Assembly (NCBI GenBank): GCA_020060385.1
Contig: JAGVAH010000157.1
Coordinates: 4,586 to 68,585, forward strand
DNA length: 64,000 nt
Source of the DNA: Syntrophobacterales bacterium
Lineage (GTDB): Bacteria > Desulfobacterota > Desulfobaccia > Desulfobaccales > 0-14-0-80-60-11
Direction of reading: 5' to 3'
Within the stretch, counting starts at the first letter, position 1. The number at the start of each line of letters is the position of its first letter. This document shows, piece by piece, positions 1-64,000 of the stretch. The notes under the pieces were generated by a model. It did not search any database and had not been told where the DNA came from. It saw only the letters and a list, made by a program, of their open reading frames with translations. The position numbers were made by a program, and so were the translations under genes.

Positions 1-483
1 CACACCCCCTCCAGTTCCACCAGGGATACGGCCTTGGTTTCATCCAGGAGCTGATAAAACTCTTCAATATCCAGGCCCAGGTTCGCCGCCACTTCCTCCG
101 GCTCCGCGGGCCGGCCCAGGGTCTTCTGCAATTCCGCGTAGGCGTTTTCCAGGAGGTGGGTCTTCTTGCGCACGGATCGGGGGATCCAATCCAGACTCCG
201 CAGTTCGTCCAGGATGGCGCCTTTGATGCGGAATTCCGCGTAGGTCTTGAAACTGATATTTTTACTGGGATCGAACTTGTGGATGGCGTCAATCAAGCCG
301 ATAATCCCGGAGCTGATCAAGTCGTCCAGGGAGATATGGGAGGGCAGGCGCAAGGCCAGGCGGGAGGCGATATATTTGATCAGGGGGGCGTATTGCAGCA
401 CCATCTGCTCTTGCCAGGAGTTATCCACCTCCGCGGGCCAATACTCCGCAGACATATCATGGGCCAAAGCTTGCTTTTTCATA
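1..483 (-). CDS. fliA: Flagellar sigma factor FliA/sigma-28, N-terminal 161 codons (3' end lies beyond window edge)
   Basis: Absent from the ORF track because it runs off the edge. Reverse complement of 1-483 reads from ATG (483-481, GGAAGAG upstream): MKKQALAHDMSAEYW..LQYAPLIKYIASRL..FKTYAEFRIKGAILDELRSLDWIPRS, i.e. sigma-70 region 2 of the FliA/WhiG type. It sits directly downstream of flhF-flhG, as usual. Confidence 0.8.
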
Positions 484-506
484 TCGGTCTCTTCCACTGG
501 CGCCTA

Positions 507-1394
507 CTAGATCTGGTATTGGAGCAAACGCCGCCAAAAGAATTTGATGTTGCCGTCCATTTCCTCAGGCGCAGGCATTTCCCATAAACGCCGGGCCATC
601 TGCATAAAGGACTTGGCGACCCGGGATTTGGGATAAAGGGTCAAAACCGGCTGTTGTTTCAGAACCGCCTTGGAAACCGCGTCGTCATGGGGAATATGAC
701 CCAGATATTCCAGGGAAATATCCCGGCCCAGGAAGCGCTCCGACACCTTCAGCAGGGTGCGGTACACCGCCTCCGCTTCCCGGGGTTCGGAGAGTCCGTT
801 CACCAGCAGCTTGAACCGCCGCTCGTTGTGTTGGGTGGCCAGAACCTTGATCAGGGCATAGGCATCGGTGATGGAGGTTGGTTCATTGTTGGCCACCACC
901 ACCCTTTCCAGGGCCGCAATATTGAAGAACAGGACATTGCGGGAAATGCCGGCCCCGGTGTCGATCAAGGCCACGTCGATGGTCTCCGAATAGTTGTCCA
1001 GTTCGTTTAAGAGGAACATCTTCTGGTATTCGTCCAACTCCGAGAGTTCCGGGATGCCGGAAGAGGCCGGCAGGATTTTTATGCCTCCCGGGCCTTCCAC
1101 CAGGACCTCCGGCAGGGTTTTGCGCAGCTGCAGGACATCGTGGATGGTGTACTGGGGGCTCAGGCCCAGGAGGATGTCCAGGTTGGCCAACCCCAGATCC
1201 GCATCGATGAGGAGGACCTTGAGCCCCTGTTGGGCCAGGGCCACCCCCAGGTTCGCCACCACGTTGGACTTCCCCACTCCCCCCTTGCCGGAGGTCACGG
1301 CAATGATCCGCAAAGGCGGGGGAGGAGGAGCAGCCAGCTCCCGGGACAGTTCGTCCATTTCGTCCTGGTCATTAAGAAGTATGGTTGGTTTCAT
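507..1394 (-). CDS. flhG: Flagellar number regulator FlhG/YlxH (MinD/ParA-family ATPase)
   Basis: 295-aa ORF with deviant Walker A VTSGKGGVGKSN, a MinD-like core, and a C-terminal amphipathic helix KFFWRRLLQYQI. Located between flhF and fliA. Confidence 0.85.
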   Translation of the reverse strand: MKPTILLNDQDEMDELSRELAAPPPPPLRIIAVTSGKGGVGKSNVVANLGVALAQQGLKVLLIDADLGLANLDILLGLSPQYTIHDVLQLRKTLPEVLVEGPGGIKILPASSGIPELSELDEYQKMFLLNELDNYSETIDVALIDTGAGISRNVLFFNIAALERVVVANNEPTSITDAYALIKVLATQHNERRFKLLVNGLSEPREAEAVYRTLLKVSERFLGRDISLEYLGHIPHDDAVSKAVLKQQPVLTLYPKSRVAKSFMQMARRLWEMPAPEEMDGNIKFFWRRLLQYQI

Positions 1395-1425
1395 AAACCA
1401 CTCCCATTGATCTCTGAAATCGTGT

Positions 1426-2544
1426 TTAACTCCGGCGCCGTAACAACAACTCCGTCACCCGCCGCCGGGAAGCCAGTTCTATATCTTCCGGCACCTGCTG
1501 GCCCGCAGTCAGATAGGAAACGGGCACCCGGTGACGGCACAACTGGTTGAAAATACCGGAAAAGTCATTAGTTTCGTCCAGTTTGGTAATGATATAAGAA
1601 GAGATGGGCAGAATGCTGAACCGCTTGATGGCATTGATCAGATTGCTTTCTTTGGTGGTGGCGCTGAGCACCAGGTGATGCTCCAATTCCGGCAAGTCCC
1701 CCAGGGATTCCTGCAATTCCTTCTGCAAAGCCGGGGCATAGGGGCTGCGGCCCGCGGTGTCGATCAAGATTAGATCCAGATCCCCCATCTTTTCCATGGC
1801 CTCCAGCAATTCCTGGCGCCGGTGCACCACTATCAGGGGTTGCCCGGTGAGGCGGCCGTACGCGGCCAACTGGTTGTGAGCCCCCAATCTCTGGTTGTCC
1901 ATGGAGATCAAGCCCACTTGCAGTTTTTCCATGAGGCCGAATTTGGCCGCCAGTTTGGCGATAGTGGTGGTCTTGCCCACCCCGGTGGGGCCGATGAAGG
2001 TCCAGTAGCGGGGCTGGGCCTCCTTGGCCTTCCAGGGGTCCACCACCCCAAAGGCGTGCATCAGATAGCGGCAGGCCACCTCCTTGAGGGTGAGGGGCTG
2101 TTCTCCGGGTTGTTCCAAGATACCCTGCACATTGTCCAGCCAGCGTTGCACAAAGCGCTCATCCAGGCCGGACTTGGTGAGGACGCGGTAAAACATGGCC
2201 AGTTCTTTATGCTGCAGCAACCAGGAAGGGGGACCGCTTTGCCGCATCCACTGGTGCAGGAGTTCCTTGACTTCTTCCAGATCCTCCTGGATTTGGCTCA
2301 CCGGCGTCGGGGGTGGCGGGAACCATACCCCCCGGTCATCGCGGTCCCCATCCCCATTGCTGGGGATAGGTGTCATGTCCACGGCCGCGGTTACCTCCAC
2401 CCCCGGACGCCGCCCCCAACCGGTCTGGTTTTCTTTGACCCACCGGGATTGAGTGGAAAGGATCACCGCTTCCGGCCCCAGCTCCCTTTTTACCTGAGAC
2501 AGGGCATCCTTCAGGTCCCGAGCTAAAAATGTCTTAAGCTTCAT
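1426..2544 (-). CDS. flhF: Flagellar biosynthesis SRP-type GTPase FlhF
   Basis: 372 aa. N-terminus MKLKTFLARDLKDALSQVKRELGPEAVILS, G1 GPTGVGKTTTIAKLA, DTAGR motif. Overlaps the flhA stop by 11 nt. Confidence 0.88.
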   Translation of the reverse strand: MKLKTFLARDLKDALSQVKRELGPEAVILSTQSRWVKENQTGWGRRPGVEVTAAVDMTPIPSNGDGDRDDRGVWFPPPPTPVSQIQEDLEEVKELLHQWMRQSGPPSWLLQHKELAMFYRVLTKSGLDERFVQRWLDNVQGILEQPGEQPLTLKEVACRYLMHAFGVVDPWKAKEAQPRYWTFIGPTGVGKTTTIAKLAAKFGLMEKLQVGLISMDNQRLGAHNQLAAYGRLTGQPLIVVHRRQELLEAMEKMGDLDLILIDTAGRSPYAPALQKELQESLGDLPELEHHLVLSATTKESNLINAIKRFSILPISSYIITKLDETNDFSGIFNQLCRHRVPVSYLTAGQQVPEDIELASRRRVTELLLRRRS

Positions 2545-4636
2545 GGCTCAAACTCACTACTCCCATGGACTGAATGGCGGCGTCGGTGACCAGCTCATGG
2601 TGGGAGAGCACCCGCAACATGGGCAACTGCTTCTCCACCAGGCGCCGCAGATGCCGCCGCACTCCGGGAGAACAGACAATAATGGGTTGCTGGTTCAGGG
2701 CCGTGGCCTTCTCCGTGGCTTCCTGGAGGGCCTTGATGATTTCCTGGGCCGTATCCGGGGCCATGGCCAGAAAGATGCCATAATCCGTTTTTTGCAGGCT
2801 GTCCTTGACCAGGTCTTCAATGAAGGGGTCCAGGGAATAGACCATGATCTTCTGGTCCGGAGTCTCCAGGGGCTTGGTCAGGGCCCGCCCCAGGCGCTGC
2901 CGCACATATTCTGTGAGGATATCCGGGTCCTTGGTATATGGGGCGTAATCCGCCAGGGTCTCCAGGATGGAGAGGAGGTCCCGGATGGAAATCCTTTCCT
3001 GGACCAGGTTTTGGAGGACTTTTTGGATTCCTCCCAGGGAAAGCAACCCGGGGGTCAGTTCTTCCACCACCTTGGGGTTGGAGTGGACTATGCGGTCCAG
3101 GAGTTTTTGCACCTCCTGGCGCCCCAAGAGTTCGTGGCAGTGGCTGCGGATCACCTCCGAGAGGTGGGTGGCAATGACGCTGGCCTGGTTGACCACGGTG
3201 TATCCCAGGTGCTGGGCCTCTTCCTTCTTATTGGGGCTGATCCACAGGGCCGGCAGGTTGAAGGTGGGTTCCCGGGTGGGAATGCCCTCGATCTGGCGCA
3301 GGGACTCACCGGGGTGGAGGGCCAGGTGGTAGCCCACCATCATTTCGCCCCGGGCCACCTCCACCCCTTTAATGAGGATCACATAACCCCCGGGCTTGAG
3401 CTGCAGGTTGTCCCGGATATGGATGGGGGGCACAACCACGCCCATCTCCGTGGCGAATTGCCTTCTCAAGGCCCGGATGCGTTCCAGCAGTTCCCCGTCC
3501 TGTTCTTCATCCACCAGGGGGATCAAGCCGTAGCCCGCCTCCAGCTCCAGCAGGTCCAGGGCCAGGAGGTTTTCTATGGGCTCCGGTCCCCGGGGCTTGG
3601 GAAGCTTTTTGGCCTCCGCGGCCGCGGCATCTTCCTTTTGCCGGGTAGTGTGGGCCAGGTAAGCGAGACCGCCGATCAACAGGGACAGGGCGATGAAAGG
3701 CACATGGGGCAGACCCGGAACCAGGCCGATGAGGAAGATCATCCCCGCGGCGACGCTCATGGCCTGGGGTTTCAGAGAGAATTGCTTGGCGTATTCCTCA
3801 CCCAGGCTGGCCTCGGACGCGGCCTTGCTGACGATCAAGCCCGCGGACGCGGAGATCAGCAAGGCCGGGATCTGCGCCACCAGGCCTTCGCCGATGGTCA
3901 GCAGGCTGAAGGTCTGGGCCGCGTCCCCCAGGGTCATATTGTGTTGGAGCACGCCGATAATCAAACCGCCGAGGATGTTGATGACCATGATGAGGATGGC
4001 CGCCATGGCCTCCCCGCGCACGAACTTGGAGGCGCCGTCCATGGCCCCGTAGAACTCGCCTTCCCGGGACAGGGCGGCCCGGCGCTTCCGGGCCTCCATG
4101 TCGTCGATGTAACCGGCATTGAGGTCCGCGTCGATGCTCATCTGTTTGCCGGGCATGGCGTCCAGGGTGAAGCGGGCCGCGACTTCGGCAATCCGGGTGG
4201 AACCCTTGATAATAACGATGAAATTGATGACCACCAGGATCAGGAAGATGATGCCGCCCACCACAAAATTGCCCCCCACCACAAAGCTCCCGAAGGAGTG
4301 GATCACCCCGCCCGCGGCCCCCATGCCTTCATAGCCGTGGAGGAGGATGATCCGGGTGGAGGCCACTTCCAGGGCGAGGCGGAAGAGGGTGGTCACCAGG
4401 AGCAGGGAAGGAAAGATGAAGAATTCAACTGGCTTGATGGTGTACAAGGACAGGAGCAGCACCATCAGGGAAAAGGTGATGTTGAAACTGAGGAGCAGGT
4501 CCAGCAGGAAGGGGGGTATGGGAAAGACCATCACCAGGAGGGTGGTGATCACGCCGATGGCCACAAAGAGCTCGCCTTTGTGGATGCCGAATCCCTGCAG
4601 GAAAGATGTTTTCTGGGTCAGAGGCAGGGTGGTCAT
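2534..4636 (-). CDS. flhA: Flagellar type III export gate protein FlhA
   Basis: 700 aa with an N-terminal polytopic FHIPEP domain (FPSLLLVTTLFRLALEVASTRIILL, GGNFVVGGIIFLILVVINFIVI) and a large cytoplasmic C-domain. Its start overlaps the flhB stop by 4 nt. Confidence 0.95.
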   Translation of the reverse strand: MTTLPLTQKTSFLQGFGIHKGELFVAIGVITTLLVMVFPIPPFLLDLLLSFNITFSLMVLLLSLYTIKPVEFFIFPSLLLVTTLFRLALEVASTRIILLHGYEGMGAAGGVIHSFGSFVVGGNFVVGGIIFLILVVINFIVIIKGSTRIAEVAARFTLDAMPGKQMSIDADLNAGYIDDMEARKRRAALSREGEFYGAMDGASKFVRGEAMAAILIMVINILGGLIIGVLQHNMTLGDAAQTFSLLTIGEGLVAQIPALLISASAGLIVSKAASEASLGEEYAKQFSLKPQAMSVAAGMIFLIGLVPGLPHVPFIALSLLIGGLAYLAHTTRQKEDAAAAEAKKLPKPRGPEPIENLLALDLLELEAGYGLIPLVDEEQDGELLERIRALRRQFATEMGVVVPPIHIRDNLQLKPGGYVILIKGVEVARGEMMVGYHLALHPGESLRQIEGIPTREPTFNLPALWISPNKKEEAQHLGYTVVNQASVIATHLSEVIRSHCHELLGRQEVQKLLDRIVHSNPKVVEELTPGLLSLGGIQKVLQNLVQERISIRDLLSILETLADYAPYTKDPDILTEYVRQRLGRALTKPLETPDQKIMVYSLDPFIEDLVKDSLQKTDYGIFLAMAPDTAQEIIKALQEATEKATALNQQPIIVCSPGVRRHLRRLVEKQLPMLRVLSHHELVTDAAIQSMGVVSLSHEA

Positions 4637-5706
4637 CTCGCCCCTCCCGCCTTGCCCCGCAGCCGGTAGATATAGGCCAGGACCTCAGCCACGGCCCGGT
4701 AGAGAGAAGTGGGGATGCCCTTGCCAACGTCCACCAGGCGGTAGAGGGAGCGGGCCAGGGACTGGTTCTCTACCCGGGGCACCCCCGCTTCCTGGGCCAC
4801 GGCGATAATCTTCAGGGCCATGAACCCCCGGCCCTTGGCCACCACCTGGGGAGCGATCATGGTGGCGCTGTCGTATTTCAGGGCCACCGCGTAATGGGTG
4901 GGGTTGGTGATCACCACATCGGCTTGGGGGACGTCGGCAATCATGCGCTTGGTGGCCATCTGCCGCATGAGGCTTTTGATGCGGGCTTTGACCTTGGGAT
5001 CCCCTTCCACCTGGCGCATTTCATCCTTGACCTCTTGCTTGGTCATCTTCAGGTCTTTTTCAAAGCGGTAGCGCTGATAAAAATAATCCAGGGCTCCCAA
5101 GACCAGCAAAGCCAGGATGATGCGGACGGAGACCCGGAAAACGGTCCCGGTGAGGTACAACAGAATCTGGCCCACGGACTGGTCCAGAAGGGGCATCAAC
5201 CCCCCGAGCTCCCGCTTCACGGAATAATAGGCCACCAAACCGATGATGCTGATCTTGGCCAGGGATTTGATTAACTCCACGATGGTGTTCGGAGAAAAAA
5301 AGCGCTTGAACCCTTTAATAAATTGCAGCCGGCTCAGATCCGGGGTGATGCGTTCCGTGGAAAAGATTTTTCCCACTTGCACGTAGTTGCTCATGATCGC
5401 AGCCGCAGACAAACTGATAAAGACGGGGGCCAACAGCCCCCCCAAGGCGAGGCCGAAAGTCATAAATAAGGACGCCACTTGGTTAGGCCCCACCAGTCCG
5501 GGACGGATTTGGCCCAGCCAGACCCGGAGCATTTCCATGATCTTCCGCCCCAGGACCGGTCCCCAAAGGACCAGGCAGAGCAAACCGGTTAAAAGCACCA
5601 GGGCCGTAGACAGGTCTTTGCTACGAGCCACCTGGCCTTTTTCCCGGGCCTTCTCCCGTCGCTTAGGAGTTGGTTTTTCAGTTTTGTCCTGGAAATCGTC
5701 CGCCAT
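4633..5706 (-). CDS. flhB: Flagellar export switch protein FlhB
   Basis: 357 aa. N-terminal DKTEKPTPKRREKAREKGQVARS, four TM segments, and the NPTH autocleavage site (VVITNPTHYAVAL). Confidence 0.95.
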   Translation of the reverse strand: MADDFQDKTEKPTPKRREKAREKGQVARSKDLSTALVLLTGLLCLVLWGPVLGRKIMEMLRVWLGQIRPGLVGPNQVASLFMTFGLALGGLLAPVFISLSAAAIMSNYVQVGKIFSTERITPDLSRLQFIKGFKRFFSPNTIVELIKSLAKISIIGLVAYYSVKRELGGLMPLLDQSVGQILLYLTGTVFRVSVRIILALLVLGALDYFYQRYRFEKDLKMTKQEVKDEMRQVEGDPKVKARIKSLMRQMATKRMIADVPQADVVITNPTHYAVALKYDSATMIAPQVVAKGRGFMALKIIAVAQEAGVPRVENQSLARSLYRLVDVGKGIPTSLYRAVAEVLAYIYRLRGKAGGAR

Positions 5707-5777
5707 CTCTCAAACCAATTTTTCTTAAAGCTCGGGTTGACTCTTACTATAGTCCCTCTTTTTTACCGAAAGCCAAA

Positions 5778-6554
5778 CTAACTATGCCAGGCCCGCAGCA
5801 CCTGGGTTAAGGAACTCTGAAATCCGGAAAACTGTCCCACTATATAAGGGCCGATGAGCATCAGGGTCAGGGAGAGGAAGATCAGTCCCAGGGCGATGGT
5901 CAGGGGAAAGGCCACGACCATCACCTGCACCTGGGGGACGGTGCGGGCCACCAGCCCCATGCCCACTTGCGTTAAAAACAGGACCAGGAGAATGGGGGCC
6001 ACCAGTTTTACGGCCAGTTGATACATGAGGGAGCCCATGGGCACCAGGATGGAGAAGAGGCTGCCCGGCAGCAAGCCCGGCCCCCCCACCGGCACCTCTC
6101 CGAAGCTCCGGGCCAGGACCACCAGGAGCAGATGGTGGCCGTCCACGGTCAGAAAGAGCACCGTGGCCACCATCAGCAGGATGTCCCCCATCACCGTGGT
6201 GCGGACGCCGCTGTTGGGGTCGATGAGGTTCACCATGCCGAATCCCATCTGGATACCCAGCAGGTCGCCGGCCATCTGCACGGCCGCGAAGATGAAACGC
6301 ACCACCAGGCCCAGGGACAGGCCCAGAAGCACTTCCCGGAGCACCAGGCCCATGGCCCCCAGCCAGGTTGAGGGAAAGGGCGGCAGGGAGCCGGCCACCA
6401 CCGGTGTCAAGGCCAGGGCGATCACCAGGAGGGAATAAACCTTGATCTGCACGGGAATGATGCGGCTGTCCCAGATGGGCATGAATAGAAGGATGCAGCC
6501 CACCCGGATCGCCACCAGAATAAATTGCTCCATTTGCAGGATCAGCCCGGCCAT
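5778..6554 (-). CDS. fliR: Flagellar export apparatus protein FliR
   Basis: Polytopic membrane ORF following fliQ. ORF track start is GTG 6569 (GTGA overlap with the fliQ stop). I prefer ATG 6554, which has AAGGAG 6 nt upstream. Confidence 0.85.
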   Translation of the reverse strand: MAGLILQMEQFILVAIRVGCILLFMPIWDSRIIPVQIKVYSLLVIALALTPVVAGSLPPFPSTWLGAMGLVLREVLLGLSLGLVVRFIFAAVQMAGDLLGIQMGFGMVNLIDPNSGVRTTVMGDILLMVATVLFLTVDGHHLLLVVLARSFGEVPVGGPGLLPGSLFSILVPMGSLMYQLAVKLVAPILLVLFLTQVGMGLVARTVPQVQVMVVAFPLTIALGLIFLSLTLMLIGPYIVGQFSGFQSSLTQVLRAWHS

Positions 6555-6565
6555 CCCCGGCTCCT

Positions 6566-6835
6566 TCACCGCACGTAGTTGGGAATATTGTTAAAAATTT
6601 CCAGGGTAAAAGTCATCAGGTGGCTCATGATCCAGGGCAGAAGCAGGAGCAGGCCCACGAAGATGGAGATAATCTTGGGCACGAAGGTCAGGGTCATTTC
6701 CTGGATCTGGGTGGCGGCCTGCACCATGCTGACCAAGACCCCCACCACCAAACCGATGCCCAGGATGGGCAGGGCCACCAGCAGCGTCACCTGGATGGCC
6801 TGCCGGGCTATACCGATCACTAGATCCGGACTCAT
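6566..6835 (-). CDS. fliQ: Flagellar export apparatus protein FliQ
   Basis: 89 aa from internal ATG 6835 of the 115-aa ORF: MSPDLVIGIARQAIQVTLLVALPILGIGLVVGVLVSMVQAATQIQEMTLTFVPKI, the typical FliQ length and sequence. The upstream ORF part overlaps fliP. Confidence 0.9.
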   Translation of the reverse strand: MSPDLVIGIARQAIQVTLLVALPILGIGLVVGVLVSMVQAATQIQEMTLTFVPKIISIFVGLLLLLPWIMSHLMTFTLEIFNNIPNYVR

Positions 6836-6854
6836 TACTTCTCCTCCTCTCCCG

Positions 6855-7601
6855 TCACTGGAAACTTCGCACCAAGGAACCCACCACCAGGTTCCAGCCG
6901 TCCACCAGGACAAAGAGTAAAACCTTAAACACCAGGGAAATCATCACCGGAGGCAGCATCATCATGCCCATGGACAAAAGCACCGAGGCCACCACCATGT
7001 CAATGATCAGAAAGGGCAGGTAGAGGAGAAAACCGATCTCAAACGCGGTCCTGAGCTCGCTGATCATAAAGGCCGGGATCAAAGTGGCGATGGGAATGTC
7101 CTGGGGATTCTTGGGCCGGGGCTTCTTGGAGATGTGCACAAACAGGCCCAGGTCTTTTTCCCGGGTTTGGCGCATCATGAAGGCCCGCAAGGGTTCCAGG
7201 CCCTTTTTCACCGCTTCTTCCCCGTTCATCTGCTGATTAATATAGGGCTTGACCGCCTTATCCTGGATATCCTGCCAAACCGGGGCCATGATGAAGATCG
7301 TCAGAAATAGGGCCAAAGCGACAAGAATCTGATTGGGCGGCATCTGCTGGGTGCCCATGGCCTGGCGCAAAAAGGAGAAGACCACTGCCAGGCGGGTGAA
7401 GGAGGTGACCATAATCACCAGGGCCGGGGCCAGGGAGAGGATGGTGAGAAGCAACAGGAGCTGCAAGGACAGACTCAAACGCTCCGGGGCCAGGAGCTGA
7501 TCCAGACCCAGGCCGCCCGCGGGTGCAGCCCAACCGGGCCTGACCGACAGGCAGAAAAGGAACAGCAGAGCACCCTTGAAGATCCGTGCCTTCATGCGCA
7601 T
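6855..7601 (-). CDS. fliP: Flagellar export apparatus protein FliP
   Basis: 248 aa with a signal peptide and conserved FliP blocks (FLRQAMGTQQMPPNQILVALALFLTIFIMAP; FLLYLPFLIIDMVVASVLLSMGMMMLPP). Confidence 0.95.
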   Translation of the reverse strand: MRMKARIFKGALLFLFCLSVRPGWAAPAGGLGLDQLLAPERLSLSLQLLLLLTILSLAPALVIMVTSFTRLAVVFSFLRQAMGTQQMPPNQILVALALFLTIFIMAPVWQDIQDKAVKPYINQQMNGEEAVKKGLEPLRAFMMRQTREKDLGLFVHISKKPRPKNPQDIPIATLIPAFMISELRTAFEIGFLLYLPFLIIDMVVASVLLSMGMMMLPPVMISLVFKVLLFVLVDGWNLVVGSLVRSFQ

Positions 7602-8017
7602 TCTTCTTTCTCATTCTTTACGGGAAGCGTCAGGGCCGCAGCTTCGGTTTGGGCTTCCGGAGATAGGGGGGTGACCAGCTGTAACTGATCGCCGGCGCTG
7701 GCCAGGAGCAACCTCTCCTTGCCTACCGCCACCAGGATCAAGGCCTTCTTGGGGGCCAGATAATGGGTGGCCAGCACCTGGATCAACGGCGACACCCCTT
7801 TGGGCCGCAGAACCCCCGATTTTTTCCAGAGATAGAGTCCCAAGAGCAGTATTCCCAGCATGCCGCTCAACACGGCCGCGACCCGGAAGAGATGCTGCCA
7901 GAAAGGAAATTCCGGGGCGGCGACGTTGGCGGCAGCCAGCCCGCCCGCGTCCTGGGACGTGGCTGCCAGCCACCCCCAACTCCCCAGGATCCATCCCCAG
8001 AAATCCATCATCATCAC
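7592..8017 (-). CDS. fliO: Flagellar protein FliO/FliZ
   Basis: 141 aa with a single TM (AAVLSGMLGILLLGLYLWKK) and block IQVLATHYLAPKKALILVAVGKERLLLA. Sits between fliN and fliP and overlaps the fliP start. Confidence 0.65.
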   Translation of the reverse strand: MMMMDFWGWILGSWGWLAATSQDAGGLAAANVAAPEFPFWQHLFRVAAVLSGMLGILLLGLYLWKKSGVLRPKGVSPLIQVLATHYLAPKKALILVAVGKERLLLASAGDQLQLVTPLSPEAQTEAAALTLPVKNEKEECA

Positions 8018-8020
8018 GCC

Positions 8021-8425
8021 TCAGGTCAACTGCTTGATGCGTTCCAGGGGGCTGATGACATCCGTCAGGCGGATGCCGAACTTTTCATTAACCACCACTA
8101 CCTCCCCCCGGGCGATGAGCTTCTGATTGATCAGGATCTCCAGGGGCTCCTCGGCCAGCTTGTTCAGTTCGATCACCGAACCCTGGCCCAATTGCAGCAG
8201 GTCGTTAATGATCATTTTGGCCCGGCCCAATTCCGCGGTGATCTCCAGGGGGATGTCCAGGAGCAGCTCCAAGTTGCCCTTGCTTCTTTCTGCCGGGCTT
8301 AATGGCGCCGCACCGGCATCAAGATCGGCTTCCATACTATCCGGCGCTGGAGTCCCGGAGGTTTCCTCCAGGGCTTTTTCCCAGTCGTAATCCACGACGC
8401 GTTGGGAAGTCCCATTGGTTGCCAT
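8021..8425 (-). CDS. fliN: Flagellar motor switch protein FliN
   Basis: C-terminal SpoA/FliN domain ([69 protein letters not shown]). Start taken at ATG 8425 (GGAGGA about 9 nt upstream); ATG 8434 is an alternative. The longer ORF to 8521 overlaps fliM. Confidence 0.85.
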
Positions 8426-8453
8426 TGTTCTCATATCCTCCAGTCTTACTGAC

Positions 8454-9437
8454 TTAATGAGCAGGAGTAAAAAGTGTGTTGCGCAGCTGAAAAGCCTTGG
8501 AGTTACGCACTCTTCCGGCACTGCCCAGGAACTTGGGGATGCCTTCCACCTTGGCCAGCAGGGGGTCAGTCACTTTTTTATCGAAGATGATGATATCGCC
8601 CACTTCCAAATTCATCACTTCCCGGGCGCTCATTTCCGTGGAGGCCAATTCCACCACCACGTTCACCGCCATATCATGGAGCTGTTCATGGATGCGGGAG
8701 GTCCAACTGCTGTCCTTCTCCAGCTGCTCACTCTGGAACCCGGAATAGAGTTTGCCTTTGATGGGTTCAATGGTGGAGTAGGGCATGCACACGGTGATGA
8801 AACCGTCGGTCTGCTCCATTTCCACCTGGAACTTGCTGATCACCACGATATCGTTGGGAGTGGCGATGCCCACGAACATGGGGTTGATCTCCACCCTTAC
8901 CAGGTGCATCTTTACCGGATGCACCGGGGCCCAGGCCTTTTCCAGGTCCTGGAAGGCCATGAGCACCACTTTGCTGATCAGGCGGCGCTCAATGGTGGTG
9001 AAATCCCGGCCTTCGATCTTGAACCGGGTCTTGGCGGTCCCTCCCAGGAAGCACTCCACCAGGGCGAAGACCAGCTTGCTGTCCACCACCATCAGGCATT
9101 GGCCCCTTAAGGGGTCCATCTTGTGGATGTGGAAACTGCTGGGCAGGGGCAGGGAACGGAGGAATTCTCCAAATTTTACCATCTGCACGAAGTTGGTTTG
9201 GATATCCACGTTGCGCCGCAGGATCATGGACAGAGAGACCCTAAAGGCCCGGGCGAAATGCTCGTTGATCACCTCCAGGGTGGGCATGCGCCCCCGGATG
9301 ATCCGTTCCTGGGAGGTGAAATCGTAGCTGATTACCCCTTCTTCCGGCGCGGCGTGGTCGGTTTCAACGTCGATTTCCCCCTCAATCATCCCCTTGAGGA
9401 GGGCATCCACTTCTTCCTGGGAGAGAACTTTGGTCAC
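8454..9437 (-). CDS. fliM: Flagellar motor switch protein FliM
   Basis: 327 aa with the N-terminal CheY-P binding motif [10 protein letters not shown], a FliM middle domain and a C-terminal SpoA-like domain. Confidence 0.92.
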
Positions 9438-9446
9438 GCTGCCCTC

Positions 9447-9926
9447 CTATTGGGCCACAAATTCGGTGAAATACGCGGCGCTGATCTTCTTGCCCGCGGG
9501 TATGGCGTGCAGCCGGGCCAGGATATCCTTTTTTAACTGGTGCTTGCCCTCCGGGGTGGCGATGTCCGGATAACTTTTGCTGCTCAGGAGGAAAATGAGT
9601 TGATCCCGGATGCGGGGCATGAACTTTTCCAGCTCTTTGGCGGCCTTCTCATTATCCACTTCCAGATCGATCTTCACTTTCAGATAGCGCCGCGCGTCCT
9701 TATCCGCCAGGTTCACCAGAAAAGGTTCCAGGGGCATCAAAGCCTTGGCGTGGTGCTCGACTTTGGCAGGAGAAGAATCATCGAAGAAAGCAAGGTAGAC
9801 AAAGGCGCCGCCACCCAGCAACAGAATCGGCAGGAGGACAAACAGTATGATTTTCTTCAATTTTCCTTTGGGCTTGGGAGGAGCTTCTTCCGCCGGTTCG
9901 GGGGGCAGTTCTTTTTCGCGGGCCAT
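9447..9926 (-). CDS. fliL: Flagellar basal-body-associated protein FliL
   Basis: Single TM (KKIILFVLLPILLLGGGAFVYLAFF) and FliL block FLVNLADKDARRYLKVKIDLEV. Start taken at ATG 9926 (AAGGAG 8 nt upstream) rather than ORF-track 9947. Confidence 0.8.
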   Translation of the reverse strand: MAREKELPPEPAEEAPPKPKGKLKKIILFVLLPILLLGGGAFVYLAFFDDSSPAKVEHHAKALMPLEPFLVNLADKDARRYLKVKIDLEVDNEKAAKELEKFMPRIRDQLIFLLSSKSYPDIATPEGKHQLKKDILARLHAIPAGKKISAAYFTEFVAQ

Positions 9927-9968
9927 TACCGGGCTCCTTACGCGCAATTTTTTACTGAACTGTCATTG

Positions 9969-9984
9969 AGCAATGTTTGTGCCA
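9969..9984 (-). promoter_or_regulatory. Sigma-54 (RpoN) promoter of the fliL-fliA operon
   Basis: Minus strand reads TGGCAC-AAACA-TTGCT, an exact fit to the -24/-12 consensus TGGCAC-N5-TTGCW, 42 nt upstream of the fliL ATG. Confidence 0.6.
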
Positions 9985-10066
9985 GATGGGAAAGATGGTT
10001 AGCTTTGTCGCAACCCTTGATTGGCAAAGGGAAATATAATTCGCAGGCGGCTCTGATGACGGAGAG

Positions 10067-10118
10067 CCTGTCAAAGATACCGGACTTTGTCAAAATATTG
10101 ACAAAATCCTATGACAGG
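10067..10118. promoter_or_regulatory. Nested palindrome, candidate enhancer/operator in the fliL-rlmE divergent region
   Basis: Perfect 8-bp inverted repeat TTTGTCAA-AATA-TTGACAAA (10086-10105) nested inside CCTGTCA (10067-10073) / TGACAGG (10112-10118), about 100 bp upstream of the sigma-54 promoter. Flanked by near-identical 13-mers TTGATTGGCAAAG (10017-10029) and TTGATTGCCAAAG (10123-10135). Confidence 0.35.
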
Positions 10119-10192
10119 GTTTTTGATTGCCAAAGACAGGCTCCTATGTTAAAAGAAATCCAGTTAATTTACCAAGATAGGTATTTGCAGGC

Positions 10193-10786
10193 ATGCCTCG
10201 ACCCGGGGTGTCGGACCCTTACCGCACCAGGGCTCGGGCCGAAGGGTATGTAGCCCGGGCTGTCTATAAATTAAAGGCGATGGACGGCAAATACCGCCTG
10301 TTCCAGCCAGGCCAGCGGGTGTTGGATCTGGGCTGCGCGCCTGGGTCCTGGCTGCAATACCTGGCCTCCCGCGTGGGGCCCACCGGAGTAGTGGTGGGAG
10401 TGGACCTGACCCCTCTAGCTGTGCCGGTGGCGCCGCCCGTATACTTCGTCTCCGGAGACTTGTCCGCCCTGGACCCGGAGGCGGTCACCGCCATCAGCCC
10501 CGACTTTGACGCGGTGGTCAGTGATCTGGCCCCCAGGACCACCGGCATCAGGGAAGTCGATCAACAGCGCTCCCTGGACCTGGCCCGGACCGCCTGGGAC
10601 TGGGCCCGGAAGCTCCTCCGGCCCGGGGGGCATTTCCTGGCGAAGGTCTTCGAAGGGCCCGGGGTCGAAGCCCTGGCTGGGGAACTTAAGGCTGCATTTC
10701 GGGTCTGCCGCCGGGTGAAACCCCCGGGCTCGAGGCCGGCCAGCAAGGAGATTTACCTCCTGGCCATGAATAGGAAAGAAAAATAA
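10193..10786 (+). CDS. rlmE: 23S rRNA (uridine-2'-O)-methyltransferase RlmE/FtsJ
   Basis: 197 aa: DPYRTRARAEGYVARAVYKLKAMDGKYRLFQPGQRVLDLGCAPGSWLQY (FtsJ fold with SAM motif), DVVVSDLAP. Confidence 0.9.
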   Translation: MPRPGVSDPYRTRARAEGYVARAVYKLKAMDGKYRLFQPGQRVLDLGCAPGSWLQYLASRVGPTGVVVGVDLTPLAVPVAPPVYFVSGDLSALDPEAVTAISPDFDAVVSDLAPRTTGIREVDQQRSLDLARTAWDWARKLLRPGGHFLAKVFEGPGVEALAGELKAAFRVCRRVKPPGSRPASKEIYLLAMNRKEK

Positions 10787-10790
10787 ATAT

Positions 10791-10912
10791 TCACCACCAA
10801 GACACCAAGAGCACCAAGAATCACCAAGAATTATGATTTTCCTTTGACGCTGTGGCGTCAAAGGGAAAAAAATCTCCTTGTTGAAACTTTGTGTCTTTGT
10901 GCCTTGGTGGTT
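10791..10912. repeat. CACCAAGA-type long hairpin element (copy 1 of 3)
   Basis: Left arm tcaccaccaagacaccaagagcaccaagaatcaccaagaa. Central perfect 10-bp hairpin cctttgacgc-tgtg-gcgtcaaagg (10841-10864). Right arm ctttgtgtctttgtgccttggtggtt is an imperfect reverse complement of the left arm. Closely resembles 54269-54378. Confidence 0.8.
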
Positions 10913-10934
10913 AAAATTCTAAGGAGTAAGCCAG

Positions 10935-11684
10935 ATGTCCGGCCATTCCAAGTGGAGCACCATCAAGCGCAAAAAAGGAGCCCTGGACGCCAAGCGGGGC
11001 AAGATCTTCGGGAAATTGACCAAGGAGCTCACCGTGGCCGCCCGCCTGGGCGGCGGCGACCCCGCGGGCAATCCCCGGCTCCGGGCCGCCATAGCCGCGG
11101 CCAAGGCGGAAAATCTCCCCAAAGACAATATGATGAAAGCCATCCGCAAAGGCACCGGGGAAGGGGGCGGCGCGGCCCTGGAGGAGTTGATCCTGGAAGG
11201 CTACGGCCCCGCGGGGGTGGCCCTGATGGTGGAGAGCCTCACGGACAATAAAAACCGCACCGTCTCCGATGTCCGCCATCTGATCACCAAGTACGGGGGC
11301 AACCTGGGGGAGCCCGGCTGCGTGGCCTGGATGTTCGACAAAAAAGGGGTCATCGTCTTCGACCGGGAGAGCGTCAAGGAGGATGAACTCCTGGAGGCCG
11401 CGCTGGAATGCGGCGCGGAAGACTTGCAGAGCGATGCGACCCAGTTTGAGGTCCTCACCGACCCCACCGGCTTCGTGGAGGTCAAAGAGGCCCTGGAAGC
11501 CAAGGGGTTTCAGCCTTTGCTGGCGGAGTTGCAGCTCCGTCCCAAGACCACGGTGCAGATCAATGAGGAAAAGCCCGCGCAGCAGGTCCTGAAACTGGTG
11601 GAGATGCTGGAAGAGCATGATGACGTGAACAATGTCTTCGCCAATTTCGATATCCCGGACCAGCTCCTGGAGGCCCTGATGTGA
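10935..11684 (+). CDS. yebC: YebC/PmpR-family probable transcriptional regulator
   Basis: 249 aa beginning [34 protein letters not shown]. Canonical position upstream of ruvC. Confidence 0.92.
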
Positions 11685-12160
11685 GGCAGGTGATCCTGGG
11701 GGTGGACCCCGGTTCCCGGGACACCGGGTTCGGGGTCATTGAGGGGGAGGGGGAGCATCTCCTGCATCTGGCTTCCGGGCGCATCCATGCCGGCCGCCCC
11801 CCGTCCCTGGAGAACCGCCTGCGTCAAATCTATGACGGCCTGACGGCCCTGATTAAAGAGCACCAGCCCCAGGCCCTGGCCCTGGAGGAGATCTTCCTGG
11901 CCGCCAACGTCCGCACCGCCTTTATTTTGGGGCAGGTGCGGGGGGTGGTCCTGCTGGCCGCGGCCCAGGCCGCGCTGCCCATCTTTCATTACCCCCCTGC
12001 CACGGTGAAAAAGGCGGTGGTGGGCTACGGCCAGGCCACCAAGGCCCAGGTGCAACTGATGATCGAACACCTCCTGGGTCTCAAAATCACCAACGAGCAC
12101 GCCGCGGACGCCCTGGCCGTGGGCGTCTGCCACCACTTCCACTGCCGCTGGCCGCGTTGA
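11681..12160 (+). CDS. ruvC: Holliday junction resolvase RuvC
   Basis: 159 aa: [43 protein letters not shown] start overlaps the yebC stop. Confidence 0.9.
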
Positions 12161-12280
12161 AGCCCATTCTTCGGATCGCGATTCCGTTAATAGTCTTATA
12201 TCTGCATCTTCCCGGTTCAGTGATAAGAGAAGAGTTTGGCAAGTAAGCAACTATTTTCCTTTTGCTTTGTGATTGACCAT

Positions 12281-12304
12281 AAAAAAAAAGGGCCCTGGTG
12301 GGCC
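12281..12304 (-). terminator. Rho-independent terminator (minus strand) after the small lipoprotein gene
   Basis: GGCCC-TGGT-GGGCC stem-loop (12291-12304) followed on the minus strand by a run of nine T (12281-12289). Confidence 0.5.
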
Positions 12305-12413
12305 ATTGCATAAATTCCTGGTCGCCGTTTTTAGTTTATGCAACAAAATAATCTGAGTTATGTTTAATCCACAGTTTTGGGTTTAAAGCTTTTTTTAGGG
12401 GAAATAGTCCTGG

Positions 12414-12641
12414 TCAATCATCCTCCCAGTCTTCCCTAACAATACTTTGGCTTGTGCCTCCAAAGAGATCGTGCTCAATTATCCAGCCACATTTACTGGT
12501 TCTTTGCGAAGTGCTTAGGAAACCTAATTGGTATTTTTTCGGATAACCGGACGTGCAAGCGAGCGTAAGACTGATCGCCAAAATCAATAACAGGGCCAGA
12601 ACAACTAGCCGTCCCCATAACGGTTTCATCCTAGGTCGCAT
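12414..12641 (-). CDS. Small hypothetical lipoprotein
   Basis: Internal ATG 12641 with AAGGAGG 7 nt upstream: MRPRMKPLWGRLVVLALLLILAISLTLAC (signal peptide with lipobox-like LTLAC). Lower GC than its surroundings. No recognisable family. Confidence 0.5.
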   Translation of the reverse strand: MRPRMKPLWGRLVVLALLLILAISLTLACTSGYPKKYQLGFLSTSQRTSKCGWIIEHDLFGGTSQSIVREDWEDD

Positions 12642-12904
12642 TTCTCGGCCTCCTTGGACTGACACAAAGTGAAAAGGGAATCCTGAAGGCAAATCTGTAT
12701 CCAGGCGAGCAGGTAAGTAATTCGAAGTACAATGGTTTTAGCACTTCGGACATCCCGCTACCTTGGCCGACAGGCATTAGGCCGGTGACTTTGCGCTCTC
12801 ACCTTTCGGTAAACTTTGCCCTTTTCGATAGTGTAAAAAGCTTATCGGTACCTTTGCTGAAAACTGAAGAAGTTGTTGCTAGTTGTCCAGCCTGCCCCGC
12901 CTCG

Positions 12905-13275
12905 TGAGGAAAGATAAAATTAACCTGGACTTTTAACCGCCTTTTGCATTAGAACTCCAGAAAAGAGTTGAATGTCCGGTCTACGGCCTGCGGTGCTTGG
13001 GATCGGCTATCAGAGGACACATGATCGGTTTCCTGGAAGGCGAACTCCTGGACGAGAGCCCGGGCCAGGTCCTGGTCAAGGCGGGGGGCGCGGGCTACCG
13101 GCTGCTCATTCCCCGGTCCACCTGCTAGGCCCTGCCCGAGTCTCCGGGCCGCGCTCAGCCTGCAGATTCACCCCCGCATCCAGGACGACGCCCTGCACCT
13201 TGACGGCTTCCACACCCCGGAGGAAAATGACCTCTGCCTCCGGCACCTGAAAATCCCCCGCGTCGGCCCTGGCTG
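12905..13275 (+). repeat. Direct repeat copy 1 (ruvA upstream region plus 5' coding part), left boundary of the ~22-kb insertion
   Basis: Aligns by eye over about 370 bp with 35558-35932, roughly four fifths identical with small indels. Example: tgaggaaagataaaattaacctggacttttaaccgccttttgcattagaactccagaaaagagtt vs tgaggcaggagaaaataaacctggacttggagccggcttttgcattagaaatccagaaaagagtt. Confidence 0.85.
13021..13275 (+). pseudogene. Truncated, inactivated 5' fragment of ruvA
   Basis: ATGATCGGTTTCCTGGAAGGCGAACTCCTGGAC parallels the intact ruvA start at 35676. Codon 36 is TAG (13126-13128) where ruvA has TAC (Tyr36). Indels follow and similarity ends near 13275. Confidence 0.8.
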
Positions 13276-13413
13276 GGTCCCTTAAGGGGCGGCTCCATAC
13301 ACGTGCTCCATACCTTGGGAATCCTGCTCAACCCCAGCCGTTTGTTGAGCTGGCAGCTAAATCCCTGGCGCTCTTCCTGGCCGGCCCCTGGCAGCTAAAT
13401 TTGGCACCGGACC

Positions 13414-13442
13414 TTGCATTTTTGTGAAGACATAATTATAAT
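13414..13442 (+). promoter_or_regulatory. Sigma-70-type promoter candidate for the giant-ORF operon
   Basis: TTGCAT (13414-13419), 17-nt spacer, TATAAT (13437-13442) in an AT-rich patch about 360 nt upstream of the ORF A ATG. Preceded by two direct TGGCAGCTAAAT 12-mers (13351-13362, 13389-13400). Confidence 0.45.
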
Positions 13443-13802
13443 TAACCATATTTCGGTGGACCGTTCCCAACCAACTGACAACTTTTCCTGCAACTGTCCA
13501 ACAAGGAGCTCAAGTGCAAGAGGCCAAAATCCGGTCTGGCAGGCGCTGCAAAAGGTTGGCTCAAAAGGTTGTCTCCTCCGCAAACTTCCGCTTCACTGAT
13601 GCAGCCGGTTTAGTCATCGTCTGACCTGAGCGATAACGGGCCCGGTTACTGCCTGGCCCCCCTTCTCCTTCTCTCCAGCCAGACCATCCAAGCCCAAGCT
13701 TAACCCGCAGCCTGCCCTGAAGGATCGGGGAAAGGGCGGGGAATAAAGCCCAGCGGCGTTTACCTCCTTCCTTGGCATCTTTGACCAGGAGGTTTGACAG
13801 CC

Positions 13803-16800
13803 ATGGCCGAGGGTGGTTCTCCCGGTACCATTTTGGAAGCCTCGATCTCTGGGGTGCCTGCGGATCTGCGCCAGTGGCGCCTTATCAAAGGGGACCCGGA
13901 GGTTTTCGGAGTCTGGCTGGGGGATAGCTTCTATCCCCTGGCCCGGAGGGAGAATCTTGGCCTGGGCTTCCAGGAAGGCCTTCTGGGAGCCGGTTATGCC
14001 GCGGCCTGGAGGGATCGATCGGACTGCCTGGAACACCTGCCGCACCCTTTAGCCGACTTTTTCCGCCGGCAACCGGAGCGCTCCCAATTTTATCTGGTCT
14101 CCCGGAACTTGCCCGGAAATGCTGGACAGCCGGTGCCGTTGTTCACCCTGGCCAAAACGGACAGGGGCCAGGCAGTGGTTCTGGAACTCAATCCGGACTT
14201 CGCAGACCGCCGGGAGATCTATCTGGCCCTGGCTGTTTATAGCCTGGTCCAGGCCAACACCCCTTACCTCCACCACCGCTTCGATGCCCATGGGGATTTC
14301 CAGCGCCTGGGGGCCTTTTCCCAGGTAGAGCGCCACAGCACTGAGATGTCCAGGAAACACCTGGGCCAACGCATCTATTTCGAGGCAGAGGGCTGCACCC
14401 ACTGCCTCAAGTGCGCCGCCTCCTGCAGCGAAATGCAGGTGAGGCTGACCTCCGGGGGCTTAACGGTCCTGGGTCCGGCAGAAGATTATTGTACCGTCTG
14501 CCGCCTCTGCCTGGCGCATTGCCCGTATCTAAAGGATGTGCGTAAAGAAGACCTGACCCCGGACCGCCAGGCTGCACCTGCCGCCCACTTCACCGGGGGC
14601 GCCGCCGTCTATCTGACCCGGGAGGCGGCCCGGGAAGCCCAGGCCTGGTTTCAGGGGTTGGCCGCATCCCCAGGGCGTGGAGGCGATTGGCGGATTTCCC
14701 TGCTTTATCAAGGAGCCTCCTGGCAGGAAGGGGAGCCACCGGGACCGGAAATCCGGCAGTATTCCCTTCAGGAGCAAAGGCCCGGGAGTCCTTACAAACC
14801 TTTGCTGATTACGGCACATATCTCACCCCAGGGGGGGACCGCACCACCCTTGCTGATTCTCCGCTTGCTGAGCCGGGTGGCGGTCTTTCTCACCAGCGCT
14901 GCGGGGGAGATCGAGGCCGAACTGCTGCGAGGCGTAGACTCAATGGGGGTCCTCTACCAGGGGGTGGTGGATGGAGAAAAATTTGGCAGCCCCGGGGACA
15001 TGCCCCTGGCGTCCAAACTCCATCGCCTCCACCGGCTGGCCCCGGACGCGGATTTGGCGGCTTTGGTCACCGCCGGGCAAGTGGATGTGGTGTTGACCCC
15101 GACCCTGGAGGCCTTGCCGGCGCCGGTTTCCTCCTATTTCCTGGAAGCCACCGGCAACCTGGCCCACCTCCTGGCTCCCCAGATCTTTCAGGCCTTCACC
15201 TTCAGCCCGGAGCCTCTCCTCCATGAGATCCGGGAACTCTGTCTGGAGGTTTTTCCCCGCTATCCGCAACTCCTGGCCGCAGAAGCAGAACGGGCCCGGA
15301 CCTACCTGGCCGATTTGCCCCGCTATGGCCCGGAGATCCACGCCCGCTATCGTACCTGGGGCATGGCCCCGGGCCACAGCGCCTGCCCCACCTGCGCGGA
15401 ATTGCAAACCCTGGCGGTGCCCCTCTATATGGCCATGCTCCTCTCCCTGTCCCGGGGGCAGGTTCCCCAGGTGACCTTCACCTGCGAAACCGGGTGCATG
15501 AGCGAGACCCTCAATAAGGTTAAAGAAGTGGCCCAAAAAGTGAAAGGGGGCCGCACCGTGTTTGGGGGTGGCTTCGCGTTCGGGGAAGCCGCGGCCATGT
15601 CCGAGGAGTGGGCCATGGCCCGGGGCGTCTTGCCCCAGGGTCGGCGCTACGTGGTGAGCCAGAGCGGGGATGGCGGCGCGGTCATCGGGCTGCCAGCTTG
15701 GCTCAACGCCCTGCGGCAGCGGTCCTTCCTCATCAAGGATCGGGAGGCCCAGGTACTGCATTTTATCAATGTCACCGATACCCAGGTCTATTCCAACACC
15801 GGGGGAGAGAGTTCGGCCACCTCCATGCTGGGCATGAGCACCCTCACCACCCCCCTGGGGCGCTTCCTGGTGGGCAATCAGCGCATCCAGTGGCAACTCA
15901 TCAACCTGGCCGCGGAATTTCCCGGGGTTCTGGTGGGGAGCGGGCATTCGGCCCATAAGGATCTGATGCAGGAATTCTGGGCGGAAGCCGACCGCCTGGG
16001 GCGTTCCGCTATCCGTTGGGATGTCACCCCCTGTCCGGAAACCGGTAAATTCTTCGGGGAAGATCCGGATCGTTTGGCCCGGATTATGGCCTATGCCGGG
16101 TTCCTCCCGGAGGTGGTATTTGTGGGCCGCTTGCGCAAACGGGTGGCTCCCATCAATCCCCGGGATCGCCACAAGAACTGGCGGGAATGGACCTCGGAGC
16201 CCCAGCCCATTTATTACTGGCTTGCCCAAGATCCCCGTTACCGTCCCTTGATCCGCCGGGACCTGGTGAGCGGCCACTGGGAGCCCATCAATCCCGCAGT
16301 CAGGGCCATCATCGCCCAGTTGGAGAGTTTCCGGGATGGCCTCAATCGTCAGATCGACCTGGAAAACCGCCTGGTCCGGGAGGCGGAGGAATATACCGCC
16401 GAATTTTTCCGGCATCTCCAGGCCGAATGGCAGAGACATCGCTACGTCCCGGAAGAGTTTCCCTATCATTTCCTGTTCAATGACCAGGGGGAACTGAAAC
16501 CTGAGTTCGGCCCGGCCTTGCCCCGGGATTTCCTGGAGGCGGTTTTGGGTCTGGATTACGTGAGGCAGTATGTGGTGGCCCGGGACGAACAGATGACCGG
16601 GGAGGTCCAGACCCTGCAAACTCCGGGTCCGGCTGCACAAGCAATCCCGCCGGACGGCGGCGAAGGGTTACCGCCCCCTGACCCCGTGGTAGCCATGGGG
16701 ACCACGGCTACCAGCTACGAGTCCGTGGCCGCGGCCCGGCAGGCGGAATTCCAGCGCCTGCTGGATCGCCTCCTGGACGACCGGGCCCTGGCCAAGCAGG

Positions 16801-19800
16801 CCCAGATTTCCCAGTATATTTTAGGGAAAGAGTTGGCCAGGGATTTCCAGGCTCAGGGAGGCATCTTTACCCGGGCTCCGGGGAGAGGAGCGGACCTGGC
16901 CCCGGCCCGCCGGGAGTTTCGCGATAGCCTCGCCGCGTTGGGGGAATTTGCCTTGGGCGTGGCCTCCCTGGCCGGGGAACGGGGCATCGCCCTCAACCGT
17001 CTGTTCTCCCAGTATTTCACCGGCAAAGGGGCCTGGGCCGGCATGGCCTGGCAGTTCGGGTCTTCCAAACGGGGCACCCCGGTTTTTTCCGCGACTTTTA
17101 TCTCCCACCGTCCCATCCAGCGCCAGGACGCGCTGTTGCGTTTTCCCTTTTACGTGCTCACCGTCACCAACTACGGGGATTTGAAATCCCAGCCGGATTT
17201 GTTTTACGACCACCTCCACCCCCAGGGTTATCTCATTATCAATACCCCCCGGACCCCGGCCGCCATTCACCAGGAATTGCTGGCCGGCTATGACGACCAC
17301 ACCCGCCAGGGGGTGGCCCGGGCCCAGGATGCGCCCCGGGGCGAGGCCCGGGAAGCGGTGAGCCAATGGTTGTTTGAAGTTCCCTATAACGCCCTGAACC
17401 GGGAGCAGCTGGATCAGGTTACCAAAGTCCTGGCCCTGGCCCAGGCCCGGGTGATCACCACCGACCTGGACGGGATTATGGCCCAGGTGACCGGCAGCAG
17501 CCGGGCGGTTTCCAATCTGGTGGCGGTGGCCCCCATGATGCGGGCCCTGGAGCTTTTGGGCATGCCGGTGAGCTTTGAGGCCGACTTGCCGGCCCTGACC
17601 GCGGGCTTTCCCGGGGCGGTGAAAAAAAATAAGCAGCTGACCGAGCAATATTTGACGGCCATGGGGCGGGCCTATCAGGAGTCCCAGGGATTTAGCGACG
17701 CCCCGCCGCAGCTCCCCCCCCATCCCGGGGGACCGTCCCCGGACCCGGGGGACTATTATCTGGAGATGGGGGGCACCCTGGCGGGCCAGGTCCTGAGCCA
17801 GCTGGCCACCAGGGACCACCCCTTATTTTATATCGGTTTTCCCATCACCCCCGCGGGCAACCCCTTTTATGCCATGGCCCAGGCCTATGCCAACGGCCAC
17901 CCCTATATCATGGTGGACGAAAACAATCCCTCGGAGAAGGTGGCCGCGGAAAAGCTGCTGGGGGTGGCCCGCACCGGCGGCGCCCTGCCGGTGACCTTCA
18001 CCGCCTCCCAGGGTTGGCGGCTCTTTGCGGAAATCATGCCCCAACTGGTGGGGGCTCGCCTCGAATGCCTCTTCATCCTGGCCAAACGGGCCCTGGCCGC
18101 GCCAGCCCTGAACATCGAGGAGAGCCATACGGATTTCATGACCTTCCGGGATGACGGGGCCATTATGCTCTCCCCCAAAGACATCCAGGAATTCGTCCCC
18201 TGCCTCTATCTGGCCCGGTTGCTGACGCATTTTGCCCGGCTGCCGGTGGTGGCCTCCCTGGGGGGCATCACCGATACCCACAAAATCAGCCTGGTCAAGG
18301 TTCCTCCGGACCAAGAGGTCCAGGCCTGGCTGGCCCGGGCCCTGGCGGAGGTGGATTTCCTGGAAGATAAGCTGCTGAATCGCCAGGGGGAGGTGATTGT
18401 CCACGGTCCCAGCGCCACCGGGGAAGTCTATCAGGAAACTCAATCGGCAGTGGAGAAGGCCCATGCCCTGGTGCCTCGGGTCTTCCCGTATGCGGCCCGC
18501 CTGGTGGAGGAATTGACGGGCTACCGCTTCCAGGAACTGGAAGTCGCGGCCACGGCCCCGGGGGAACCCCTGACCACCGGGCTGGTCCTCACCGGCTCTT
18601 TCTATCCCAACGCACAGGAGGCCATTGCCGAACTGGCCCAGGAGGGCTGGGGGGAGCTGGGGGCCATTTCCGTCAGGCTGTTCAATCCCTTTCCGGAAGA
18701 GGCCCTGGCTGAGATATTGTCCGGGGCCAAGCTGGTGACCATCATAGACCGCTCCAACAGTTTCGGCAGCGTGCCGCCTCTGGCCAGCCGGGTGATCACG
18801 GCCCTGGCCCGCGCCCGTAAAGGGCTGCCGCCCCTCTTTCGCGTCCTGGTGGGCGGCCTGGGGGGACGGGAGATCACCGTGCCCGAACTCAAAGAAATCA
18901 TCAAGTTCAGCCATCTGTGCCTGGCGCCCCGGCCCCAGGTAAAGCCGGGGCTCAGGCAGCGCCTCCTGGAGGGGGACCTGTTGCTCCAGGGATTACTGGC
19001 AGAACGGGCGGCCCTGGAAGCCAGGAGTCTGCAGCGGCATACGCGGCTCCCAGCCGCGGCCCGGTCCGAGGCCCAGGCCCCGGGAGCGCTTGCGGCCACC
19101 CGGGAAAGACTGGCCCAGGCCCTCATCCGGGGAGATTACCTCTCCGCCCTGGCCAATTACGGCTCCGTGGAGTTCGTCAATCCCCAGGAAGTTTGGGAGG
19201 AGACCCGGCTCCTCAAGAAGTTGATCATCCGCCTGGAGATGCTGCTGGCCCGGGAACTCATCAGCCAGGGACAGGCCGACTGGCGGGCAGCGGCAACACT
19301 CCTGGAATACGGGGTGCAGCCCGGAGATTTTGCCTTGGCGGTGCGCGGCCTTAATTCCCTGATCACCGCCGCGCCGGCCCCTGCGGCCTGGACTCTTTAT
19401 CGACTGGGTGAAGCCTACGGTCATAAATTCAGGCCCAGGGGCCTGACCTTAAGGGCACCGGTGGGGCCGCCTCCGGCGCCTCTGCCCCCGTCTGCGGCTC
19501 CAGAAATTGAGGAGCCGGCGCCACCGTTGGGCGCGGCCAGGCCCGAAGTTCCCTTTTCCCCCGCGGAGGCGGCTATTTTAGAGAAGGTCATGCGCGCCCT
19601 GATTGGGGAAAGCGCCCAACGGGAAACCCTGCGCAATCCCCTTGACCTGGAGCGGGAGACCCTGGATATCCTGGCCCGTGACCCGGCCTCCCAGCTTTTT
19701 GGCCGGGCCGATGGGGCCATCCGCCGGGCCTATCAGGAGGTGTATACCGGGGTCATCGACCGGACCCTGGCCGAGGGCATCCTGGGGCAACACTATGCCC

Positions 19801-20087
19801 CGGAGCTCAGGGAAATCTTTGCCGGCGAGGGGCTGCGGGCCCTGGAGCTGATGGCCCAGGCCACGGTGGCCTATTTTGCTCGGGGCCATGGGGAAGGGCC
19901 CCCTGACCGGGTAGAAGTGCAGCGACAGGCGGCTGGGGCAGTGGAACGTTACCTCCGGGAAGAGGTTTACCCCCGGTACCGCCGGACGCCGGGGTTTTAC
20001 CATGACTATTACCGGGCCTGGGTGGCGCCGGACCTGAAAGAGGCCATTGTCAGGGAAGTGGCGGCGATTAACTGGAAAACCCCATAA
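13803..20087 (+). CDS. Giant (about 2,095 aa) domain-permuted 2-oxoacid:ferredoxin oxidoreductase-like fusion protein
   Basis: ORF track 13794 (TTG); ATG 13803 is more likely (AGGAGG upstream). Numbering from 13794. Ferredoxin motifs: C201-x2-C-x2-C-x3-C and C233-x2-C-x2-C-x3-CP. PFOR TPP-binding module: ACPTC..TCETGC, SGDGGAVIG..NVTDTQVYSNTGGESSATS, TPCPE. Gamma/POR-like module: FGSSKRGTPVFSATFISHRPIQ. PFOR domain I: IGFPITPAGN, NPSEKVAAE, TFTASQGW, ESHTDFM. PFOR domain II: SVRLFNPFPEE, IIDRSNSFGS. Long unassigned N-terminal, internal and C-terminal stretches. Confidence 0.8.
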   Translation: MAEGGSPGTILEASISGVPADLRQWRLIKGDPEVFGVWLGDSFYPLARRENLGLGFQEGLLGAGYAAAWRDRSDCLEHLPHPLADFFRRQPERSQFYLVSRNLPGNAGQPVPLFTLAKTDRGQAVVLELNPDFADRREIYLALAVYSLVQANTPYLHHRFDAHGDFQRLGAFSQVERHSTEMSRKHLGQRIYFEAEGCTHCLKCAASCSEMQVRLTSGGLTVLGPAEDYCTVCRLCLAHCPYLKDVRKEDLTPDRQAAPAAHFTGGAAVYLTREAAREAQAWFQGLAASPGRGGDWRISLLYQGASWQEGEPPGPEIRQYSLQEQRPGSPYKPLLITAHISPQGGTAPPLLILRLLSRVAVFLTSAAGEIEAELLRGVDSMGVLYQGVVDGEKFGSPGDMPLASKLHRLHRLAPDADLAALVTAGQVDVVLTPTLEALPAPVSSYFLEATGNLAHLLAPQIFQAFTFSPEPLLHEIRELCLEVFPRYPQLLAAEAERARTYLADLPRYGPEIHARYRTWGMAPGHSACPTCAELQTLAVPLYMAMLLSLSRGQVPQVTFTCETGCMSETLNKVKEVAQKVKGGRTVFGGGFAFGEAAAMSEEWAMARGVLPQGRRYVVSQSGDGGAVIGLPAWLNALRQRSFLIKDREAQVLHFINVTDTQVYSNTGGESSATSMLGMSTLTTPLGRFLVGNQRIQWQLINLAAEFPGVLVGSGHSAHKDLMQEFWAEADRLGRSAIRWDVTPCPETGKFFGEDPDRLARIMAYAGFLPEVVFVGRLRKRVAPINPRDRHKNWREWTSEPQPIYYWLAQDPRYRPLIRRDLVSGHWEPINPAVRAIIAQLESFRDGLNRQIDLENRLVREAEEYTAEFFRHLQAEWQRHRYVPEEFPYHFLFNDQGELKPEFGPALPRDFLEAVLGLDYVRQYVVARDEQMTGEVQTLQTPGPAAQAIPPDGGEGLPPPDPVVAMGTTATSYESVAAARQAEFQRLLDRLLDDRALAKQAQISQYILGKELARDFQAQGGIFTRAPGRGADLAPARREFRDSLAALGEFALGVASLAGERGIALNRLFSQYFTGKGAWAGMAWQFGSSKRGTPVFSATFISHRPIQRQDALLRFPFYVLTVTNYGDLKSQPDLFYDHLHPQGYLIINTPRTPAAIHQELLAGYDDHTRQGVARAQDAPRGEAREAVSQWLFEVPYNALNREQLDQVTKVLALAQARVITTDLDGIMAQVTGSSRAVSNLVAVAPMMRALELLGMPVSFEADLPALTAGFPGAVKKNKQLTEQYLTAMGRAYQESQGFSDAPPQLPPHPGGPSPDPGDYYLEMGGTLAGQVLSQLATRDHPLFYIGFPITPAGNPFYAMAQAYANGHPYIMVDENNPSEKVAAEKLLGVARTGGALPVTFTASQGWRLFAEIMPQLVGARLECLFILAKRALAAPALNIEESHTDFMTFRDDGAIMLSPKDIQEFVPCLYLARLLTHFARLPVVASLGGITDTHKISLVKVPPDQEVQAWLARALAEVDFLEDKLLNRQGEVIVHGPSATGEVYQETQSAVEKAHALVPRVFPYAARLVEELTGYRFQELEVAATAPGEPLTTGLVLTGSFYPNAQEAIAELAQEGWGELGAISVRLFNPFPEEALAEILSGAKLVTIIDRSNSFGSVPPLASRVITALARARKGLPPLFRVLVGGLGGREITVPELKEIIKFSHLCLAPRPQVKPGLRQRLLEGDLLLQGLLAERAALEARSLQRHTRLPAAARSEAQAPGALAATRERLAQALIRGDYLSALANYGSVEFVNPQEVWEETRLLKKLIIRLEMLLARELISQGQADWRAAATLLEYGVQPGDFALAVRGLNSLITAAPAPAAWTLYRLGEAYGHKFRPRGLTLRAPVGPPPAPLPPSAAPEIEEPAPPLGAARPEVPFSPAEAAILEKVMRALIGESAQRETLRNPLDLERETLDILARDPASQLFGRADGAIRRAYQEVYTGVIDRTLAEGILGQHYAPELREIFAGEGLRALELMAQATVAYFARGHGEGPPDRVEVQRQAAGAVERYLREEVYPRYRRTPGFYHDYYRAWVAPDLKEAIVREVAAINWKTP

Positions 20088-20090
20088 GGT

Positions 20091-23000
20091 TTGGAGGAAG
20101 TTTTGGCATCGCATCCCCGGAGCGGGGTTTCTGAAACTGTCGGGGCAGGCCCCTGGGGGGACCTGCGTCCCCGGGTTTATAAAGCGATTCGGGCCGCGGC
20201 CGCGGAGCCGGCAGCCCCGGCGGACCGCCGCGCATTGCTGGAACACTGGCTGAGCCCCTTATTCCAGGAGGATACCCGCGAACTTAGCTTCCCGGAGGAA
20301 TTGGCCCAAGATCAGCAAGCCTTGTTTCAGGGCGGCCTGCAGCGAGCCGTCAACCGTTGCCGCGGCTACGCCGGGGCCTGGTTTGCCTGGGAGTCCCTGG
20401 ACCCGGAAGCCCTGGCCCGGGAAGTGAAGCAGGCGGTCAGGAGGGTGGCCCGGGAAGATGAGATGGCCCAGTCTCTGATTGAGGGGCAGGATCTCCAGGC
20501 AGAGGAAATCCCCCGGCTCCGGAAATATAGGTTGCGGCAGCGCTGGTGCGGCGGTGGGGAGGCTGCCGACGCCTTCCGGGTGGAAGAGTGGCTCCAGGAT
20601 GTGGCCTTTTTTAACCGGGAATTAATGGAGATCGGCAGTTGGGCCCGTTTATTCCATACCGTCGCCTTGCTCCATGGGGAGGGGATAAAGGCACCGGAAC
20701 TGAGGCGGCAGGCCCTGCTCTCGGTTCAGGAAAAAGTCATTAAGGGACAACCCCTGGAGTCCCTTGGGGAAGTGGTCATTTATTTGGAGGGCCGGGTAAG
20801 GGCCGGGGAATATGCGACCTCCGGGGAGAGCCTGGCCCCGCCCCTGGAGCCTGGGCTGTTTCCCGGCGAGCCTCAGGATGTCTGCCTGCTGCTGCGGCTG
20901 GGGCTGGTTTTCCTGGTCACCGGGGGCAGGCGGCCCGAACATCGGCAGCGCCTGGACTGGTTGGCAAAGCACCAGGACCTTAACGACCTGCGCGATTTAT
21001 TTCTCTTATTCCTGGCAGCCCTCCAGGGGCAAGACCCCCTGCCGCCCCCCTCGGCGGTGCTGGACCAGCTCCAGCGTCAGGGCTACCCCATTCACCACCA
21101 GGATTCCAGTTACGCCTACCGGGCCTTCATGGTGCCTCTGGAAGATTTGCCCGGCGTCTTGGAGGTAAGCCTCAGTTGGCCCCTGGACCCCGGGGCCCTC
21201 ACCGGAGATCCGGAACGAGACTTAAGCCTGGGTCGGGACCAGGGAGAAAGGCAGGGCCTCTGGCTCCAGGCCTTTAAAGAAGAGGCCCTGGCCTATTGTC
21301 GGGGCCGGGTGAAGCCGCTGCCTTACGCCGAGCTTATCCGCCCCGCGGCCCGGTTTGCCGCGGCTTGGCTGGCGGCTAGACAGTGTCGGGAGGGGAAAGC
21401 GCTGGATCTGCCAGCCCAGGTCCAAGAAGGGGTGAACCTCCTGCCGCCAGCCCTCTTGAAGCTCATTAGGCCTCGCAAGGGCTACGAACTGTCCCACCGC
21501 AGTCAACTGGAAAGATTGCTGCAGCAGGAATTCCAGGCCTACCACCAGGTCCTCTACCGGTGTCGCGGTGGCGGCTGCCTGGCCAATAAGGCTGATGAGG
21601 GCCGCTTCTTCCATCTGGCCGCGGCCCTGGCGCTGGCGTGCCGCCAGAGTGACTTAATGGCCTTGGGTCCGGAAGAGGTGACGGGATTGGAAGTGGCGGA
21701 AGTCTTGGACCATCTCCAGGAATTGGCCGCCACCCTTTCCCTGGACCTGGAACCTGCGGCCGCGCCCTACTGGCATGAATTCAAGGATTGGCTTAAGGAG
21801 AAGCTGGATTGGCCTTCCCTGGCGGGAGAGGCAGAAGACCCCGGTGGACTCCCGGTCAACTGGAAGTCTGAGGCGGATACCCTTTTCCAGGAACTGGCTG
21901 GGCAGCTTTACCGTTTGGTGGTGGCCAAGGCCCGGGCCGAGGGGGGGCTGCCTCTTCTTAAGGGGGACCGCCATCTGCTTGCCTGGCTGGCAGACTGGCT
22001 GACTCCGGAAAGGCGCGCCCTCCTTAAAGCCTCCGGCGCCCAGCTACTCAACACCATTAAGGCCCAAGCCCGGCAAGCGGTGTGGGAATCCTACCCCTTG
22101 CTGCTGGAGAGCAGGGAAGAACTGCTGGCCCTGAGCAAGTATTATCTGGGGGTGGAACTCAAGGGCCGGGATTTGGAGACCTATGCCCGGACCCAGCCGC
22201 TGGGGGACTTGGCCCCAAAAGTGGCGGCGGCTCTCCAGAGATGCCACATTCCTCCGGAAATTGCCGGTCCCGGCGGGGTGGAAGCGGTTATCCAAGAAGT
22301 GCTGCGGCCCCGAACCCTGGAGGCCACTGCGGCCCAACGGCAACTGGAGGAAAAGGTCCTGGCCCTTCTGCCCCGGACCGATTGCGGCTCCTGCGGCAGC
22401 CCGGGTTGCCTGGCTTTTGCACGACTGCTGGTCCAGGGCCGGGCCCAACCGAGCCAATGCCCCACCTCCCCCGCGGCCACCAAGGCGCGGCTGACCGGGA
22501 TTCTCGGGGCGACGCCCGCGGCGGCTCCGGAGCCTTATGTCCTCAGGCCCGGGGAAATCCCCCTGCTCACCTGCCTGTTAGACCCATATTTCGTGGCCCT
22601 GCGACAGCGGCTGGCCCAGGAATTGGACGCGGGTGAGCGGGAGAGGATTATCCCCTTTAAAAAGCGGGGGATTTCCATTCTGCAAATCGGCAAAAGTCCC
22701 GATGCCGCTGCCTTTCACAGGTATTTAGAGGATTATTTGGGCTCCGACGCGGCCAATCGCCTGAGCCGCAGCGACCGGGCCTTTCTGGCGGATTACGGCG
22801 ACTTGAGACTGGCTGCCGCCACCCGGGAGCTGGAAGATGAATTTTCCTGGGCCGCGTATGAGACCCGGATCAATCTCTCGAAATTCGCCCTGGCGGAAAG
22901 AGACCTGGCCCGGGGGGCCGCGGCCCATTATGACCGCTGCTTCTTTCTTTCAGACTTGTCTATTACGGACCGGACCCGGGTGCAGGAATTCCGCCGTCAA

Positions 23001-24941
23001 CGCTTCCTGTGCGATTTTTTGGAGGATTGGGAGCAAAGCTTGACGGAACTCTGGCAGGCTGGGTCCCGCATCGAAGATTGGCAGGACTTCTCCCATATTG
23101 TGGCTAAATCTTACTGGCATCAGGAATTCACCCCGGCCCCGAAAGAAATCATGCAGGCCTTGGGGCGGGCGATCCGGGAGCCCCTGCCCGCCTGGGGCCT
23201 ATCCTGGGGGGAAAGGCTGGTGCAGGAGCAGTGGCACGCCCTGGAAAGCGAAAAGTCACATCTGGCTGAACTACTCAGACGGCGACGGGTGGAAACTCCC
23301 GCAGACCTGGACCTTCTTGTCCGCGGCTTGGTGAACCGGGCCTGGCAGGATCTGACCGCCGGAACGCCGGCCCCGGGTCTGCCCCGTCCCGACCCGGTGC
23401 TGCAGATCAGCCGGAACGCCTTTAAGCAACTGGACCAGGCCAATCTCCACATGGCCGGGGACCTCAGGATGCATTGGGATGAACTCTCCGGGCGGGTCCG
23501 GGAGATTCTGGGCGCAGATACCCAGGTGGCGCCGGAGGAATTGGCCCGCCTGCAAGCCAGCGCCGCCGGCCTGGCCTGGCGAGAGATGTCCTCTTTGGGG
23601 AGGGCCTGGATCGAGGCCCAAATAACGGCCGCGGCGGAACGTCTCCTCTTGGAAGAAGTTGAGGTGGACCGTTTTCTTAAGGGGGATCTGCCTTTCCCCA
23701 GTCCCCGGACTCTGCGCCGGGCAGTCTGCCGGCTGTATGCGGCCGGCAAAAAAGGCCTTCACCACCTCCTGGAGGCCCTACACACGGCTATGCAGGCCTA
23801 TCCCCAAGGGTGGCAGGCGCTGGGAGAGGCGGCCCTGTTCCAGCTTATCTGGGCGCGTCTGGCCACCGGGCGATTCAGATTCACGGAGCCCGGGGCCGAT
23901 AACCTGGTGCGCAAGGTGGACCGCCTGCTCCGGGCCCAGGTGAGCAAGGACGTGCATAAGCTGAAGGCCTACATGTTTCTGTTGGCGAAGATGGAGGGCA
24001 ACCTGGATAAGCTCACGGCCCTGCTCCGGGAAATCCGGGAGACCTCGGATATTATCGAAGCCGCCTGGCTGGACTTTACCAAAGAACGCCTGGCTCTGCG
24101 CCGTTCCCCTCATCCTGAGGCGGCAGAGGGCCAAAAAGCGCCCTTGCTGCTGGCCCGCCTTGACCCGGCGCGGCTGAACCGTTACCTGGAAGAGGGTCTG
24201 CCCCGGGGGGAACCCCGGGAATGTAGCCGGGCCTATGAGGAACTGACCACCATCTTGGAATTCTATGTGGTCTCCGCGGCCCCCCAAGATTCTCCCCAGG
24301 AGATCTTCCAGCACCTGCAAGGGGGCTGCTACGATTTTACCGGGATTTCCCCCCAATCCTTATTGAAGACTTTACAGGTCCTCCACCAGCAGCGGGATCG
24401 CCTCCTGCCCCGCAAAATCAGCATTTGCACCTACGTCCTGGGCCATCGCCTGGCTGGCGCGGAACCACATCTGGCCCAGAGCGAAGCCGACTTTCTCAAT
24501 GAGAAGAAGGCCTTTCTGAAATCCGAGGCTTTGCCAGCGGAACTCCGCAAGGGACAACTGGCGGGCAACTGGGGGGTAGAGCTGGGAAAAATCAGAAATG
24601 CCCTCTACCTGCAAGTCTCTGATCTGCTGGAACAGGAACGCACGGAAAGTTTTGCCAACCGCATCGGCCAGATCATTGAGCGCCTGGAAGAAGAATACGC
24701 GGCCACCGTGGAGGCGTTCCAAAAGGGTGAGTTTAACCGCCGCACCGCTTTTTATATTTTCCGGCGCTTCCAGAAGGATCAGAATGAACTGTCGGGCGCG
24801 GATTTGGGACGTTTTCTCAAGCGGCACCAACCGGAAACCCTGGCGCAACTCCGGAGCCGGTTGGCGCCCCTGGTGGTGGCCGAGGTGGAGGGGCAGCTGG
24901 AAAAGATCTTATCCAAGTATCAGGGGGCGTTGTTGGGCTAG
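20091..24941 (+). CDS. Giant (1,616 aa) helical protein with a single RnfB/CFeSP-type [4Fe-4S] motif; function unknown
   Basis: Starts 3 nt after the ORF A stop (TTG 20091, or TTG 20103 with GGAGG 5 nt upstream). The only recognisable motif is LLPRTDCGSCGSPGCLAFARLLVQGRAQPSQCP, i.e. C765-x2-C-x4-C-x16-C790 (nt 22383-22460). The remainder is Leu/Ala/Glu/Arg-rich with uniform coding-like composition. Confidence 0.75.
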   Translation: MEEVLASHPRSGVSETVGAGPWGDLRPRVYKAIRAAAAEPAAPADRRALLEHWLSPLFQEDTRELSFPEELAQDQQALFQGGLQRAVNRCRGYAGAWFAWESLDPEALAREVKQAVRRVAREDEMAQSLIEGQDLQAEEIPRLRKYRLRQRWCGGGEAADAFRVEEWLQDVAFFNRELMEIGSWARLFHTVALLHGEGIKAPELRRQALLSVQEKVIKGQPLESLGEVVIYLEGRVRAGEYATSGESLAPPLEPGLFPGEPQDVCLLLRLGLVFLVTGGRRPEHRQRLDWLAKHQDLNDLRDLFLLFLAALQGQDPLPPPSAVLDQLQRQGYPIHHQDSSYAYRAFMVPLEDLPGVLEVSLSWPLDPGALTGDPERDLSLGRDQGERQGLWLQAFKEEALAYCRGRVKPLPYAELIRPAARFAAAWLAARQCREGKALDLPAQVQEGVNLLPPALLKLIRPRKGYELSHRSQLERLLQQEFQAYHQVLYRCRGGGCLANKADEGRFFHLAAALALACRQSDLMALGPEEVTGLEVAEVLDHLQELAATLSLDLEPAAAPYWHEFKDWLKEKLDWPSLAGEAEDPGGLPVNWKSEADTLFQELAGQLYRLVVAKARAEGGLPLLKGDRHLLAWLADWLTPERRALLKASGAQLLNTIKAQARQAVWESYPLLLESREELLALSKYYLGVELKGRDLETYARTQPLGDLAPKVAAALQRCHIPPEIAGPGGVEAVIQEVLRPRTLEATAAQRQLEEKVLALLPRTDCGSCGSPGCLAFARLLVQGRAQPSQCPTSPAATKARLTGILGATPAAAPEPYVLRPGEIPLLTCLLDPYFVALRQRLAQELDAGERERIIPFKKRGISILQIGKSPDAAAFHRYLEDYLGSDAANRLSRSDRAFLADYGDLRLAAATRELEDEFSWAAYETRINLSKFALAERDLARGAAAHYDRCFFLSDLSITDRTRVQEFRRQRFLCDFLEDWEQSLTELWQAGSRIEDWQDFSHIVAKSYWHQEFTPAPKEIMQALGRAIREPLPAWGLSWGERLVQEQWHALESEKSHLAELLRRRRVETPADLDLLVRGLVNRAWQDLTAGTPAPGLPRPDPVLQISRNAFKQLDQANLHMAGDLRMHWDELSGRVREILGADTQVAPEELARLQASAAGLAWREMSSLGRAWIEAQITAAAERLLLEEVEVDRFLKGDLPFPSPRTLRRAVCRLYAAGKKGLHHLLEALHTAMQAYPQGWQALGEAALFQLIWARLATGRFRFTEPGADNLVRKVDRLLRAQVSKDVHKLKAYMFLLAKMEGNLDKLTALLREIRETSDIIEAAWLDFTKERLALRRSPHPEAAEGQKAPLLLARLDPARLNRYLEEGLPRGEPRECSRAYEELTTILEFYVVSAAPQDSPQEIFQHLQGGCYDFTGISPQSLLKTLQVLHQQRDRLLPRKISICTYVLGHRLAGAEPHLAQSEADFLNEKKAFLKSEALPAELRKGQLAGNWGVELGKIRNALYLQVSDLLEQERTESFANRIGQIIERLEEEYAATVEAFQKGEFNRRTAFYIFRRFQKDQNELSGADLGRFLKRHQPETLAQLRSRLAPLVVAEVEGQLEKILSKYQGALLG

Positions 24942-25000
24942 GGGCGTCGTCCCGGAGGCGGCGGTCCTTGCCGGCCTGGGCCCTGGTTTAAGGAGCGCCC

Positions 25001-28000
25001 ATGGGTGCACAAATCCTGGAGATGCGGCTGAGTCCCGGCTGTCAGGAGGAAGCAGCCGGGGAATATGATCTGCGCCCGGACCTCACCCCGGAAGCGGCCG
25101 CAAAAGAATTGCCTCCGGCGGCGCGCCGGGTTTTAGCGCCGGTGGCGGCCGCGTTCGCGGCCCTGCATCGGGGTTTGGTGGAAGATTTGCCACTGACCGG
25201 CATCCGCAAGGTTCGCCTTTTCCAGAACCTGGGCGCCGCGGCGCGTTTGGCCCGGAGCCAGGAACCTGGGGCCGCCACCGCCGAAGTAGCGCTGGCCGCC
25301 CTGGGGGCCGGGCCGCAGTGGGTTTCATTGCTGGCTGACCTGCTGCGGGCCGCGGCCCTATATCCGGGGGTGCGGGATACCCGGCTGCCCCGGCGTTTCG
25401 CGCCCCTGGCCCGGATGGTGGCCCCCTTGCGCCACCTCCTGGAAAAGATCCGGGAAAGGGTTCAGCGCCAGCCTCGATTTGCCTCCCAGATTATGGGGCC
25501 CCTGGAAGCTGATGACTCCCAGCGGCTGGTTGACCCCTGGGGGCAGACCCGCCTGCTGCTCCAGCGTTTCCTATGCCGGCAGGACTGGCGGGAACGGGAT
25601 GTGCTGCACCTGATGCTGGATTTCCTCCAGGGGAGCCCTAACCTTTACGGGGAGCGCCTCCTGAACCTCTGGTTTTCCTTGAAGCGCCTGCAAGATGAGG
25701 AGCCCGCGGCCTATACCCGGATGGTGGCCGCGCTCATCAACGAAGGACGGGCCTATCTGGGAGAGCTCCCCCGCTGGCGCCACCTCTGCGGGATGGGGGA
25801 AACCGGGGGAACAGGGGCCTGGGAAGGGGCTGACACCTTCCGGGTCATCCAGGGCATGGCCGGGCTCCTGGGAGTACCCCCGGAGGATCTTCCGGCTCTT
25901 TCCGCCGCAACTGGCGCGGCGGGGATTGACTGGGACACCCTCAAGGCCGCAGCCTTACAAACAGGAGGCGGGTTCTCCCCCTTAAAACCCTTGGAGAGGG
26001 CTTCTCTCTTCCTGGCCGCGGAGCTGTTCCCCGAAAATTTGGGCCATCGGGCCTTTCTGCGCTTCCTCTTGGAAAACGAAGAGCCTTACCGGCAGTTGCT
26101 GGCCACCTGCTACAGCTCATTGGAAACGCAAGAGGCCCAGCTTGCCAGGATTTTAACCGCGTTTAACGGGCACCCGGCCAATATCGAAAAACGGGTGCAT
26201 TACCGCCAGAGTGAGGCGGCCCAGTTGCTGCGGGTCTTCTTTTTGCGGCCCGATCCGGTGGAGGCCATCATTGACCGGGAGCGGAAAAAAGACATCTATT
26301 ACCGCCTCCCCGGGTTGCCAGGCCAGGCCCTGCTCCCCCAGGTGCTCCACGAATGCCAAAGCATCTTCCAGTACCTCACGCAGGAGGCCCTGAAACGGGT
26401 GGCCGCGGGTTTAGGGGTCGATCCTGCCGAGATTGGCCGGGTCATCGCCTCCTACAAGGAGTTTACGGTGGATCCCACCGGCCAGCACCTCCTTTATGTC
26501 TGCAAGGGCACCGCCTGCTTTCTGAGGGGCCAGCCCCACCTTTCCCAGGCCCTGGCCACCCGCCTGGGAGTGGAGGAAGGCCGGGTTTCCCCGGAGGGGG
26601 TGCAATTCTTTGAGCGGGATTGTTTTGGCACCTGTCATCTGGCCCCGGTGATCAAGGTGGGCCACACCTTTGTTGCCGCCTTGAGGCCGGAGGTAATCCC
26701 GCCCTTGATCGGCAAGCTCCTCAAGGGCCGCTCCTTCGCCAATCGCTCCGATTTCTTCAAGGCCGTTCGGGATAGCCTGGCGGAAGAAGATCAGGTGGTC
26801 CTGAGCCACTCTTGCCCCGTCCAGGGGGCCTGCGGGCTGGAGGTCACCCCGGAGCAATTAGAGGGCCTGGCCATTAACGGCCTGGGGGAGATCCGGGCCT
26901 GGCCGGAAAAGAAAGTCCTGGGAACCCTGGCGGAACGGAGCTACTCCTTCAGTTTTATGGATCCGTCTGGCAGCCGGCAATACGGCACCCTCATTACCGA
27001 TGCCGACGACTTTCTCCTGGGGGTGGTCAATGTCCCGGACCCCCGGGTGCAAAAGGGATTGGCGCGCACCCTGCGGCCCCGGGTAGTGCTTAAGGACCAT
27101 TACGTCCATTTGGAGGGACGCCCTCAGCCCCTGGGGGCCTATCACTCCAACAGCATCGCCTTGGGGAAGCCGGACGGCACCTACGGCAGCCTGGTCTTTG
27201 GGGAAGAGAACCTCCAGTCTCCCCCGGAAGAGACCTGTGGCTTGACCCCGGGTTTCCAGCGTCCGGTCCCCCCGGAATTTTTCCGGCGGCAAGACCGGCT
27301 CCTCCTGGGGTTTGTGGAGGGAGTGAACCCGGAATCCATCGATTCTTATCTGGAAAAGGGCGGCTACCAGGCCTTGAAAAAGGTTCTGGGTTACGGTCAG
27401 CCGGAGAAGAGCTGGCCGCCGGCAACCATCGTCCAGGAGATCATGGCCGCCAATCTCCGGGGCCGGGGGGGCGCGGGCTTCCCCACCGGCGTCAAGTGGG
27501 AGGCCATGCTTCAGGCTCGTCCCGAATCGCGGGCAGGAGACGAGGTGGACCTGCCTCTGAAGTTAATGGTGGCTAACGGTGACGAAGGCGACCCCGGCGC
27601 CTTTATGGACCGCACCTTGATCCAGGAACGGCCCCATCAGGTTCTGGAAGGGATGCTCATCGCCGCCCTGGCCACCGGCTGCCGCTATGGCGTCATCTAT
27701 GTCCGCAAGGAATACGAAGATGCGGTGCAGCGCCTGGAAAACGCCGTCTTTGAGGCCCGGCGCTACGGTTTCCTGGGGCGGCAGGTAATGGAAGTGGCGG
27801 ATTTCGACTTCGATGTGGAAATCCGCTTGGGTGCCGGGGCTTTTGTGGCCGGGGAAAAACGGGCCATTATGCGGGCCATCGCCGGCAAGCCCGCGGAGCC
27901 CGATCTTCAGGCGGTCTCCAATGTCAAGGGGGGACTGTGGGGCAAGCCCACCCTGCTGAACAACGTGGAAACCTTTGCCAATGTGCCTTTGATTATCAGC

Positions 28001-28936
28001 CGGGGCGGCGCCTGGTTCCGGGACCGGGGATACGGGGCCAGCGGCGGCAGCAAGATCTTTTCCGTGGCCGGGATTGTCAACCACACCGGCCTGGTGGAGG
28101 TGCGGTTCGGCCGCACCTTCAGGGACGTGCTGCAGATCGCCGGGGGCGTCCAGGAGGGGAAAAGGCTCGCTGGCGTCCAGATCGGCGGTCCCTCGGGGGC
28201 CATCCTCTCTTTGACCGGAGTCCGGGCCTACCTCCTGGATGCCCCCCTGGATTTCGATGTCTTCAACCGGGTGGGGGCCATGCTAGGTTCCGGCGGCCTG
28301 GTTTTCCTGGGGGAGGACGATGACGTGGTGCGGTTGGCCCGTCATTTTACCTCTTGGCTGGCCGCGGAATCCTGCGGCCAATGCCCCAGTTGCCTGAACG
28401 GCCTCGTCTCCCTGGGGGCCACCCTGGACCGCATCCTCAAAGGGGAGGGCGCCAGCCTGGATATCCACACCCTGTGGGGCAAAGCCGATATCATCCGGGC
28501 CGGCTCCCGGTGCGGATTGGGGCAGACAGCCCCCAACCCCGTGACCAGTTCCCTCAGATTCTTCCCGGTTTCCTATCTCCATTACCTTTTGGATAACCCC
28601 CGGATCGATGCCCCGGAGCTTTTCCTCAGCCTGGAGGCCTTACATCTCCTTACCCGGGGGGAGACCGCGCTCTCCACCGCCGCGCCTGGGCGCGTCTCCT
28701 TCTACCTGAAAAAGGGTTTGATCCGGTTCATCTTTGAGGAATTGACCAAACTGGACCGCTTTCGGCCGGGGACGGACAACCGCCCGGGCCGTTTCTTGAA
28801 ATTGCTCAACCTTACCCCGAACCAGGTGGGTTGGCGGGGCGTGCAGATGGAATATTCCCGGGAAACCATGGCCCAACATCCTTACCTCATGGTGGGGGCC
28901 TCAGGGGCAGGGGCAAAGGCGGAGTCCCGGGCTTAA
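25001..28936 (+). CDS. Giant (1,311 aa) NuoE-NuoF fusion flavoprotein (NAD(P)H/FMN/[2Fe-2S]/[4Fe-4S] module) with a ~480-aa unknown N-terminal region
   Basis: AAGGAG 8 nt upstream of the ATG. NuoE-type motif: C501-x4-C506..C541-x3-C545 (VCKGTACFLRG..CFGTCHLAP). NuoF-type motifs: NPESIDSYLEKGGYQALKKVL, LRGRGGAGFPTGVKW, NGDEGDPGAFMDR, GAGAFVAGEKRA, SLBB-like VEVRFGRTFRDVLQIAGG, and N3 cluster ESC1125GQCPSC-x39-C1171GLGQTAPNP. Confidence 0.85.
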   Translation: MGAQILEMRLSPGCQEEAAGEYDLRPDLTPEAAAKELPPAARRVLAPVAAAFAALHRGLVEDLPLTGIRKVRLFQNLGAAARLARSQEPGAATAEVALAALGAGPQWVSLLADLLRAAALYPGVRDTRLPRRFAPLARMVAPLRHLLEKIRERVQRQPRFASQIMGPLEADDSQRLVDPWGQTRLLLQRFLCRQDWRERDVLHLMLDFLQGSPNLYGERLLNLWFSLKRLQDEEPAAYTRMVAALINEGRAYLGELPRWRHLCGMGETGGTGAWEGADTFRVIQGMAGLLGVPPEDLPALSAATGAAGIDWDTLKAAALQTGGGFSPLKPLERASLFLAAELFPENLGHRAFLRFLLENEEPYRQLLATCYSSLETQEAQLARILTAFNGHPANIEKRVHYRQSEAAQLLRVFFLRPDPVEAIIDRERKKDIYYRLPGLPGQALLPQVLHECQSIFQYLTQEALKRVAAGLGVDPAEIGRVIASYKEFTVDPTGQHLLYVCKGTACFLRGQPHLSQALATRLGVEEGRVSPEGVQFFERDCFGTCHLAPVIKVGHTFVAALRPEVIPPLIGKLLKGRSFANRSDFFKAVRDSLAEEDQVVLSHSCPVQGACGLEVTPEQLEGLAINGLGEIRAWPEKKVLGTLAERSYSFSFMDPSGSRQYGTLITDADDFLLGVVNVPDPRVQKGLARTLRPRVVLKDHYVHLEGRPQPLGAYHSNSIALGKPDGTYGSLVFGEENLQSPPEETCGLTPGFQRPVPPEFFRRQDRLLLGFVEGVNPESIDSYLEKGGYQALKKVLGYGQPEKSWPPATIVQEIMAANLRGRGGAGFPTGVKWEAMLQARPESRAGDEVDLPLKLMVANGDEGDPGAFMDRTLIQERPHQVLEGMLIAALATGCRYGVIYVRKEYEDAVQRLENAVFEARRYGFLGRQVMEVADFDFDVEIRLGAGAFVAGEKRAIMRAIAGKPAEPDLQAVSNVKGGLWGKPTLLNNVETFANVPLIISRGGAWFRDRGYGASGGSKIFSVAGIVNHTGLVEVRFGRTFRDVLQIAGGVQEGKRLAGVQIGGPSGAILSLTGVRAYLLDAPLDFDVFNRVGAMLGSGGLVFLGEDDDVVRLARHFTSWLAAESCGQCPSCLNGLVSLGATLDRILKGEGASLDIHTLWGKADIIRAGSRCGLGQTAPNPVTSSLRFFPVSYLHYLLDNPRIDAPELFLSLEALHLLTRGETALSTAAPGRVSFYLKKGLIRFIFEELTKLDRFRPGTDNRPGRFLKLLNLTPNQVGWRGVQMEYSRETMAQHPYLMVGASGAGAKAESRA

Positions 28937-29230
28937 GACCCTGGTATTCCCAATTGGTCCCTTGGCCCCGAAATTGCCGGCTGGTTGAAACTCCGGGAAT
29001 GAGGCGGCCCGCATCTTGGGCGGTAAGTCCGGGGAGGGCCAGGGGCCGCCAGGAGGCTTGCCAATTTCAGGAGTTGGCCCGACGCCAGAACGCCCTGCCA
29101 AACTGGGTGGAACTCTCCCCAGCTGCCGCCCCTCCCGGCTTTTCTGCGACCGGATGTGCAAAATGCGGGCGACGCCGCCCGCAGACCAGGGGGCCTCCTC
29201 TGGAGACTGGCGCTGCCATAATTATAGCAT

Positions 29231-29317
29231 TTGCCAAAAGTTCTTTCCTCTTATCCCCTCTCCCCCCAGCGGGGGGAGAGGGTTAGGGTTAGGGGGGGCG
29301 GAAAAAACTTTTGGCAA
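29231..29317. repeat. Nested palindromic REP-like element
   Basis: Outer inverted repeat TTGCCAAAAGTT (29231-29242) / AACTTTTGGCAA (29306-29317) encloses the hairpin cccctctcccccc-agc-ggggggagaggg (29255-29282) followed by ttagggttaggggggg. Confidence 0.7.
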
Positions 29318-29479
29318 CCAGTATATGAGGTACAGAGGTGTCTTAATTTCAGGACTGTCTCTCCGGCAAATCCTTTCCAGAAAAGACTGGCCCTGCCTGG
29401 CAGACATCGAAATTTACCGCGGCTCCCAAAACTTCCCATCTCCCAACCATATCAACGCCTCTTTGGTTCCCCTTGCTCC

Positions 29480-30382
29480 TCAAATAAGCAGCTTTTCCAG
29501 CTCTTCAAGATTGAATGAGGTCTCGTGGGCCTGTGACATCCAGCGGGCACAGCGATTGGTATTCAAGGGGATGCCCACGGGGGCAATGCCGGTGCGGATG
29601 CACAGCCTCATGCCCCTGGCCAGCTCCGGGATGCAGGCGATGCCCAGGGCGCCGATGCTGGGATGTTCTCGTTTTAGCTTTTTAAAGAGCCCCTCTTGCT
29701 CGATTTCTATAGAAATATAGGGGTCGATGCCGTATTTCTGCAGCAGCACACTCCCCAGGCGAATGAAGCAGTCCTCGGTGCACCCCTGGCACACCGCCTC
29801 GATATCCCCCTTTTCGGAGCGGCACTCCGGCCTATAGTCACGCAGGCAATGGGCGATGAGCGCGAATTTGTAGGCCGCGCGTTGGAACTCTTCTTTATAT
29901 ATTCGGTTCACTAATTCGATCTCCAGCATGTACAGGTGGTACTGCTCCTCGGTGGTGGTCAGGGTGCTATCCGCCCTTTTGGCCAGGGGCAAGCTCTGTA
30001 AGTGTTCCCCAACCTTCCGGGTATAGGTGGACAATGATTCTCTCAACGTCCTCTGAATAAATCGGAGCGTCTGCCGTTCGGCCTTCGTGGTTTTCAAGCC
30101 CCGCAGCCAGTTCTTTTTTTCTGCCTCTTGTATCAGGTCCAAAAGTCTTTTCTCGCCGGGGCAGCGCTGGAGAAATATATCTGCCAGGCGCTTGATGGTG
30201 GCGTAATAACGTTCAGGATCATCGCCCTCAGCAAACAGGGAGTAAGTCTTTCCTGGGACGCTCGTATATGGCCTCTCCTGATTTGGCAATGCCGTGGAAG
30301 CTCCCCACAAGTTTAGATATTCCAATGATATCATATCATTTAGCCGCGGCGACGATAATTGCCGGCTCCGGACGGATAGCAA
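29480..30382 (-). CDS. DUF116-like cysteine-rich protein
   Basis: 300 aa. The C-terminal half, ALIAHCLRDYRPECRSEKGDIEAVCQGCTEDCFIRLG..GALGIACIPELARGMRLCIRTGIAPVGIPLNTNRCARW, matches my memory of the DUF116 (PF01976) Cys pattern. The N-terminal half is unassigned. Confidence 0.5.
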   Translation of the reverse strand: MLSVRSRQLSSPRLNDMISLEYLNLWGASTALPNQERPYTSVPGKTYSLFAEGDDPERYYATIKRLADIFLQRCPGEKRLLDLIQEAEKKNWLRGLKTTKAERQTLRFIQRTLRESLSTYTRKVGEHLQSLPLAKRADSTLTTTEEQYHLYMLEIELVNRIYKEEFQRAAYKFALIAHCLRDYRPECRSEKGDIEAVCQGCTEDCFIRLGSVLLQKYGIDPYISIEIEQEGLFKKLKREHPSIGALGIACIPELARGMRLCIRTGIAPVGIPLNTNRCARWMSQAHETSFNLEELEKLLI

Positions 30383-30600
30383 CCCAAGACCTCTTAAGCC
30401 TCAGGCTTTTCTTTCCCAGGCCCGATGGGTCATAATTCCACCACTGCCCGGGGATTATTGGGGGTTGACGCCTCAGCCCCCGCCAAACATCTCCTGGTTC
30501 TTTCTTTATGTAAAAAATATCAGGCCACATTGTTTCAATTTTTAAAGACCTTATGTTAATCTGAGGCAGTTTGGATAACCCCTTGAAAAATTGGAGAAGA

Positions 30601-31851
30601 ATGATGTCTACTGCCTCAGGGAAGGAATTCCTGCGCCCCGTGCGGCCTCTCCTCCTGGCTTGCCTGGCCCTTTTGCTGCTCCTCGCCCAAGGGTGCATGG
30701 CCCTAAAGGTGCGCCAGGCGTTGCCGGAGAACCTGCTGGACCAGGCCCAGGTGGCCGATTTGCCCGGCATTCGGGCCTGGGGCGACGTTGCCAGCAAGAG
30801 CCTGCAGCAGAGCGCCATCGAGTCCATCCGCCAGGAGATGGCCGCCAATCACGGCAAGCTCGAACCTGAAGCCAATTTCCTGGCCCTGTCCGGCGGCGGC
30901 GGCGACGGAGCCTTCGGCGCCGGCATCCTCTGCGGCTGGACCGAGGCCGGCAACCGGCCCCGTTTCAAGCTGGTGACCGGCATCAGCACCGGGGCCCTCA
31001 TTGCGCCCTTCGCCTTCCTGGGGCCGAAATATGACGCCAGGCTGAAAGAGGCCTACACCACCATTTCCGACAAGGATATCTATACGGTTCCCAGCGTGGT
31101 GAAGCTGGTAATTAATCTGGGCAGGATTGAAGCGGCGGCCAGCACCAAGCCGTTGGCCGAACTGCTAGAGCGGCTCATCGATGACCAAATGATTCAAGAA
31201 ATCGCGGTCGAACACCGCAAGGGCAGGCGCCTGCTGGTGGGCACCACCCAGCTCGATGCCCAGCGCCAGGTGATCTGGAACATGGGCGCCATCGCCGCCA
31301 GCGGCCACCCTGATGCCCCCAAGCTCTTCCGCCAGATTCTCCGGGCCTCGGCCTCCATCCCGGTGGCCTTCAACCCGGTTTATATCAAAGTGCGGGCCGG
31401 CGGCCGGGAATACGACGAAATGCACGTGGATGGGGGAGTGCGGGCGGAGGTGATGCTCTATGAGACTGCCCTCGATCTCTTTACCGCCAGGAAGAAGGTT
31501 TTGCAGGCGGAGCATGTTCACGACCGCCCCCGCAAGCTGTACATCATCCGCAATGCCCAAGTTTCCCCCGAATTTAAAACTATTAAACCCCATATAGCGG
31601 ACATCGGCACCCGGGCCATCGGCAGCCTCACCAAATACCAGGGGGTGGGGGATTTGTACCGTATCTACGTACTGGCCCAGCGGGACGGGATTGACTATAA
31701 CCTGGCCTACATCCCCGTGGATTTTCACCCCCAGCGGACCTCGGAATTTGACACCAAGTACATGAACGAGGAGTTTAACCTGGCCTTCAACCTGGCGCGC
31801 TCCGGCTATAAGTGGAGCAAGTACCCGCCGGGCTTCAGTCCTTCTCCCTAG
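30601..31851 (+). CDS. Secreted/lipid-anchored patatin-like phospholipase
   Basis: Start at ATG 30601 (GGAGAAGA upstream). Signal peptide ending LLLLAQGC. Oxyanion motif LSGGGGDGAFGAG, nucleophile elbow GISTG (GxSxG), catalytic Asp in HVDGGV. Confidence 0.85.
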   Translation: MMSTASGKEFLRPVRPLLLACLALLLLLAQGCMALKVRQALPENLLDQAQVADLPGIRAWGDVASKSLQQSAIESIRQEMAANHGKLEPEANFLALSGGGGDGAFGAGILCGWTEAGNRPRFKLVTGISTGALIAPFAFLGPKYDARLKEAYTTISDKDIYTVPSVVKLVINLGRIEAAASTKPLAELLERLIDDQMIQEIAVEHRKGRRLLVGTTQLDAQRQVIWNMGAIAASGHPDAPKLFRQILRASASIPVAFNPVYIKVRAGGREYDEMHVDGGVRAEVMLYETALDLFTARKKVLQAEHVHDRPRKLYIIRNAQVSPEFKTIKPHIADIGTRAIGSLTKYQGVGDLYRIYVLAQRDGIDYNLAYIPVDFHPQRTSEFDTKYMNEEFNLAFNLARSGYKWSKYPPGFSPSP

Positions 31852-31883
31852 TAGCCCTGACCGCGTCGACCGGGAGATAAAAC

Positions 31884-33227
31884 ATGGGCAACCCGTCTGC
31901 TCTCGCTTCCTTCGAACAGTTGGTGTCCCACGTCCGGGAATATTTTTTTCATCAGTTTCTCTCCTGGGCCACCCCGTCCCAGATTGTGGTCATTGGCTGC
32001 GCCCTGCTGCTGGCCCGCCAATTAAGCGGGGCCATGCGCGCCTGGCTGACCCGCCAGCAGGTGCAACACGCCGCGCATCCGGAAGCCTTGGCCGACCTGG
32101 CCATACTCCAGAATTTCGTCAAGGTTATTGACGCCTTCAGCGCCTTTATCCTGGTGGGGATGGCCTATGGTATCGCGGGCCATTTCCACTGGCCCCGGAA
32201 TGAACTCTTCGCCGCGGGCAATATTTTGGTTGCCCTGACTCTGGTGCGATTGTTCACCGATGAGATGAAAAACCGCTTTTGGGCCAAAGTCCTGGCCATC
32301 GCTATTTGGGCTTATGCCCTACTCCTGGCCTCTTTCGGGCTGTTGCAGCTCACCGAGTTCTGGTTCCGTTTGTTGCAGAACATTAATTTTCAGATCGGGC
32401 AGGTGCGCATTTCCCTCTTATATATGCAGCGGGCCTTTTTCCTGTTGTTGGCTCTCTATTGGATGTCGAAAAATCTGCGGGTACTCTCACATTTCTGGCT
32501 GCTAGCCAAATCGGGGTTGTCTTCTGCGACCCAAATCCTGTTGTACCGGCTCGGCGGCATTTTTCTCTTTTGCGCCTGTGTGGTCATCGTCTTACATTAC
32601 CTGGGGCTCGATCTCACCATCTTCGCCCTGTTCAGCGGCGCCCTGGGGTTGGGTCTCGGTTTCGGCCTGCAAAAAATCTTTGCCAACCTGGTGAGCGGCT
32701 TCATCCTCCTGGCGGACAAGTCCGTCAAGCCCGGCGATGTGATCCAGTTAAAGGACACTTACGGCTGGATTAATTTCTTGGGAAGCCGCTATTGCTCCGT
32801 GGTCACCCGGGACGGCATCGAGCATCTCATCCCCAACGAAAACCTGATCACCGGCGAGGTGATCAACTGGTCATACAGTCAAAACCTGGTCCGTATAAGG
32901 GTGCCCGTGGGCGTCGCCTACGGCGCCGACTTGGAGAAAGCCAGGGAATTGGTATTGGCGGCCGCCGGGGATACGCCCCGGGTCCTCAAAGACCCCAAGC
33001 CTGCCTGCCTCTTAACCGGCTTTGGAGATAGCGCCGTCAACCTGGAGGCCCGGGTGTGGCTCAACGACCCCCAAAACGGCATCGGCTCGGTCAAGAGCGA
33101 CCTCTTCTGGGGCATCTGGCGCCGGTTTAAGGAACAGGGTATAGAAATACCCTTCCCCCAGCGGGACCTGCATCTCAAATCCCTCCACCCAGGAGGGGTG
33201 TGGACGGGGCCAGAGAAAGGACCTTAA
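31884..33227 (+). CDS. Mechanosensitive ion channel, MscS family
   Basis: 447 aa, multi-TM N-terminus. Conserved pore/beta-domain block FANLVSGFILLADKSVKPGDVIQL..GWINFLGSRYCSVVTRDGIEHLIPNENLITGEVINWS. Confidence 0.85.
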   Translation: MGNPSALASFEQLVSHVREYFFHQFLSWATPSQIVVIGCALLLARQLSGAMRAWLTRQQVQHAAHPEALADLAILQNFVKVIDAFSAFILVGMAYGIAGHFHWPRNELFAAGNILVALTLVRLFTDEMKNRFWAKVLAIAIWAYALLLASFGLLQLTEFWFRLLQNINFQIGQVRISLLYMQRAFFLLLALYWMSKNLRVLSHFWLLAKSGLSSATQILLYRLGGIFLFCACVVIVLHYLGLDLTIFALFSGALGLGLGFGLQKIFANLVSGFILLADKSVKPGDVIQLKDTYGWINFLGSRYCSVVTRDGIEHLIPNENLITGEVINWSYSQNLVRIRVPVGVAYGADLEKARELVLAAAGDTPRVLKDPKPACLLTGFGDSAVNLEARVWLNDPQNGIGSVKSDLFWGIWRRFKEQGIEIPFPQRDLHLKSLHPGGVWTGPEKGP

Positions 33228-33389
33228 GGAGTTATCAGACTGCAATTCTACTACTCCTTGGAATATTGGAATCACGGACCTCAAGCTGGATGTCTGATGG
33301 GAGGATCAGGAGTTTAAGGCTGCAGCAAGAGAATTTCGGACCCGGCGAGGGCCGCCCGGGTAATTATTCAGGTGAAAGGGAGTAAGGGC

Positions 33390-33914
33390 ATGTTCAAAGA
33401 AGAACGCAGCGAAACCCATTTTGAGTGGAGTATGCTGGGGGATATCGAAGAAGGTCGTCCGAATCTCGGCCCCATGGTGCACGTGGCCGTGTATCGTCTG
33501 ATGCAATTCACCCTGCGTGACGTCCTCATCCGGGATTTCGGGGTCGAAAATGCTGACCGCATCTTTTTTGAGGCCGGCAAGAAAGCAGGGGAAGAGTACT
33601 GCAACAATCTGCTTACCGAAAAGGATGATTTGACCAGCTTTTTTGCCGATATCCAGCGCACCATGAAGGAGCTGGGCATCGGCATCTTCCGGGTCGAATC
33701 CGCGGATTACGAAAAGGGCTCTTTCGTGGTGACGGTGGCGGAAGATCTTGATTGTTCGGGCATCCCCGTTTGCGCGGAGGAAGTGTGCATCTATGATGAA
33801 GGGTTTATTGCCGGCCTGCTGCTCGCCTACACCGGCAAAGACTTTGCGGTCAAAGAGGTGGATTGCTGGGGCTCCGGGGGGCGGGTCTGCCGCTTCACCG
33901 TAGTCCCACAATAA
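33390..33914 (+). CDS. V4R-domain protein (small-molecule-binding sensor)
   Basis: Start at ATG 33390 (GGGAG 7 nt upstream). C-terminal V4R signature EEVCIYDEGFIAGLLLAYTGKDFAVKEVDCWGSGGRVCRFTVVP. 9-nt gap to the cyclase gene. Confidence 0.7.
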   Translation: MFKEERSETHFEWSMLGDIEEGRPNLGPMVHVAVYRLMQFTLRDVLIRDFGVENADRIFFEAGKKAGEEYCNNLLTEKDDLTSFFADIQRTMKELGIGIFRVESADYEKGSFVVTVAEDLDCSGIPVCAEEVCIYDEGFIAGLLLAYTGKDFAVKEVDCWGSGGRVCRFTVVPQ

Positions 33915-33923
33915 GGTTGAGAG

Positions 33924-35366
33924 ATGATCTCGGTTGAAGAAGAACTAATTGACCGCATCACCGCCGCGTTTCATTACCTCCGCACCGGTAAAGTGCCCGC
34001 GCCCCTGGCCATTCCGGAGGAGCTCCCGGACAACGAGGTCCGCCAGCTCATTACCTATGTGAACCGCTTCCTCATCGAATTCGCCAACTTCGCCAAGACC
34101 ATGGAGCAGATTGCCCAGGGTGAGCTGAATACCGGCACTTTACTAGGCCGCATGGCCGTAGTCCATTCCTTTAAGGCCCTCCAATCCAACCTGCGGCACC
34201 TCACCTGGAAGACCCAGCAAGTCGCGGCCGGGGACCTGGAGCAGCAAGTCGATTTCATGGGAGATTTTTCCACTGCCTTCAACAGCATGACCCGGCAACT
34301 CAAGGAGTCCCGGGAGCAACTCGTTGATCTCAATAAGCAGCTGGAGCGCCGTAATAGGTTTATCAGGGAAACCTTCGGCCGTTACACCAGCGAGGACATC
34401 GTGGGGGTGCTTCTGGATATGCCGGAAGGCCTCAAACTGGGTGGGGAGAAAAGGGAGGTGACCCTGCTGTGGTCGGACTTGCGCGGTTTTACCGCCCTCT
34501 CCGAACGCCTTGAGCCCACCACCGTGGTGGCTTTGTTGAACCATTACCTTTCGGTGATGATCGAGATCATTCAACGGCACGGGGGCACCATCGACGATAT
34601 CATCGGCGATGCCATCCTGGTGCTCTTTGGCGCGCCCTTGCCCCTGGCAGATGCGGCCCCCCGGGCCGTGGGCTGCGCCTTGGAAATGCAAAAGACCATG
34701 GGGGAAGTAAATGCCCATAACTTCCGGAATGGCTGGCCCGAAATCGAAATGGGGATCGCCTTGCACACCGGAGAGGTGGTGTTGGGCAACATCGGCTCCA
34801 CCAAGCGATCCAAATACAGTGTCATCGGGCAAACGGTCAACTTGACCTCCCGTATAGAAAGCTACACGGTGGGAGGCCAGGTCCTGGTCTCCCCCACCTT
34901 GATCAGCGCGGCCAACCCCGGTCTTATCCTGGGGGACGAAGTCAAGGTGCACGCCAAGGGCATGCGCAGGGCCATCAAATGTCAGGAGTTGCTGGGGCAC
35001 CATGACTTCCCCGAGTTAATCCTGGAGAAGGAGGAAACGGTCTTAACCGCCCTGGCCCACCCTTTGCCTTGTCACTACTTGGTGCTCGCCGGCAAACAGC
35101 TCCAGGGGCCAATGCTGCCCGCGGCTTTGGTCAGCCTCTCCCCGCGGCGGGGAATAGTGGAGGCAGGTGGCCGGTTGCCGCCCCGTAGCAATATAATGCT
35201 GCGCTTGGCGGGGGAAGGCGGCGGGAAAGAGGCAGCCGATTTTTACGCCACGGTGATCCAGCCCCTTGAGGAGTCAAGCTGGCGTTATCTGATCCATTTC
35301 ACCTCCATCCCCCCGGCGGTGCGGGAGCGTTTGCAGCTCCTGGCGGAAAGCGCCAAGGGTCCTTGA
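33924..35366 (+). CDS. Class III adenylate/guanylate cyclase with HAMP-like linker and unknown C-terminal domain
   Basis: 480 aa. Cyclase core: VTLLWSDLRGFTALSERL, GGTIDDIIGDAILVLFGAP, IALHTGEVVLGNIGSTKRSKYSVIGQTVNLTSRIES. Preceded by AAGDLEQQVDFMGDFSTAFNSMTRQLKESREQL. Confidence 0.85.
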   Translation: MISVEEELIDRITAAFHYLRTGKVPAPLAIPEELPDNEVRQLITYVNRFLIEFANFAKTMEQIAQGELNTGTLLGRMAVVHSFKALQSNLRHLTWKTQQVAAGDLEQQVDFMGDFSTAFNSMTRQLKESREQLVDLNKQLERRNRFIRETFGRYTSEDIVGVLLDMPEGLKLGGEKREVTLLWSDLRGFTALSERLEPTTVVALLNHYLSVMIEIIQRHGGTIDDIIGDAILVLFGAPLPLADAAPRAVGCALEMQKTMGEVNAHNFRNGWPEIEMGIALHTGEVVLGNIGSTKRSKYSVIGQTVNLTSRIESYTVGGQVLVSPTLISAANPGLILGDEVKVHAKGMRRAIKCQELLGHHDFPELILEKEETVLTALAHPLPCHYLVLAGKQLQGPMLPAALVSLSPRRGIVEAGGRLPPRSNIMLRLAGEGGGKEAADFYATVIQPLEESSWRYLIHFTSIPPAVRERLQLLAESAKGP

Positions 35367-35557
35367 ACCATGGAAGGTCAAGAGGCCCAGAAACAGAGAG
35401 ACAGGGAAAAGGAAATAAAACCCCGTGCCTGCTCAAAAGGCCAGGACACGATATCTGTTATATGTCCATTATTTCATCAGCAAAATTAGGTTAGTATTCC
35501 ATCTGCTTGGATTGAATTTTTTTTAAAAGATACTCCCTCCCCTTTCTGTCCCCCCCA

Positions 35558-35932
35558 TGAGGCAGGAGAAAATAAACCTGGACTTGGAGCCGGCTTTTGC
35601 ATTAGAAATCCAGAAAAGAGTTTTCTGTCCGGTCCGGGAACTTTTCTGCCCCGGATCGGTTGATAGAGGGTCTGCATGATCGGCTTTTTGGAAGGGGAAC
35701 TCCTGGACAAGACCCCGGGCCAGGTCCTGGTCAAGGTGGGGGGCGTGGGCTACCGGGTGCTCATTCCCCTGTCCACCTTCTACGCCCTGCCCGAGCCCCC
35801 GGCCGCGGTCCGCCTGCAGATCCACACCCGCATCCAGGACGACGCGCTGCACCTTTACGGCTTTTACACCCCGGAAGAAAAAGACCTCTTCCTCAAGCTC
35901 CTGAACATCCCCCGCATCGGCCCGGGCCTGGC
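35558..35932 (+). repeat. Direct repeat copy 2 (upstream region plus 5' part of intact ruvA), right boundary of the insertion
   Basis: See 12905-13275. This copy is continuous with a full-length ruvA reading frame. Confidence 0.85.
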
Positions 35933-36257
35933 CCTGAAGATCCTGAGCGGCATCTCCCCCCAGGAGTTCGAGGAAGCCATGTCCTTGAGCGATTCCCGGC
36001 GCCTGGCCAATATCCCCGGCATCGGCAAAAAGAGCGCGGACCGCATCCTCCTGGAGTTGAAAGGCAAGGTGATCATCGCGCCCCGGCCCCGGCCCGGAGT
36101 GGCCGGGGACCGCCCCTACCAGGACGCCCTCTCCGCGCTCCTGAACCTGGGCTACCCCAAGAACGTGGCGGAAAAGGCCCTGGACCAGGCCCGCTCCCAG
36201 GGCGCGGCCTCCCTGGAAGACCTCCTGCGCCAGAGCCTCAAATGGCTGGCGAGATGA
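35676..36257 (+). CDS. ruvA: Holliday junction DNA helicase subunit RuvA
   Basis: 193 aa: MIGFLEGELLDKTPGQVLVKVGGVGYRVLIP (OB domain) and two HhH motifs (LLNIPRIGPGLALKILS, LANIPGIGKKSADRILLEL). Confidence 0.92.
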   Translation: MIGFLEGELLDKTPGQVLVKVGGVGYRVLIPLSTFYALPEPPAAVRLQIHTRIQDDALHLYGFYTPEEKDLFLKLLNIPRIGPGLALKILSGISPQEFEEAMSLSDSRRLANIPGIGKKSADRILLELKGKVIIAPRPRPGVAGDRPYQDALSALLNLGYPKNVAEKALDQARSQGAASLEDLLRQSLKWLAR

Positions 36258-36262
36258 AAAGT

Positions 36263-36315
36263 AGTCAGTGATCAGTGGCCAGTGGCCAGTGGCCAGTTGT
36301 CAGTTGTCAATGGCC
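36263..36315. repeat. CAGTGGC/CAGTTGT tandem heptamer array (unpaired arm)
   Basis: agtcagtgatcagtggccagtggccagtggccagttgtcagttgtcaatggcc, starting 6 nt after the ruvA stop. Confidence 0.75.
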
Positions 36316-36368
36316 CATATCTCCTTCCCCAAACCCTTACTTTCAACTCTTTAATGTGGGAGGATTTT

Positions 36369-36587
36369 ATGCGAATCGAAATAAAATATGGCTCTAGTCT
36401 TGGGAACCATCCAATTGATCTAAGCATGAATGAACTCAACAACCTTCGAAATTCAAATGAACTTCTGGTAAGACAAGATCATCCAGCTATAAAAATCCTA
36501 ACGATTACGGGAACCGTAGATGAATTGGAACTCTTGGCAGCCGCACTGCTGAATAGAGCCATAGAGATTCGGCACTCAAGAGCTTAG
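36369..36587 (+). CDS. Small hypothetical protein (72 aa) in an AT-rich patch
   Basis: ATG 36369 preceded by GGGAGGA: MRIEIKYGSSLGNHPIDLSMNELNNLRNSNELLVRQDHPAIKILTITGTVDELELLAAALLNRAIEIRHSRA. No recognisable motif. Confidence 0.35.
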   Translation: MRIEIKYGSSLGNHPIDLSMNELNNLRNSNELLVRQDHPAIKILTITGTVDELELLAAALLNRAIEIRHSRA

Positions 36588-36631
36588 CCCTCCTATAGAA
36601 CCAATTTGATACCTCTGCGAAAGTATTGGAT

Positions 36632-36781
36632 TGTCATTCTGAACGGAGCGAAAGCGGAGTGAAGAATCTCGTCTTTTTGCGTCCAGGATTTCCAATGTGG
36701 GTGGGAACCTTTGGTGCGACTTGCAAAATCTATGCTGCAAAAAACGAGATTCTTCGGTCGCTCCGCTCCCTCAGAATGACA
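36632..36781. repeat. GTCATTCTGA-type palindromic MITE-like element (copy 1, 150 bp)
   Basis: Terminal inverted repeats tgtcattctgaacggagcgaaagcggagtgaagaatctcgt / acgagattcttcggtcgctccgctccctcagaatgaca. Further outer inverted repeat acctctgcgaaa (36611-36622) / ttttcgcggaggt (36803-36815). Confidence 0.7.
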
Positions 36782-36860
36782 GGTGGGTGGATTTTCGCGG
36801 AGGTTTCATTTTATCATAGATAGAACGACTGTATCTTGTCATTTTATAAGGGTTTTCATA

Positions 36861-38114
36861 ATGGATAACTGGGCCAAAATATTTTTTGCTGATAGCCGCT
36901 CCATGGCGGAGTTGGAGGACGGAAGCGTCGATCTAGTGGTCACCTCCCCCCCTTACTGGCATATCAAGGACTACGGCGTCCCCGGGCAGATCGGCTTCGG
37001 CCAGAGCCTGCACGAGTATCTGCGGGACCTGTACCATACCTGGCGGGAATGCTTCCGGGTTTTAAGGGAGGGCAGCCGCCTCTGTATCAATATCGGCGAT
37101 CAGTTTGCCCGCTCCAGCATTTATGGCCGTTACAAAATAATTCCCTTGCATGCTGAATTTATCAGCCAGTGCGAGCAGATCGGCTTCGACTTCCTGGGGG
37201 CCATCATCTGGCAGAAGAAGACCACCATGAACACCAGCGGCGGGGCCAATGTCATGGGTTCCTACCCCTATCCCCCCAACGGCCTGGTGGAGATCGACTA
37301 CGAATTCATTCTGATTTTCAAAAAACCCGGCAAGGCTAAAGCCGTTTCTAGAGAAATTAAAGAACTTTCTAAATTAACTAAAGAGGAGTGGAAGGAATAC
37401 TTCTCCGGCCACTGGCGCTTAGGAGGCGCCAGGCAATGGGGCCACGAAGCCATGTTCCCCGAGGAACTGCCCCGCCGTCTCATCCGCATGTTCACTTTTC
37501 AAGGCGACGCGGTCCTGGACCCCTTCCTGGGGAGCGGCACCACCCTCAGGGTGGCCCTGGAGCTGGGGCGCAATGGCTGGGGCTATGAAATCAACGAAAG
37601 TTTTTTACCAATGATGGAAGATAAATTGGGCCTGAAAGGGAAATTACCTCTTTATGGAAATATCCAGATAATCAAACGGGATAAAGAAATTGCCAAACTC
37701 CCGGAGATTGGCTATATTCCCAGCATCCAGGATGCTAGGCCCCAGGCGGACCACGGGGAGTTTGATTTTAGGAAGAATGATCTCCCCAAAGTCGCCCGGA
37801 TTGTGGATGAGAGGACCTTGAGATTGAGCACCGGCCAGGAGGTAAGTTTCCTGGGCCTCCGTATCACTGACCGGAACGGGGCCCGGGAGTATCTGCAGCG
37901 CCAGGTCTTGGGGAAGAAGATAATCCTGGGTTATGACGCCGGGGTGGATGCCGCCGGGGCCGGAACCGAGAAGAAGATCGAGGCCTATGTCTATCTGGCC
38001 AATAAGCTGTTTATTAACGGGTATTTGATCAAATCGGGATTAGCGGTCCCAGATATGGAGATAGAGCATAGATTGAAGCATAAATTCGGCAAATGGGCCG
38101 GACCAGGGGATTGA
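36861..38114 (+). CDS. Orphan beta-class DNA methyltransferase (N4-C or N6-A) with a C-terminal SNase-like OB-fold domain
   Basis: Start at ATG 36861. Motif IV DLVVTSPPYW precedes motif I VLDPFLGSGTT (beta permutation). The C-terminal ~110 aa (KVARIVDERTLRLSTGQEVSFLGLRITDRNGAREYLQRQVLGKKIIL..IEAYVYLANKLFINGYLIKSGLAV) follows the staphylococcal-nuclease fold pattern, but the catalytic D/E/R positions look substituted. No restriction enzyme gene is adjacent. Confidence 0.85.
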   Translation: MDNWAKIFFADSRSMAELEDGSVDLVVTSPPYWHIKDYGVPGQIGFGQSLHEYLRDLYHTWRECFRVLREGSRLCINIGDQFARSSIYGRYKIIPLHAEFISQCEQIGFDFLGAIIWQKKTTMNTSGGANVMGSYPYPPNGLVEIDYEFILIFKKPGKAKAVSREIKELSKLTKEEWKEYFSGHWRLGGARQWGHEAMFPEELPRRLIRMFTFQGDAVLDPFLGSGTTLRVALELGRNGWGYEINESFLPMMEDKLGLKGKLPLYGNIQIIKRDKEIAKLPEIGYIPSIQDARPQADHGEFDFRKNDLPKVARIVDERTLRLSTGQEVSFLGLRITDRNGAREYLQRQVLGKKIILGYDAGVDAAGAGTEKKIEAYVYLANKLFINGYLIKSGLAVPDMEIEHRLKHKFGKWAGPGD

Positions 38115-38443
38115 TTTAACCCTGATATTCTGTCAAAACAACCGGTAGATGGGCTCGTGGATTTCTTTAGATGAAAGAATGATCGACCCAAGGGGTATCC
38201 TCCATGAAGAACCTGCAGCACCAAGACATCCGCCACCTCACTGTAATCCATTGGCTCCTGCCCACTGCCGCCCTCTACGCGAAAATCGCCCCCCGGGGTG
38301 TGACATCCCAAAAACCTGGTTATTGATGGCGCTGGTTTCCCTTGCCAGCGTCTTAAACTTGCTTAAATTATGTTTGGGTGTCAGCCCAAATTCCCCTTAT
38401 GCAGATTTTGTCTTAGATTGACCGTGGTTATGGGAGGTTGTCC

Positions 38444-40291
38444 ATGCAAGGTATGGAAATAAGTGGCGCCAAGACCAACAACAGTGCCCTCCTCAGCTGG
38501 ATCAATACGGTAGCTGACCTTACTAAACCGGAGCAGGTGTATCTCTGTGACGGTTCCCAGGAAGAATATAACCACCTCTGCGATTTAATGGTGGAAAGTG
38601 GCACCTTTATTCGCCTCAATCCGGAAAAACGCCCCAACAGTTTTCTCAGCCGCTCCGACCCCAGGGACGTGGCCCGCACGGAAAGCCGCACCTTTATTTG
38701 CTGCCTCAATAAAGCTGACGCGGGGCCCACGAACAATTGGATGAACCCCGTGGACATGAAAGAAATATTGACAGGCCTCTTTGACGGTTGCATGCGCGGG
38801 CGCACCATGTACGTCATTCCTTTCAGCATGGGGCCTTTGGGTTCCCACATTGCCCATATCGGCATAGAGATCACGGACTCTCCCTATGTGGTGGTGAATA
38901 TGCGCATCATGACTCGCATGGGGCAGAGGGTGCTGGACGTTCTGGGGGACGAGGGCGTCTTTGTCAAATGTCTGCATTCAGTGGGCGCCCCCTTGGCGCC
39001 GGGCCAGAAAGATGTCCCCTGGCCGTGTAATCCGGATAATCTCTATATCACCCACTTTCCGGAAGAGCGGGCCGTTTATTCCTTTGGCAGCGGTTATGGG
39101 GGCAATGCCCTGTTGAGCAAGAAATGTTTTGCCCTGCGGATTGCTTCGGTCATGGCCGAGGATGAAGGCTGGCTGGCGGAGCATATGTTGATTTTGGGAG
39201 TGGAAGACCCCGAAGGCCAAAGAACTTACGTGGCCGGGGCCTTCCCCAGCGCCTGCGGCAAAACCAATTTTGCCATGCTGGTTCCACCCAAGGGATTTGA
39301 GGGTTGGAAGGTCTTCACGGTGGGTGACGACATCGCCTGGATCAAACCCGATCCGGATGGAACGCTCAGGGCCATCAATCCTGAGGCCGGTTTTTTCGGG
39401 GTGGCTCCGGGCACTTCCATGAAATCCAACCCCAATGCCATGCTGACCCTCACCAGGAACTGCATTTTTACCAATGTGGCCCTCACGGATGACGGTGATG
39501 TGTGGTGGGAGGGGATGACCGACGACCCCCCGCCCCATTTGCTTGACTGGAAGGGACTGGATTGGACTCCGGATTGCGGCCGCCTGGCCGCGCACCCCAA
39601 TGCCCGGTTTACGGCGCCCATCCAACAGTGTCCCACCTTCGATCCGGAATGGGATAATCCTGCGGGCGTTCCCATCAACGCCTTTATCTTCGGGGCCCGG
39701 ATGAGCAGACATGTGCCCCTGGTCTTTCAAGGCTTTAACTGGTCCCACGGCGTATATATCGCCGCCACCATGGCTTCCGAAGCTACGGCCGCGGCGGAAG
39801 AAGGGCTGACCATGCGGCGGGACCCCATGGCCATGCTGCCTTTTTGCGGCTACAACATGGCCGACTACTGGAGCCACTGGTTAAATGTGGGGCGGCATTT
39901 GGCCAATCCCCCGCGTATTTTCCGGGTGAATTGGTTCAGAAAGGATGAGAACGGCAAGTTCATGTGGCCCGGGTTCGGGGAAAACATGCGGGTGCTCAAA
40001 TGGGTGGTTGACCGGGTGCGGGGCCGGGGTTACGGGGTGGAAAGCCCCATGGGCTTCATGCCCCGGCATCAGGATATCCACTGGGACGGGTTGGAATACG
40101 ATCCGGAAAAATTCTATGAACTCATGTCGGTGGATCGGGCCGAGGCAGCCAAAGAGGCCAGGTCCCATGAGGAGCTGTTCGACAATTTCTTTGATCGCCT
40201 GCCCAAGGAATTTATTTACCTCCGGGAACTGTTTAAATCCCAGGTATGGCGCTCCCCCAAGAGGTGGGAATTAGCCCGGGCCATCTTTTAG
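38444..40291 (+). CDS. pckG: Phosphoenolpyruvate carboxykinase (GTP)
   Basis: Start at ATG 38444 (GGGAGG 6 nt upstream). Motifs [54 protein letters not shown]. Confidence 0.95.
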
Positions 40292-40322
40292 AAGGGAATC
40301 GCGGCACTGCAGGAAAAAACCT

Positions 40323-40430
40323 CACGCCAAGACGCCAGGGCGCAAAGAAAGAACGCAAGCAATATCTTAGGGGCAGGGCAGGAGCCATGCCCCTAAAAAT
40401 TTTTCTTGCGCCTTGGCACTTTGGTGTGGG
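40323..40430. repeat. CCAAGA-type long hairpin element (divergent copy)
   Basis: Left arm cacgccaagacgccagggcgcaaagaaagaacgcaag, central hairpin aggggca..tgcccct, right arm ttcttgcgccttggcactttggtgtggg. Same architecture as 10791-10912 and 54269-54378. Lies just after the pckG stop. Confidence 0.65.
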
Positions 40431-40579
40431 TCCACAACCCTTCCTTTAAAGTTTTCCGCCTGCCCTCCCGAAGTAATCATTGTATCCAACCCTTTTAATT
40501 GACTCATTTAATAAGAGTTTGGTGTCGCGGCTCGGGCTCCGGGACGAAGGAGCCATGACTACACGGGGGGGAGGGATTT

Positions 40580-41026
40580 GTGGCGGCTATTTTCCGCGGC
40601 CTCAAGGGCAGGTGGTATCTACCGCTGGCACTGGGCATCGTGGCCCTGGTGTGCAGCTATTATCTGCAAGATACGACTAATCAGTCGAGCTATGTCAATC
40701 TTATTCGGAACTTCATTGCCCCTTCCCACTCTTCCTCCCGGGCTTATGTGCAGGTGGTGGAGATTTCTCACCGCGCCGAAAAAAGGGGAGGGGACTGGTA
40801 TGCCACCATTTACGTAACTATTGAAAATATTAGCAATAAGATCATTACCGAACTAAATGGTACCCTTAAATATACAGCAGGCAGACCGCAAACGGCAACT
40901 CTTCAATATAAAGGAAAAATTCCTCCTCGAAGCCAAGAGAAAATCTCAGTCTATGTCCAAATTCCCCGCAGAGGGGGATTGTTCGGCAGATTCAAGGTGA
41001 ATTTTTCCAAAGTCGAGGTCCAATAG
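40580..41026 (+). CDS. Hypothetical membrane-anchored protein
   Basis: 148 aa, GTG start, one N-terminal TM (WYLPLALGIVALVCSYY), beta-rich C-terminal part with lower GC. No recognisable family. Confidence 0.45.
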   Translation: MAAIFRGLKGRWYLPLALGIVALVCSYYLQDTTNQSSYVNLIRNFIAPSHSSSRAYVQVVEISHRAEKRGGDWYATIYVTIENISNKIITELNGTLKYTAGRPQTATLQYKGKIPPRSQEKISVYVQIPRRGGLFGRFKVNFSKVEVQ

Positions 41027-41112
41027 CTGGAAGCTTGGAGGCCACAGGATGTGGTTGCCCCAAGAGCAGGTTTTGTCCCTTGGTCCTTTTGCTCCTTTCC
41101 GTAAAAAAAATC

Positions 41113-41901
41113 CTAGATCTTCAATCCCGGAATCCGGTCCCACCCCGCCAGATGCAGGGCGACAAAACCGGCCAGGCAAGCTGCGGCCACCGCCAGGGCC
41201 AGCCAGTCCCTTGGAGCCATGCGGATTTGCAGGAGGTAGGTGCGCTGCCCGCTCCTCTGGAAGCCCCGGGTCTCCAGGGCCCAGGCCATGGTCTGGCTGC
41301 GGCGCAGGGTGAGGAGAAAAATGGGGGCCAGCAGGGGAAGATGGCGTTGCAGGCGGGTTAAGGGGCCCCCCTCCTCCCAAACCAGGCCCCGGGCCTCCTG
41401 GGCCTCCTTCACCCGCTGGGCGGTGACAAAGACCTCCGGCACCCACCGCAGGGCCAAAGCAAAGGCAAACGCGCCCGCGTAAGGGAGCCGCAGTTTCACC
41501 AGGCCCAGAAAGAGTTCTTCCACCGGGGTGGTGGCCAGGAGCACCATCCCGGCCACCATCATGGTCCCCAATTTTAAGAAGGTGGCCAGGCCAAAGGCCA
41601 GGGATTCCCGGCTCACCCGCCAGAAAAGGAGGGTGGGCCCCTGGGCCAGCACCGACCAGACCACGATACTGAACAGGGCCAGGACCAAAAGCAGCCAGCG
41701 GAGGCGGTGGAGTTCTCCCCAGGCCCGGGCCAGGGCCAGCTGGCCCAGGACCAGCAACGCCGCCAGGCCCGCCACCAGGGGGCGCTGGGGCAGCAACACC
41801 GCCAGGAAGCTGGCCAACAGCAGAGCGATCTTGACTCGCGGGTCCAGGCGCTCTATCAAGGTGGGGTCCGGCGGTGCGGCTGGGGGATTATTTTCTTGCA
41901 T
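41113..41901 (-). CDS. ecfT: Energy-coupling-factor transporter transmembrane component (EcfT/CbiQ family)
   Basis: 262 aa: LDPRVKIALLLASFLAVLL, ALRWVPEVFVTAQRVKEAQEARG, AWALETRGF. No ecfA ATPase gene adjacent. Confidence 0.75.
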   Translation of the reverse strand: MQENNPPAAPPDPTLIERLDPRVKIALLLASFLAVLLPQRPLVAGLAALLVLGQLALARAWGELHRLRWLLLVLALFSIVVWSVLAQGPTLLFWRVSRESLAFGLATFLKLGTMMVAGMVLLATTPVEELFLGLVKLRLPYAGAFAFALALRWVPEVFVTAQRVKEAQEARGLVWEEGGPLTRLQRHLPLLAPIFLLTLRRSQTMAWALETRGFQRSGQRTYLLQIRMAPRDWLALAVAAACLAGFVALHLAGWDRIPGLKI

Positions 41902-41975
41902 CTGGGATGAACATTGCCGATACTTTTTGGTTATACCTCTAAGGCAAAATCATTACCAACGAAGGATGAGCCCCA

Positions 41976-42350
41976 ATGTTTAAATCCGTGGTTCTGGCCC
42001 TGATTACGCTGGACGTTTTTCTCAATGTGGCTGGCCAGTTATCCCTCAAATACGGCATGTCCCAAATCGGCAATTTCTCTTTGTCACTGAGCACCCTGCC
42101 CCCCGTCTTTTTGAAGGCGGCCACCAACCTGAACGTCCTTCTGGGCCTGGTCTGCTACGGCCTGGGCTTCCTGGTGTGGCTCATCGTTCTGGCCAAGGCG
42201 GAAGTGAGCTATGCCTATCCTTTGATCAGCCTGGGTTATGTCTTCACCGCCATCCTGGCCCGCATCATGTTCGGGGAGGCGGTCTCCTTCACCCGCATGG
42301 CGGGCATCCTGGTCACCTGCCTGGGGGTCTTCCTCATCGCCCGGAGTTGA
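41976..42350 (+). CDS. Small 4-TM DMT/EamA-like (ArnE-like) membrane protein
   Basis: 124 aa, four TM segments: NVAGQLSLKYGMSQIG, AEVSYAYPLISLGYVFTAILARIMFGEAVS. Confidence 0.65.
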   Translation: MFKSVVLALITLDVFLNVAGQLSLKYGMSQIGNFSLSLSTLPPVFLKAATNLNVLLGLVCYGLGFLVWLIVLAKAEVSYAYPLISLGYVFTAILARIMFGEAVSFTRMAGILVTCLGVFLIARS

Positions 42351-42443
42351 GCCGTATAGTTCCCCAAAGCCCGTCTCTTCTCAATTTGTCGCAGCCAATG
42401 TGGCTTTCCTTAATGCCCGGGATCTGCAAACCTAGAATTTGAT

Positions 42444-42648
42444 CCCCCCCTTTTTTAAAGGGGGGAAGGGGAGATTATATAGGCCCTTGATAATCCCCCT
42501 AAGGCCATTTTGCAATCAAAAGACATTGAACTGTAGGGGCGAATCTTGTATTTGCCCTGTGCGGGCGGGCGAACACCAGGTTAGCCCCTACAAGAAAATT
42601 GCCGTTAGATTGCGACTTGGTATAAATCCCCCTTTAGAAAAGGGGGAC
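42444..42648. repeat. Cluster of nested palindromic REP-like hairpins
   Basis: Hairpin cccccccttttttaaagggggg (42444-42466). Hairpin ctgtaggggcgaa..ttagcccctacaag (42531-42593), flanked by ttgcaatc/gattgcga. Hairpin tccccctttagaaaagggggac (42627-42648). Related hairpins occur at about 44514-44545 and 45697-45725. Confidence 0.7.
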
Positions 42649-42709
42649 TGAAAGTATCCGGTATTGCAGAGTGGCTGATTTTATCTCGTCCTGTTCAGTG
42701 AATATGACC

Positions 42710-42958
42710 CTAATCCTCCGGGATGATCCAGAGAATATGCTCCTTGTTGACGATGAATACCTGTTCGGTTTTTCCTGCCAGAGCCACTTCGAATAGCACC
42801 AGGAAAGGGTCCTTGTCCTTGGTGAAGAGATCGCTGACCCGGTTCAGCTCCATCTCTTCATGATAGAGATTGACCTGCCCTTTGAGCACCGAGCCGTCAG
42901 TCAGTTTCAGGGTCACCGGGCGGGGCGCCCGTCTCCGGGAAATAATCTTCACATCCAT
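42710..42958 (-). CDS. Small hypothetical protein (82 aa)
   Basis: MDVKIISRRRAPRPVTLKLTDGSVLKGQVNLYHEEMELNRVSDLF.., same strand as mtaD and downstream of it. Coding-like composition, no secure family assignment. Confidence 0.5.
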   Translation of the reverse strand: MDVKIISRRRAPRPVTLKLTDGSVLKGQVNLYHEEMELNRVSDLFTKDKDPFLVLFEVALAGKTEQVFIVNKEHILWIIPED

Positions 42959-43049
42959 GGGCTTTTCCTCCTCCGTGACGGGCCGGCCCGGTTTGAAGCC
43001 AGGGCCGTTGGTTTTCAGGGTGCAGGGCCGGGTTTGTTAATCTCCGGAA

Positions 43050-44375
43050 TCACTTGTGCAAACTGCGGGCCAATTCCCGGGCCCGGGCCAGGGTCTCCTC
43101 CAGGTCAAAGGTGAGGAGGCGCCGGTCCTGGACCACCACCTGGCCGTGCACCAGCACGGTCTGCACGTCCGCTCCCGTGGCCGCGTAGACCAGGTGGGAA
43201 TAGGGATCGTATATAGGTGTCAGGTGGGGCTGGTCCAAATCGATGACCACCAGGTCCCCTTTCCGGCCGGGGGTGAGCGCGCCCACCTCCTTTTCCAACC
43301 CCAAAACCCGGGCGCTGCCCCGGGTGGCCAGTTCCAGGGCCTCTGGCGCGGGCAGGGCCGTGGGCTCCAGGCGGTGTACCTTCTGGAGCTTGGCCGCGGT
43401 GTCCATTTCCTGGAGCAGGTCCAGGTTGTTGTTGGAGGCGCAGCCGTCGGTGCCCAGGCCCACCGGCACGCCTTTGGCTAGGAGGTCCACCACCGGGGCG
43501 ATGCCGGAGGCCAGCTTCATGTTGGACTCCGGACAATGGGCCACGCCCGCGCCGCTGGCTGCCAGCAGTTCCAGATCGGCCTCCTTCAGGATCACCCCGT
43601 GGTCGGCCACCAGGCGGGGGCTGAGCAGTCCCAGGCGCTGGAGGTGGCCCACCGGCGTGGCCCCGTATTTGGCCTCACAGTCCGCCACTTCCCGGGCGGT
43701 TTCGGACAGATGGATGATGAGCCGGGTATGGAGGCGGGAGGCCAGCTCCCCGCATTGCTGCAACAACTCCGGCGAGCAGGTATAGACCGCGTGGGGCTGA
43801 ATGGCCACCTGCACCCGGGGGTGGTCCTCCCAGGCGCGGAAAAGCTCTTCGCTATATCGCAGGCCGGCCGCGGGCGGACCGTAATTGGGAGAGGGGAAGT
43901 CGTAGAGGACCTCCCCCACCACCGCGCGGATGCCGGTTTCCGCCGCGGCCTGGGCCACCTGCCCGGACCAGAGATACATGTCGCAGAAAGTGGTGGTGCC
44001 GGAAAGGAGCATCTCCGCCACCGCCAGCTTGGTGCCCCAATAGACGAAGTCCCCGTTCAGATGGCGCTCCGCGGGGAAGATATGGGAGCAGAGCCATTCT
44101 TCCAGGGGCAGATCGTCGGCCAACCCCCGGAAGAGGGCCATGGCCGCATGGGTATGGGCGTTGATCAGGCCGGGAATAATGAGGCCCTGGGGATAATCCA
44201 GCACCCTGGCCGGGGTGTAGCGCTTCTGCAGTTCCCCGGGAGGGCCCACCGCCACGATTTCTTCCCCCTTAAGGGCCACCCCGCCGGGGGAGAGGATCTC
44301 CCTCTCGCCGTTTTGCGTCAGCACCCAGGCGCCGGTGATCAATAAGGAGACAGTCTCTTTCTCGGTAGCCGCCAA
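43050..44375 (-). CDS. mtaD: 5-methylthioadenosine/S-adenosylhomocysteine deaminase-type amidohydrolase
   Basis: PGLINAHTHAAMALFRGLADDLPLEEWL, HLSET, GLGTDGCASNN. ORF-track start 44405 is a TTG inside the GTTCAAGG repeat. I prefer TTG 44375, just downstream of GGAGGAG. Start is uncertain. Confidence 0.85.
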   Translation of the reverse strand: MAATEKETVSLLITGAWVLTQNGEREILSPGGVALKGEEIVAVGPPGELQKRYTPARVLDYPQGLIIPGLINAHTHAAMALFRGLADDLPLEEWLCSHIFPAERHLNGDFVYWGTKLAVAEMLLSGTTTFCDMYLWSGQVAQAAAETGIRAVVGEVLYDFPSPNYGPPAAGLRYSEELFRAWEDHPRVQVAIQPHAVYTCSPELLQQCGELASRLHTRLIIHLSETAREVADCEAKYGATPVGHLQRLGLLSPRLVADHGVILKEADLELLAASGAGVAHCPESNMKLASGIAPVVDLLAKGVPVGLGTDGCASNNNLDLLQEMDTAAKLQKVHRLEPTALPAPEALELATRGSARVLGLEKEVGALTPGRKGDLVVIDLDQPHLTPIYDPYSHLVYAATGADVQTVLVHGQVVVQDRRLLTFDLEETLARARELARSLHK

Positions 44376-44388
44376 ATCTCCTCCGCTT

Positions 44389-44445
44389 CCAAGTTCAAGG
44401 TTCAAGGTTTCTTAGCTTTCAGCTATCAGCGGTCAGCTGTCAGCT
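44389..44445. repeat. GTTCAAGG array abutting a CAGCTNT array (left arm of a split hairpin)
   Basis: ccaagttcaaggttcaaggttt (44389-44410) followed by agctttcagctatcagcggtcagctgtcagct (44414-44445). The latter is the inverted complement of 45753-45786. Confidence 0.75.
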
Positions 44446-44658
44446 AAAAAAGAGCTGCCCGTGGCCAATGGTACTTCAGAGTGCATAGTATGCCTGTTGA
44501 ACTGTATTGTTTACCCCCCCGTTTCTAAAGGGGCAGGGGTGATTTTAATAACCCATTGAAAATCATAGCAAATCCCCTTTATAAAGGCGATTATCCACTT
44601 TTTTCCAGTAGGTATCGCCCGGAGAAGGGGATATGGGGCGAAAAGTAGTTGTAATAGG

Positions 44659-45645
44659 TTATGTGCGTTCATTATACATATATTTTTCGCAAATATGGAA
44701 ATCGGCAATCAAGTAACGAAATTCACAACAAAAGGTAGTTTGATGAATATTTTGGAAAACATTCTCATATTCAACACGACCGACACAAAGTAAGTCTGGG
44801 TTGCCGGAATCCAAAAAATATTGTTGTTCGATTGGACCAACATAAAAAGAGAATAAAAAAGTTTTATCTTTGCCGCTCTCAATAATTTCACCCTCATTAG
44901 GGATAACAGATTTAATTCTCCAGTAGTTAGTAAAAAAATCAACAACATTACTAGTAGTATAAATATCAATCTTATAATGAAAACTCTTGATAATAGCAGG
45001 TGTTTTCCCGTGATTAACTATTCTGACAATAGCTTTATAATCTCCAGACAATCCTTCTGTCATTATTCTCTTAATTTCGGTAGAACCTTTTTGAAACTTA
45101 TCAAATTCAACATAAACAAAAATATAAGCCCTATCTTGGTTGCGCATGACATTTGCAGTTTCTCTTGTAGCATAAACAGCTTTTTCGGCGGCATCGGCAG
45201 ATTTTTGGGCAATAGCAAGAGAAGTTTCCATATGTTTGGACTGTTCTTGCGTAACTTTTAAAAGGCCATCAGTAACCTTAAGGGTTCCTCGTAAAATGCG
45301 GACTTGAAGCCATCCGACTATTACCAGACCGAGAGTAAACAAGGCAAGCAAAGCATCGGTAAAGCTAAAATTCCACCAAGAGGCATTCTCTTTTTTGCCA
45401 CTCTTTTTATGTTCATAATCTTTAACCTCTTTCAATGGTGGGGATGGTGCAGGATTGACAATGATTGGCAGCGTAGTTGGAGAATGATTTTGGGTTTCGG
45501 GATTTTTCTTACTTTCGGTAGCCTTGCTGTCCTCTTGTTTGGTGGGGGGATTGTAAATGACTGGTGATTGATCTGCTTCTCCGGTGGCGGTTGGCAGAGA
45601 ACTAATTATTATAATGGTGAGTATGAAAACCGACTTGATTATCAT
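44659..45645 (-). CDS. AT-rich hypothetical membrane protein (probable horizontally acquired ORF)
   Basis: 328 aa. Composition is strikingly AT-rich against the GC-rich background. N-terminal hydrophobic segment, Pro/Lys-rich linker, second TM (FTDALLALFTLGLVIVGWLQV), unassigned C-terminal ~200 aa (IFVYVEFDKFQKGSTEIKRIMTEGLSGDYKAIVRIVNHGKTPAIIKSFHY..). Confidence 0.6.
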   Translation of the reverse strand: MIIKSVFILTIIIISSLPTATGEADQSPVIYNPPTKQEDSKATESKKNPETQNHSPTTLPIIVNPAPSPPLKEVKDYEHKKSGKKENASWWNFSFTDALLALFTLGLVIVGWLQVRILRGTLKVTDGLLKVTQEQSKHMETSLAIAQKSADAAEKAVYATRETANVMRNQDRAYIFVYVEFDKFQKGSTEIKRIMTEGLSGDYKAIVRIVNHGKTPAIIKSFHYKIDIYTTSNVVDFFTNYWRIKSVIPNEGEIIESGKDKTFLFSFYVGPIEQQYFLDSGNPDLLCVGRVEYENVFQNIHQTTFCCEFRYLIADFHICEKYMYNERT

Positions 45646-45750
45646 AACCCCATCGCCGCCCTAAAAATATCCACTTGTGTCAAGAGGTAGATAATCCCCA
45701 TATATTAAAGGGGGACTCAAAAGAAGAAAAATCCAATTTTTGCCTTTTTT

Positions 45751-45788
45751 AAAAGCTGAAAGCTGACCGCTGAAAGCTGACAGCTTTT
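45751..45788. repeat. CAGCTNT array (right arm of the split hairpin)
   Basis: aaaagctgaaagctgaccgctgaaagctgacagctttt. Its reverse complement matches 44414-44445 around the shared core cagcggtcagct. Confidence 0.75.
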
Positions 45789-46757
45789 CTAACTGAATTG
45801 GCCCCGGAGGTAGGCCTCCTGGAAGCGGGAACCGGTCCCTTTGGGAACTTGCAGGCGGTAGGTGCCCGGAGACAGGGTGGTCCCTTTGATCCAGGGGTTG
45901 AGGCGTTTGATGGTCTTATAATAGGTGCCGCAGGCGTCAGCCAGGGCCTTGACCCGCACCTCCTTGGTGACGGTGAAGTCCACGGTATCGTTGTCCAGGG
46001 GCGGATAAAGCTGGTCCTGGGGGATGTCAAAGCCATAGCGGCCCGGAGACTCCAGGAGGATCTTGGCGGCGAGGATGCGATGGACGTAACGCTCCGTCTC
46101 CTCCGGCAGGGCCAGGTGGTAATAGTCCCTTACCCCCTGGGCGGCCATTTCTCTCTGCACCCGGCCCTCCCCGCAGTTATACGCGGCCAGGGCCAGGGTC
46201 CAGTTGTTAAAGAGGCGGTGCAACTGGCTGAGGTAGCGCAGGGCCGCGTCCGTGGCCGCCAGGAAATCCAGGCGCTCGTCCATGGAGTCGTTGGCCTTGA
46301 GATGAAAACGCTGGGCCGTGGGGGGGATGAATTGCCAGATGCCCTTGGCCCCCGCGGAAGAACGGGCCCTGGGCCGGAAATCGCTTTCCGCCACGGCCAC
46401 GTACTTCAGGTCCGGGGGCAGCCGCTGGGCCATGATTTTCCGCTGGATCTCCGGGAAATAGCGGTGGGCCCTTTTCAGCCACATGGTGGTCTGGGCTCGG
46501 CTCCAGACGACGATGGTGAATTCACGGTCCAGGTCCTCCCGGACCGCAGGGTCGTTAAGGGGCACGGGTTCGCCGCAGAGGGAAATCTTCTCTGGCACCC
46601 GGAAATAGGGCCAGGGGAAGGTCTGGGGGGGCTCCGCGGGGGGCGGGGCCGGGGGCGGAGAGGGGCCTACCCCCAGGGCCAGACTGGCCAAAAGCAGCGC
46701 CACAATCACAAACATATAAGTACCCAGACCATATTTTGGTGGTAACCTGGTATGCAT
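45789..46757 (-). CDS. Lytic murein transglycosylase (SLT domain)
   Basis: 322 aa with an N-terminal signal/TM. SLT motifs AVAESDFRPRARSSAGAKGIWQFIPPTAQRF and LAAYNCGEGRVQRE. Confidence 0.8.
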   Translation of the reverse strand: MHTRLPPKYGLGTYMFVIVALLLASLALGVGPSPPPAPPPAEPPQTFPWPYFRVPEKISLCGEPVPLNDPAVREDLDREFTIVVWSRAQTTMWLKRAHRYFPEIQRKIMAQRLPPDLKYVAVAESDFRPRARSSAGAKGIWQFIPPTAQRFHLKANDSMDERLDFLAATDAALRYLSQLHRLFNNWTLALAAYNCGEGRVQREMAAQGVRDYYHLALPEETERYVHRILAAKILLESPGRYGFDIPQDQLYPPLDNDTVDFTVTKEVRVKALADACGTYYKTIKRLNPWIKGTTLSPGTYRLQVPKGTGSRFQEAYLRGQFS

Positions 46758-47039
46758 TTACTGTAGCGGCTTCCATCTGTCAAGTCCAGGTTGATGTCGC
46801 CAGGCTAAGCAGAATGCTGAGGTCTGCCCTGAATCTGCAAAAAAGTCCTTTTTCTGCGAAAACTATGCTAACTTGCGGATAAGGAGAGGATCCGGATTTA
46901 AAAACAGAGACCATGGGGCCTTTTCCCCAGACAAAGAGGTATTCAAAATCATTTTTTGGATGTGGTGGCCGAGGCTGCCCCTTAATTTCAGGTTCCAGGC
47001 AACAGGCTTCCAGGGACTTTTCTTCAGGAGGAGATGCAC

Positions 47040-47846
47040 ATGAACGGCAAGAGATGGGCAATAATCCTGGTTCTGGGCGCAGTTGTTCTGAACCTCGGGG
47101 TCCGGCCGGTCTTGGCCCGAAAAACCGTCATTGCCGACCACCTGGCCCCGGCGGCCTATTCCTCTATTCCCGACAAGTACATCCAGCAGGCCATTTCGCG
47201 GTTTAACCTCTATTACGGCCACACCTCCCACGGCAGCCAAATCGTCACCGGTCTGGAAATGCTGCAGGATGCCACGCACTTTTTCTACCCCGCGGAAGAA
47301 ACGGGGCCTGACCTGGGCTACTATCCCGATTGGGTCAACATCACCCGAACGCGCCTCAATCAACCCGGCAACGACATCAATATGGTGATGTGGTCCTGGT
47401 GCGGCCAGGTATCAGGGAGCAGCCAGGAAGAGATCGATACCTATCTTCAGGCCATGAATCAGTTGGAACAGGATTTCCCCCAGGTGATCTTCATCTATAT
47501 GACTGGGCATACCGATGGGTCCGGCATCGACGGCAACCTCAACGTGCGCAATAACCAGATTCGGGATTATTGCCGGAGAAACGGCAAAGTCCTCTTCGAC
47601 TTTGCCGACATCGAGAGCTGGAATCCGGCCGGCACCCATTTCCCCGATACCAGCGACGACTGCGGCTGGTGCAGCGACTGGTGCACCAGCCATACCTGCC
47701 CCGACTGCGGCGACTGCGCCCATTCCCATTGTTTGAACTGCTACCTCAAGGGTAAGGCCTTCTATTGGCTCTTAGCACGATTGGCGGGTTGGAACCCTGG
47801 TGGCAAAGGCGCGGTGGCCGCCCCTGTCCTGCTGCTCTCGGATTAA
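47040..47846 (+). CDS. Secreted hypothetical protein with a Cys-rich C-terminal segment
   Basis: Start at ATG 47040 (AGGAGG 8 nt upstream). Signal peptide WAIILVLGAVVLNLGVRPVLA. Conserved-looking His blocks YYGHTSHGSQ, MWSWCGQ, YMTGHTDG. Cys cluster CGWCSDWCTSHTCPDCGDCAHSHCLNC. Hydrophobic tail AVAAPVLLLSD. Confidence 0.6.
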   Translation: MNGKRWAIILVLGAVVLNLGVRPVLARKTVIADHLAPAAYSSIPDKYIQQAISRFNLYYGHTSHGSQIVTGLEMLQDATHFFYPAEETGPDLGYYPDWVNITRTRLNQPGNDINMVMWSWCGQVSGSSQEEIDTYLQAMNQLEQDFPQVIFIYMTGHTDGSGIDGNLNVRNNQIRDYCRRNGKVLFDFADIESWNPAGTHFPDTSDDCGWCSDWCTSHTCPDCGDCAHSHCLNCYLKGKAFYWLLARLAGWNPGGKGAVAAPVLLLSD

Positions 47847-47856
47847 AGTATACAAG

Positions 47857-47886
47857 GGCGGGAAAGCGCAGCGCATCCCGCCTTTT
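47857..47886 (+). terminator. Rho-independent terminator
   Basis: GGCGGGA (47857-47863) pairs with TCCCGCC (47876-47882), followed by TTTT. A third segment GGCGGGATGCG (47911-47921) can pair alternatively with 47871-47882. Confidence 0.55.
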
Positions 47887-48009
47887 AGCTGGATATCCTC
47901 GATTGCCGAAGGCGGGATGCGTTTCACTTTCCCACCCTACAGCCTTTAAAACTATTGCATTTCAAGGGAAAAATACTTGACATAACCGGGTATTTATGCG
48001 AAATAATCT

Positions 48010-48152
48010 GCTGAATTACCATTCAGAGGATAACGTCTGGCTGGGGAGATTTGAGGAGTAACACGGCAGCAGATCCGTGAACCAATTTTTTATGTAAGAC
48101 TTAAACGGCATCTCGGAGAGCCCCTTGTGACGCCCGAGGTGCCTTTTTATTT
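48010..48152 (+). ncRNA. Candidate small RNA or thrS leader/attenuator (unclassified)
   Basis: TTGACA at 47977-47982 with AT-rich -10 candidates (AATAAT 48002-48007, 19-nt spacer). Hairpin CTGAAT-TACC-ATTCAG (48011-48026). Ends at a strong intrinsic terminator at 48107-48152. No ORF of note and no match to an RNA family I recognise. Confidence 0.3.
48107..48152 (+). terminator. Strong Rho-independent terminator 155 nt upstream of thrS
   Basis: 10-bp stem GGCATCTCGG (48107-48116) / CCGAGGTGCC (48134-48143, one G-U pair), 17-nt loop, then TTTTTATTTATT. Confidence 0.65.
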
Positions 48153-48254
48153 ATTGGGGAGTTATTCTCGGGCCTTAGGCCCAGCCATAAACCATGATAA
48201 TTTCTCAGGCTGGGGTCCCCGTTAATCCGCACAGGCTGGAAAGACTGTGCCACC

Positions 48255-48294
48255 GCTTTGAACTTTGAACTTTGAACCTTAAACTTTGAACTTT
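48255..48294. repeat. CTTTGAAC tandem octamer array
   Basis: ctttgaactttgaactttgaaccttaaactttgaactttg, ending 13 nt before the thrS ATG. Inverted orientation relative to 44389, 52717 and 59712. Confidence 0.8.
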
Positions 48295-48307
48295 GCAGGG
48301 CAGTCGC

Positions 48308-50227
48308 ATGATTAAAATCCATCTGGAGAGCGGACCGACCCGGGAGGAGCCCGAGGGCGTCACCGTGGCCCAGGCCCTTAAGGACCTGGGAGTGGCCACG
48401 GACCATCAGGCCGTGGCCGCTGCAGTCGACGGGGAGCTGCTGGACCTGGCCCACTCCCTGGACCGGGACTGCACCCTGGCCCCGGTTTGGCTGGATTCCC
48501 CCCAGGGGCTGGAGATCATGCGCCACAGCGCCGCGCACGTGATGGCGGAAGCGGTCCGTTCCCTCTTCCCGGGAGTGAAGGTGGCCATCGGTCCGGCCAT
48601 TGAAGCGGGTTTTTATTACGATTTTGACGTACCGGAGCCTTTCACCCCGGAAGACCTGGCCAAGATTGAAGAGAAAATGGCCCTGCTGGTGAACCAGGAC
48701 CTGCCCTTCGAGCGCCGGGAAGTCTCCATGGAGGAAGCCCTGCGCCTTTTTCGGGAGCAGGGAGAGGCCTATAAGGTGGAGATCCTGGAGGAGATTCCCG
48801 CCGACCAGGTCAGCCTCTATCGCCAGGGGGATTTCGTGGACCTCTGCCGGGGTCCCCACGTGCCCTCCACCGGTTATATAAAAGCCTTCAAGCTCACCGC
48901 CATTTCCGGGGCTTACTGGCGGGGGGACGAACGCCGGCCCATGCTGCAGCGGCTGTACGGCACCGCGTTTCCCACTGCCGAGGAACTTACCAGGCACCTG
49001 GAACTCCTGGAGGAGGCCAAGCGCCGGGACCATCGCCGTCTGGGCCGGGAGTTGGGGCTCTTCCTCATCGAAGAGGAAGCCGGGCCGGGTTTGGTGATCT
49101 ACCTGCCCAAGGGTGCCATGCTCCGGAGCATCATCGAAGATTTCGAGCGCCGGGAGCACTTGAAAAGGGGCTACCAGATGGTCATGGGCCCCCAGATGCT
49201 CAAGGCCGACCTCTGGAAACGCTCGGGCCATTGGGACAACTACCGGGACCACATGTACTTCTGCGACGTGGAAGGGCAGGGCTACGGGGTCAAACCCATG
49301 AACTGCGTGGCCCACATGCTCATCTACAAATCCCGGGTGCGCTCCTACCGGGAGCTGCCCCTGCGCTTTTTTGAATTGGGCACGGTGCTGCGCCACGAGC
49401 GCTCCGGAGTGCTCCACGGCTTGACCCGGGTGCGCCAGTTCACCCAGGACGACGCCCATATCATCTGCACCCCGGAGCAGGTGGAAAGCGAAATCCAGGG
49501 AGTGCTGGACTTCGTCTTTGAGGTCATGGGCATATTTGGCTTCCAGTACGAAGTGGAGCTGTCCACCCGGCCGGAGAAGTCCATCGGTTCTGACGCGGAA
49601 TGGGAGTTGGCCAACAACGCCCTCCATAACGCCCTCAATGCCAAGGGCATACCCTACAGCATCTGCGAAGGGGAAGGCGCGTTCTACGGCCCCAAGATCG
49701 ACATCAAACTCAAGGACGCGCTGCAGCGCCGCTGGCAGTGCGCCACCATTCAATGCGACTTCACCCTGCCGGAGCGCTTCGACCTCACCTATGTGGCCGC
49801 GGACGGGCAGCGCCACCGCCCGGTGATGTTGCACCGGGTGATCCTGGGGTCTTTAGAGCGCTTTATGGGCGTTTTGGTGGAGCACTACGCGGGCGCGTTC
49901 CCGGTGTGGCTGGCCCCGGTGCAGGTCATCCTGCTGCCCATCACCGACCGGGTGCATGCTTACGCCCAGGAGGTGGAGGGGCTGATGCGGGCCGGAGGCC
50001 TGCGGGTGGAACTGGACAGCCGCCCGGAGACCCTGCGTTATAAAATCCGGGAAGCCCAACTCCAGAAAATCCCCTATATGGTGGTCATCGGCGACCGGGA
50101 GGCCGCGAATCGCACTTTGTCGCCCCGGTTGCGGGATGGCACGGAGTGGAAGGATATGACTTTGGAAACCTTTATCGAGCGGGTGCAGGAGGAAGGCCGC
50201 ATTCCCACTCCTGCCAAATTCCCATAA
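48308..50227 (+). CDS. thrS: Threonyl-tRNA synthetase
   Basis: Start at ATG 48308 ([12 protein letters not shown] domain). ORF-track TTG 48293 lies inside the repeat. Editing domain, [13 protein letters not shown], class II core and anticodon-binding domain are present. Confidence 0.95.
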
Positions 50228-50237
50228 ATTCCAGGAG

Positions 50238-50756
50238 GTGACGGCCATCCAGAAGCAGCGCGTGAGGATCAACGAGCAGATCAAGGTTCCCGAGGTGCGC
50301 CTGATCGCGGCCGATGGGCAGCAGGTCGGCGTCATGCCCACCAAGGAGGCCCTGGCCCGGGCCACGGAGGCCAACCTGGATCTGGTGGAAGTGGCTCCCC
50401 AAGCCACCCCCCCGGTCTGCCGCATCATGGATTATGGCAAGTACAAGTACCAGCAGAGCAAAAAACAGCAGGAAGCCAGGCGGCGGCAGACCACCATCCA
50501 GGTAAAAGAGATCAAGGTGCGCCCCAAGATCGAAGAACACGATATGGCCTTTAAGATGCGCAACGCCCGGCGCTTTTTGTCCGAAGGGGATAAGGTCAAA
50601 ATTTCCGTAATCTTCCGGGGCCGGGAGATAGCCCATACCGACCGGGGCTTCCGCTTGCTGGCCCAGATTTCGGAAACCCTGGGGGATATCGCCACGGTGG
50701 AGCAGCATCCCAAACTGGAAGGCCGGAACCTGAGTATGATCGTCTCTCCCAAATAA
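50238..50756 (+). CDS. infC: Translation initiation factor IF-3
   Basis: RINEQIKVPEVRLIAADGQQVGVM, VCRIMDYGKYKYQ, VKEIKVRPKIEEHD. The annotated GTG 50238 overlaps the AGGAGG SD. ATC 50247 (8 nt after the SD) is the likelier, non-canonical start. Confidence 0.9.
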   Translation: MTAIQKQRVRINEQIKVPEVRLIAADGQQVGVMPTKEALARATEANLDLVEVAPQATPPVCRIMDYGKYKYQQSKKQQEARRRQTTIQVKEIKVRPKIEEHDMAFKMRNARRFLSEGDKVKISVIFRGREIAHTDRGFRLLAQISETLGDIATVEQHPKLEGRNLSMIVSPK

Positions 50757-50762
50757 AAGATA

Positions 50763-50900
50763 GTTTTCTGTTTTCTGTTTCCGGTTTTCTGTTAAAACAA
50801 TACAGAAACCATCCCCGGCGCGGGATATCGCCGGCTTTTTGATATGAAAAGCAGGCTTTTTCTCTTACAGAAAACAGAAAACTGAAAACTGAAAACAGAG
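50763..50900. repeat. TTCTGTT-type long hairpin element between infC and rpmI
   Basis: Left arm gttttctgttttctgtttccggttttctgtt (50763-50793). Right arm acagaaaacagaaaactgaaaactgaaaacagag (50867-50900) is the reverse complement. The centre contains a terminator-like hairpin. Confidence 0.8.
50815..50840 (+). terminator. Terminator-like hairpin inside the infC-rpmI spacer
   Basis: CCGGCG (50815-50820), 8-nt loop, CGCCGG (50829-50834), then CTTTTT. Confidence 0.4.
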
Positions 50901-50908
50901 GTTAAAGT

Positions 50909-51106
50909 ATGCCTAAGATGAAAACCCACAAGGGCGCGGCCAAGCGTTTCAGCGCCACCGGCAGCGGCCGTTTGAAACGGAAAAGACCGAATTTGCGCCA
51001 CATCTTGACCAGCAAGTCCCGGAAGCGCAAACGGCAACTGCGGCAGCCGGATTATTTTGCGGCGGCCGATGAAAAGAACATGAAACAATTGTTACCTTAT
51101 CTGTGA
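50909..51106 (+). CDS. rpmI: 50S ribosomal protein L35
   Basis: 65 aa: [26 protein letters not shown]. Confidence 0.95.
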
Positions 51107-51120
51107 AATAGGAGCACCCC

Positions 51121-51474
51121 ATGCCTCGTGTGAAAAAAAGTGTGGCCTCCCGGGCCCGGCGCAAGAAATTTTTGAAAATGGCCAGCGGCTACCGCAGTGG
51201 CCGCCGCCGTCTCTACCGCTCCGCCCGGGAAGCCGTGGAAAAGGCCTTGACGTTTGCCTACCGGGACCGCAAGGTCCGGAAACGGGAGTTCCGGGCTCTG
51301 TGGATCGTCCGCATCAATGCCGCGCTTCGCCCCCTGGACATGTCTTACAGCAAGTTTATGGGAGGTTTGAAAAAGGCCCAGATCAATCTGGACCGCAAGG
51401 CCCTGGCGGATTTGGCCCTCTTCGACCCCGCGGGCTTCGCCCGGGTGGCGGAACTCTCCAAGCAGGCCATGTAA
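51121..51474 (+). CDS. rplT: 50S ribosomal protein L20
   Basis: 117 aa: [66 protein letters not shown]. Confidence 0.95.
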
Positions 51475-51677
51475 GCTGTCAGCTCTCAGCTGTCAGCCTT
51501 CAGCTTAAAGAAAAAATCTTGGAGATTTACTAAGGTCCTATGCTTTCTTCTGGTGCCCAAGTGCAGCTTGGGAAACATTGGAGTAAAGCCAAACTTTATT
51601 GTTAGTTACAATACATTTCTCACAATTGTTCTCAGCTTTTTCAAAGCTGATAGCTAACCGCTGACAGCTGAAAGCTA
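51475..51677. repeat. CAGCTNT-type long hairpin element between rplT and pheS
   Basis: Left arm gctgtcagctctcagctgtcagccttcagct (51475-51505). AT-rich ~130-nt centre with hairpin cccaag-tgcag-cttggg. Right arm agctgatagctaaccgctgacagctgaaagc (51645-51675). It abuts both the rplT stop and the pheS start. Confidence 0.8.
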
Positions 51678-51680
51678 ACC

Positions 51681-52700
51681 ATGACCTTCAAAGACCGAGA
51701 GATCCAGGAACTTCAGGAAGTTGGCCTGAAAGAGATTCGGGCCGCGGCGAACCCGGAGGTATTGGAAGGTCTGCGGGTCAAGTACCTGGGCCGTAAGGGG
51801 GCCCTGACCCAGATACTGCGCAGCCTGGGGCAGATGGACCCCCAGGCGCGGCGCCGCCTCGGCCAGGAGGCCAATACCGTCAAGCAAACCCTGGAAGAGG
51901 CCCTGGCCCAAGCCTTGGCCGCGATCAAAGAGGCGGCCCGCCGGGCCGCGGGCCCGGTGCTCGACGTCACCCTGCCGGGCCGCCGCCATCCCCGGGGCCG
52001 TCTCCACCCCCTCACCCAGGTCAACCGGGAGGTGTGCGACATCTTCCTGCACCTGGGCTTCGAGACCGTGGAAGGCCCGGAGGTGGAGCTGGATTACTAC
52101 AACTTCGAGGCCCTGAATATCCCCGCGGACCATCCGGCCCGGGACATGCAGGACACCTTTTACTTCAACGACAGGGTGCTGCTCCGCACCCACACCTCCC
52201 CCATGCAGATCCGGGTCATGGAAAAGCGGCAGCCGCCGGTCCGGGTCATTGCCCCCGGGCGGGTCTACCGCCGGGACTCCGATCTGACCCACACCCCCAT
52301 GTTCCACCAGGTGGAGGGCCTGCTGGTGGATAAAGGCGTGACCTTTGCGGATCTCAAGGGCGTGCTCACCGCGTTCCTCCATGAGATGTTCGGCCCGGAG
52401 GTGGGGGTGCGCTTCCGCCCCAGCTATTTTCCCTTCACCGAACCCAGCGCGGAAGTGGACATAGAGTGCGTCATCTGCCGGGGGGAAGGCTGCCGGGTCT
52501 GCAAGGTAACCGGCTGGCTGGAAGTCCTGGGCTCCGGCATGGTGCATCCCGCGGTCTTCGAGGCCGTGGGCTACGACCCGGAAGTCTACAACGGCTTTGC
52601 CTTCGGCCTGGGCATTGAGCGCATCGCCATGCTCAAGTACGGCATCGACGACATCCGCCTCTTCTTCGAAAACGACCTGCGGTTCTTAAGACAATTCTAA
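51681..52700 (+). CDS. pheS: Phenylalanyl-tRNA synthetase alpha subunit
   Basis: 339 aa: [54 protein letters not shown]. Confidence 0.95.
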
Positions 52701-52716
52701 GATCAGCCCTGTCCTG

Positions 52717-52751
52717 AAAAGTTCAAAGTTCAAGGTTCAAGGTTCCAAGTT
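52717..52751. repeat. GTTCAARG tandem octamer array
   Basis: aaaagttcaaagttcaaggttcaaggttccaagtt, 17 nt after the pheS stop. Confidence 0.8.
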
Positions 52752-52778
52752 AAGAGCTTTGCGAACGTCCTGATAATT

Positions 52779-52871
52779 TGTCATTCTGAGGGAGCGGAGC
52801 GACCGAAGAATCTCAGAGATACCAAGGAAATACGAGATTCTTCACTCCGCTGCGCTCCGTTCAGAATGACA
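52779..52871. repeat. GTCATTCTGAG-type palindromic MITE-like element (copy 2, 93 bp)
   Basis: tgtcattctgagggagcggagcgaccgaagaatctc..gagattcttcactccgctgcgctccgttcagaatgaca. Confidence 0.75.
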
Positions 52872-53035
52872 GAGGAGACACTTTTGCAGAGGTCTAGAAA
52901 TTGTATAAGAGATAAGGCCGCGGCCATGGGCAGCCTCGGCGGTAGGGGGCTGGTTTTAAGAGAAATGATTGGTATTAGGTAAGCCGGATTTGTTATCTTC
53001 TCAGGGAGGCATTTACCGATGAGAAAGAGGAAGCC

Positions 53036-54262
53036 ATGCGCATCGCCATTTTAACCAATGAATATCCGCCCCACATCTATGGGGGCGCGGGAGTGCACGT
53101 AAATTACCTCACCAAAGAATTGGCGGCCCTGGATGGGGGCCGGCACCAGATCGAGGTGCTCTGTTTCGGGGAGCAGCAGGAGACGGAGGCCAATATCAGG
53201 GTCCAGGGCCTCCGGGTGGACTTCCCTTTTCCCTCTCAGGGGCCGCAATCCAAAAAACTCCTGGATACCATCTTCCGGAACGTCCTGATGACCGGGACCC
53301 TGAAGGATGCTGACCTCATTCACTGCCACACCTGGTACACCCACCTGGCCGGTTGCCTCCTGAAGCAGCTCTTGGGCAAGCCCCTGGTCCTCACCACCCA
53401 TTCCCTGGAGCCACACCGCCCCTGGAAAGAGGAACAACTGGGCTCCGGCTACCACGTCAGCACCTGGATGGAAAAGACCGCGTACGAAAACGCGGACGGG
53501 GTCATCGCCGTGTCCCGGTCCATGGAAAAGGACGTCCAGGAACTCTACCGCGTCCCCCCGGACAAGATCCGCATCATTTACAACGGCATCGACGTGGAGC
53601 AGTATCAACCGACTTTCCGCCCCGAAGTCTTAAGGGGATACGGCATCGACCCGGAGCGGCCCTACATCCTCTTTGTGGGCCGCATCACCCACCAGAAGGG
53701 GATCATGCATCTCCTCAGGGCCGCGGAGTATCTCCGGGACGGCGTCCAGGTGGTGCTCTGCGCCACCGACCCGGATACCGAGGAACTGGGCCTGGAGGTG
53801 GACCGGCACATCGACGAACTCCAGGCCCAAAACGGCCGGGAGATCATCCATGTCTCCAGTTTTGTGCCTATGGAAGACATCATCCCCCTTTACAGCCAGG
53901 CCGCGGTCTTCGTCTGTCCCTCCATTTACGAACCCTTCGGGATCATCAACCTGGAGGCCATGGCCTGCGGCACCCCGGTGGTGGCCACCGCGGTGGGGGG
54001 CATCAAGGAGGTGGTGGCCCCCCGGGAAACGGGTATCCTGGTGCCCTTGATCCACCCCTGCCCCGGGGACCATGCGCCCCAGGCCGCGGGCGCACTGGCC
54101 CGGGACCTGGCCGCGGCCATCAATTCCCTCCTCGCCGATCCGGAAAAGAGGCGGATCATGGGGCAAAAGGCCCGGAAACGGGTGGAAGAGCTCTTCAGCT
54201 GGCGGGGAGTGGCCCGGCAAACCCTGGATTTCTATGAGGAAATAATAGAAAATAACAATTAA
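53036..54262 (+). CDS. glgA: GT4 glycogen synthase / alpha-maltose-1-phosphate synthase-like glucosyltransferase (GlgA/GlgM type)
   Basis: 408 aa: MRIAILTNEYPPHIYGGAGVHVNYLTKELA, EPFGIINLEAMACGTPVVATAVGGIKEVV. Resembles the actinobacterial-type short glycogen synthases. Adjacent to the GlgE-pathway genes. Confidence 0.8.
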   Translation: MRIAILTNEYPPHIYGGAGVHVNYLTKELAALDGGRHQIEVLCFGEQQETEANIRVQGLRVDFPFPSQGPQSKKLLDTIFRNVLMTGTLKDADLIHCHTWYTHLAGCLLKQLLGKPLVLTTHSLEPHRPWKEEQLGSGYHVSTWMEKTAYENADGVIAVSRSMEKDVQELYRVPPDKIRIIYNGIDVEQYQPTFRPEVLRGYGIDPERPYILFVGRITHQKGIMHLLRAAEYLRDGVQVVLCATDPDTEELGLEVDRHIDELQAQNGREIIHVSSFVPMEDIIPLYSQAAVFVCPSIYEPFGIINLEAMACGTPVVATAVGGIKEVVAPRETGILVPLIHPCPGDHAPQAAGALARDLAAAINSLLADPEKRRIMGQKARKRVEELFSWRGVARQTLDFYEEIIENNN

Positions 54263-54268
54263 AAGATT

Positions 54269-54378
54269 AACCACCAAGACACCAAGACACCAAGAATCAC
54301 AAAGATATGATTTTTCCTTAAGCGCTATAAGCGCCTAAGGAAAGAATATTACTTGGTGTATCTTTGTGTCTTTGTGGT
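54269..54378. repeat. CACCAAGA-type long hairpin element (copy 2) between convergent glgA and glgB
   Basis: aaccaccaagacaccaagacaccaagaatcacaaaga..ccttaagcgc-tata-agcgcctaagg..acttggtgtatctttgtgtctttgtggt. Near-collinear with 10791-10912. Confidence 0.8.
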
Positions 54379-54387
54379 AAATTTTTT

Positions 54388-56310
54388 TTATTGCTCACTG
54401 CTTGCTTTAAAGAAGACTATCCCCAGAGGCGGCAGGGAGAGGTTCAGGGAGTTGAAGCGCCCATGGAAAGGCAAAGGCGCGGCCTCCATCCCCCCCAGAT
54501 TGCCCTGGCCGCTGCCCCAGTAGTGGGGCGCGTCGCTGTTCAAAATCTCCTGCCAGAAGCCGCTTTTAGGGACCCCCACCCGATAATTATGATGGACCAC
54601 GGGCGTAAAGTTGGCCACCACCAGGATGATCTCCTGGGGGTTCCGCCCCTTCCTAAGAAAAGAGATGACGCTGTGGTCCACGTCGTTGCAGTCCACCCAC
54701 TCAAACCCCGCGGGGCTGAAATCATCCTCGTACAGGGCCGGTTCCTGCCGGTAGACCCGGTTTAGGTCCTCCACCCACCTTTGGGCGCCCTGGTGGGAGG
54801 GATATTCCAGCAAGTGCCAATCCAGGCTGGCTTCATGGTACCACTCCGACCACTGGGCGATCTCCCCCCCCATGAAGAGAAGCTTCTTGCCGGGCATGGC
54901 GTACATATAGCCCAGGAGCAAGCGCAGGTTGGCGAATTTCTGCCAGTCATCCCCCGGCATTTTGTTAAGCAGGGACCCCTTGCCATGGACCACTTCGTCG
55001 TGGGACAGGGGCAGGACGAAATTCTCATGAAAGGCGTAAAGCATACGAAAGGTCAGGGTGCCGTGGGCATACTTCCGGAAGATGGGATCATGGGAGAAGT
55101 ACTTCAAGGTGTCAAACATCCAGCCCATATCCCATTTCATGCCGAAGCCCAGGCCCCCCACGTAATTGGGCCGGGAAACCATGGGCCAGGAGGTGGATTC
55201 CTCGGCAAAGGTCTGGACGTCGGGATAGGCCTTATAGACTTCCTCATTGAATTTGCGCAGGAAATAGATGGCCTCCAGGTTCTCCTTGCCCCCGAAGGGA
55301 TTGGGGAGCCATTCCCCCTCCCGGCGGGAATAATCCAGATAGAGCATGGAGGCCACCGCGTCCAGGCGCAGGCCATCGATGTGGTATTTCTCCAGCCAGT
55401 AAAGGGCGCTGCTGATCAAGAAATTGCGCACCTCTGCACGGCCGTAATTAAAGATGAAGCTATGCCAGTCGGGGTGAAAACCCTGGCGGGGGTCGGCATG
55501 CTCGTAGAGGTGGGTGCCGTCAAAAAAGCCGGGCCCGTGTTCGTCCCCGGGAAAATGGGAGGGCACCCAATCCAGGATCACGCCGATGCCATGTTGGTGC
55601 AGATAGTCCACCAGGAACATGAAATCCTGGGGCGTGCCGTAACGGCTGGTGGCCGCGAAAAAGCCGGTGGTCTGGTAGCCCCAGGAGCCGTAAAAAGGGT
55701 GCTCCATGACCGGCAGGAATTCCACGTGGGTAAAGCCGGTCTGCTGAAGATATGCCGCCAGTTGGGGGGCCAATTCCCGGTAGGTGAGCCAGCGGTTGCC
55801 CTCATCGGGGACCCGCCGCCAGGAGCCCAGGTGCATTTCATAGATGGAGATGGGTCCATCCAGGGAGTTGCGCCGCTGGCGCTGCCCCATCCATTCCTGA
55901 TCGTTCCAGGCATAGTCCAGGTCCCAGACGATGGACGCGGTGCGGGGCGGTCCTTCAAAGGAAAAACCGAAGGCGTCCGCCTTATCCACCCGGTAACCCC
56001 GGTGCCGGGAGCGGATGTGGTATTTGTAGCAGACCCCCAGGCCCACTCCCGGGATGAATCCCTCCCAGATCCCCGACTGGCCCCGGGGGCTCAAGGGATG
56101 GGAGGATTTACTCCAGCGGTTGAAGTCGCCCATGACCGCCACCTGCTTGGCGTCCGGGGCCCAGACCGCGAAATAGGCCCCTGGCTCCCCCTCCGCCTCC
56201 AGCAGATGGGCTCCCAGCTTCTCATAGAGGCGGAAGTGGCTGCCTTCGTTGAAGAGGTAGAGATCGTCTTCGCTCAGCAGGGATATATCGTAGCGTACTT
56301 TATTCTTCAT
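54388..56310 (-). CDS. glgB: 1,4-alpha-glucan branching enzyme
   Basis: Start at ATG 56310 (GGGAGG upstream; the ORF-track extension to 56409 overlaps the treS end). GH13 motifs DWVPSHF, GLRLDAVASMLY, FAEESTSWP, LSHDEVVHGK. Confidence 0.95.
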   Translation of the reverse strand: MKNKVRYDISLLSEDDLYLFNEGSHFRLYEKLGAHLLEAEGEPGAYFAVWAPDAKQVAVMGDFNRWSKSSHPLSPRGQSGIWEGFIPGVGLGVCYKYHIRSRHRGYRVDKADAFGFSFEGPPRTASIVWDLDYAWNDQEWMGQRQRRNSLDGPISIYEMHLGSWRRVPDEGNRWLTYRELAPQLAAYLQQTGFTHVEFLPVMEHPFYGSWGYQTTGFFAATSRYGTPQDFMFLVDYLHQHGIGVILDWVPSHFPGDEHGPGFFDGTHLYEHADPRQGFHPDWHSFIFNYGRAEVRNFLISSALYWLEKYHIDGLRLDAVASMLYLDYSRREGEWLPNPFGGKENLEAIYFLRKFNEEVYKAYPDVQTFAEESTSWPMVSRPNYVGGLGFGMKWDMGWMFDTLKYFSHDPIFRKYAHGTLTFRMLYAFHENFVLPLSHDEVVHGKGSLLNKMPGDDWQKFANLRLLLGYMYAMPGKKLLFMGGEIAQWSEWYHEASLDWHLLEYPSHQGAQRWVEDLNRVYRQEPALYEDDFSPAGFEWVDCNDVDHSVISFLRKGRNPQEIILVVANFTPVVHHNYRVGVPKSGFWQEILNSDAPHYWGSGQGNLGGMEAAPLPFHGRFNSLNLSLPPLGIVFFKASSEQ

Positions 56311-56354
56311 GGTCCTCCCTATTGTGTCCCGGAAAAATCCTTGATCCCGGGATG

Positions 56355-59300
56355 TTAGTCGGCGGTTTTGAGAAGTTGCAGGATGCCCAAGAGGGGTATG
56401 TTCACCCATTCGGGGCGGTTGTTGAGTTCATAACCCAGCTCGTAGATCGCCTTTTCCAGGCACAGGGCGCTCAAAAGAATCTGCAGTTCTCCTGTCTCCC
56501 GGGGCAGGAAATCGGCGGGTCCGGCCAGGTCCAGGTAGGTCTTCAGATACACGGCTGACACCCAAATCTGCCAAAAGTTGGCCCACTGTTCCACCGCGGC
56601 GATGTCTTCCGGACGGATGGCCCGGGAATAGATGGCATGATACGCGGCATAATGAAAGGACCGCAGCATGCCGGCCACGTCTCTCAAGGCCGAGCGTTTG
56701 AGCCGCCTTTCGGTGAGAGACCGGGCCGGTTCCCCTTCAAAGTCGATGATAATGAAGTCTTTGCCGGTGAAGAGCACCTGGCCCAGGTGAAAATCGCCGT
56801 GTATTCTGATGCGGGTGGTGGCGATCCTGCGGTCCAACAAAGGGTGGAAGCTGTCGAAGACCTTGGCTTCCAGTTCCAGGACCTTTTTGGCCAAACCCAG
56901 CCCCTTTTCCGGCAGGTGCCTGAGCCGGGAGCGCATCAATTGGAAGGTGCGGGCGGTGAGATTGCGCATGGATTGGTAGATGGAGCGCTGGTAGAGTTTG
57001 GAGAAGGGCTCCGGGGCAAAATGGGGATCAGAGGTATGGGCGGCCAGGGCCGAGTGGAGTTCGGCGGTGCGTTCCCCCAGGAGCCGGGCCGATTCCAGGT
57101 AGGGGCCGATCATCTCCTGGGCCAGGGGGGGCACTTCCAGCTTGGTGAGTTCCACCAAAGGTCTTTGGGGGACTAAATCGGGTCCCAGTTCCGCCTGGGT
57201 GGCCAGGGCGGCCTCAAAGAAATGGCCCAGGACGTCCAGGGTGTATTTCCAGGCGTCTCCCTGATTGGGCACAAAGCCATGGAGAATGCCCAAAGTGATG
57301 GGCTTGCCATGGTAGGGTTGGTACTCCAGGGCTCCGGCCACCGGCGGGCTGTGGGCAAAGGAACTCTTCTCCGTCAGGAAGAGACCTATTTCCAGATCCA
57401 GGTTCACCCCCTCCTCCACCCGGCGCAGCATTTTCAGGATGAGCCAGTCCCCGAAGACGATGGAGGTATTGCTCTGCTCGGCCTTCATGATGGCGGAAGA
57501 AAGGGGCGGTTTCATGAGGCGCTGGATATGGCGAAAGGCATGAGTGGTCCTGGCCGTGAGCTCTCCCAAAGTCCCTTTGAAATGACGGCGGCGGATGATG
57601 CTTTCCAATAGGGCCTGATGCAAGCTGCTTTCCCCCACCGCCTCATAGAGAATCCCCGCCTGGCCCGGGCCCTGAAGAAGGGCCACCACAGCCTGGGGGG
57701 ATTCCTCCTGCACCTGGGAAGCCCGTTCCCCCAAAGCTAAGGCCAGAGGCAGGACATAGGTTTCCGGTTCCCCGTCCACATAACTCACCCGGGCCAGGGT
57801 GAAATAGGCCACCCGCTGGTCATAAGGGAAAGGGATCACCTCGGTGATGGTGGCGGACTTGATACTCCGGGCCTTGCCTCCGAACCAGCGGCATCTGGTG
57901 AGATAAGGGGGAATCAAGGCCGCCAGATTCTCCCGGTTCTTGTTCCGGAAGAGTTCCTCCGCCGGGCCGCTTAAGGAAAAGGTGGGGACCCGGGCTTCCC
58001 GGGGGGTGAGTTGGATTTCCAGTGGAGGAGGTTCTTGTAAGGAGAACCAGTAAGTGGAATGGGGCCCCATGGTCAACAGGTAGGGATGCTCGCGGATGGG
58101 GGGAAAGGGGGTCTGGGCGATCACCTCCGTGGGCACCAGGCCCTGGTGGGCGGAGAGATCCAGTTCCACGTACTGGACGAACCGGGAAAGATTGTTCACC
58201 ACCAGCATGCACTCGTCTTGATGGCAGCGCAAAAAGGCCAGGACCTTGTTATTCTCCGGGAAGAGGAACTCGATGGACCCCCGGCTCAGGGCCTTATGCT
58301 GCTTTCTCAAGGCAATTAGGCGCTTCATGAACCACAGCAGGGAATGGGGATTATTCTGCTGGGCCTCCACATTGATGGACTCGTAATGGTATTCCGGATC
58401 AATGTTCACCGGCAGATAGAGCCGCTGGGAATTGGCCCGGGAGAAGCCGGCGTTGCGGTCCGCGCTCCACTGCATGGGGGTGCGCACCCCGTCCCGGTCC
58501 CCCAGAAAGATATTGTCCCCCATGCCGATCTCATCGCCGTAATAGAGGACCGGCGTGCCGGGCATGGCAAAGAGGAGGGACTTCATCAGTTCGATGCGCC
58601 GGCGGTGGTTTCCCAAAAGAGGCGCCAGGCGGCGGCGGATGCCCAGGTTGATGCGGGCCTGGGGGTCCTGGGAATAGACCCGGTACATGTAGTCCCGCTC
58701 CTCGTCGGTGACCATCTCCAGGGTGAGTTCGTCGTGATTCCTTAAGAACAGGGCCCACTGGCAAGCGGGGGGAATCTGGGGGGTCTGCTGCAGGATGTCG
58801 ATGATGGGGAAGCGGTCCTCCATGCGCAGGGCCATGAACATCCGGGGCATGAGTGGAAAATGGAAGGCCATGTGGCATTCGTCACCCTTCCCGAAGTAGG
58901 CCGCGGCATCCTCCGGCCACTGGTTGGCCTCCGCCAGGAGCATGCGGTTTTTGAACCTGGCGTCCACATGGGCCCGGAGCTCTCTTAAAAACGCGTGGGT
59001 CTCCGGCAGGTTCTCGCAGTTGCTGCCGTCCCGCTCATAAAGATAGGGCACTGCATCCAGGCGCAGGCCATCCACCCCTAAACTCAGCCAAAAATCGAGA
59101 ACCCGGAAGAGCTCCCGGCGCACGTCCGGGCTGTCGAAATTGAGGTCCGGCTGATGGGAGTAAAAGCGGTGCCAGTAATAGGCCCGGGCCACCGGGTCCC
59201 AGGCCCAGTTGGAGGACTCGAAATCCTGGAAGATGATGCGGGCCTCTTGATACTTTTTGGGGGTGTCGCTCCAGACGTAATACTGGCGGTGGCGGCTCCC

Positions 59301-59690
59301 CGGCGCGGCCCGGCGGGCCCGCTGGAACCAGGGGTGCTGGTTGGAGGTATGGTTGATCACCAACTCGGTGATGACCTTCAAGCCCCGGTACTTGGCTTCC
59401 CTTAAAAAAGCCTTGAATTCCCGCAAGGTCCCGTATTTCTCGTGGATGCCCCGGTAGTCGGCGATATCGTAGCCGTCGTCCCTTAAGGGGGACGGGTAAA
59501 AGGGCAGGAGCCAGATGGCGGTGATGCCTAAGTCCTGGAGGTAATCCAGCTTCTCGGTGAGCCCCCGGAAATCGCCAATCCCGTCCGTATGGCCGTCGTA
59601 AAAGGAGCGGACGTGGAGCTCGTAGATGATGGCGTCCTGATACCACAGGGGATCATCGGCTATTTTGGTTAAGTAATTGCTTTTGCTCAT
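56355..59690 (-). CDS. treS: Trehalose synthase (maltose alpha-D-glucosyltransferase) fused to maltokinase (TreS-Pep2/Mak)
   Basis: 1,111 aa. N-terminal GH13: DLGITAIWLLPFYPSPLRDDGYDI, GVDGLRLDAVPYL, LLAEANQWPED, FLRNHDELTLE. C-terminal kinase-like ~450 aa: IRIHGDFHLGQVLFTGKDFIIIDFEGEP. Confidence 0.9.
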   Translation of the reverse strand: MSKSNYLTKIADDPLWYQDAIIYELHVRSFYDGHTDGIGDFRGLTEKLDYLQDLGITAIWLLPFYPSPLRDDGYDIADYRGIHEKYGTLREFKAFLREAKYRGLKVITELVINHTSNQHPWFQRARRAAPGSRHRQYYVWSDTPKKYQEARIIFQDFESSNWAWDPVARAYYWHRFYSHQPDLNFDSPDVRRELFRVLDFWLSLGVDGLRLDAVPYLYERDGSNCENLPETHAFLRELRAHVDARFKNRMLLAEANQWPEDAAAYFGKGDECHMAFHFPLMPRMFMALRMEDRFPIIDILQQTPQIPPACQWALFLRNHDELTLEMVTDEERDYMYRVYSQDPQARINLGIRRRLAPLLGNHRRRIELMKSLLFAMPGTPVLYYGDEIGMGDNIFLGDRDGVRTPMQWSADRNAGFSRANSQRLYLPVNIDPEYHYESINVEAQQNNPHSLLWFMKRLIALRKQHKALSRGSIEFLFPENNKVLAFLRCHQDECMLVVNNLSRFVQYVELDLSAHQGLVPTEVIAQTPFPPIREHPYLLTMGPHSTYWFSLQEPPPLEIQLTPREARVPTFSLSGPAEELFRNKNRENLAALIPPYLTRCRWFGGKARSIKSATITEVIPFPYDQRVAYFTLARVSYVDGEPETYVLPLALALGERASQVQEESPQAVVALLQGPGQAGILYEAVGESSLHQALLESIIRRRHFKGTLGELTARTTHAFRHIQRLMKPPLSSAIMKAEQSNTSIVFGDWLILKMLRRVEEGVNLDLEIGLFLTEKSSFAHSPPVAGALEYQPYHGKPITLGILHGFVPNQGDAWKYTLDVLGHFFEAALATQAELGPDLVPQRPLVELTKLEVPPLAQEMIGPYLESARLLGERTAELHSALAAHTSDPHFAPEPFSKLYQRSIYQSMRNLTARTFQLMRSRLRHLPEKGLGLAKKVLELEAKVFDSFHPLLDRRIATTRIRIHGDFHLGQVLFTGKDFIIIDFEGEPARSLTERRLKRSALRDVAGMLRSFHYAAYHAIYSRAIRPEDIAAVEQWANFWQIWVSAVYLKTYLDLAGPADFLPRETGELQILLSALCLEKAIYELGYELNNRPEWVNIPLLGILQLLKTAD

Positions 59691-59711
59691 ATTCCCTAAT
59701 GCCCTGCAAAA

Positions 59712-59745
59712 AAAGTTTAAAGTTCAAGGTTCAAAGTTCAAGGTC
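59712..59745. repeat. GTTCAARG array (left arm) in the glgE-treS spacer
   Basis: aaagtttaaagttcaaggttcaaagttcaaggtc. The partner arm is at 60020-60038. Confidence 0.8.
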
Positions 59746-59776
59746 TAATACCAAGTTGCGGTCAAACCAGTAATTT

Positions 59777-59849
59777 TGTCATTCTGAGCGCAGCGAAGAA
59801 TCTCAAAATACGAGATTCTTCACTCCGCTCCGCTCCGTTCAGAATGACA
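59777..59849. repeat. GTCATTCTGAGCG-type palindromic MITE-like element (copy 3, 73 bp)
   Basis: tgtcattctgagcgcagcgaagaatctcaaaatacgagattcttcactccgctccgctccgttcagaatgaca, itself flanked by taataccaagttgc / gcaacttggtata inverted repeats. Confidence 0.75.
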
Positions 59850-60019
59850 GCTAAAAAATACTTCTTTGATGGCAACTTGGTATAAACCGCGGCTCCGAAA
59901 ATTTTAATGACTTATGGATAAGCCTGTGGCTAATGAATGACTGGGTATATTTATTATTGAAAATAGATTTTTCCGAGAGAATATCAATACCGACAAGGAT
60001 ATTCCTTCCAGGGCTAGCA

Positions 60020-60038
60020 CCAACTTTGAACCTTGAAC
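60020..60038. repeat. CTTTGAAC array (right arm)
   Basis: caactttgaaccttgaac, 4 nt upstream of the glgE stop codon; reverse complement of the 59712-59745 type. Confidence 0.7.
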
Positions 60039-60041
60039 TAT

Positions 60042-62084
60042 TTAGAGGTAATAATCAAAATCCCGTTCCGTGCGCACCCGGCGCCGCAGCCGGAAGATGT
60101 AGGCCGGGGCCACCCTGGGGTCCAACTCCACGTAGTTTTTGGGGCCATGCCAGAGAAAGCGGGCCTCCCCCAGGAGATCGTGCACCTGGTAAGGCTGGCC
60201 GGGGTCCAGGCCCAGTTCCCCCATAGGCAGTTCCAGCCAGCCCCCCTGGGTGTGGTGGGGGTCCAGGTTCACCACCACCAGGATGGTGTTGGCCAGGTCT
60301 TCGGAAAATTTGGTATAGCAGATGAGCTGCTCATTATCCACGGGGTAGAAATGCAGGTTCCAGTCCTGGTGCAACGCGGGATTTTCCCGGCGGATGCGGT
60401 TCACCCGGGCGATGAAGTCCTTCAGGCTGTCGGGCCTTTTGATATCCCAGTGCCTGATCTCATATTTTTCGGAGTCCAGGTATTCCTCGCTGCCCGGCTC
60501 CCGGGGGCGGGTCTCCCAGAGTTCGAAGGCCGGGCCATAGATGCCGTAGCTGGCCCCCAGGGTGGCCGCCAGCACCAGGCGGATCATGAACGCGGGGCGG
60601 CCGCCGAACTGCAGGTATTCGGTGAGGATGTCCGGGGTGTTGGGCCAGAGGTTGGGCCGGAAATACTCCCGCACTTCGGTGCGGGTGAGTTCCGTGAGAT
60701 ACTGGCTCAGCTCCCACTTGGTGTTGCGCCAGGCGAAGTAGTTGTAGGATTGGGAAAACCCCAATTTGGCCAGGCGGTACATCACCTTGGGCCGGGTGAA
60801 GGCCTCCGCCAGAAAAAAGACCTCCGGATAGTCCTTCTTGATGTCGCTGATGAGCCATTCCCAGAAATGGAAGGGCTTGGTGTGGGGGTTATCCACCCTA
60901 AAGATGCGCACCCCCTGCTCGATCCAAAAGAGCACGATGCCCTTGAATTCCTCCCAGAGCTCCTGCCAATCCTCAGTCTCAAAATCAAAAGGATAGATGT
61001 CTTCATACTTCTTGGGGGGGTTTTCCGCATATTGCACGGTATTGTCCGGGCGCCAGCGGAACCAGTTGGGGTGCTCCTGGACATAAGGGTGGTCCGGGGA
61101 GCCCTGGTAGGCCAGGTCCAGGGCTATGGCGATATTATTCTCCCGGGCTTTCTCCACTAGCTGACCAAATTCCTCCAGGGTCCCCAAATCCGGGTGCACC
61201 GCCTTATGCCCCCCTGCCGCGGCGCCGATGGCCCAGGGGGAACCCACGTCCCCGGGGGCGGCCACCGGGTTGTTGTTCTTGCCCTTGCGATTGGTGACCC
61301 CGATGGGGTGGATGGGGGGCAGATAGAGAACGTCGAAACCCATGCCGGCGATGTATGGGAGGCGGGCCTCACAGTCTTTAAAGGTGCCGTGGGGTCCCGG
61401 TTCACTGGCCGCGGAGCGGGGGAACATTTCATACCAGGTGCTGTAGCGGGCCTTCACCGGGTCCACCACCACGGCCAGGTTTTTGTCATAGACAGTGATG
61501 AAACGCTTATCCGGGTAGCGGCCCATGATCTCGGTTAATTCCGGGTCCTGGGCCGCTGCGAGTTTTTCCTCCAGGGATCCCTGGCCCCGGAGAATTTTGG
61601 CCCTTTCCCCCAGTTTTTTGGCGGCGGACTTGTTTCCGCGAGCCTGGGCCTCTTCTATCAACCCGGCCCCCACCAGCAGCTCAATGGCCACGTCCTGGCC
61701 CGCGTCCACCCTTTTGGCGAGATTCCGCTGCCAGGTGCGGAAACGGTCCACCCAGGCGGCAATGGCGTAGCGGTAGCGGCCCACCTCCCGCACCGGGAAC
61801 TCCCCTTGCCAGCGGTCATTGACCAGGGGCTGCATGGACGCAGCCTGCCAGTCCGGGTCCTGCTCCCGGCGGTACAGGAGTTGGGCGGCAATGACTTCAT
61901 GGCCGTCGGTGACGATATCTGCTTCCACCTTGACCTTTTCGCCCACAGTGCGTTTAATGGGAAAGCGGCCGCCGTCGATTTCGGGTTTCACCCCCTCGAT
62001 GACCACCCTTTTTCTGGCTTTGCCGGTTTGCCAGGTCTCTTGTCTGGGCCGGGGCAAGATCACATCCTCCTTGCTTCCATGCAT
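60042..62084 (-). CDS. glgE: Alpha-1,4-glucan:maltose-1-phosphate maltosyltransferase
   Basis: Start at ATG 62084 (MHGSKEDV..VVIEGVKPEIDGGRFPIKR, typical GlgE N-terminus). RIFRVDNPHTKPF, FLAEAFTRPKV, FRPNLWPNTPDIL. Confidence 0.9.
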   Translation of the reverse strand: MHGSKEDVILPRPRQETWQTGKARKRVVIEGVKPEIDGGRFPIKRTVGEKVKVEADIVTDGHEVIAAQLLYRREQDPDWQAASMQPLVNDRWQGEFPVREVGRYRYAIAAWVDRFRTWQRNLAKRVDAGQDVAIELLVGAGLIEEAQARGNKSAAKKLGERAKILRGQGSLEEKLAAAQDPELTEIMGRYPDKRFITVYDKNLAVVVDPVKARYSTWYEMFPRSAASEPGPHGTFKDCEARLPYIAGMGFDVLYLPPIHPIGVTNRKGKNNNPVAAPGDVGSPWAIGAAAGGHKAVHPDLGTLEEFGQLVEKARENNIAIALDLAYQGSPDHPYVQEHPNWFRWRPDNTVQYAENPPKKYEDIYPFDFETEDWQELWEEFKGIVLFWIEQGVRIFRVDNPHTKPFHFWEWLISDIKKDYPEVFFLAEAFTRPKVMYRLAKLGFSQSYNYFAWRNTKWELSQYLTELTRTEVREYFRPNLWPNTPDILTEYLQFGGRPAFMIRLVLAATLGASYGIYGPAFELWETRPREPGSEEYLDSEKYEIRHWDIKRPDSLKDFIARVNRIRRENPALHQDWNLHFYPVDNEQLICYTKFSEDLANTILVVVNLDPHHTQGGWLELPMGELGLDPGQPYQVHDLLGEARFLWHGPKNYVELDPRVAPAYIFRLRRRVRTERDFDYYL

Positions 62085-62540
62085 GATTAGTATTGGAGAT
62101 CTTGAAAAATGACTAAAAAATATCAAGAAATAGGAGAAGAGGGCTCAGCCGGAACTGAGGAATTTGAAGCCACAGATTATGGCATTTTAACTCAAAAGCA
62201 GGGAAAATTCAAATCCATCCGGAATGCTACCTTTATCCAGTAGATTACCAACCCCAAACCCTTCTTTTTAAATCACTGGAGGTGAGTTTAGCGATATAAC
62301 CATAATTATATTTGCGGGTGAAGGGAAAAGCAGGCAGACCTTTCACTGAGCCGCGCTCCACTGGTATAACTGGAAAGCAAGAAGGGGCATTATCTTACTT
62401 AAAAATCTTAATGTATAGATTACTGATAGATATAGTTAAATAACAACGGGGCAATGGTGAGGTGATATCCTATACCATTTCCCGGCAATCTGTCTGCCCT
62501 CTGACCGGTAAAGACCAGAAGAAAGGGGGAGATGATGAAA

Positions 62541-62574
62541 AAGGGCCGCAAGCCCGGCTTTCGGCCCTTTTTTC
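62541..62574. terminator. Bidirectional Rho-independent terminator
   Basis: GGGCCG (62543-62548) / CGGCCC (62562-62567), flanked by an A-run upstream and TTTTTT downstream. Lies just after the minus-strand lipoprotein gene. Confidence 0.6.
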
Positions 62575-62595
62575 CTTGTTGGCAGATTTTTAGTC

Positions 62596-63015
62596 TTAGT
62601 CCGCGGCCGCTAAACCCAGGTGGTGCATGATGCGGCGGTGGAAATAGGCGGAAGCGTCCTGGTTGCCCATCAGGCCGAAGCGTACTTTGACAGTGGTGAT
62701 CTGGTTGGGCCTGGCCAATAATTGGATCTTGACGGTGGTGTCGGGAGGCTGCACCGCTTCAATGCGGGAGTCCATGGGGTTATATTGCTGGGAGGCAATT
62801 TTCAGGCGCAGGTCTTTGCAAGCAGCCAGGGCGGCGTTGAAGGTCTCTTGCATGGGACGGGGGTAATCCTTTTCCATGGTCCCCTCCATCCATTTATACG
62901 CGCCGATGGCCCCAGTGGCGCCCGCGCTGATCAACATGGTCTCCAAACAGGCAGAGGTGCAGAGCAGCGCCACCAGCAGTCCAGCCAGCCTTACCCGCCA
63001 TTTGTTCTGCATCAT
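62596..63015 (-). CDS. DUF3568-like lipoprotein
   Basis: Start at ATGATG 63015 (GGGGAGA upstream): MMQNKWRVRLAGLLVALLCTSAC lipobox, then GATGAIGAYKWMEGTMEKDYP. My family assignment is from memory. Confidence 0.6.
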   Translation of the reverse strand: MMQNKWRVRLAGLLVALLCTSACLETMLISAGATGAIGAYKWMEGTMEKDYPRPMQETFNAALAACKDLRLKIASQQYNPMDSRIEAVQPPDTTVKIQLLARPNQITTVKVRFGLMGNQDASAYFHRRIMHHLGLAAAD

Positions 63016-63074
63016 TTTTCTCCCCCTTTTCTGGGCGATCTTGCTCTGTCTTATGCCATGATTTTCACGGAGTG

Positions 63075-63722
63075 TCAATGTCCTCCTTGAGTCGCGTCCT
63101 GGCCGTAGTCGCAATAGGGCAGGAGCGGGCAGAGGGGGCATTGAGGTTTCTTGGCGGTGCAGATCTGGCGGCCGTGCCAGATCATCTGGTGGGAGAACTT
63201 GGTCCAGCGGTCCGGGGGCACCAGGGGCATCAGATCGAATTCAATCTTCACCGGGTCCTTACTTGTGGTGAGGCCGAGGCGCTGGGATATCCGGCCCAAG
63301 TGGGTGTCCACCGTGATGCCGGGAATTCCGAAGGCATTGCCCAGGATGACGTTGGCGGTCTTGCGGCCGATGCCCGGGAGCTTGACCAGTTCCTCCAAAG
63401 AGGCCGGCACCTCCCCTCCGTAGTTTTCCTCCAGGGCCCGGCAGATCCCCTGGATGCTCTTGGCCTTTTGCCGGAAAAAGCCGGTGGGATGAAAGGCCGC
63501 CTCCAACTCCTTCAAGGGGGCGGCGGCATAAGCCGCGGCCGTGGGATATTTTTTAAAAACCCCGGGCGTCACCTGGTTCACCTTGACGTCGGTGCATTGG
63601 GCCGACAGCACCGTGGCCACCAGCAGCTCCAGGGGATTGGCAAAATCCAAAGTGACATGCGCCTCCCCATAGCGCTGCTCCAGGATTTGTAAAATGGGCC
63701 CGATTTTTTCTCCGGGTTGCAT
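63075..63722 (-). CDS. nth: Endonuclease III
   Basis: 215 aa with HhH-GPD (LPGIGRKTANVILGNAFG) and a C-terminal [4Fe-4S] loop C-x6-C-x2-C-x5-C (CTAKKPQCPLCPLLPYC). Confidence 0.92.
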   Translation of the reverse strand: MQPGEKIGPILQILEQRYGEAHVTLDFANPLELLVATVLSAQCTDVKVNQVTPGVFKKYPTAAAYAAAPLKELEAAFHPTGFFRQKAKSIQGICRALEENYGGEVPASLEELVKLPGIGRKTANVILGNAFGIPGITVDTHLGRISQRLGLTTSKDPVKIEFDLMPLVPPDRWTKFSHQMIWHGRQICTAKKPQCPLCPLLPYCDYGQDATQGGH

Positions 63723-63841
63723 GGCGGGTTCCTCTGGTGCCAGGAAGCTGGATGAGGGGAAGACCGGGACTTCCCCGGGGCGCCAGCCCCAAAAGACATT
63801 ATGGGCAGGTGGCCTTGAGAAGCTTGACTTCCGGGGCGCGT

Positions 63842-64000
63842 TTAATCCTGTTTTCCGGAGATGCCAGGGGCTGGAGGTGGATGATCCGGGACCTGGACAT
63901 TGGTTTCCATGATCCCGGCCAGGGATAGAGGCTGGGAGAACTGCACGGCTACCCCGAAAAAGGGGGAACCTCCTTTGGGAGGGTCAATCCGCACTATCGC
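63842..64000 (-). CDS. 3' end of an unidentified gene running off the window
   Basis: Reverse complement is open from the edge to TAA (63844-63842): ..AIVRIDPPKGGSPFFGVAVQFSQPLSLAGIMETNVQVPDHPPPAPGISGKQD. Coding-like, but only 52 codons are visible. Confidence 0.3.
   Translation of the reverse strand, partial: AIVRIDPPKGGSPFFGVAVQFSQPLSLAGIMETNVQVPDHPPPAPGISGKQD

Follow-up and report, generated by a model that had tools for sequence, protein, structure and literature searches.

A truncated ruvA duplicate and about 22 kb of chromosomal genes in the ruvC-ruvA spacer of a Desulfobaccales lineage

In the window analyzed here (the whole 64-kb stretch of DNA), the DNA-repair gene ruvC and an intact copy of its partner repair gene, ruvA, are separated by 23.5 kb, and a partial second copy of ruvA stands close to the left end of that interval. 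Is this arrangement the footprint of an element that integrated site-specifically into the 5' end of ruvA, as the first-pass annotation proposed, or the scar of some other insertion?

Layout of the interval and its repeat pair

From left to right, the interval and its borders comprise the following features:

10935-11684, forward strand: yebC (Pfam Transcrip_reg/TACO1), left conserved flank
11681-12160, forward strand: ruvC (Pfam RuvC), left conserved flank
12164-12244, forward strand: semi-conserved stretch 3' of ruvC; blastn matches to two relatives (L004, L002), and with them homology to relatives on this side, stop at 12243-12244
12245-12891, reverse strand: lineage-unique spacer cargo, with no homolog in any fetched locus
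12304-12291, reverse strand: terminator-like hairpin (terminator scan)
~12641-12414, reverse strand: small ORF with a signal-like N terminus, in the spacer cargo
12830-12745, reverse strand: c-di-GMP-I riboswitch (Rfam RF01051, 56 bits, E 1.6e-10)
12892-13286, forward strand: copy A, the dead ruvA duplicate (leader 12892-13021; codons 1 to ~88 at 13022-13286)
13287-13793, forward strand: non-coding stretch from copy A to G1, containing the left junction of the insert at some point; no Pfam hit in six frames
13794-28936, forward strand: giant redox operon G1-G2-G3 (Pfam)
13794-20087, forward strand: G1, 2097 aa, POR/PFOR domains
20091-24941, forward strand: G2, 1616 aa, FeS
25001-28936, forward strand: G3, 1311 aa, NuoE/NuoF-like
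29480-30382, reverse strand: DUF116 family gene (Pfam PF01976, E 6.5e-15)
30571-31851, forward strand: patatin (Pfam)
31884-33227, forward strand: MscS (Pfam)
33372-33914, forward strand: V4R (Pfam)
33924-35366, forward strand: HAMP-adenylate/guanylate cyclase (Pfam)
35367-35545, forward strand: right-junction stretch; homology to the region downstream of the cyclase in L012 ends at 35400, and homology to the native ruvA leader of L004 starts at 35527
35546-35939, forward strand: copy B, leader and opening ~88 codons of the functional ruvA (repeat alignment); its coding part is 93% identical to L001
35676-36257, forward strand: intact ruvA, 193 aa (Pfam RuvA_N, HHH_5, RuvA_C), opening the right conserved flank

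The gene content between the repeats matches the list given earlier (giant redox operon, DUF116, patatin, MscS, V4R and HAMP-cyclase genes). The expectation that ruvB follows ruvA is wrong for this clade: ruvA is followed by orf101, a methylase and PEPCK here, and the order ruvA, DNA methylase, PEPCK is common to the window and its relatives. The giant operon has a GC content of 63-65%, against 55-60% for the flanks. The non-coding stretch upstream of G1 contains CTGGCAGCTAAAT twice (13350 and 13388) and the sequence TGGCAC-N6-TTGCA at 13402-13418, for which a sigma-54 promoter is not claimed, the spacer being one base too long. An exact-sequence look-up of the window's RuvC returned no record, probably reflecting a difference in start codon.

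The direct repeat of the ruvA 5' region, previously placed at 12905-13275 (~370 bp), is real and extends over ~395 bp. Its refined copies, A at 12892-13286 and B at 35546-35939, agree at 330 of 401 alignment columns (82%, with 13 gap columns), bearing out the "four fifths identical" of the first reading, and a local alignment score of 430 against 20.3±2.3 for shuffled sequences places the similarity beyond chance. The start-to-start period is 22,653-22,655 bp, and faint homology may reach ~13296. Copy A comprises ~130 bp of ruvA leader and ~88 codons, ending at about codon 88-92. It is indeed a dead fragment: the Tyr36 codon has become TAG (TGCTAG against TTCTAC), and there are two indels, an insertion of 1 bp and a deletion of 7 bp. 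Its 26 unique substitutions are distributed 9/10/7 over the codon positions; third positions predominate among the unique changes of copy B (6) and of L001 (10), the ruvC-ruvA locus of the nearest relative, MAG058 (GCA_040757175.1). Copy A is evolving neutrally.

Copy A, copy B and L001 form a clade in the ruvA tree (98% bootstrap), a placement that rules out a distant donor for copy A; within the clade, the pairing of copy A with copy B as sisters is weak (59% bootstrap). The branch leading to copy A (~10%) is close to the per-branch neutral divergence between the window and MAG058, whose ruvA genes are ~83-90% identical at third positions and four-fold sites. Judged by this decay, copy A is about as old as the window/MAG058 split, and the view of the event as old holds.

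Conserved blocks within the duplicated leader may represent a promoter. A sigma-70 scan of the leader called none, and searches there for an RNA element gave no Rfam match at E≤1 and no significant fold (z-scores -1.6 to +0.6).

The contig derives from a metagenome or MAG and is the only one to show the left junction (ruvC, copy A, G1), as would be expected of an assembly chimera. We nevertheless consider such an artifact extremely improbable. Copies at 82% identity, with shared runs of ≤23 bp, could not mislead an assembler, and copy A, whose substitutions follow a neutral pattern, has truly decayed as a pseudogene. The right junction recurs at 100% identity in another public contig (L015), which belongs to a different JGI data set, and synteny with MAG058 places both flanks in one organism.

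Empty sites in relatives and the origin of the cargo

Relatives do carry an "empty" ruvC-ruvA site: in five Desulfobaccales, the nearest (MAG058) included, the gap measures only 0.4-1.6 kb (L001, L003, L004, L006 and L010). MAG058 is collinear with the window for ~10 kb on either side; the left flank is collinear with L001 up to 12154 at 91% nucleotide identity, the right flank is collinear with L001 11872-20474, and tblastx of the loci against the window, though noisy, confirms the L001 collinearity. The short gaps hold a 393-aa ORF of 42% GC in L001, ORFs of 115 and 267 aa in L003, a 335-aa ORF in L004 and an ORF of ~104 aa in both L006 and L010. A sixth relative (L002) has 8.8 kb of unrelated cargo, comprising radical-SAM/SPASM genes, an ABC exporter and an RHS fragment. 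Because these gaps are either short or filled with unrelated cargo, the comparison of loci shows the ~22 kb as an insertion specific to the window's lineage, and the ruvC-ruvA spacer is a hypervariable gene-turnover hotspot in Desulfobaccales. At this site a ruvA fragment is absent from all 6-7 relatives, whose cargo differs from that of the window; the footprint is therefore not recurrent.

The same comparison bears on whether the block and its repeats were ancestral here, with relatives losing both by direct-repeat recombination. Direct repeats of 0.4 kb are prone to deletion while fresh, which would restore a clean empty site, and the age of copy A, near the window/MAG058 split, is compatible with loss in MAG058 alone. 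This history is nonetheless highly improbable, given that the block is absent from six relatives (82-95% RuvC identity), each with other cargo and no repeat, that deeper relatives carry patatin..V4R-cyclase at other loci, never beside ruvA, and that patatin-MscS lies elsewhere in MAG058.

We then consider the cargo. Its genes are widespread on Desulfobaccales chromosomes, where they occupy other loci in relatives, including the nearest. The G1-G2-G3 trio is present there at other chromosomal sites with other neighbors. The order patatin..MscS..V4R-cyclase, with a few extra genes, recurs in L012, L040 and L041/L042, never adjoining ruvA, and this neighborhood is ancestral in Desulfobaccales; in MAG058, patatin-MscS is on another contig. 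Tetranucleotide correlations between block and flanks (0.86-0.94) equal flank-to-flank values, in line with the first-pass remark that the GC content resembles the host. With such composition and with chromosomal counterparts in relatives, the cargo is not foreign. The complete 22 kb was seen as a unit nowhere else, the block has no close plasmid match, and none of the fetched loci contains a homolog of 13287-13793 or 35401-35526.

The donor may have stood slightly outside the window/MAG058 pair, as is hinted by four-fold-site identity to MAG058, which is 74.7% for patatin and 74.4% for MscS against 78-93% (pooled 84%) for all 13 flank genes (pooled p=3e-5). The evidence on this point is mixed, since the MAG058 patatin is among the two closest known by protein identity; the closest is P0122, at 90%.

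The block joins at least three neighborhoods (G1-G3; DUF116; patatin to cyclase) that lie apart from one another in relatives, and for this reason more than one event may have built the 22 kb, in which case the repeat may mark only one of them. Such a mosaic would also suit a two-step history, to which we assign a modest chance: the ruvA leader and 5' segment (or the entire gene, later truncated) would first have undergone a small tandem duplication, followed by insertion(s) or rearrangement(s) between the copies and a cassette exchange to the left of copy A. The spacer is proven to turn over its cargo repeatedly, and the weak sister relationship of the two copies (59% bootstrap) fits as well. 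However, this history requires more events, including an extra replacement on the left of copy A, which lacks 19 bp of native leader; the sequence does not separate it from a single-event model.

Tests for a mobile element

The first reading combined two parts, of which one stands: a lineage-specific, old insertion with a dead ruvA copy and no mobility genes. The other part, site-specific integration with a replacement 5' end, does not. Pfam searches of all large ORFs of the block and the window identified no integrase, recombinase or transposase in the 64 kb, as had been observed before, and frame scans of the non-coding stretches extend this to remnants, none being found in six frames of 13287-13796, three forward frames of 28937-29482 and one frame of 12161-12900. 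No terminal inverted or other repeats were found bracketing the block. A staggered-cut target-site duplication was also rejected: copy B has 19 bp of extra native leader, 18 of which are shared with L004.

An att-like identical core, which had been suggested as a check, is likewise missing. The longest identical runs, 23 bp (from 13059) and 19 bp (from 13173), are both in the middle of the repeat, and a run of 24.2±5.9 bp is expected by chance at 82% identity; a short att core could have been erased by ~10% neutral decay. If an element had supplied a new 5' end, the intact gene would be expected to change in divergence at the repeat boundary. Between intact ruvA and its MAG058 counterpart, identity is 92.4% within the repeat and 94.0% beyond it, and third positions differ at 15/88 inside and 10/105 outside (p=0.14), with a similar trend against all relatives. 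There is thus no sign of a foreign ruvA 5' end and no step at the boundary.

Could the locus still be the relic of an island or prophage that targeted the ruvA 5' end, brought a replacement end and later had its integrase and transfer genes deleted? Partial target-gene duplication around DNA that relatives lack is the topology expected of such a relic, and the age of the event allows for gene loss. However, copy A, of the same age, is still recognizable at 82% identity, so an integrase relic of 1 kb ought to have stayed visible unless cleanly deleted, and not even a pseudogene is found. The missing identical core, the undisturbed divergence along ruvA and the absence of the unit elsewhere also count against this origin, as do host-like cargo of clade core genes syntenic with chromosomal neighborhoods of relatives and other hotspot cargo that has no ruvA fragment. 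We judge it unlikely. With no recombinase, no att core, host-like cargo and no recurrence of unit or footprint, the mobile-element reading is not supported by the sequence comparisons.

A more speculative variant, which we hold to be very unlikely, is that the ruvA leader and 5' region form the attachment site of an unrecognized integration system, its recombinase acting in trans or cleanly lost and the ruvA fragment representing attL. Such a system would move large metabolic blocks, including G1-G3, into the Desulfobaccales ruvC-ruvA hotspot.

An integrase-independent route and its parallels

We favor, with moderate confidence, a reading of the locus as a scar: long ago, ~22.3 kb of ordinary chromosomal genes would have entered the hypervariable ruvC-ruvA spacer through an integrase-independent event of the Campbell single-crossover or homology-facilitated illegitimate type. 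We infer that recombination, either homologous or illegitimate, produced the duplication without a site-specific recombinase. The simplest route would be a Campbell-type single crossover with a circular DNA carrying a truncated ruvA 5' segment beside the 22 kb; a homologous anchor in ruvA combined with an illegitimate join at about codon 90 would be equivalent. The donor would belong to the same species or to one very closely related. The well-supported grouping of both copies with L001 (98% bootstrap) is as expected for copies from a closely related genome, with homology enough for RecA, and a ~395-bp duplication with one copy truncated fits the size range of ~0.1-1 kb for target duplications left by such recombination (PMC3240628). 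The product would be target fragment, insert and intact target, in that order. The truncated copy would be functionless and decay, and ruvA expression would continue, as the intact copy would retain its own leader and probably its promoter.

On this account the locus offers a clean, datable natural case of large core metabolic blocks, including the 15-kb giant redox operon, relocated without mobile-element machinery in an uncultured sulfate-reducer lineage, and it marks ruvC-ruvA as a gene-turnover hotspot of Desulfobaccales. It also carries a warning for annotation, namely that a partial target-gene duplication around an insert is insufficient to call an integrative element. In other respects it is an ordinary rearrangement scar.

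Prophages and islands that insert in protein-coding genes may carry a replacement gene end, as do e14 and phage 21 in icd. Like them, the ruvA locus has a partial target duplicate around DNA missing from relatives and an intact target gene, but their own integrase, identical att core and foreign cargo are all lacking here. Chromosomal gene turnover is reportedly concentrated at hotspots between conserved core genes (Oliveira et al. 2017), and the ruvC-ruvA spacer resembles these in having cargo that differs in each related genome examined between conserved collinear flanks. Descriptions of hotspots usually concern accessory or mobile cargo, whereas here clade-wide, housekeeping-like genes have been relocated from elsewhere.

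Homology-facilitated illegitimate recombination (de Vries & Wackernagel 2002; Prudhomme et al. 2002; Meier & Wackernagel 2003; as cited in PMC5361080) offers another parallel, together with the displacement model for T6SS effector and Rhs arrays. A homologous anchor in a conserved gene and an illegitimate join trap non-homologous DNA, and displaced orphan gene fragments can remain beside the new DNA. The classical events differ in deleting recipient DNA and trapping short inserts. In E. coli, single crossovers of circles that bear a shortened piece of lacZ yield 109-950 bp lacZ duplications flanking the insert, and are commoner than true homology-facilitated illegitimate recombination (PMC3240628). 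The ruvA case differs in being natural and old, in having as its insert not a plasmid but 22 kb of chromosomal genes, and in a circular intermediate and donor that are presumed; it shares with the lacZ events a target duplication of a few hundred base pairs that flanks the insert, with one copy truncated, and the lack of both a site-specific recombinase and a defined core (PMC3240628).

Structure of the duplicated ruvA 5′ region

Two copies of the ruvA 5′ region, copy A (12892-13286) on the left and copy B (35546-35939) on the right, lie as direct repeats on either side of a 22-kb block that separates ruvC from ruvA. Local alignment matches 330 of 401 columns (82% identity, 13 gap columns) with a score of 430, against 20.3±2.3 in shuffled sequence, so the repeat described in the first-pass annotation is real. 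The copies start ~22,654 bp apart, with 22,259 bp between them. Copy B consists of a leader and the start of an intact ruvA (35676-36257; Pfam domains RuvA_N, HHH_5 and RuvA_C); copy A repeats this ~130-bp leader and continues for about 88 ruvA codons, with TAG at the Tyr36 position, 1 bp inserted and 7 bp deleted. Across 257 alignable coding positions, copy A carries 26 unique substitutions, distributed 9/10/7 over the codon positions, the even spread of a neutrally evolving pseudogene. Only 6 changes are unique to copy B and 10 to the nearest relative, MAG058 (GCA_040757175.1, locus L001), with 12 of these 16 in third positions. The lesions and substitutions identify the left copy as a dead fragment, as first read. 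Another public contig (L015) carries the right junction without a difference, and the left junction is present in the window's contig only. An assembly error is not expected: repeats of such limited identity, one of them a genuinely decayed pseudogene, are unlike the product of such an error.

Pfam confirms yebC and ruvC and, between the copies, identifies DUF116, patatin, MscS, V4R and HAMP-cyclase genes together with a giant redox operon:

13794-28936: giant redox operon, comprising G1 (2097 aa, POR/PFOR domains), G2 (1616 aa, FeS domain) and G3 (1311 aa, NuoE/NuoF-like)

Most of the length of G1 and G2 receives no Pfam assignment. The remaining window is plainly chromosomal, with flagellar export genes, rlmE, PEPCK, cbiQ and glycogen/trehalose genes, and contains no integrase or transposase outside the block. 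GC content drops to 0.46 at 44000-46000, over a 328-aa ORF (44659-45645, minus strand) that lacks a Pfam match and adjoins an SLT transglycosylase gene.

The ruvC-ruvA interval in related genomes

RuvC was used to search species-representative genomes, and ten loci were recovered, mostly from Desulfobacca-like Thermodesulfobacteriota MAGs. The RuvC of MAG058 is 95% identical to that of the window, and its locus is collinear on both sides of the block (L001 2-10474 with window 1678-12154, and 11872-20474 with 35676-44313). There and in four further loci (L003, L004, L006 and L010), ruvC and ruvA are only 0.4-1.6 kb apart, followed by the methylase and PEPCK genes as in the window. This comparison favors the insertion originally proposed and confirms it in the window's lineage. 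No second ruvA fragment occurs at ruvC-ruvA in any relative examined, and the window's arrangement is the derived state. The short spacers contain different ORFs in each of the five loci, including a low-GC (42%) 393-aa ORF in L001 (10474-11872), and the spacer of L002 (10474-19288) holds 8.8 kb of unrelated cargo, namely an RHS fragment, two radical-SAM/SPASM genes and an ABC exporter (RiPP-like). Because the cargo differs in each related genome, the interval is a hypervariable hotspot.

Downstream of ruvA (36282-38114) lie a 101-aa ORF and an N6/N4 DNA methylase gene; ruvA is not followed by ruvB in this clade. The methylase is 68% identical to that of MAG058 at the amino acid level, versus about 90-97% for flanking genes, a strong divergence that suggests a second variable spot.

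Immediately left of the repeat, at 35527-35545, copy B shares 18 of 19 leader bases with L004, but copy A does not. Since these bases are kept by copy B alone, the left edge of copy A abuts different DNA, and a simple staggered-cut target duplication is ruled out. The DNA directly left of copy A is a riboswitch cassette with no homolog in the related loci fetched:

12745-12830, minus strand: c-di-GMP-I riboswitch (RF01051, 56 bits, E 1.6e-10)
about 12641-12414, minus strand: small ORF downstream of the riboswitch, with a signal/lipoprotein-like N terminus
12304-12291, minus strand: terminator-like hairpin and T-run after the small ORF

A conserved leader element, CCTGGACTT-N7-CTTTTGCATTAGAAnTCCAGAAAAGAGTT with CTGGA...TCCAG inverted arms, precedes ruvA only in the window (in each copy, 12924-12969 and 35577-35622), L002 (19208-19234) and L004 (about 11950-12000); in its place, L001, L003 and L010 show A-rich tandem repeats of short units (AAAACG or GACCGAA) just before the ATG. 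The element, possibly a promoter or operator, has no Rfam match and no significant fold. CTGGCAGCTAAAT occurs twice in the window, at 13350 and 13388, and is followed by TGGCAC-N6-TTGCA (13402-13418), a sigma-54-like motif, one base too long in the spacer, some 380 bp ahead of G1.

Origin and age of the inserted DNA

The inserted DNA is not a recognizable element. The G1-G2-G3 trio is conserved in about two dozen relatives (L016-L035, L043 and L044; G3 62-87% identical) with varying neighbors, such as HdrA/MvhD and NiFe-hydrogenase genes in L043 and phoH and acetyl-CoA hydrolase in L044. V4R and the cyclase form a fixed pair, with thousands of cyclase homologs at 70-85% across Desulfobaccales, including Desulfobacca acetoxidans DSM 11109. 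The order patatin, MscS, V4R-cyclase is found again, along with a few additional genes, elsewhere on the chromosome in L012, L040 and L041/L042, never next to ruvA; in MAG058, patatin-MscS lies on a separate contig, flanked by ydjC and an AP endonuclease gene. Given these differing locations, the block joins at least three neighborhoods found apart in relatives. Between G3 and DUF116 is a near-perfect palindrome (29231-29317; 18-nt arms, 94% complementary, 51-nt loop) that matches L003 19656-19699 at 87% and is possibly a small repetitive element or a terminator.

The composition is host-like, as previously noted for GC content: tetranucleotide correlations are 0.86-0.94 between block and flanks and 0.88-0.95 between flanks, with GC somewhat higher in the giant operon. 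Plasmid searches returned only distant NuoE/F-domain matches for G3 and no match for 12161-13794 (spacer, copy A and the stretch to G1). At four-fold sites, the block's patatin and MscS genes (30697-33227) are 74.7% and 74.4% identical to those of MAG058 (L036), below all 13 flank genes (78-93%, pooled 84%), and the MscS protein is only 76% identical. The MAG058 patatin is nonetheless among the two closest known to that of the block. The inserted DNA may come from within the same genome or from a sister lineage.

In a bootstrapped neighbor-joining tree, copy A, copy B and L001 form one clade (98%), within which support for A+B (59%) and A+L001 (32%) does not settle the branching order. The copy A branch (about 10%) approximates the change at neutral sites along each branch after the window diverged from MAG058. 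From clade and branch length, the duplicated ruvA was that of the window's lineage itself or of one very closely related to it, and the duplication dates to around that divergence, consistent with the old event first envisaged.

Route of insertion

Site-specific integration, with the element supplying a new ruvA 5′ end, was the initial proposal. Pfam finds no recombinase among the block ORFs and no match in six-frame translations of its non-coding stretches, in agreement with the reported absence of mobility genes. Neither terminal inverted repeats nor other repeats bracketing the block were found. The two copies share no stretch of perfect identity longer than 23 bp; this run and the next longest (19 bp) are both mid-repeat and no longer than random mismatch placement gives (24±6 bp), so there is no att-like core. 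Identity to MAG058 and other relatives gives no sign of a foreign 5′ end: the part of intact ruvA in the repeat matches MAG058 at 92.4% and the remainder at 94.0%, and third positions do not differ significantly between the two parts (p=0.14), with the same mild trend against every relative. The mobile-element interpretation is thus not supported.

The final structure is leader and ruvA′, insert, leader and intact ruvA. A circular molecule carrying a truncated target piece would yield exactly this by a single homologous crossover. One homologous anchor and one illegitimate join, invoked for displaced gene fragments in T6SS and Rhs arrays (PMC5361080), would give the same picture. As either route produces the structure, integrase-independent, recombination-based insertion is favored; rather than a single event, a small ruvA duplication may have come first, with insertions later. 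The feature is of a known kind, a recombination scar in a gene-turnover hotspot. In E. coli, single-crossover events were commoner than true homology-facilitated illegitimate recombination and gave lacZ duplications of 109-950 bp, in which, as at ruvA, a target segment is duplicated and one copy truncated (PMC3240628).

Follow-up and report, generated by a model that had tools for sequence, protein, structure and literature searches.

2-Oxoacid:ferredoxin oxidoreductases and NuoEF-type modules

NuoE and NuoF homologues are found in several redox enzymes, where a NuoG/HydA-type connecting subunit links them to the rest of the complex. In the bifurcating Bfu/HydABC enzymes, the BfuBC core is defined by extra clusters (B2-B5) beyond B1 and C1, and homologues lacking B2-B5 are stated not to interact with ferredoxin (Schut et al., 2022; PMC9304861). 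A direct coupling of a 2-oxoacid:ferredoxin oxidoreductase (OFOR) to NAD(P) has several precedents. Besides eukaryotic pyruvate:NADP+ oxidoreductase (PNO), a "Por-Bfu" enzyme (BfuABC + PorDEFG) was hypothesized (Schut et al., 2022; PMC9304861), and NAD-dependent phenylglyoxylate dehydrogenase (PadE-I), whose names appear in NCBIfam, is an NAD-linked OFOR. The locus described here is most likely a single uncharacterized enzyme machine of three giant proteins, A, B, and C, in which a pyruvate-type OFOR would be wired through a new iron-sulfur bridge protein to an NAD(P)H-binding flavoprotein. No paper describing it was found.

Organization of the locus

The window is a 64,000-nucleotide stretch of contig JAGVAH010000157.1 (positions 4,586 to 68,585 of the forward strand) from the Syntrophobacterales bacterium assembly GCA_020060385.1. 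It contains three co-directional plus-strand ORFs: A (13803-20087; 2,094 aa), B (20091-24941; 1,616 aa), and C (25001-28936; 1,311 aa), separated by gaps of 3 and 59 nt, with a total of 5,021-5,024 codons. The first in-frame start listed for A is a TTG at 13794, but the ATG at 13803 is more likely, as it is preceded by the ribosome-binding site AGGAGG at 13788-13793 (site and start together, 13788-13805), and JGI/NCBI call the 2,094-aa form (P0001, 100% identity and coverage). The ATG of C is preceded by AAGGAG. The observation made in an earlier note, based on the sequence alone, is confirmed in its ORFs, spacing, and motifs. Only its start of the operon, 13414, is wrong by about 390 nt, lying in non-coding DNA and out of frame.

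The profile searches that the note had set as a test found the OFOR and NuoE/NuoF domains, although some of the OFOR modules scored below threshold. Its estimate that two-thirds of the residues match nothing recognizable is also correct: about 68% of the residues match no Pfam family or solved structure, no Pfam hit falls in any of nine unassigned segments, and no PDB sequence hit lies outside the known domains. These parts are nevertheless under purifying selection. The ORFs have full-length homologues, and dN/dS is 0.04-0.40 in every segment (0.04-0.18 in the catalytic parts and 0.21-0.40 in the unassigned parts), which is far beyond chance.

ORF A, an OFOR-like giant

ORF A is a giant OFOR-like protein with the domain order delta-beta-gamma-alpha and four unassigned regions (residues 1-190, 258-515, 801-1040, and 1701-2094), and its family has about 26 full-length relatives. 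Residues 191-257 (14373-14573, +) form a delta-type 2x[4Fe-4S] ferredoxin domain with two CxxCxxCxxxC motifs (C198/201/204/208 and C230/233/236/240), in which all eight cysteines are invariant. It was recognized by PorD and by Fer4 families, the latter below threshold in Pfam.

Residues 516-800 (15348-16202, +) constitute the TPP module (PP/beta, domain VI), which has GDGG...NVTDTQVYSNTGGE and the proximal [4Fe-4S] ligands C528, C531, C565 (C561), and C744. This module was detected only by NCBIfam PorB (36 bits) and by PDB 9bt4_C, together with the PFOR domain-VI alignment, but its motifs, including GDGG...TDTQVYSNTGGE, are invariant in the family, and its dN/dS is 0.039. The gamma domain (domain III, the CoA-binding domain of OFORs) comprises residues 1041-1290 (16923-17672, +). 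It matched Pfam POR with only 20.7 bits, below threshold, but possesses an invariant SLAGERGIA...FGSSKRGTPV block and a dN/dS of 0.106. The alpha domains I (PYR) and II (residues 1330-1700; 17790-18902, +) were identified by POR_N (105 bits), PFOR_II (48.7 bits), and Moorella PFOR 6cin (102 bits), and carry invariant FPITP, NPSEK, and KRALAAP motifs.

ORF B, a proposed iron-sulfur bridge

ORF B is predicted to be an all-alpha protein with one central [4Fe-4S] domain and is proposed to bridge A and C. Its AF2 model is all-helical (pLDDT 68.9) and has no fold match apart from the FeS domain. Only 32 relatives were found among 1.84 billion cluster representatives. The FeS domain (residues 746-800; 22326-22490, +) has the motif C765-x2-C768-x4-C773-x16-C790 with invariant cysteines, matches PF04060 with 47.5 bits, and is homologous to the N-terminal cluster domain of the CFeSP large subunit and RnfB (PDB 4djd_C, 8ahx_B, and 7zc6_B), with a Foldseek rmsd of 1.0-1.4 Å to CFeSP and a dN/dS of 0.067. 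The most conserved stretch of B outside the cluster, a run of invariant columns (KLKAYMFLLAKMEGNLDKLTALLREIRETSDIIEAAWL), lies at residues 1290-1335 (23958-24095, +). It is modelled as a helix with pLDDT below 50 and thus has no intramolecular partner in the model, and a role as an inter-subunit docking helix is proposed by inference.

ORF C, a NuoE-NuoF protein

ORF C is composed of an N-terminal domain of no known family, NuoE, a beta-rich insert, NuoF, and a short C-terminal tail. The N-terminal part (residues 1-440; 25001-26320, +) is predicted with confidence to be an alpha/beta plus helical domain (AF2 pLDDT 84-92), has no Pfam hit, and aligns to a 7,473-aa fusion protein described below. 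The NuoE-type thioredoxin-like [2Fe-2S] domain (residues 441-575; 26321-26725, +) has the invariant ligands C501, C506, C541, and C545 and matches PF01257 (2Fe-2S_thioredx) with 93.9 bits, in addition to nuoE_fam and HoxE. The insert (residues 576-775; 26726-27325, +) is modelled as strands with pLDDT 75-91 over residues 590-735 and has no Pfam hit.

The NuoF module (residues 776-1195; 27326-28585, +) has the FMN site GRGGAGFPTG, GDEGDPGAFMDR, the family-specific GAGAFVAGEKRAIM, and the N3 ligands C1125/1128/1131/1171, but no B2-B5 cluster ligands. It was identified by Complex1_51K (134 bits), NADH_4Fe-4S (70 bits), SLBB (21 bits), and nuoF_fam (341 bits). GEKR[AG]I is invariant in every family member examined, where HydB has GEETAL. 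This Glu-to-Lys change concerns the second Glu of the motif (E. coli NuoF E183, T. thermophilus Nqo1 E185), and it may mean that NADP(H) rather than NAD(H) is used.

Conservation, synteny, and gene fusions

The only conserved cysteines across 14-22 sequences, down to 27-45% identity, are the 24 (25 with C561) ligand cysteines of six clusters. The PFOR catalytic residues (Thr of FPITP, Glu of NPSEK, Arg of KRALAAP, GDGG, and TDTQVYSNTGGE) and the FMN and NADH motifs are invariant and are kept even in relatives at 30-36% identity.

The A-B-C order and strand are kept in all 17 genome loci that extend far enough (Desulfobacca-like and Syntrophobacterales genomes) and in the related loci L030, L031, L032, and L036, while the flanking genes are not conserved. 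Fusion forms also exist. B and C are fused in locus L035 (protein P0084) and share one open frame in L010; L034 splits the system into A plus the N-terminal half of B, including the FeS domain, and the C-terminal half of B plus C; and L033 (protein P0107) encodes a single 7,473-aa A-B-C chain. The three proteins therefore almost certainly act as one physical unit, which supports the note's idea that the NuoEF module is dedicated to the OFOR-like giant.

Proposed function

The favored explanation, somewhat more likely than not, is that A, B, and C are parts of one soluble, non-bifurcating 2-oxoacid:NAD(P)+ oxidoreductase that does not need free ferredoxin. A has the parts of a complete OFOR with intact catalytic motifs (TPP, a CoA domain, a proximal [4Fe-4S], and two ferredoxin-type [4Fe-4S] clusters) and would oxidatively decarboxylate a 2-oxoacid to the acyl-CoA. 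The substrate is most probably pyruvate or a similar small oxoacid, because the alpha and beta modules score best against Por-type models: in NCBIfam, the alpha module ranks PorA_Arch (113.6 bits), PFOR (110 bits), Vor (79 bits), PadG (60 bits), oxalate (49 bits), and Kor-type (27 bits), and PorB is the best hit for the beta module. However, this is a weak score ranking, with all scores far below family cut-offs. The electrons would leave through the three clusters of A, pass to the single [4Fe-4S] of B and then to the N3-type [4Fe-4S] and FMN of C, and reduce NAD(P)+, although the path could also run in reverse. The NuoE [2Fe-2S] would be a side cluster, like N1a of complex I, and B would replace the NuoG/HydA-type connecting subunit. 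The roughly 3,400 conserved but unassigned residues are proposed to be scaffold and docking mass holding the three modules together, and in many genomes, they may also dock a small GAF regulator encoded just downstream, but nothing explains why so many extra residues are needed.

The domain content, cluster ligands, conserved catalytic motifs, obligatory co-occurrence, and fusion are established by the analysis, while the electron wire and its order (deduced from gene and fusion order only), the substrate, the nucleotide, the direction, and the role of the extra mass are inferred. Some points do not fit easily. A retains a normal ferredoxin-type delta domain, so free ferredoxin could still be a partner, and pyruvate oxidation with NAD(P)+ discards about 120-180 mV according to established redox potentials, also tabulated in PMC9304861, which is odd for energy-limited sulfate reducers. 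The interpretation of the earlier note was partly supported: its domain assignments, its cofactor inventory (TPP; three [4Fe-4S] in A; one [4Fe-4S] in B; [2Fe-2S], [4Fe-4S], and FMN in C), and the rarity and apparent novelty of the system held, whereas its option of confurcation or bifurcation is disfavored, and PNO, the only functional precedent it named, is not the only one.

Alternative explanations and comparison with known systems

An artefact (chance ORFs in GC-rich DNA, mis-assembly, or pseudogenes) could be suspected, since the operon is GC-rich (0.62-0.66) relative to its flanks, sits next to a broken ruvA, and has long antisense shadow ORFs, and interrupted frames occur in L027, L028, and L012. 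This reading is refuted by full-length intact orthologues in more than 20 independent assemblies, including three cultured strains, together with dN/dS below 0.4 everywhere and the invariant catalytic motifs. The frame breaks are taken to be assembly or sequencing errors, as L027 and L028 are metagenome-assembled genomes, each with five separate tblastn pieces for A. It is quite unlikely that A is an ordinary ferredoxin-dependent OFOR and B+C a separate ferredoxin:NAD(P)+ oxidoreductase, co-expressed and co-localized, perhaps on a common scaffold, and exchanging electrons through free ferredoxin. A has a complete ferredoxin-reducing delta domain, B-C fusions (L010, L035) are more common than A-B fusions, and RnfB-type FeS domains occur in ferredoxin-dependent complexes, but A is covalently fused to the FeS-bearing half of B in L034 and to all of B and C in L033, no ferredoxin gene is conserved next to the operon, and B+C carry no 2x[4Fe-4S] ferredoxin-docking domain. 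A reductive direction along the same wire is also unlikely, though less so. The complex would then be an NAD(P)H-driven pyruvate (2-oxoacid) synthase assimilating acetyl-CoA and CO2, pulled by PEP synthase/PPDK and possibly gated by the GAF protein. The Glu-to-Lys change suggests NADPH, the anabolic nucleotide; the genera carrying the system (Desulfobacca, Desulfacinum, Desulfosoma, and Desulforhabdus) are acetate- or completely oxidizing sulfate reducers that must make pyruvate from acetyl-CoA; PPDK/PEP-synthase-like genes lie nearby in L031 and L033; and a GAF protein follows C in 16 loci. However, NAD(P)H (about -320 to -380 mV) is about 120-180 mV too positive for the acetyl-CoA+CO2/pyruvate couple (about -500 mV; PMC9304861) without extra coupling, no ATPase motif (Walker A) is present, the PPDK-like neighbors occur in only two loci, and no GAF gene was found in the window or in the parts examined of its closest relatives, L036 and L001.

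The strongest of these alternatives, although still unlikely, is a new kind of flavin-based bifurcating/confurcating enzyme, a functional Por-Bfu coupling the 2-oxoacid couple, NAD(P)(H), and free ferredoxin three ways. For instance, NAD(P)H and reduced ferredoxin would drive pyruvate synthesis, or pyruvate would reduce both acceptors, with the cluster of B and/or the delta clusters of A taking over the role of the missing BfuB clusters. The NuoF module is most similar to HydB/NfnB/BfuB by Foldseek top hits and sequence (HydB 7q4v_B, 387 bits, versus 277 bits for Nqo1 of complex I) and keeps GAFMDR, including residues listed as Bfu-typical (A202, M204; Schut et al., 2022). Moreover, FMN has two possible exits (N3 and the NuoE [2Fe-2S]), the carriers are energy-limited anaerobes, and the large unexplained domains could provide conformational gating. 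In contrast, every cluster that defines the bifurcating BfuBC core beyond B1 and C1 is absent: C has no Cys at the CMVD position, no H/C-x5-C after the N3 motif, no C-terminal 2x[4Fe-4S] domain, and no extra N-terminal [2Fe-2S]; no further conserved Cys exists anywhere in A, B, or C; and there is no BfuA/NuoG-like subunit. C has only the N3-type cluster and the NuoE cluster, like the non-bifurcating NuoF homologues described by Schut et al. (2022).

Organization of the operon and its surroundings

The window contains three long, co-directional ORFs on the + strand, of which A runs from 13794 (TTG) or, more plausibly, from 13803 (ATG, 9 nt after an AGGAGG) to 20087, B occupies 20091-24941, and C occupies 25001-28936 with an AAGGAG before its ATG. 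The gaps are 3 and 59 nt, and the total is about 5,021 codons, as the earlier note had claimed. The observation made in that note is therefore real, and every motif that it listed is present at the relative positions it gave; only its start coordinate (13414) is wrong, being about 390 nt too far upstream in non-coding sequence. A promoter and terminator scan gave no above-background signal for the operon.

The operon has a GC content of 0.62-0.66, while the flanking 2-kb bins have 0.54-0.61, which could reflect horizontal acquisition or simply the Ala/Leu/Arg/Gly/Pro-rich composition of the proteins. Upstream, intact yebC (10935-11684) and ruvC (11681-12160) are followed by a remnant of the ruvA N-terminus (MIGFLEGELLDESPGQVLVKAGGAGYRLLIPRST; 13021-13127, + strand) that ends in an in-frame stop. 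The usual yebC-ruvCAB arrangement is broken just where the GC-richer A-B-C operon begins, and this may mark an insertion or rearrangement site. The 1.6-kb gap between ruvC and ORF A also holds a c-di-GMP-I riboswitch on the - strand (12745-12830; RF01051, 56 bits, E 8e-10), which precedes a small minus-strand ORF (start about 12637) with a signal/lipoprotein-like N-terminus, and also a terminator-like hairpin at 12304-12291; the riboswitch is not part of the operon. Farther away, the flagellar genes flhF-like (1426-2544), flhA (2534-4636), and fliM (8454-9437) lie upstream, and a GTP-dependent PEP carboxykinase lies at 38438-40291, about 10 kb downstream of the operon. A GlgE-pathway alpha-glucan cluster occupies 54388-62126 on the - strand and comprises a GlgB-like branching enzyme (54388-56409), a TreS-maltokinase fusion (56355-59690), and a GlgE maltosyltransferase (60042-62126).

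Domain composition and catalytic motifs

Pfam and NCBIfam searches placed in A a 2x[4Fe-4S] ferredoxin (delta) domain at residues 191-257, a PorB-like TPP domain at about 516-800 (PorB model, 36 bits), POR_N at 1341-1557 (105 bits), and PFOR_II at 1594-1695 (48.7 bits, above threshold). The POR (gamma) model scored 20.7 bits at 1063-1279, below its cut-off of 27.4, although the region sits in the expected place and its glycine-rich block is invariant. The order is delta-beta-gamma-alpha, a rearrangement relative to single-chain PFOR. B has a single recognisable element, the PF04060 Fe-S domain at residues 760-791 (47.5 bits against a gathering cut-off of 23), while B as a whole reaches no RnfB or AcsC model cut-off. 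C has a NuoE-type domain at 447-572 (2Fe-2S_thioredx, 93.9 bits) and a full NuoF module at about 776-1195 (Complex1_51K, 134 bits; SLBB, 21 bits; NADH_4Fe-4S, 70 bits; nuoF_fam, 341 bits).

The remaining roughly 3,400 of 5,021 residues (about 68%) match nothing. Pfam searches of nine isolated unassigned segments at E<=1 gave only noise, and profile searches with full-length family alignments of A and B against all PDB sequences hit only the known domains. Alignment of the A, B, and C family profiles against each other and themselves with hhalign found no shared or repeated module (best probability 4%), and a Walker A scan for a hidden ATPase found nothing.

In family alignments reaching 27-45% identity, the only conserved cysteines are the eight of the delta domain of A (C198-C208 and C230-C240), C528, C531, C565 (and C561), and C744 in its beta domain, C765, C768, C773, and C790 in B, and the four NuoE and four N3 ligands in C. 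C528, C531, C565, C744, and the eight delta cysteines, which correspond to the proximal [4Fe-4S] and the two ferredoxin-type clusters, are 100% conserved. This gives exactly six clusters, plus TPP and FMN. The Mg/TPP motif GDG-x(24-30)-N is represented by GDGG at 622-625 and TDTQVYSNTGGE at 658-669, both invariant in 17 sequences, and the module aligns to PFOR domain VI. In the PYR domain I, the FPITP (YPITP in PFOR), NPSEK, and KRALAAP motifs are invariant and align to the PFOR positions T31, E64 (the TPP-activating Glu), and R114 (the substrate Arg). In C, the FMN site (GRGGAGFPTG), the NADH site (GDEGDPG), the N3 motif (CxxCxxCx39C), and the NuoE motif (Cx4Cx34Cx3C) are likewise invariant, and the catalytic motifs persist in relatives only 30-36% identical.

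Against the closest relative for which DNA could be compared (locus L036), dN/dS was 0.039 in the TPP domain of A, 0.067 in the cluster domain of B, 0.11-0.26 in the other catalytic modules, 0.50 in the delta ferredoxin domain of A (only 67 codons), and 0.21-0.40 in the unassigned regions. The extra mass is therefore under purifying selection, though it evolves faster than the catalytic core.

Distribution, synteny, and gene fusions

A word-indexed search over 5.8 billion proteins found only 24-26 cluster-level relatives for each protein, all of them full-length orthologues. These are annotated only generically, or as hypothetical or "(Fe-S)-binding protein". Exact-sequence look-ups of the protein records P0001 (the database copy of A) and P0025 returned no contig. 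A scan of one genome per GTDB species gave 29 loci, all in Desulfobacterota, which comprise Desulfobacca-like MAGs and Syntrophobacterales, including Desulfacinum infernum DSM 9756, D. hydrothermale DSM 13146, Desulfoferrobacter suflitae DRH4, and Desulfosoma and Desulforhabdus MAGs. In all 17 loci that extend far enough, A, B, and C follow each other on one strand, and the same holds in four further loci (L030, L031, L032, and L036). In the MAG loci L027, L028, and L012, A, B, or C is split into several tblastn pieces or broken frames, which were tentatively read as assembly or sequencing error rather than pseudogenisation.

An exhaustive HMM search with the C-terminal half of B over 1.84 billion cluster representatives returned only 32 proteins. 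Among these, and in the loci, are several fusion forms. B and C share one open frame in locus L010 and are fused in the 2980-aa protein P0084 of locus L035. In locus L034, the system is split into A plus the N-half of B, including the Fe-S motif (3063 aa), followed by the C-half of B plus C (2242 aa). In locus L033, a single 7473-aa ORF carries A, B, and C in the same order and lies on a 72.9-kb NCBI MAG contig downstream of a normal dcw cell-division cluster. This chain (L033, 10001-32422) has an extra N-terminal region of about 860 residues, starting with a signal-peptide-like segment, and an extra C-terminal region of about 650 residues, neither with Pfam hits; next to its gene lie a 2045-aa protein with PEP-utilizers and PPDK_N domains (33690-39827), itself unusual, and a second large PEP-utilising enzyme. 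These Rosetta-stone fusions, the 3-nt A/B gap, and the invariant order argue strongly that the three proteins form one physical complex, and they also suggest that the N-half of B faces A and its C-half faces C.

The flanks are unrelated between lineages. Upstream genes are conserved only within Desulfacinum, and PPDK-like neighbours occur only in L031 and L033, so an argument from metabolic partners was rejected. In L036, an HdrA-like protein, MvhD (FlpD), and the small and large subunits of a NiFe hydrogenase lie about 1 kb downstream of C (19899-24771), but this is not conserved in other loci and is probably unrelated.

A stand-alone GAF protein without an output domain lies immediately downstream of C on the same strand in 16 related loci (L004, L006-L009, L013, L017-L020, L025, L027, L028, and L030-L032; for example, L031 13809-14378 and L032 13985-15055). 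It is 189 aa with one GAF domain in Syntrophobacterales and 356 aa with two in Desulfobacca-like genomes, while in L012 it is upstream and divergent (5177-6241, - strand). It is absent from the whole 64-kb window and from the examined parts of L036 and L001, the closest relatives, and of L003 and L015. It may be an allosteric regulator or facultative regulatory subunit, but it is not obligatory.

The NuoEF module of C

The NuoF part of C scores higher against HydB/NfnB/BfuB (7q4v_B, 387 bits) than against complex I Nqo1 (277 bits), and it keeps the Bfu-like GAFMDR. However, bifurcating Bfu enzymes are defined by an invariant BfuBC core with six clusters, and non-bifurcating homologues lack B2-B5 and do not use ferredoxin (Schut et al., 2022; PMC9304861). 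When C was compared with these criteria, the B2 ligands were not found: it reads DDDVVRLARHF...ESCGQCPSC...YLHYLLDNPRID, with no Cys at the "CMVD" position before the CGKC motif and no His/Cys-x5-Cys after the N3 motif. It has no C-terminal 2x[4Fe-4S] domain (B3, B4) and no additional N-terminal [2Fe-2S] (B5), since no Cys is conserved outside the eight NuoE and N3 ligands, and the HydB alignment ends at about residue 530 of 599. No BfuA subunit or other NuoG/HydA-like domain occurs in A, B, C, or their neighbours, and the BfuBC core, which in the rare Type 4 is intact and fed by another partner, is itself incomplete. By these criteria, the system is not a Bfu member and is most simply non-bifurcating.

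A family-specific feature is GAGAFVAGEKRAIM, invariant in the family and its distant fusion variants, where HydB has GAGAFVCGEETALM; C thus departs from the canonical GAGAY(F)xCGEE(T/S)AL motif. The second Glu of that motif binds the adenosine ribose of NADH (T. thermophilus Nqo1 E185, E. coli NuoF E183), and its mutation in E. coli reportedly opens the site to NADPH. A Lys at this position therefore suggests NADP(H), but this is a lead and not a result, as literature searches for such NuoF Glu/NADPH engineering returned nothing usable.

The predicted helical protein B

The AF2 model of B residues 500-1616 is all-helical and of medium confidence (mean pLDDT 68.9, pTM 0.37). A Foldseek search against PDB matched only the 50-residue cluster domain, to the N-terminal [4Fe-4S] domain of the corrinoid/Fe-S protein (rmsd 1.0-1.4 A), in agreement with the sequence profile hits to CFeSP and RnfB; everything else was generic helical repeats with E>0.1. 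The most conserved stretch of B outside the cluster, residues 1290-1335 (23958-24095), is predicted as an isolated helix with pLDDT below 50, as would be expected of a docking element whose partner is missing from the model. It is thus a candidate inter-subunit docking helix, a reading that is inferred.

Proposed mechanism and alternative readings

In the proposed mechanism, A would oxidise a 2-oxoacid with CoA at TPP, and the electrons would pass through its proximal, medial, and distal clusters to the cluster of B, then to N3 and FMN of C, reducing NAD(P)+, or the reverse. The NuoE cluster would be an N1a-like side site, and B would take the place that NuoG, FdsA, HoxU, or HydA occupies in other NuoEF enzymes. 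The alpha and beta modules rank best against Por-type models (PorA 114 bits, PFOR 110, Vor 79, PadG 60, oxalate 49, Kor-type 27; PorB is the best beta hit), which weakly favours pyruvate or a similar small oxoacid. Oxidation with NAD(P)+ is strongly exergonic, while reductive pyruvate synthesis from NAD(P)H would need pulling or extra coupling, and the proteins carry no ATPase motif; either direction is possible on present evidence.

The analysis itself shows that the feature is real, intact, conserved, and rare, with its domains, cluster ligands, and gene order as described, whereas the CoA-dependent decarboxylation, the substrate, the electron path, the nucleotide, and the docking role of the B helix are inferred. 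The interpretation offered in the earlier note, a megacomplex coupling 2-oxoacid oxidation directly to NAD(P)(H), possibly with ferredoxin as a third partner, is partly supported. That the three proteins form a single dedicated complex is considered very probable, while a non-bifurcating 2-oxoacid:NAD(P)+ oxidoreductase is held only somewhat more likely than not, and a Bfu-independent form of energy coupling remains possible. A bolder but unlikely hypothesis is that the roughly 3,400 conserved, structured residues of unknown fold, which include all of B outside its cluster, the confidently predicted 440-aa N-domain and the beta insert of C, and four regions of A, are functional rather than passive scaffold. 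On this reading, the system would be a new class of redox megacomplex in which these parts gate electron flow conformationally, giving a bifurcation-like or otherwise energy-coupled link between a -500 mV oxoacid couple and NAD(P)H without the Bfu cluster set. Alternatively, they would build a higher-order assembly or metabolon with a GAF protein as allosteric sensor. On either version of this hypothesis, the 7473-aa single-chain form would be among the largest redox enzymes known.

If the complex works as proposed, it is a previously unrecognised way for strict anaerobes to connect the very low-potential 2-oxoacid/acyl-CoA couple directly to the pyridine-nucleotide pool, and bacteria would then have an analogue of eukaryotic PNO, built from complex-I parts and a new Fe-S bridge protein. 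This bears on how acetate- and propionate-degrading sulfate reducers and syntrophs balance ferredoxin against NAD(P)H and on whether NADPH-driven pyruvate synthesis exists. The finding also defines several large conserved protein domains with no known fold and offers a natural series of fission and fusion forms (3, 2, and 1 polypeptides) that makes the subunit interfaces predictable. The chemistry is probably familiar, but the architecture, the unexplained two thirds of the mass, and the three cultured carriers (D. infernum DSM 9756, D. hydrothermale DSM 13146, and D. suflitae DRH4) make it a good experimental target.

Comparison with known systems

Protein A resembles the PFOR/OFOR superfamily (e.g., Moorella thermoacetica PFOR 6cin, Desulfocurvibacter africanus PFOR 1b0p, and the four-subunit PorABDG 9bt4) in having PYR domain I, domain II, a region corresponding to the CoA domain III (matched below threshold), the 2x[4Fe-4S] delta domain, and the TPP PP domain with the proximal cluster, together with the catalytic Thr/Glu/Arg/Asn and the GDG...N Mg-TPP motif. 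It differs in its delta-beta-gamma-alpha order, where PFOR has alpha-gamma-delta-beta, and in about 1,100 extra residues in four inserts or extensions. Its identity to PFOR is only 25-29% over about 15% of the length, its scores are far below every NCBIfam equivalog cut-off, and, on the proposed model, it is obligatorily linked to B and C rather than to free ferredoxin.

The PF04060 domain of B (residues 746-800) forms the same roughly 50-residue Cx2Cx4Cx16C cluster domain as the N-terminus of the corrinoid/Fe-S protein large subunit (AcsC/CfsA; rmsd 1.0-1.4 A to 9fzy_F and 4djd_C) and of RnfB. In B, however, it is embedded in the middle of a 1616-aa protein, predicted to be all-helical, with no other recognisable part and no corrinoid, TIM-barrel, or Rnf membrane parts.

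Protein C shares one FMN, one N3-type [4Fe-4S], and one NuoE [2Fe-2S], with no further clusters, with the non-bifurcating NuoE/NuoF-type modules (complex I Nqo1/Nqo2, FdsB/FdsG of NAD-dependent formate dehydrogenase, HoxF/HoxE, and Syntrophomonas/Syntrophus HydB). It differs in that NuoE and NuoF are fused in one chain with a 440-aa N-terminal domain of no known family and a 200-aa insert predicted to be beta-rich, that GEKR replaces GEET, and that there is no NuoG/FdsA/HoxU-type partner.

An OFOR linked to a pyridine-nucleotide flavoprotein has three precedents, so the view in the earlier note that eukaryotic pyruvate:NADP+ oxidoreductase (PNO) is the only one is too narrow. In PNO of Euglena and Cryptosporidium, a PFOR is covalently or physically coupled to a flavoprotein that reduces NADP+, making ferredoxin unnecessary, and the nucleotide is possibly the same here. 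The PNO reductase is a cytochrome-P450-reductase-like FMN/FAD domain, whereas here it is NuoE/NuoF, proposed to be reached through an extra Fe-S protein, and no flavodoxin, FAD_binding_1, or NAD_binding_1 hits were found in A, B, or C. The NADH-dependent phenylglyoxylate dehydrogenase PadEFGHI of Azoarcus/Aromatoleum (NCBIfam NF045764, NF045766) is a bacterial OFOR-type enzyme that reduces NAD+ directly, but it has five normal-sized subunits and an NAD module that is an FAD protein of the glutamate-synthase small-subunit type, not NuoEF; A scores 60.3 and 15.1 bits against the PadG/PadI models, with cut-offs of 700. The hypothetical, uncharacterised seven-subunit Por-Bfu of Dehalococcoides and syntrophic Proteobacteria (Schut et al., 2022; PMC9304861) embodies the same concept of an OFOR wired to a NuoEF-like NAD(H) module, but it comprises BfuABC plus four normal-sized Por subunits (DEFG), while here there are three giant genes with a fused, permuted OFOR, no BfuA, and no B2-B5 clusters. 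No paper on the system itself was found within the open-access literature searched. None of these three precedents shares the architecture found here, namely, a permuted, fused OFOR of about 2,100 aa, a new 1,600-aa predicted helical Fe-S protein proposed as a bridge, a NuoE-NuoF fusion with two new domains, and fission and fusion variants up to 7,473 aa.

Follow-up and report, generated by a model that had tools for sequence, protein, structure and literature searches.

ORF A, at 13803..20087 (+) of the window (the whole 64,000-nucleotide stretch that was analysed), encodes a single-chain rearranged OFOR of 2,094 aa with the segment order N, V, X1, VI, X2, III, I, II and C-extension. Together with the two genes behind it, ORF B and ORF C, it may constitute a soluble 2-oxoacid:NAD(P)+ oxidoreductase of ~550 kDa per protomer in which ORF A is the catalytic chain, a reading to which we assign a probability of roughly 0.55. 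If read correctly, A-B-C is a very large complex without earlier description. About two thirds of its mass lies outside any recognisable family.

Two starts are possible for ORF A, TTG at 13794 or ATG at 13803, with the stop at 20087 (+). An AGGAGG is located 8 nt upstream of the ATG, and the MAEGG start is common to ORF A and its homologue L001. The single OFOR chain of ~2,100 aa claimed in the initial annotation was confirmed: one gene encodes all 2,094 aa, and the 26 full-length homologues and 28 genomic loci are not a chance result. The 28 independent assemblies with a full-length ORF A include three cultured isolates, Desulfacinum infernum DSM 9756, D. hydrothermale DSM 13146 and Desulfoferrobacter suflitae DRH4. 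A-B-C was found in Desulfobacca-type and Syntrophobacteraceae-type bacteria and in the P0061 fusion assembly, and nowhere else; the hosts are sulfate reducers and syntrophs.

Pfam and NCBIfam profile matches place the recognisable modules at the positions given initially. The delta-like ferredoxin domain (V; 14370..14537, +), which matches Fer4 families and PorD_Arch, holds a 2x[4Fe-4S] dicluster at aa 190-242, and its eight Cys ligands (C198, C201, C204, C208, C230, C233, C236 and C240) are all invariant. Domain VI, the beta module (15360..16292, +), carries the TPP pyrophosphate-binding site and the proximal [4Fe-4S] (PorB-like at aa 520-745, NCBIfam E 3e-9). Its key residues C528, C531, C565, C744, GDG at 622-624 and TDTQVYSNTGGESS at 658-671 are invariant. 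When this module was aligned to residues 10-228 of 9bt4_C, the PorB of Methanosarcina PFOR, all four cluster Cys, the GDG and the SNTGG loop were matched, and Foldseek returned 9bt4_C and 5exd_F with probability 1.0. Among 1.84 billion representatives, just 14 matches to the beta module were obtained at E <= 1e-3, the nearest outsiders having E ~1e-7.

For the gamma module (domain III; 16896..17717, +), Pfam gave only a weak call (POR gamma, E 5e-4, aa 1063-1279). The AlphaFold model of aa 1032-1305 (pLDDT 70-93) resembles the free gamma subunits 2raa, 9bt4_E and 3g2e with Foldseek TM 0.72-0.79, so that the predicted fold confirms the gamma-like module proposed earlier. The glycine loop of this domain reads AGERGIA and is altered by comparison with that of PorC, GxGGQG. 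Alpha domain I (17763..18482, +; POR_N E 6e-30, aa 1341-1557) provides the TPP pyrimidine-binding part, with the invariant residues FPITP at 1346-1350 (T1349), E1378 and R1429. In the alignment of the alpha module to Moorella PFOR 6cin and D. africanus 1b0p, the YPITP Thr, the Glu and the Arg were all matched. Alpha domain II follows at 18525..18932 (+; PFOR_II E 1e-12, aa 1594-1695; AlphaFold pLDDT 80-89). The pLDDT of ORF A falls below 50 precisely in domains I and VI, which bind TPP, and in the ferredoxin domain, and every curated OFOR model scores ORF A far under its cut-off. The motifs ACPTC, TCETGC, TPCPE and NPSEKVAAE, named initially as candidate ligand motifs, do exist and fall on the ligand positions when aligned with solved enzymes; within TCETGC the ligand is C565, and C561 is substituted in P0058 and P0061. 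None of the TPP/Mg, cluster and substrate-carboxylate residues that were checked varies among the aligned family members. These alignments show that ORF A holds one full predicted OFOR cofactor set: TPP between domains I and VI, the proximal [4Fe-4S] and two ferredoxin [4Fe-4S].

The eight ferredoxin Cys, the four proximal-cluster Cys, GDG...SNTGG, the domain-I Glu and the carboxylate-binding Thr and Arg are invariant in 21-26 aligned homologues, and the same ligands are kept in the distant P0061 fusion. Between lineages with just 45% overall identity, the beta module and domain I still reach 80-90%. Against L001, dN/dS is 0.23 for the whole of ORF A; it is ~0.07-0.14 in the catalytic modules (beta 0.07, domain I 0.10) and 0.23-0.40 in the extra segments. 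It is therefore likely, from the invariant ligands, the catalytic identity and the low dN/dS, that ORF A encodes an active enzyme and not a decayed paralogue, as had been claimed.

ORF A had also been described as a circularly permuted PFOR. Rotation of I-II-III-IV-V-VI-VII gives V-VI-I-II-III, whereas ORF A reads V-VI-III-I-II; circular permutation was therefore rejected in favour of two blocks, first V-VI and then III-I-II of the Sulfolobus/KorA type, joined through Pro-rich linkers. Profile-profile comparison of all segments detected no second partial OFOR copy in ORF A, in keeping with one complete catalytic set in a single chain. By Foldseek, the modules of the second half run in the same order as those in the alpha subunits of Sulfolobus OFOR (5b46_A) and Magnetococcus OGOR (6n2n_A), which are arranged III-I-II (PMC5020499). 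The module junctions are Pro-rich linkers and are poorly conserved. This is more in line with a fusion of subunit genes that each had their own order than with one chain that was permuted. KorA-type models score ORF A at 25-27 bits, and its sequence is closer to POR/VOR; the gamma-alpha fusion is therefore probably independent of that in KorA-type enzymes.

The initial figure of ~1,200 extra residues is borne out at about 1,100, which are distributed over four segments. The N domain (aa 20-155; 13860..14267, +) is folded and beta-rich (AlphaFold pLDDT 70-90; dN/dS 0.23); it has no Pfam match across 14 members and no match in PDB profiles. X1 (aa 265-460; 14595..15182, +) is a folded alpha/beta insert between V and VI (pLDDT 80-90), for which Foldseek gave weak Rossmann-like matches alone (probability <=0.6), with no sequence match in Pfam or PDB profiles. 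X2 (16293..16853, +) consists of long predicted helices at aa 831-878, 905-939 and 975-1017, which surround a variable Pro-rich linker at aa ~921-970, with a dip in conservation and insertions at aa 921-960. The C-terminal extension of ~380 aa (aa 1711-2094; 18933..20084, +) is all-helical, with pLDDT 80-94 and a dip at aa 1896-1910. Its two helical blocks are split by the Pro-rich linker that had been reported, RAPVGPPPAPLPPSAAPEIEEPAPP, confirmed at aa 1884-1908 (nt 19452-19526). The extension is assigned to no recognisable family, and it is conserved over its full length among homologues (dN/dS 0.40).

ORF B (20091..24941, +; 1,616 aa) starts 3 nt beyond the ORF A stop, and ORF C (25001..28936, +; 1,311 aa) follows. 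This context was absent from the initial annotation of ORF A. The order A-B-C holds in every locus with enough DNA, with no flanking gene in common; the flanks differ even among relatives at 81-83%, and they contain nothing that points to a substrate. In P0061, A, B and C are joined colinearly in a single 22.4-kb ORF of 7,473 aa. No transmembrane-like segment was detected in any of the three proteins. All that can be recognised in ORF B is a single RnfB-N/CdhE-N-type [4Fe-4S] domain (PF04060, E 1.5e-12; nt ~22368-22463), and the invariant Cys of the protein are limited to C765, C768, C773 and C790. Its 26 homologues, each of ~1,600 aa and each annotated as 'hypothetical', always follow A, and C always follows B; homologues of B and C turned up in the A-B-C context alone. 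ORF C is a NuoE-NuoF fusion by Pfam and by its scores with nuoF_fam (340 bits) and nuoE_fam (75 bits), composed of a 440-aa orphan N-terminus, a NuoE-like part (aa 445-572; [2Fe-2S] Cys C501, C506, C541 and C545), a 200-aa insert and a NuoF-like FMN/NAD(H) domain (aa 776-1192) with one [4Fe-4S] (C1125, C1128, C1131 and C1171). These eight are the only conserved Cys in ORF C. The motifs GRGGAGFPTG and DEGDPGAF are present. In the nucleotide/flavin region ORF C has GEKR where NuoF has GEET, and its 340 bits lie under the curated NuoF cut-off of 558 bits; the nucleotide specificity is therefore uncertain.

In the proposed reaction, a 2-oxoacid would be decarboxylated on the TPP of ORF A and the acyl group handed to CoA. 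The two electrons would leave the proximal cluster, cross both clusters of the ferredoxin domain to reach the ORF B [4Fe-4S], and continue through the NuoF-type [4Fe-4S] and FMN to NAD(P)+. Such a complex would need no ferredoxin and would work in the oxidative direction; that direction is exergonic, the potential rising from about -500 to -320 mV (potentials from PMC9304861, Table 1). Since POR/VOR/PFOR is the clade nearest to the alpha and beta modules, our leading guess for the substrate is pyruvate or another 2-oxoacid that is small or branched. A role in assembly or scaffolding is probable for the orphan two thirds of the mass. One bridging cluster in the 1,616 aa of ORF B may be insufficient for an electron relay, and energy-limited sulfate reducers and syntrophs would be odd users of an NAD+-linked OFOR, in which the low potential of the 2-oxoacid couple goes to waste.

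Long ORFs arise easily in a metagenome-type, high-GC contig such as this window, and ORF A might thus be an artefact of assembly or gene calling that joins subunit genes, or a decayed paralogue. This reading is refuted by the invariant ligands, by the overall dN/dS and by the same full-length ORF in 28 independent assemblies, isolates included. ORF A could instead be an ordinary decorated ferredoxin-dependent OFOR, with B and C co-transcribed and functionally separate, e.g. as an NADH:acceptor oxidoreductase. In PFOR the ferredoxin domain passes electrons to external ferredoxin (PMC5020499), and ORF A contains such a domain itself. However, the strict gene order amid differing flanks, the confinement of B and C homologues to this context and the single polypeptide in P0061 make a separate function of B and C unlikely. 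Also rather improbable, and slightly more so, is an OFOR-fold TPP/iron-sulfur enzyme with other chemistry, either CoA-independent like oxalate oxidoreductase or acting on an unusual 2-oxo compound, in which a second activity or substrate channelling might reside in the orphan domains N and X1. The isolation of the family (14 beta-module matches), the low scores with curated OFOR models, the altered gamma glycine loop and the confidently folded N and X1 domains under selection are in its favour, but the carboxylate-binding Thr and Arg and the entire TPP site are PFOR-like, and the gamma fold, CoA-binding in PFOR, is kept and conserved.

A-B-C might also be a bifurcating or confurcating 'Por-Bfu'-type enzyme, which couples 2-oxoacid/acyl-CoA + CO2 to NAD(H) and external ferredoxin. 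Pyruvate synthesis from acetyl-CoA would then be possible under energy limitation. Por-Bfu (BfuABC plus four Por subunits) is predicted, and uncharacterised, in Dehalococcoides and 'syntrophic Proteobacteria' (PMC9304861). The hosts of A-B-C are sulfate reducers and syntrophs, the orphan domains could conceal a ferredoxin-binding site, and bifurcation makes better energetic sense than an NAD+-linked design. What defines the Bfu family is a BfuBC core that carries FMN and six clusters, of which BfuB contributes five; B2-B5 are missing from non-bifurcating homologues (PMC9304861). ORF C conserves just the NuoF-type [4Fe-4S] and the NuoE [2Fe-2S], without the extra Bfu clusters, and A-B-C has no BfuA/NuoG/HydA-like protein because ORF B carries PF04060 alone. 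We therefore regard bifurcation as doubtful and retain the NAD(P)+-linked oxidoreductase.

Compared with known systems, ORF A shares with single-chain PFOR (D. africanus 1b0p, Moorella 6cin; TIGR02176) the presence of I, II, III, V and VI in one chain, TPP between I and VI, three [4Fe-4S], and a nearly identical domain-I Thr, Glu and Arg and DTxVYSNTGG loop; these enzymes are also the best sequence matches of its alpha part (E ~1e-26 to 1e-24). In contrast, its order is V-VI-III-I-II instead of I-II-III-IV-V-VI-VII, the N, X1, X2 and C-terminal segments are additional, it scores 110 bits with the PFOR model against a cut-off of 911, and it has dedicated partner proteins B and C. StOFOR of Sulfolobus tokodaii (5b46/5b48) and Magnetococcus OGOR (6n2n) are the top Foldseek matches (745 and 714 aligned columns), their III-I-II alpha subunits being colinear with aa ~1030-1710; they differ in having no domain V and a separate beta subunit. 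Phenylglyoxylate:NAD+ oxidoreductase PadEFGHI (Azoarcus/Aromatoleum) and Euglena pyruvate:NADP+ oxidoreductase likewise combine an OFOR core with a pyridine-nucleotide-reducing flavoprotein, although these flavoprotein modules differ from NuoEF; the NCBIfam scores are only 60 bits (PadG) and 15 bits (PadI), and neither enzyme is known to have an ORF B-like protein or the orphan domains. Predicted Por-Bfu (BfuABC + PorDEFG) resembles A-B-C in that an OFOR and NuoE-/NuoF-type proteins are encoded in one operon in anaerobes, but it comprises seven normal-sized subunits with BfuA and a five-cluster BfuB (PMC9304861), whereas A-B-C comprises three giants with a one-cluster NuoF part and no BfuA. 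Finally, ORF C shares with NuoEF, Nqo1-2, HoxEF and FdsGB the NuoE [2Fe-2S] Cys pattern and the NuoF FMN/NADH/single-[4Fe-4S] region. It differs from them as one fused chain with an orphan N-terminus and an insert, its scores fall under the curated cut-offs, and its partner is an OFOR, whereas that of NuoEF-type modules is NuoG, hydrogenase or formate dehydrogenase.

ORF A occupies the plus strand as one uninterrupted reading frame (13794/13803-20087). An AGGAGG motif lies upstream of the ATG at 13803, and the start MAEGG is common to ORF A and its 81%-identical homologue at locus L001; the product is therefore 2,094 aa long. Pfam and NCBIfam identified a 4Fe-4S dicluster ferredoxin (domain V) at aa 190-242, a PorB-like TPP module (VI) at aa 520-745 (E 3e-9), POR gamma (III) at aa 1063-1279 (E 5e-4), POR_N (I) at aa 1341-1557 (E 6e-30) and PFOR_II (II) at aa 1594-1695 (E 1e-12), in agreement with the places given to the recognisable modules in the initial annotation. 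A Pro-rich stretch lies at aa 1884-1908. With the orphan segments included, ORF A runs N, V, X1, VI, X2, III, I, II, C-extension. No Pfam or PDB match was obtained for the N or X1 domains; when the N-terminal halves of 14 members were searched with Pfam, and PDB was searched by profile, nothing was matched beyond the ferredoxin domain.

ORF A had been described as a circularly permuted PFOR. However, rotation of I-II-III-V-VI gives V-VI-I-II-III and not the observed V-VI-III-I-II; therefore, ORF A is not a circular permutant of PFOR. It consists of a V-VI block, which has the order of the PFOR C-terminal half, followed by a III-I-II block, which has the order of two-subunit OFORs. The block junctions are variable and Pro-rich, and ORF A likely arose by fusion of subunit genes. 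Two independent partial OFOR copies behind the apparent permutation had been named as a ground for rejecting the annotation; such an internal duplication was rejected, as all-against-all comparison of 12 segments by hhalign revealed no second partial copy.

With the family alignment of 25-26 sequences as input, AlphaFold was run on two overlapping stretches, aa 1-1040 and aa 1021-2094. It can be seen that pLDDT was 70-90 for the N domain (aa 20-155), 80-90 for X1 (aa 265-460), 70-93 for gamma (aa 1032-1305), 80-89 for domain II and 80-94 for the all-helical C-extension. In Foldseek searches, the gamma model matched free gamma subunits (2raa, 9bt4_E and 3g2e; TM 0.72-0.79). The best PDB matches of the second half were two alpha subunits of III-I-II order, from Sulfolobus OFOR (5b46_A, 745 columns, E 1.6e-10) and Magnetococcus OGOR (6n2n_A, 714 columns), and the sole PDB matches of the first half were beta subunits and PFOR. 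The ferredoxin, beta and domain I modules were modelled with pLDDT <50. In place of the structural comparison proposed earlier, the ligands were checked by sequence alignment to solved enzymes.

In a phmmer search against PDB sequences, aa 521-762 aligned to the PorB subunit of Methanosarcina PFOR (9bt4_C, residues 10-228), so that GHSACPTC of ORF A corresponds to GHRGCAGC of PorB, ETGCMS to PTGCLE, SGDGG to GGDGS, TDTQVYSNTGG to VDNEAYMNTGI and TPCP to APCP. A loop of ORF A is a near-exact match to the Moorella PFOR loop LDTEVYSNTGGQSS. The GDG...N(N/T) Mg/TPP motif of domain VI, composed of GDG at 622-624 and TDTQVYSNTGGESS at 658-671, aligns to PorB and PFOR and is invariant. The proximal [4Fe-4S] set of the same domain (C528, C531, C565 and C744) aligns to the Cys of 9bt4_C and is invariant, even in P0061, a distant relative of 7,473 aa. 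C561, the other Cys of the proposed cluster motif TCETGC, is not retained in that relative, so C565 is the ligand in this motif. For the alpha part, the alignment covers residues 26-374 in Moorella PFOR (6cin) and 59-376 in the D. africanus enzyme (1b0p). Here T1349 in FPITP falls on YPITP, E1378 in PSE on the Glu of QSE, and R1429 in AKRALAA on AARALST/TARAIAA, and all three are invariant; by analogy with DaPFOR, T1349 and R1429 would bind the substrate carboxylate and E1378 would activate TPP. In the 21-26-sequence family alignments, all checked TPP, cluster and carboxylate residues, together with the eight ferredoxin Cys, are invariant, and the checked ligand residues are also kept in P0061. 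The loss of TPP/Mg or cluster ligands, which would have argued against the annotation, was not observed. By the domain VI motif, the proximal Cys, the domain I residues and the folds of domains II (PFOR_II) and III (gamma model), ORF A can be assigned to the OFOR superfamily, with OFOR-type CoA-dependent oxidative 2-oxoacid decarboxylation as its predicted activity.

A search of 5.8 billion protein clusters yielded 26 homologues of ORF A (45-100% identity), all of 2,066-2,169 aa except the shortened P0024 (1,322 aa); the next matches were ordinary PFORs at ~1e-19 with 15% query coverage. In a HMMER pass of the beta module over 1.84 billion representatives, only 14 proteins were found at E <= 1e-3, and the nearest outsiders were PorB/VorB/PFOR-like. 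Overall, this is a small and isolated family. Scanning a single genome from each species gave 28 loci, the hosts being Desulfobacca, Syntrophobacteraceae (Desulfacinum, Desulfosoma, Desulforhabdus and Desulfoferrobacter) and MAGs labelled Deltaproteobacteria or Desulfobacterales. Between lineages ~45% identical overall, beta (aa 520-760) and domain I (aa 1320-1480) are 80-90% identical. The poorly conserved regions, aa 921-960, 1281-1320 and 1881-1920, are all Pro-rich, and family insertions occur at aa 934-953 and after 1909. Compared with L001, dN/dS was 0.23 for the whole of ORF A, 0.07 for beta, 0.10 for domain I, 0.14 for gamma and 0.23-0.40 for the orphan segments. ORF A is a real gene under selection. 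It is named 'hypothetical protein' or 'POR alpha subunit' in the databases, and metabolic reconstructions of these organisms therefore miss or misread it.

ORF B (20091-24941, 1,616 aa) begins 3 nt past the stop of ORF A, a spacing that suggests translational coupling. The JGI start at 20235 gives a product 48 aa shorter (P0031, 1,568 aa); the start at 20091 is supported by conservation with L001 from residue 1. Pfam and NCBIfam recognise one part of ORF B, a PF04060 [4Fe-4S] domain, and its only invariant Cys are C765, C768, C773 and C790. The homologues are all ~1,600 aa, and those with a name are 'hypothetical'. ORF C (25001-28936, 1,311 aa) is a NuoE-NuoF fusion with only eight conserved Cys. 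Four of them (C501, C506, C541 and C545, invariant) form the set of the NuoE [2Fe-2S] domain (PF01257, E 1e-26), and the four in the NuoF part correspond to one [4Fe-4S]. Against the NuoF equivalog TIGR01959, ORF C scored 340.7 bits, below the cut-off of 558.65; it is a NuoF homologue, not a NuoF equivalog. No family is recognised for about two thirds of A-B-C, which totals 5,021 residues. No transmembrane-like segment was found in ORF A, ORF B or ORF C, no modules were common to the ORF A extensions, ORF B and ORF C, and no promoter or terminator signal around the three genes rose above background.

The order A-B-C is kept in every locus with enough DNA. In addition, P0061, found in the representative search, is encoded by an uninterrupted ORF of 22.4 kb (locus L029, 6001-28422; NCBI assembly GCA_041643115.1, JBGGHG010000055.1) and is a colinear fusion, with A at aa 865-3417, then B, then C at aa 5309-6809. 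Its Pfam domains follow the same order as in the separate proteins, and it is extended by ~860 aa N-terminally, beginning with a hydrophobic segment that resembles a signal or anchor, and by ~660 aa C-terminally. No close relatives of P0061 were found; a search with its A part gave no match. The fusion, together with the strict synteny, argues that A, B and C act together. Beside the fused gene lies a giant gene (L029 29690-34422, +; >2,045 aa) with PPDK_N and PEP-utilizers domains, which hints at pyruvate/PEP metabolism; it occurs beside the fused version only, and neither the window nor the other loci carry a homologue.

When window positions 1-13800 and 29000-46000 were compared with L001 and L012, no gene flanking A-B-C was shared between the window and other loci, even in relatives with 81-83% ORF A identity, and the three genes seem to be moved, or kept, as one block. 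The flanks held no conserved substrate clue. A stand-alone GAF-domain protein of ~190 aa directly follows ORF C in the Desulfacinum infernum locus (L028 25303-25890), in L006 (25623-26192) and in 10 more Syntrophobacterales-type loci; it is found there in Syntrophobacterales only. The window lacks this protein, and the ORF at 29016-29720 is unrelated. OFOR pathways typically pair with an ADP-forming acyl-CoA synthetase. One such gene (CoA_binding, Succ_CoA_lig, ATP-grasp_5) lies ~2 kb upstream of ORF A in the D. infernum locus (L028 5594-7732, -) and is not conserved elsewhere.

The 1.6 kb preceding ORF A has the look of a junction left by rearrangement or insertion. After yebC and ruvC (11681-12160), a shortened RuvA-like N-terminus (MIGFLEGELLDESPGQVLVKAGGAGYRLLIPRSTC*) is present at ~13012-13128 (+), between ruvC and ORF A, and no intact ruvA was seen near yebC-ruvC in the window. 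A c-di-GMP-I riboswitch (RF01051; 56 bits, gathering score 35, E 8e-10) lies at 12745-12830 (-). Downstream of it is a small ORF on the minus strand (~12640 to ~12410), the N-terminus of which (MRPRMKPLWGRLVVLALLLILAISLTLAC...) resembles that of a signal peptide or lipoprotein. A terminator-like hairpin is present at 12304-12291. Elsewhere in the window, an alpha-glucan (GlgE pathway) cluster at 54388-62126 (-) comprises a GlgB-like gene (54388-56409, -), a TreS-maltokinase fusion (56355-59690, -) and GlgE (60042-62126, -), and a GT4 glycosyltransferase lies at 53036-54262 (+). Local GC dips to 0.46 at 44001-46000, against 0.55-0.65 elsewhere, across ORFs 44659-45645 (-) and 45789-46757 (-).

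Beyond the observed cofactor sites, synteny and fusion of A-B-C, a path for electrons can be proposed from sequence. Electrons from a TPP-bound 2-oxoacid would enter the three clusters of ORF A, and would then pass by way of the ORF B cluster to the NuoF-type cluster, and from there to FMN and NAD(P)+. We infer that A-B-C is probably a 2-oxoacid:NAD(P)+ oxidoreductase. The POR/VOR affinity, with the conserved Thr and Arg, points to a simple 2-oxoacid as the candidate substrate. Against the NAD(P)+ reading, discarding low-potential electrons would be an energetic oddity, and the altered GEKR motif in ORF C and the large share of residues without a family are weak points. A wider and tentative reading, to which we give a probability of about 0.3, is that A-B-C represents an as yet undescribed class of redox machine, half a megadalton in size. 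It would parallel the 2-oxoacid dehydrogenase complexes but be oxygen-sensitive and work with TPP, iron-sulfur clusters and flavin. In such a machine the OFOR core would be hard-wired through a dedicated single-cluster giant protein (ORF B) to a NuoEF flavoprotein, and about two thirds of the mass (N, X1, X2, the C-extension, almost the whole of B and one half of C) would consist of new folds. These might serve as a scaffold or an added coupling step, possibly a non-Bfu splitting or merging of electron pairs. On this reading, the 7,473-aa single-chain version would be among the largest single-polypeptide metabolic redox enzymes.

In anaerobes, carbon flow and electron flow meet at the OFORs, of which few architectures are known. 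The fixed pairing with a NuoEF-type flavoprotein lacking bifurcation clusters implies that sulfate reducers and syntrophs, for which ferredoxin is the presumed acceptor, have a direct route from 2-oxoacid to NAD(P)+. The module also adds conserved protein under selection that belongs to no known family, >3,000 residues of it in each protomer. No description of the A-B-C family was found in the literature. Since three cultured strains carry the module (Desulfacinum infernum DSM 9756, D. hydrothermale DSM 13146 and Desulfoferrobacter suflitae DRH4), direct tests of the hypothesis are possible.

Compared with known OFORs, V-VI-III-I-II is a domain order unseen among solved or curated enzymes. Canonical single-chain PFOR (TIGR02176) is ordered I-II-III-IV-V-VI-VII, and ORF A scores 110 bits against this model (cut-off 911), with only domains I-II covered. 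DaPFOR has TPP between domains I and VI, its proximal cluster in domain VI and a pair of clusters in domain V; in StOFOR, alpha is a III-I-II fusion and beta is domain VI (PMC5020499). ORF A shares the III-I-II order with two-subunit KorAB/StOFOR, in which beta is separate and domain V is absent, whereas ORF A has beta fused upstream and also contains a ferredoxin domain V. The nearest models to its alpha and beta parts are PorA (114 bits), PFOR (110) and VorA (80), all far below the curated cut-offs, as are the KorA-type models (25-27). The fused beta, domain V and the KorA scores rule out the KorAB/StOFOR type.

The Bfu family, whose members are electron-bifurcating enzymes of NuoEF type, is defined by FMN and six clusters in BfuBC; BfuB holds FMN and five Fe-S clusters, B1-B5, and non-bifurcating homologues are without B2-B5 (PMC9304861). 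ORF C resembles Bfu enzymes in its BfuC-type NuoE [2Fe-2S], and differs from them in a NuoF part with one [4Fe-4S] and without B2-B5. BfuA (NuoG/HydA-like), absent only in rare Type 4, was not found; ORF B matches PF04060 only. Therefore, A-B-C differs from Por-Bfu, a predicted seven-subunit system (PMC9304861), although Por-Bfu is the nearest concept to it. Taken together, the chemistry of A-B-C is of a known kind, an OFOR with a NuoEF module, and its novelty lies in the order of the domains, the set of partners, the size and the amount of orphan mass.
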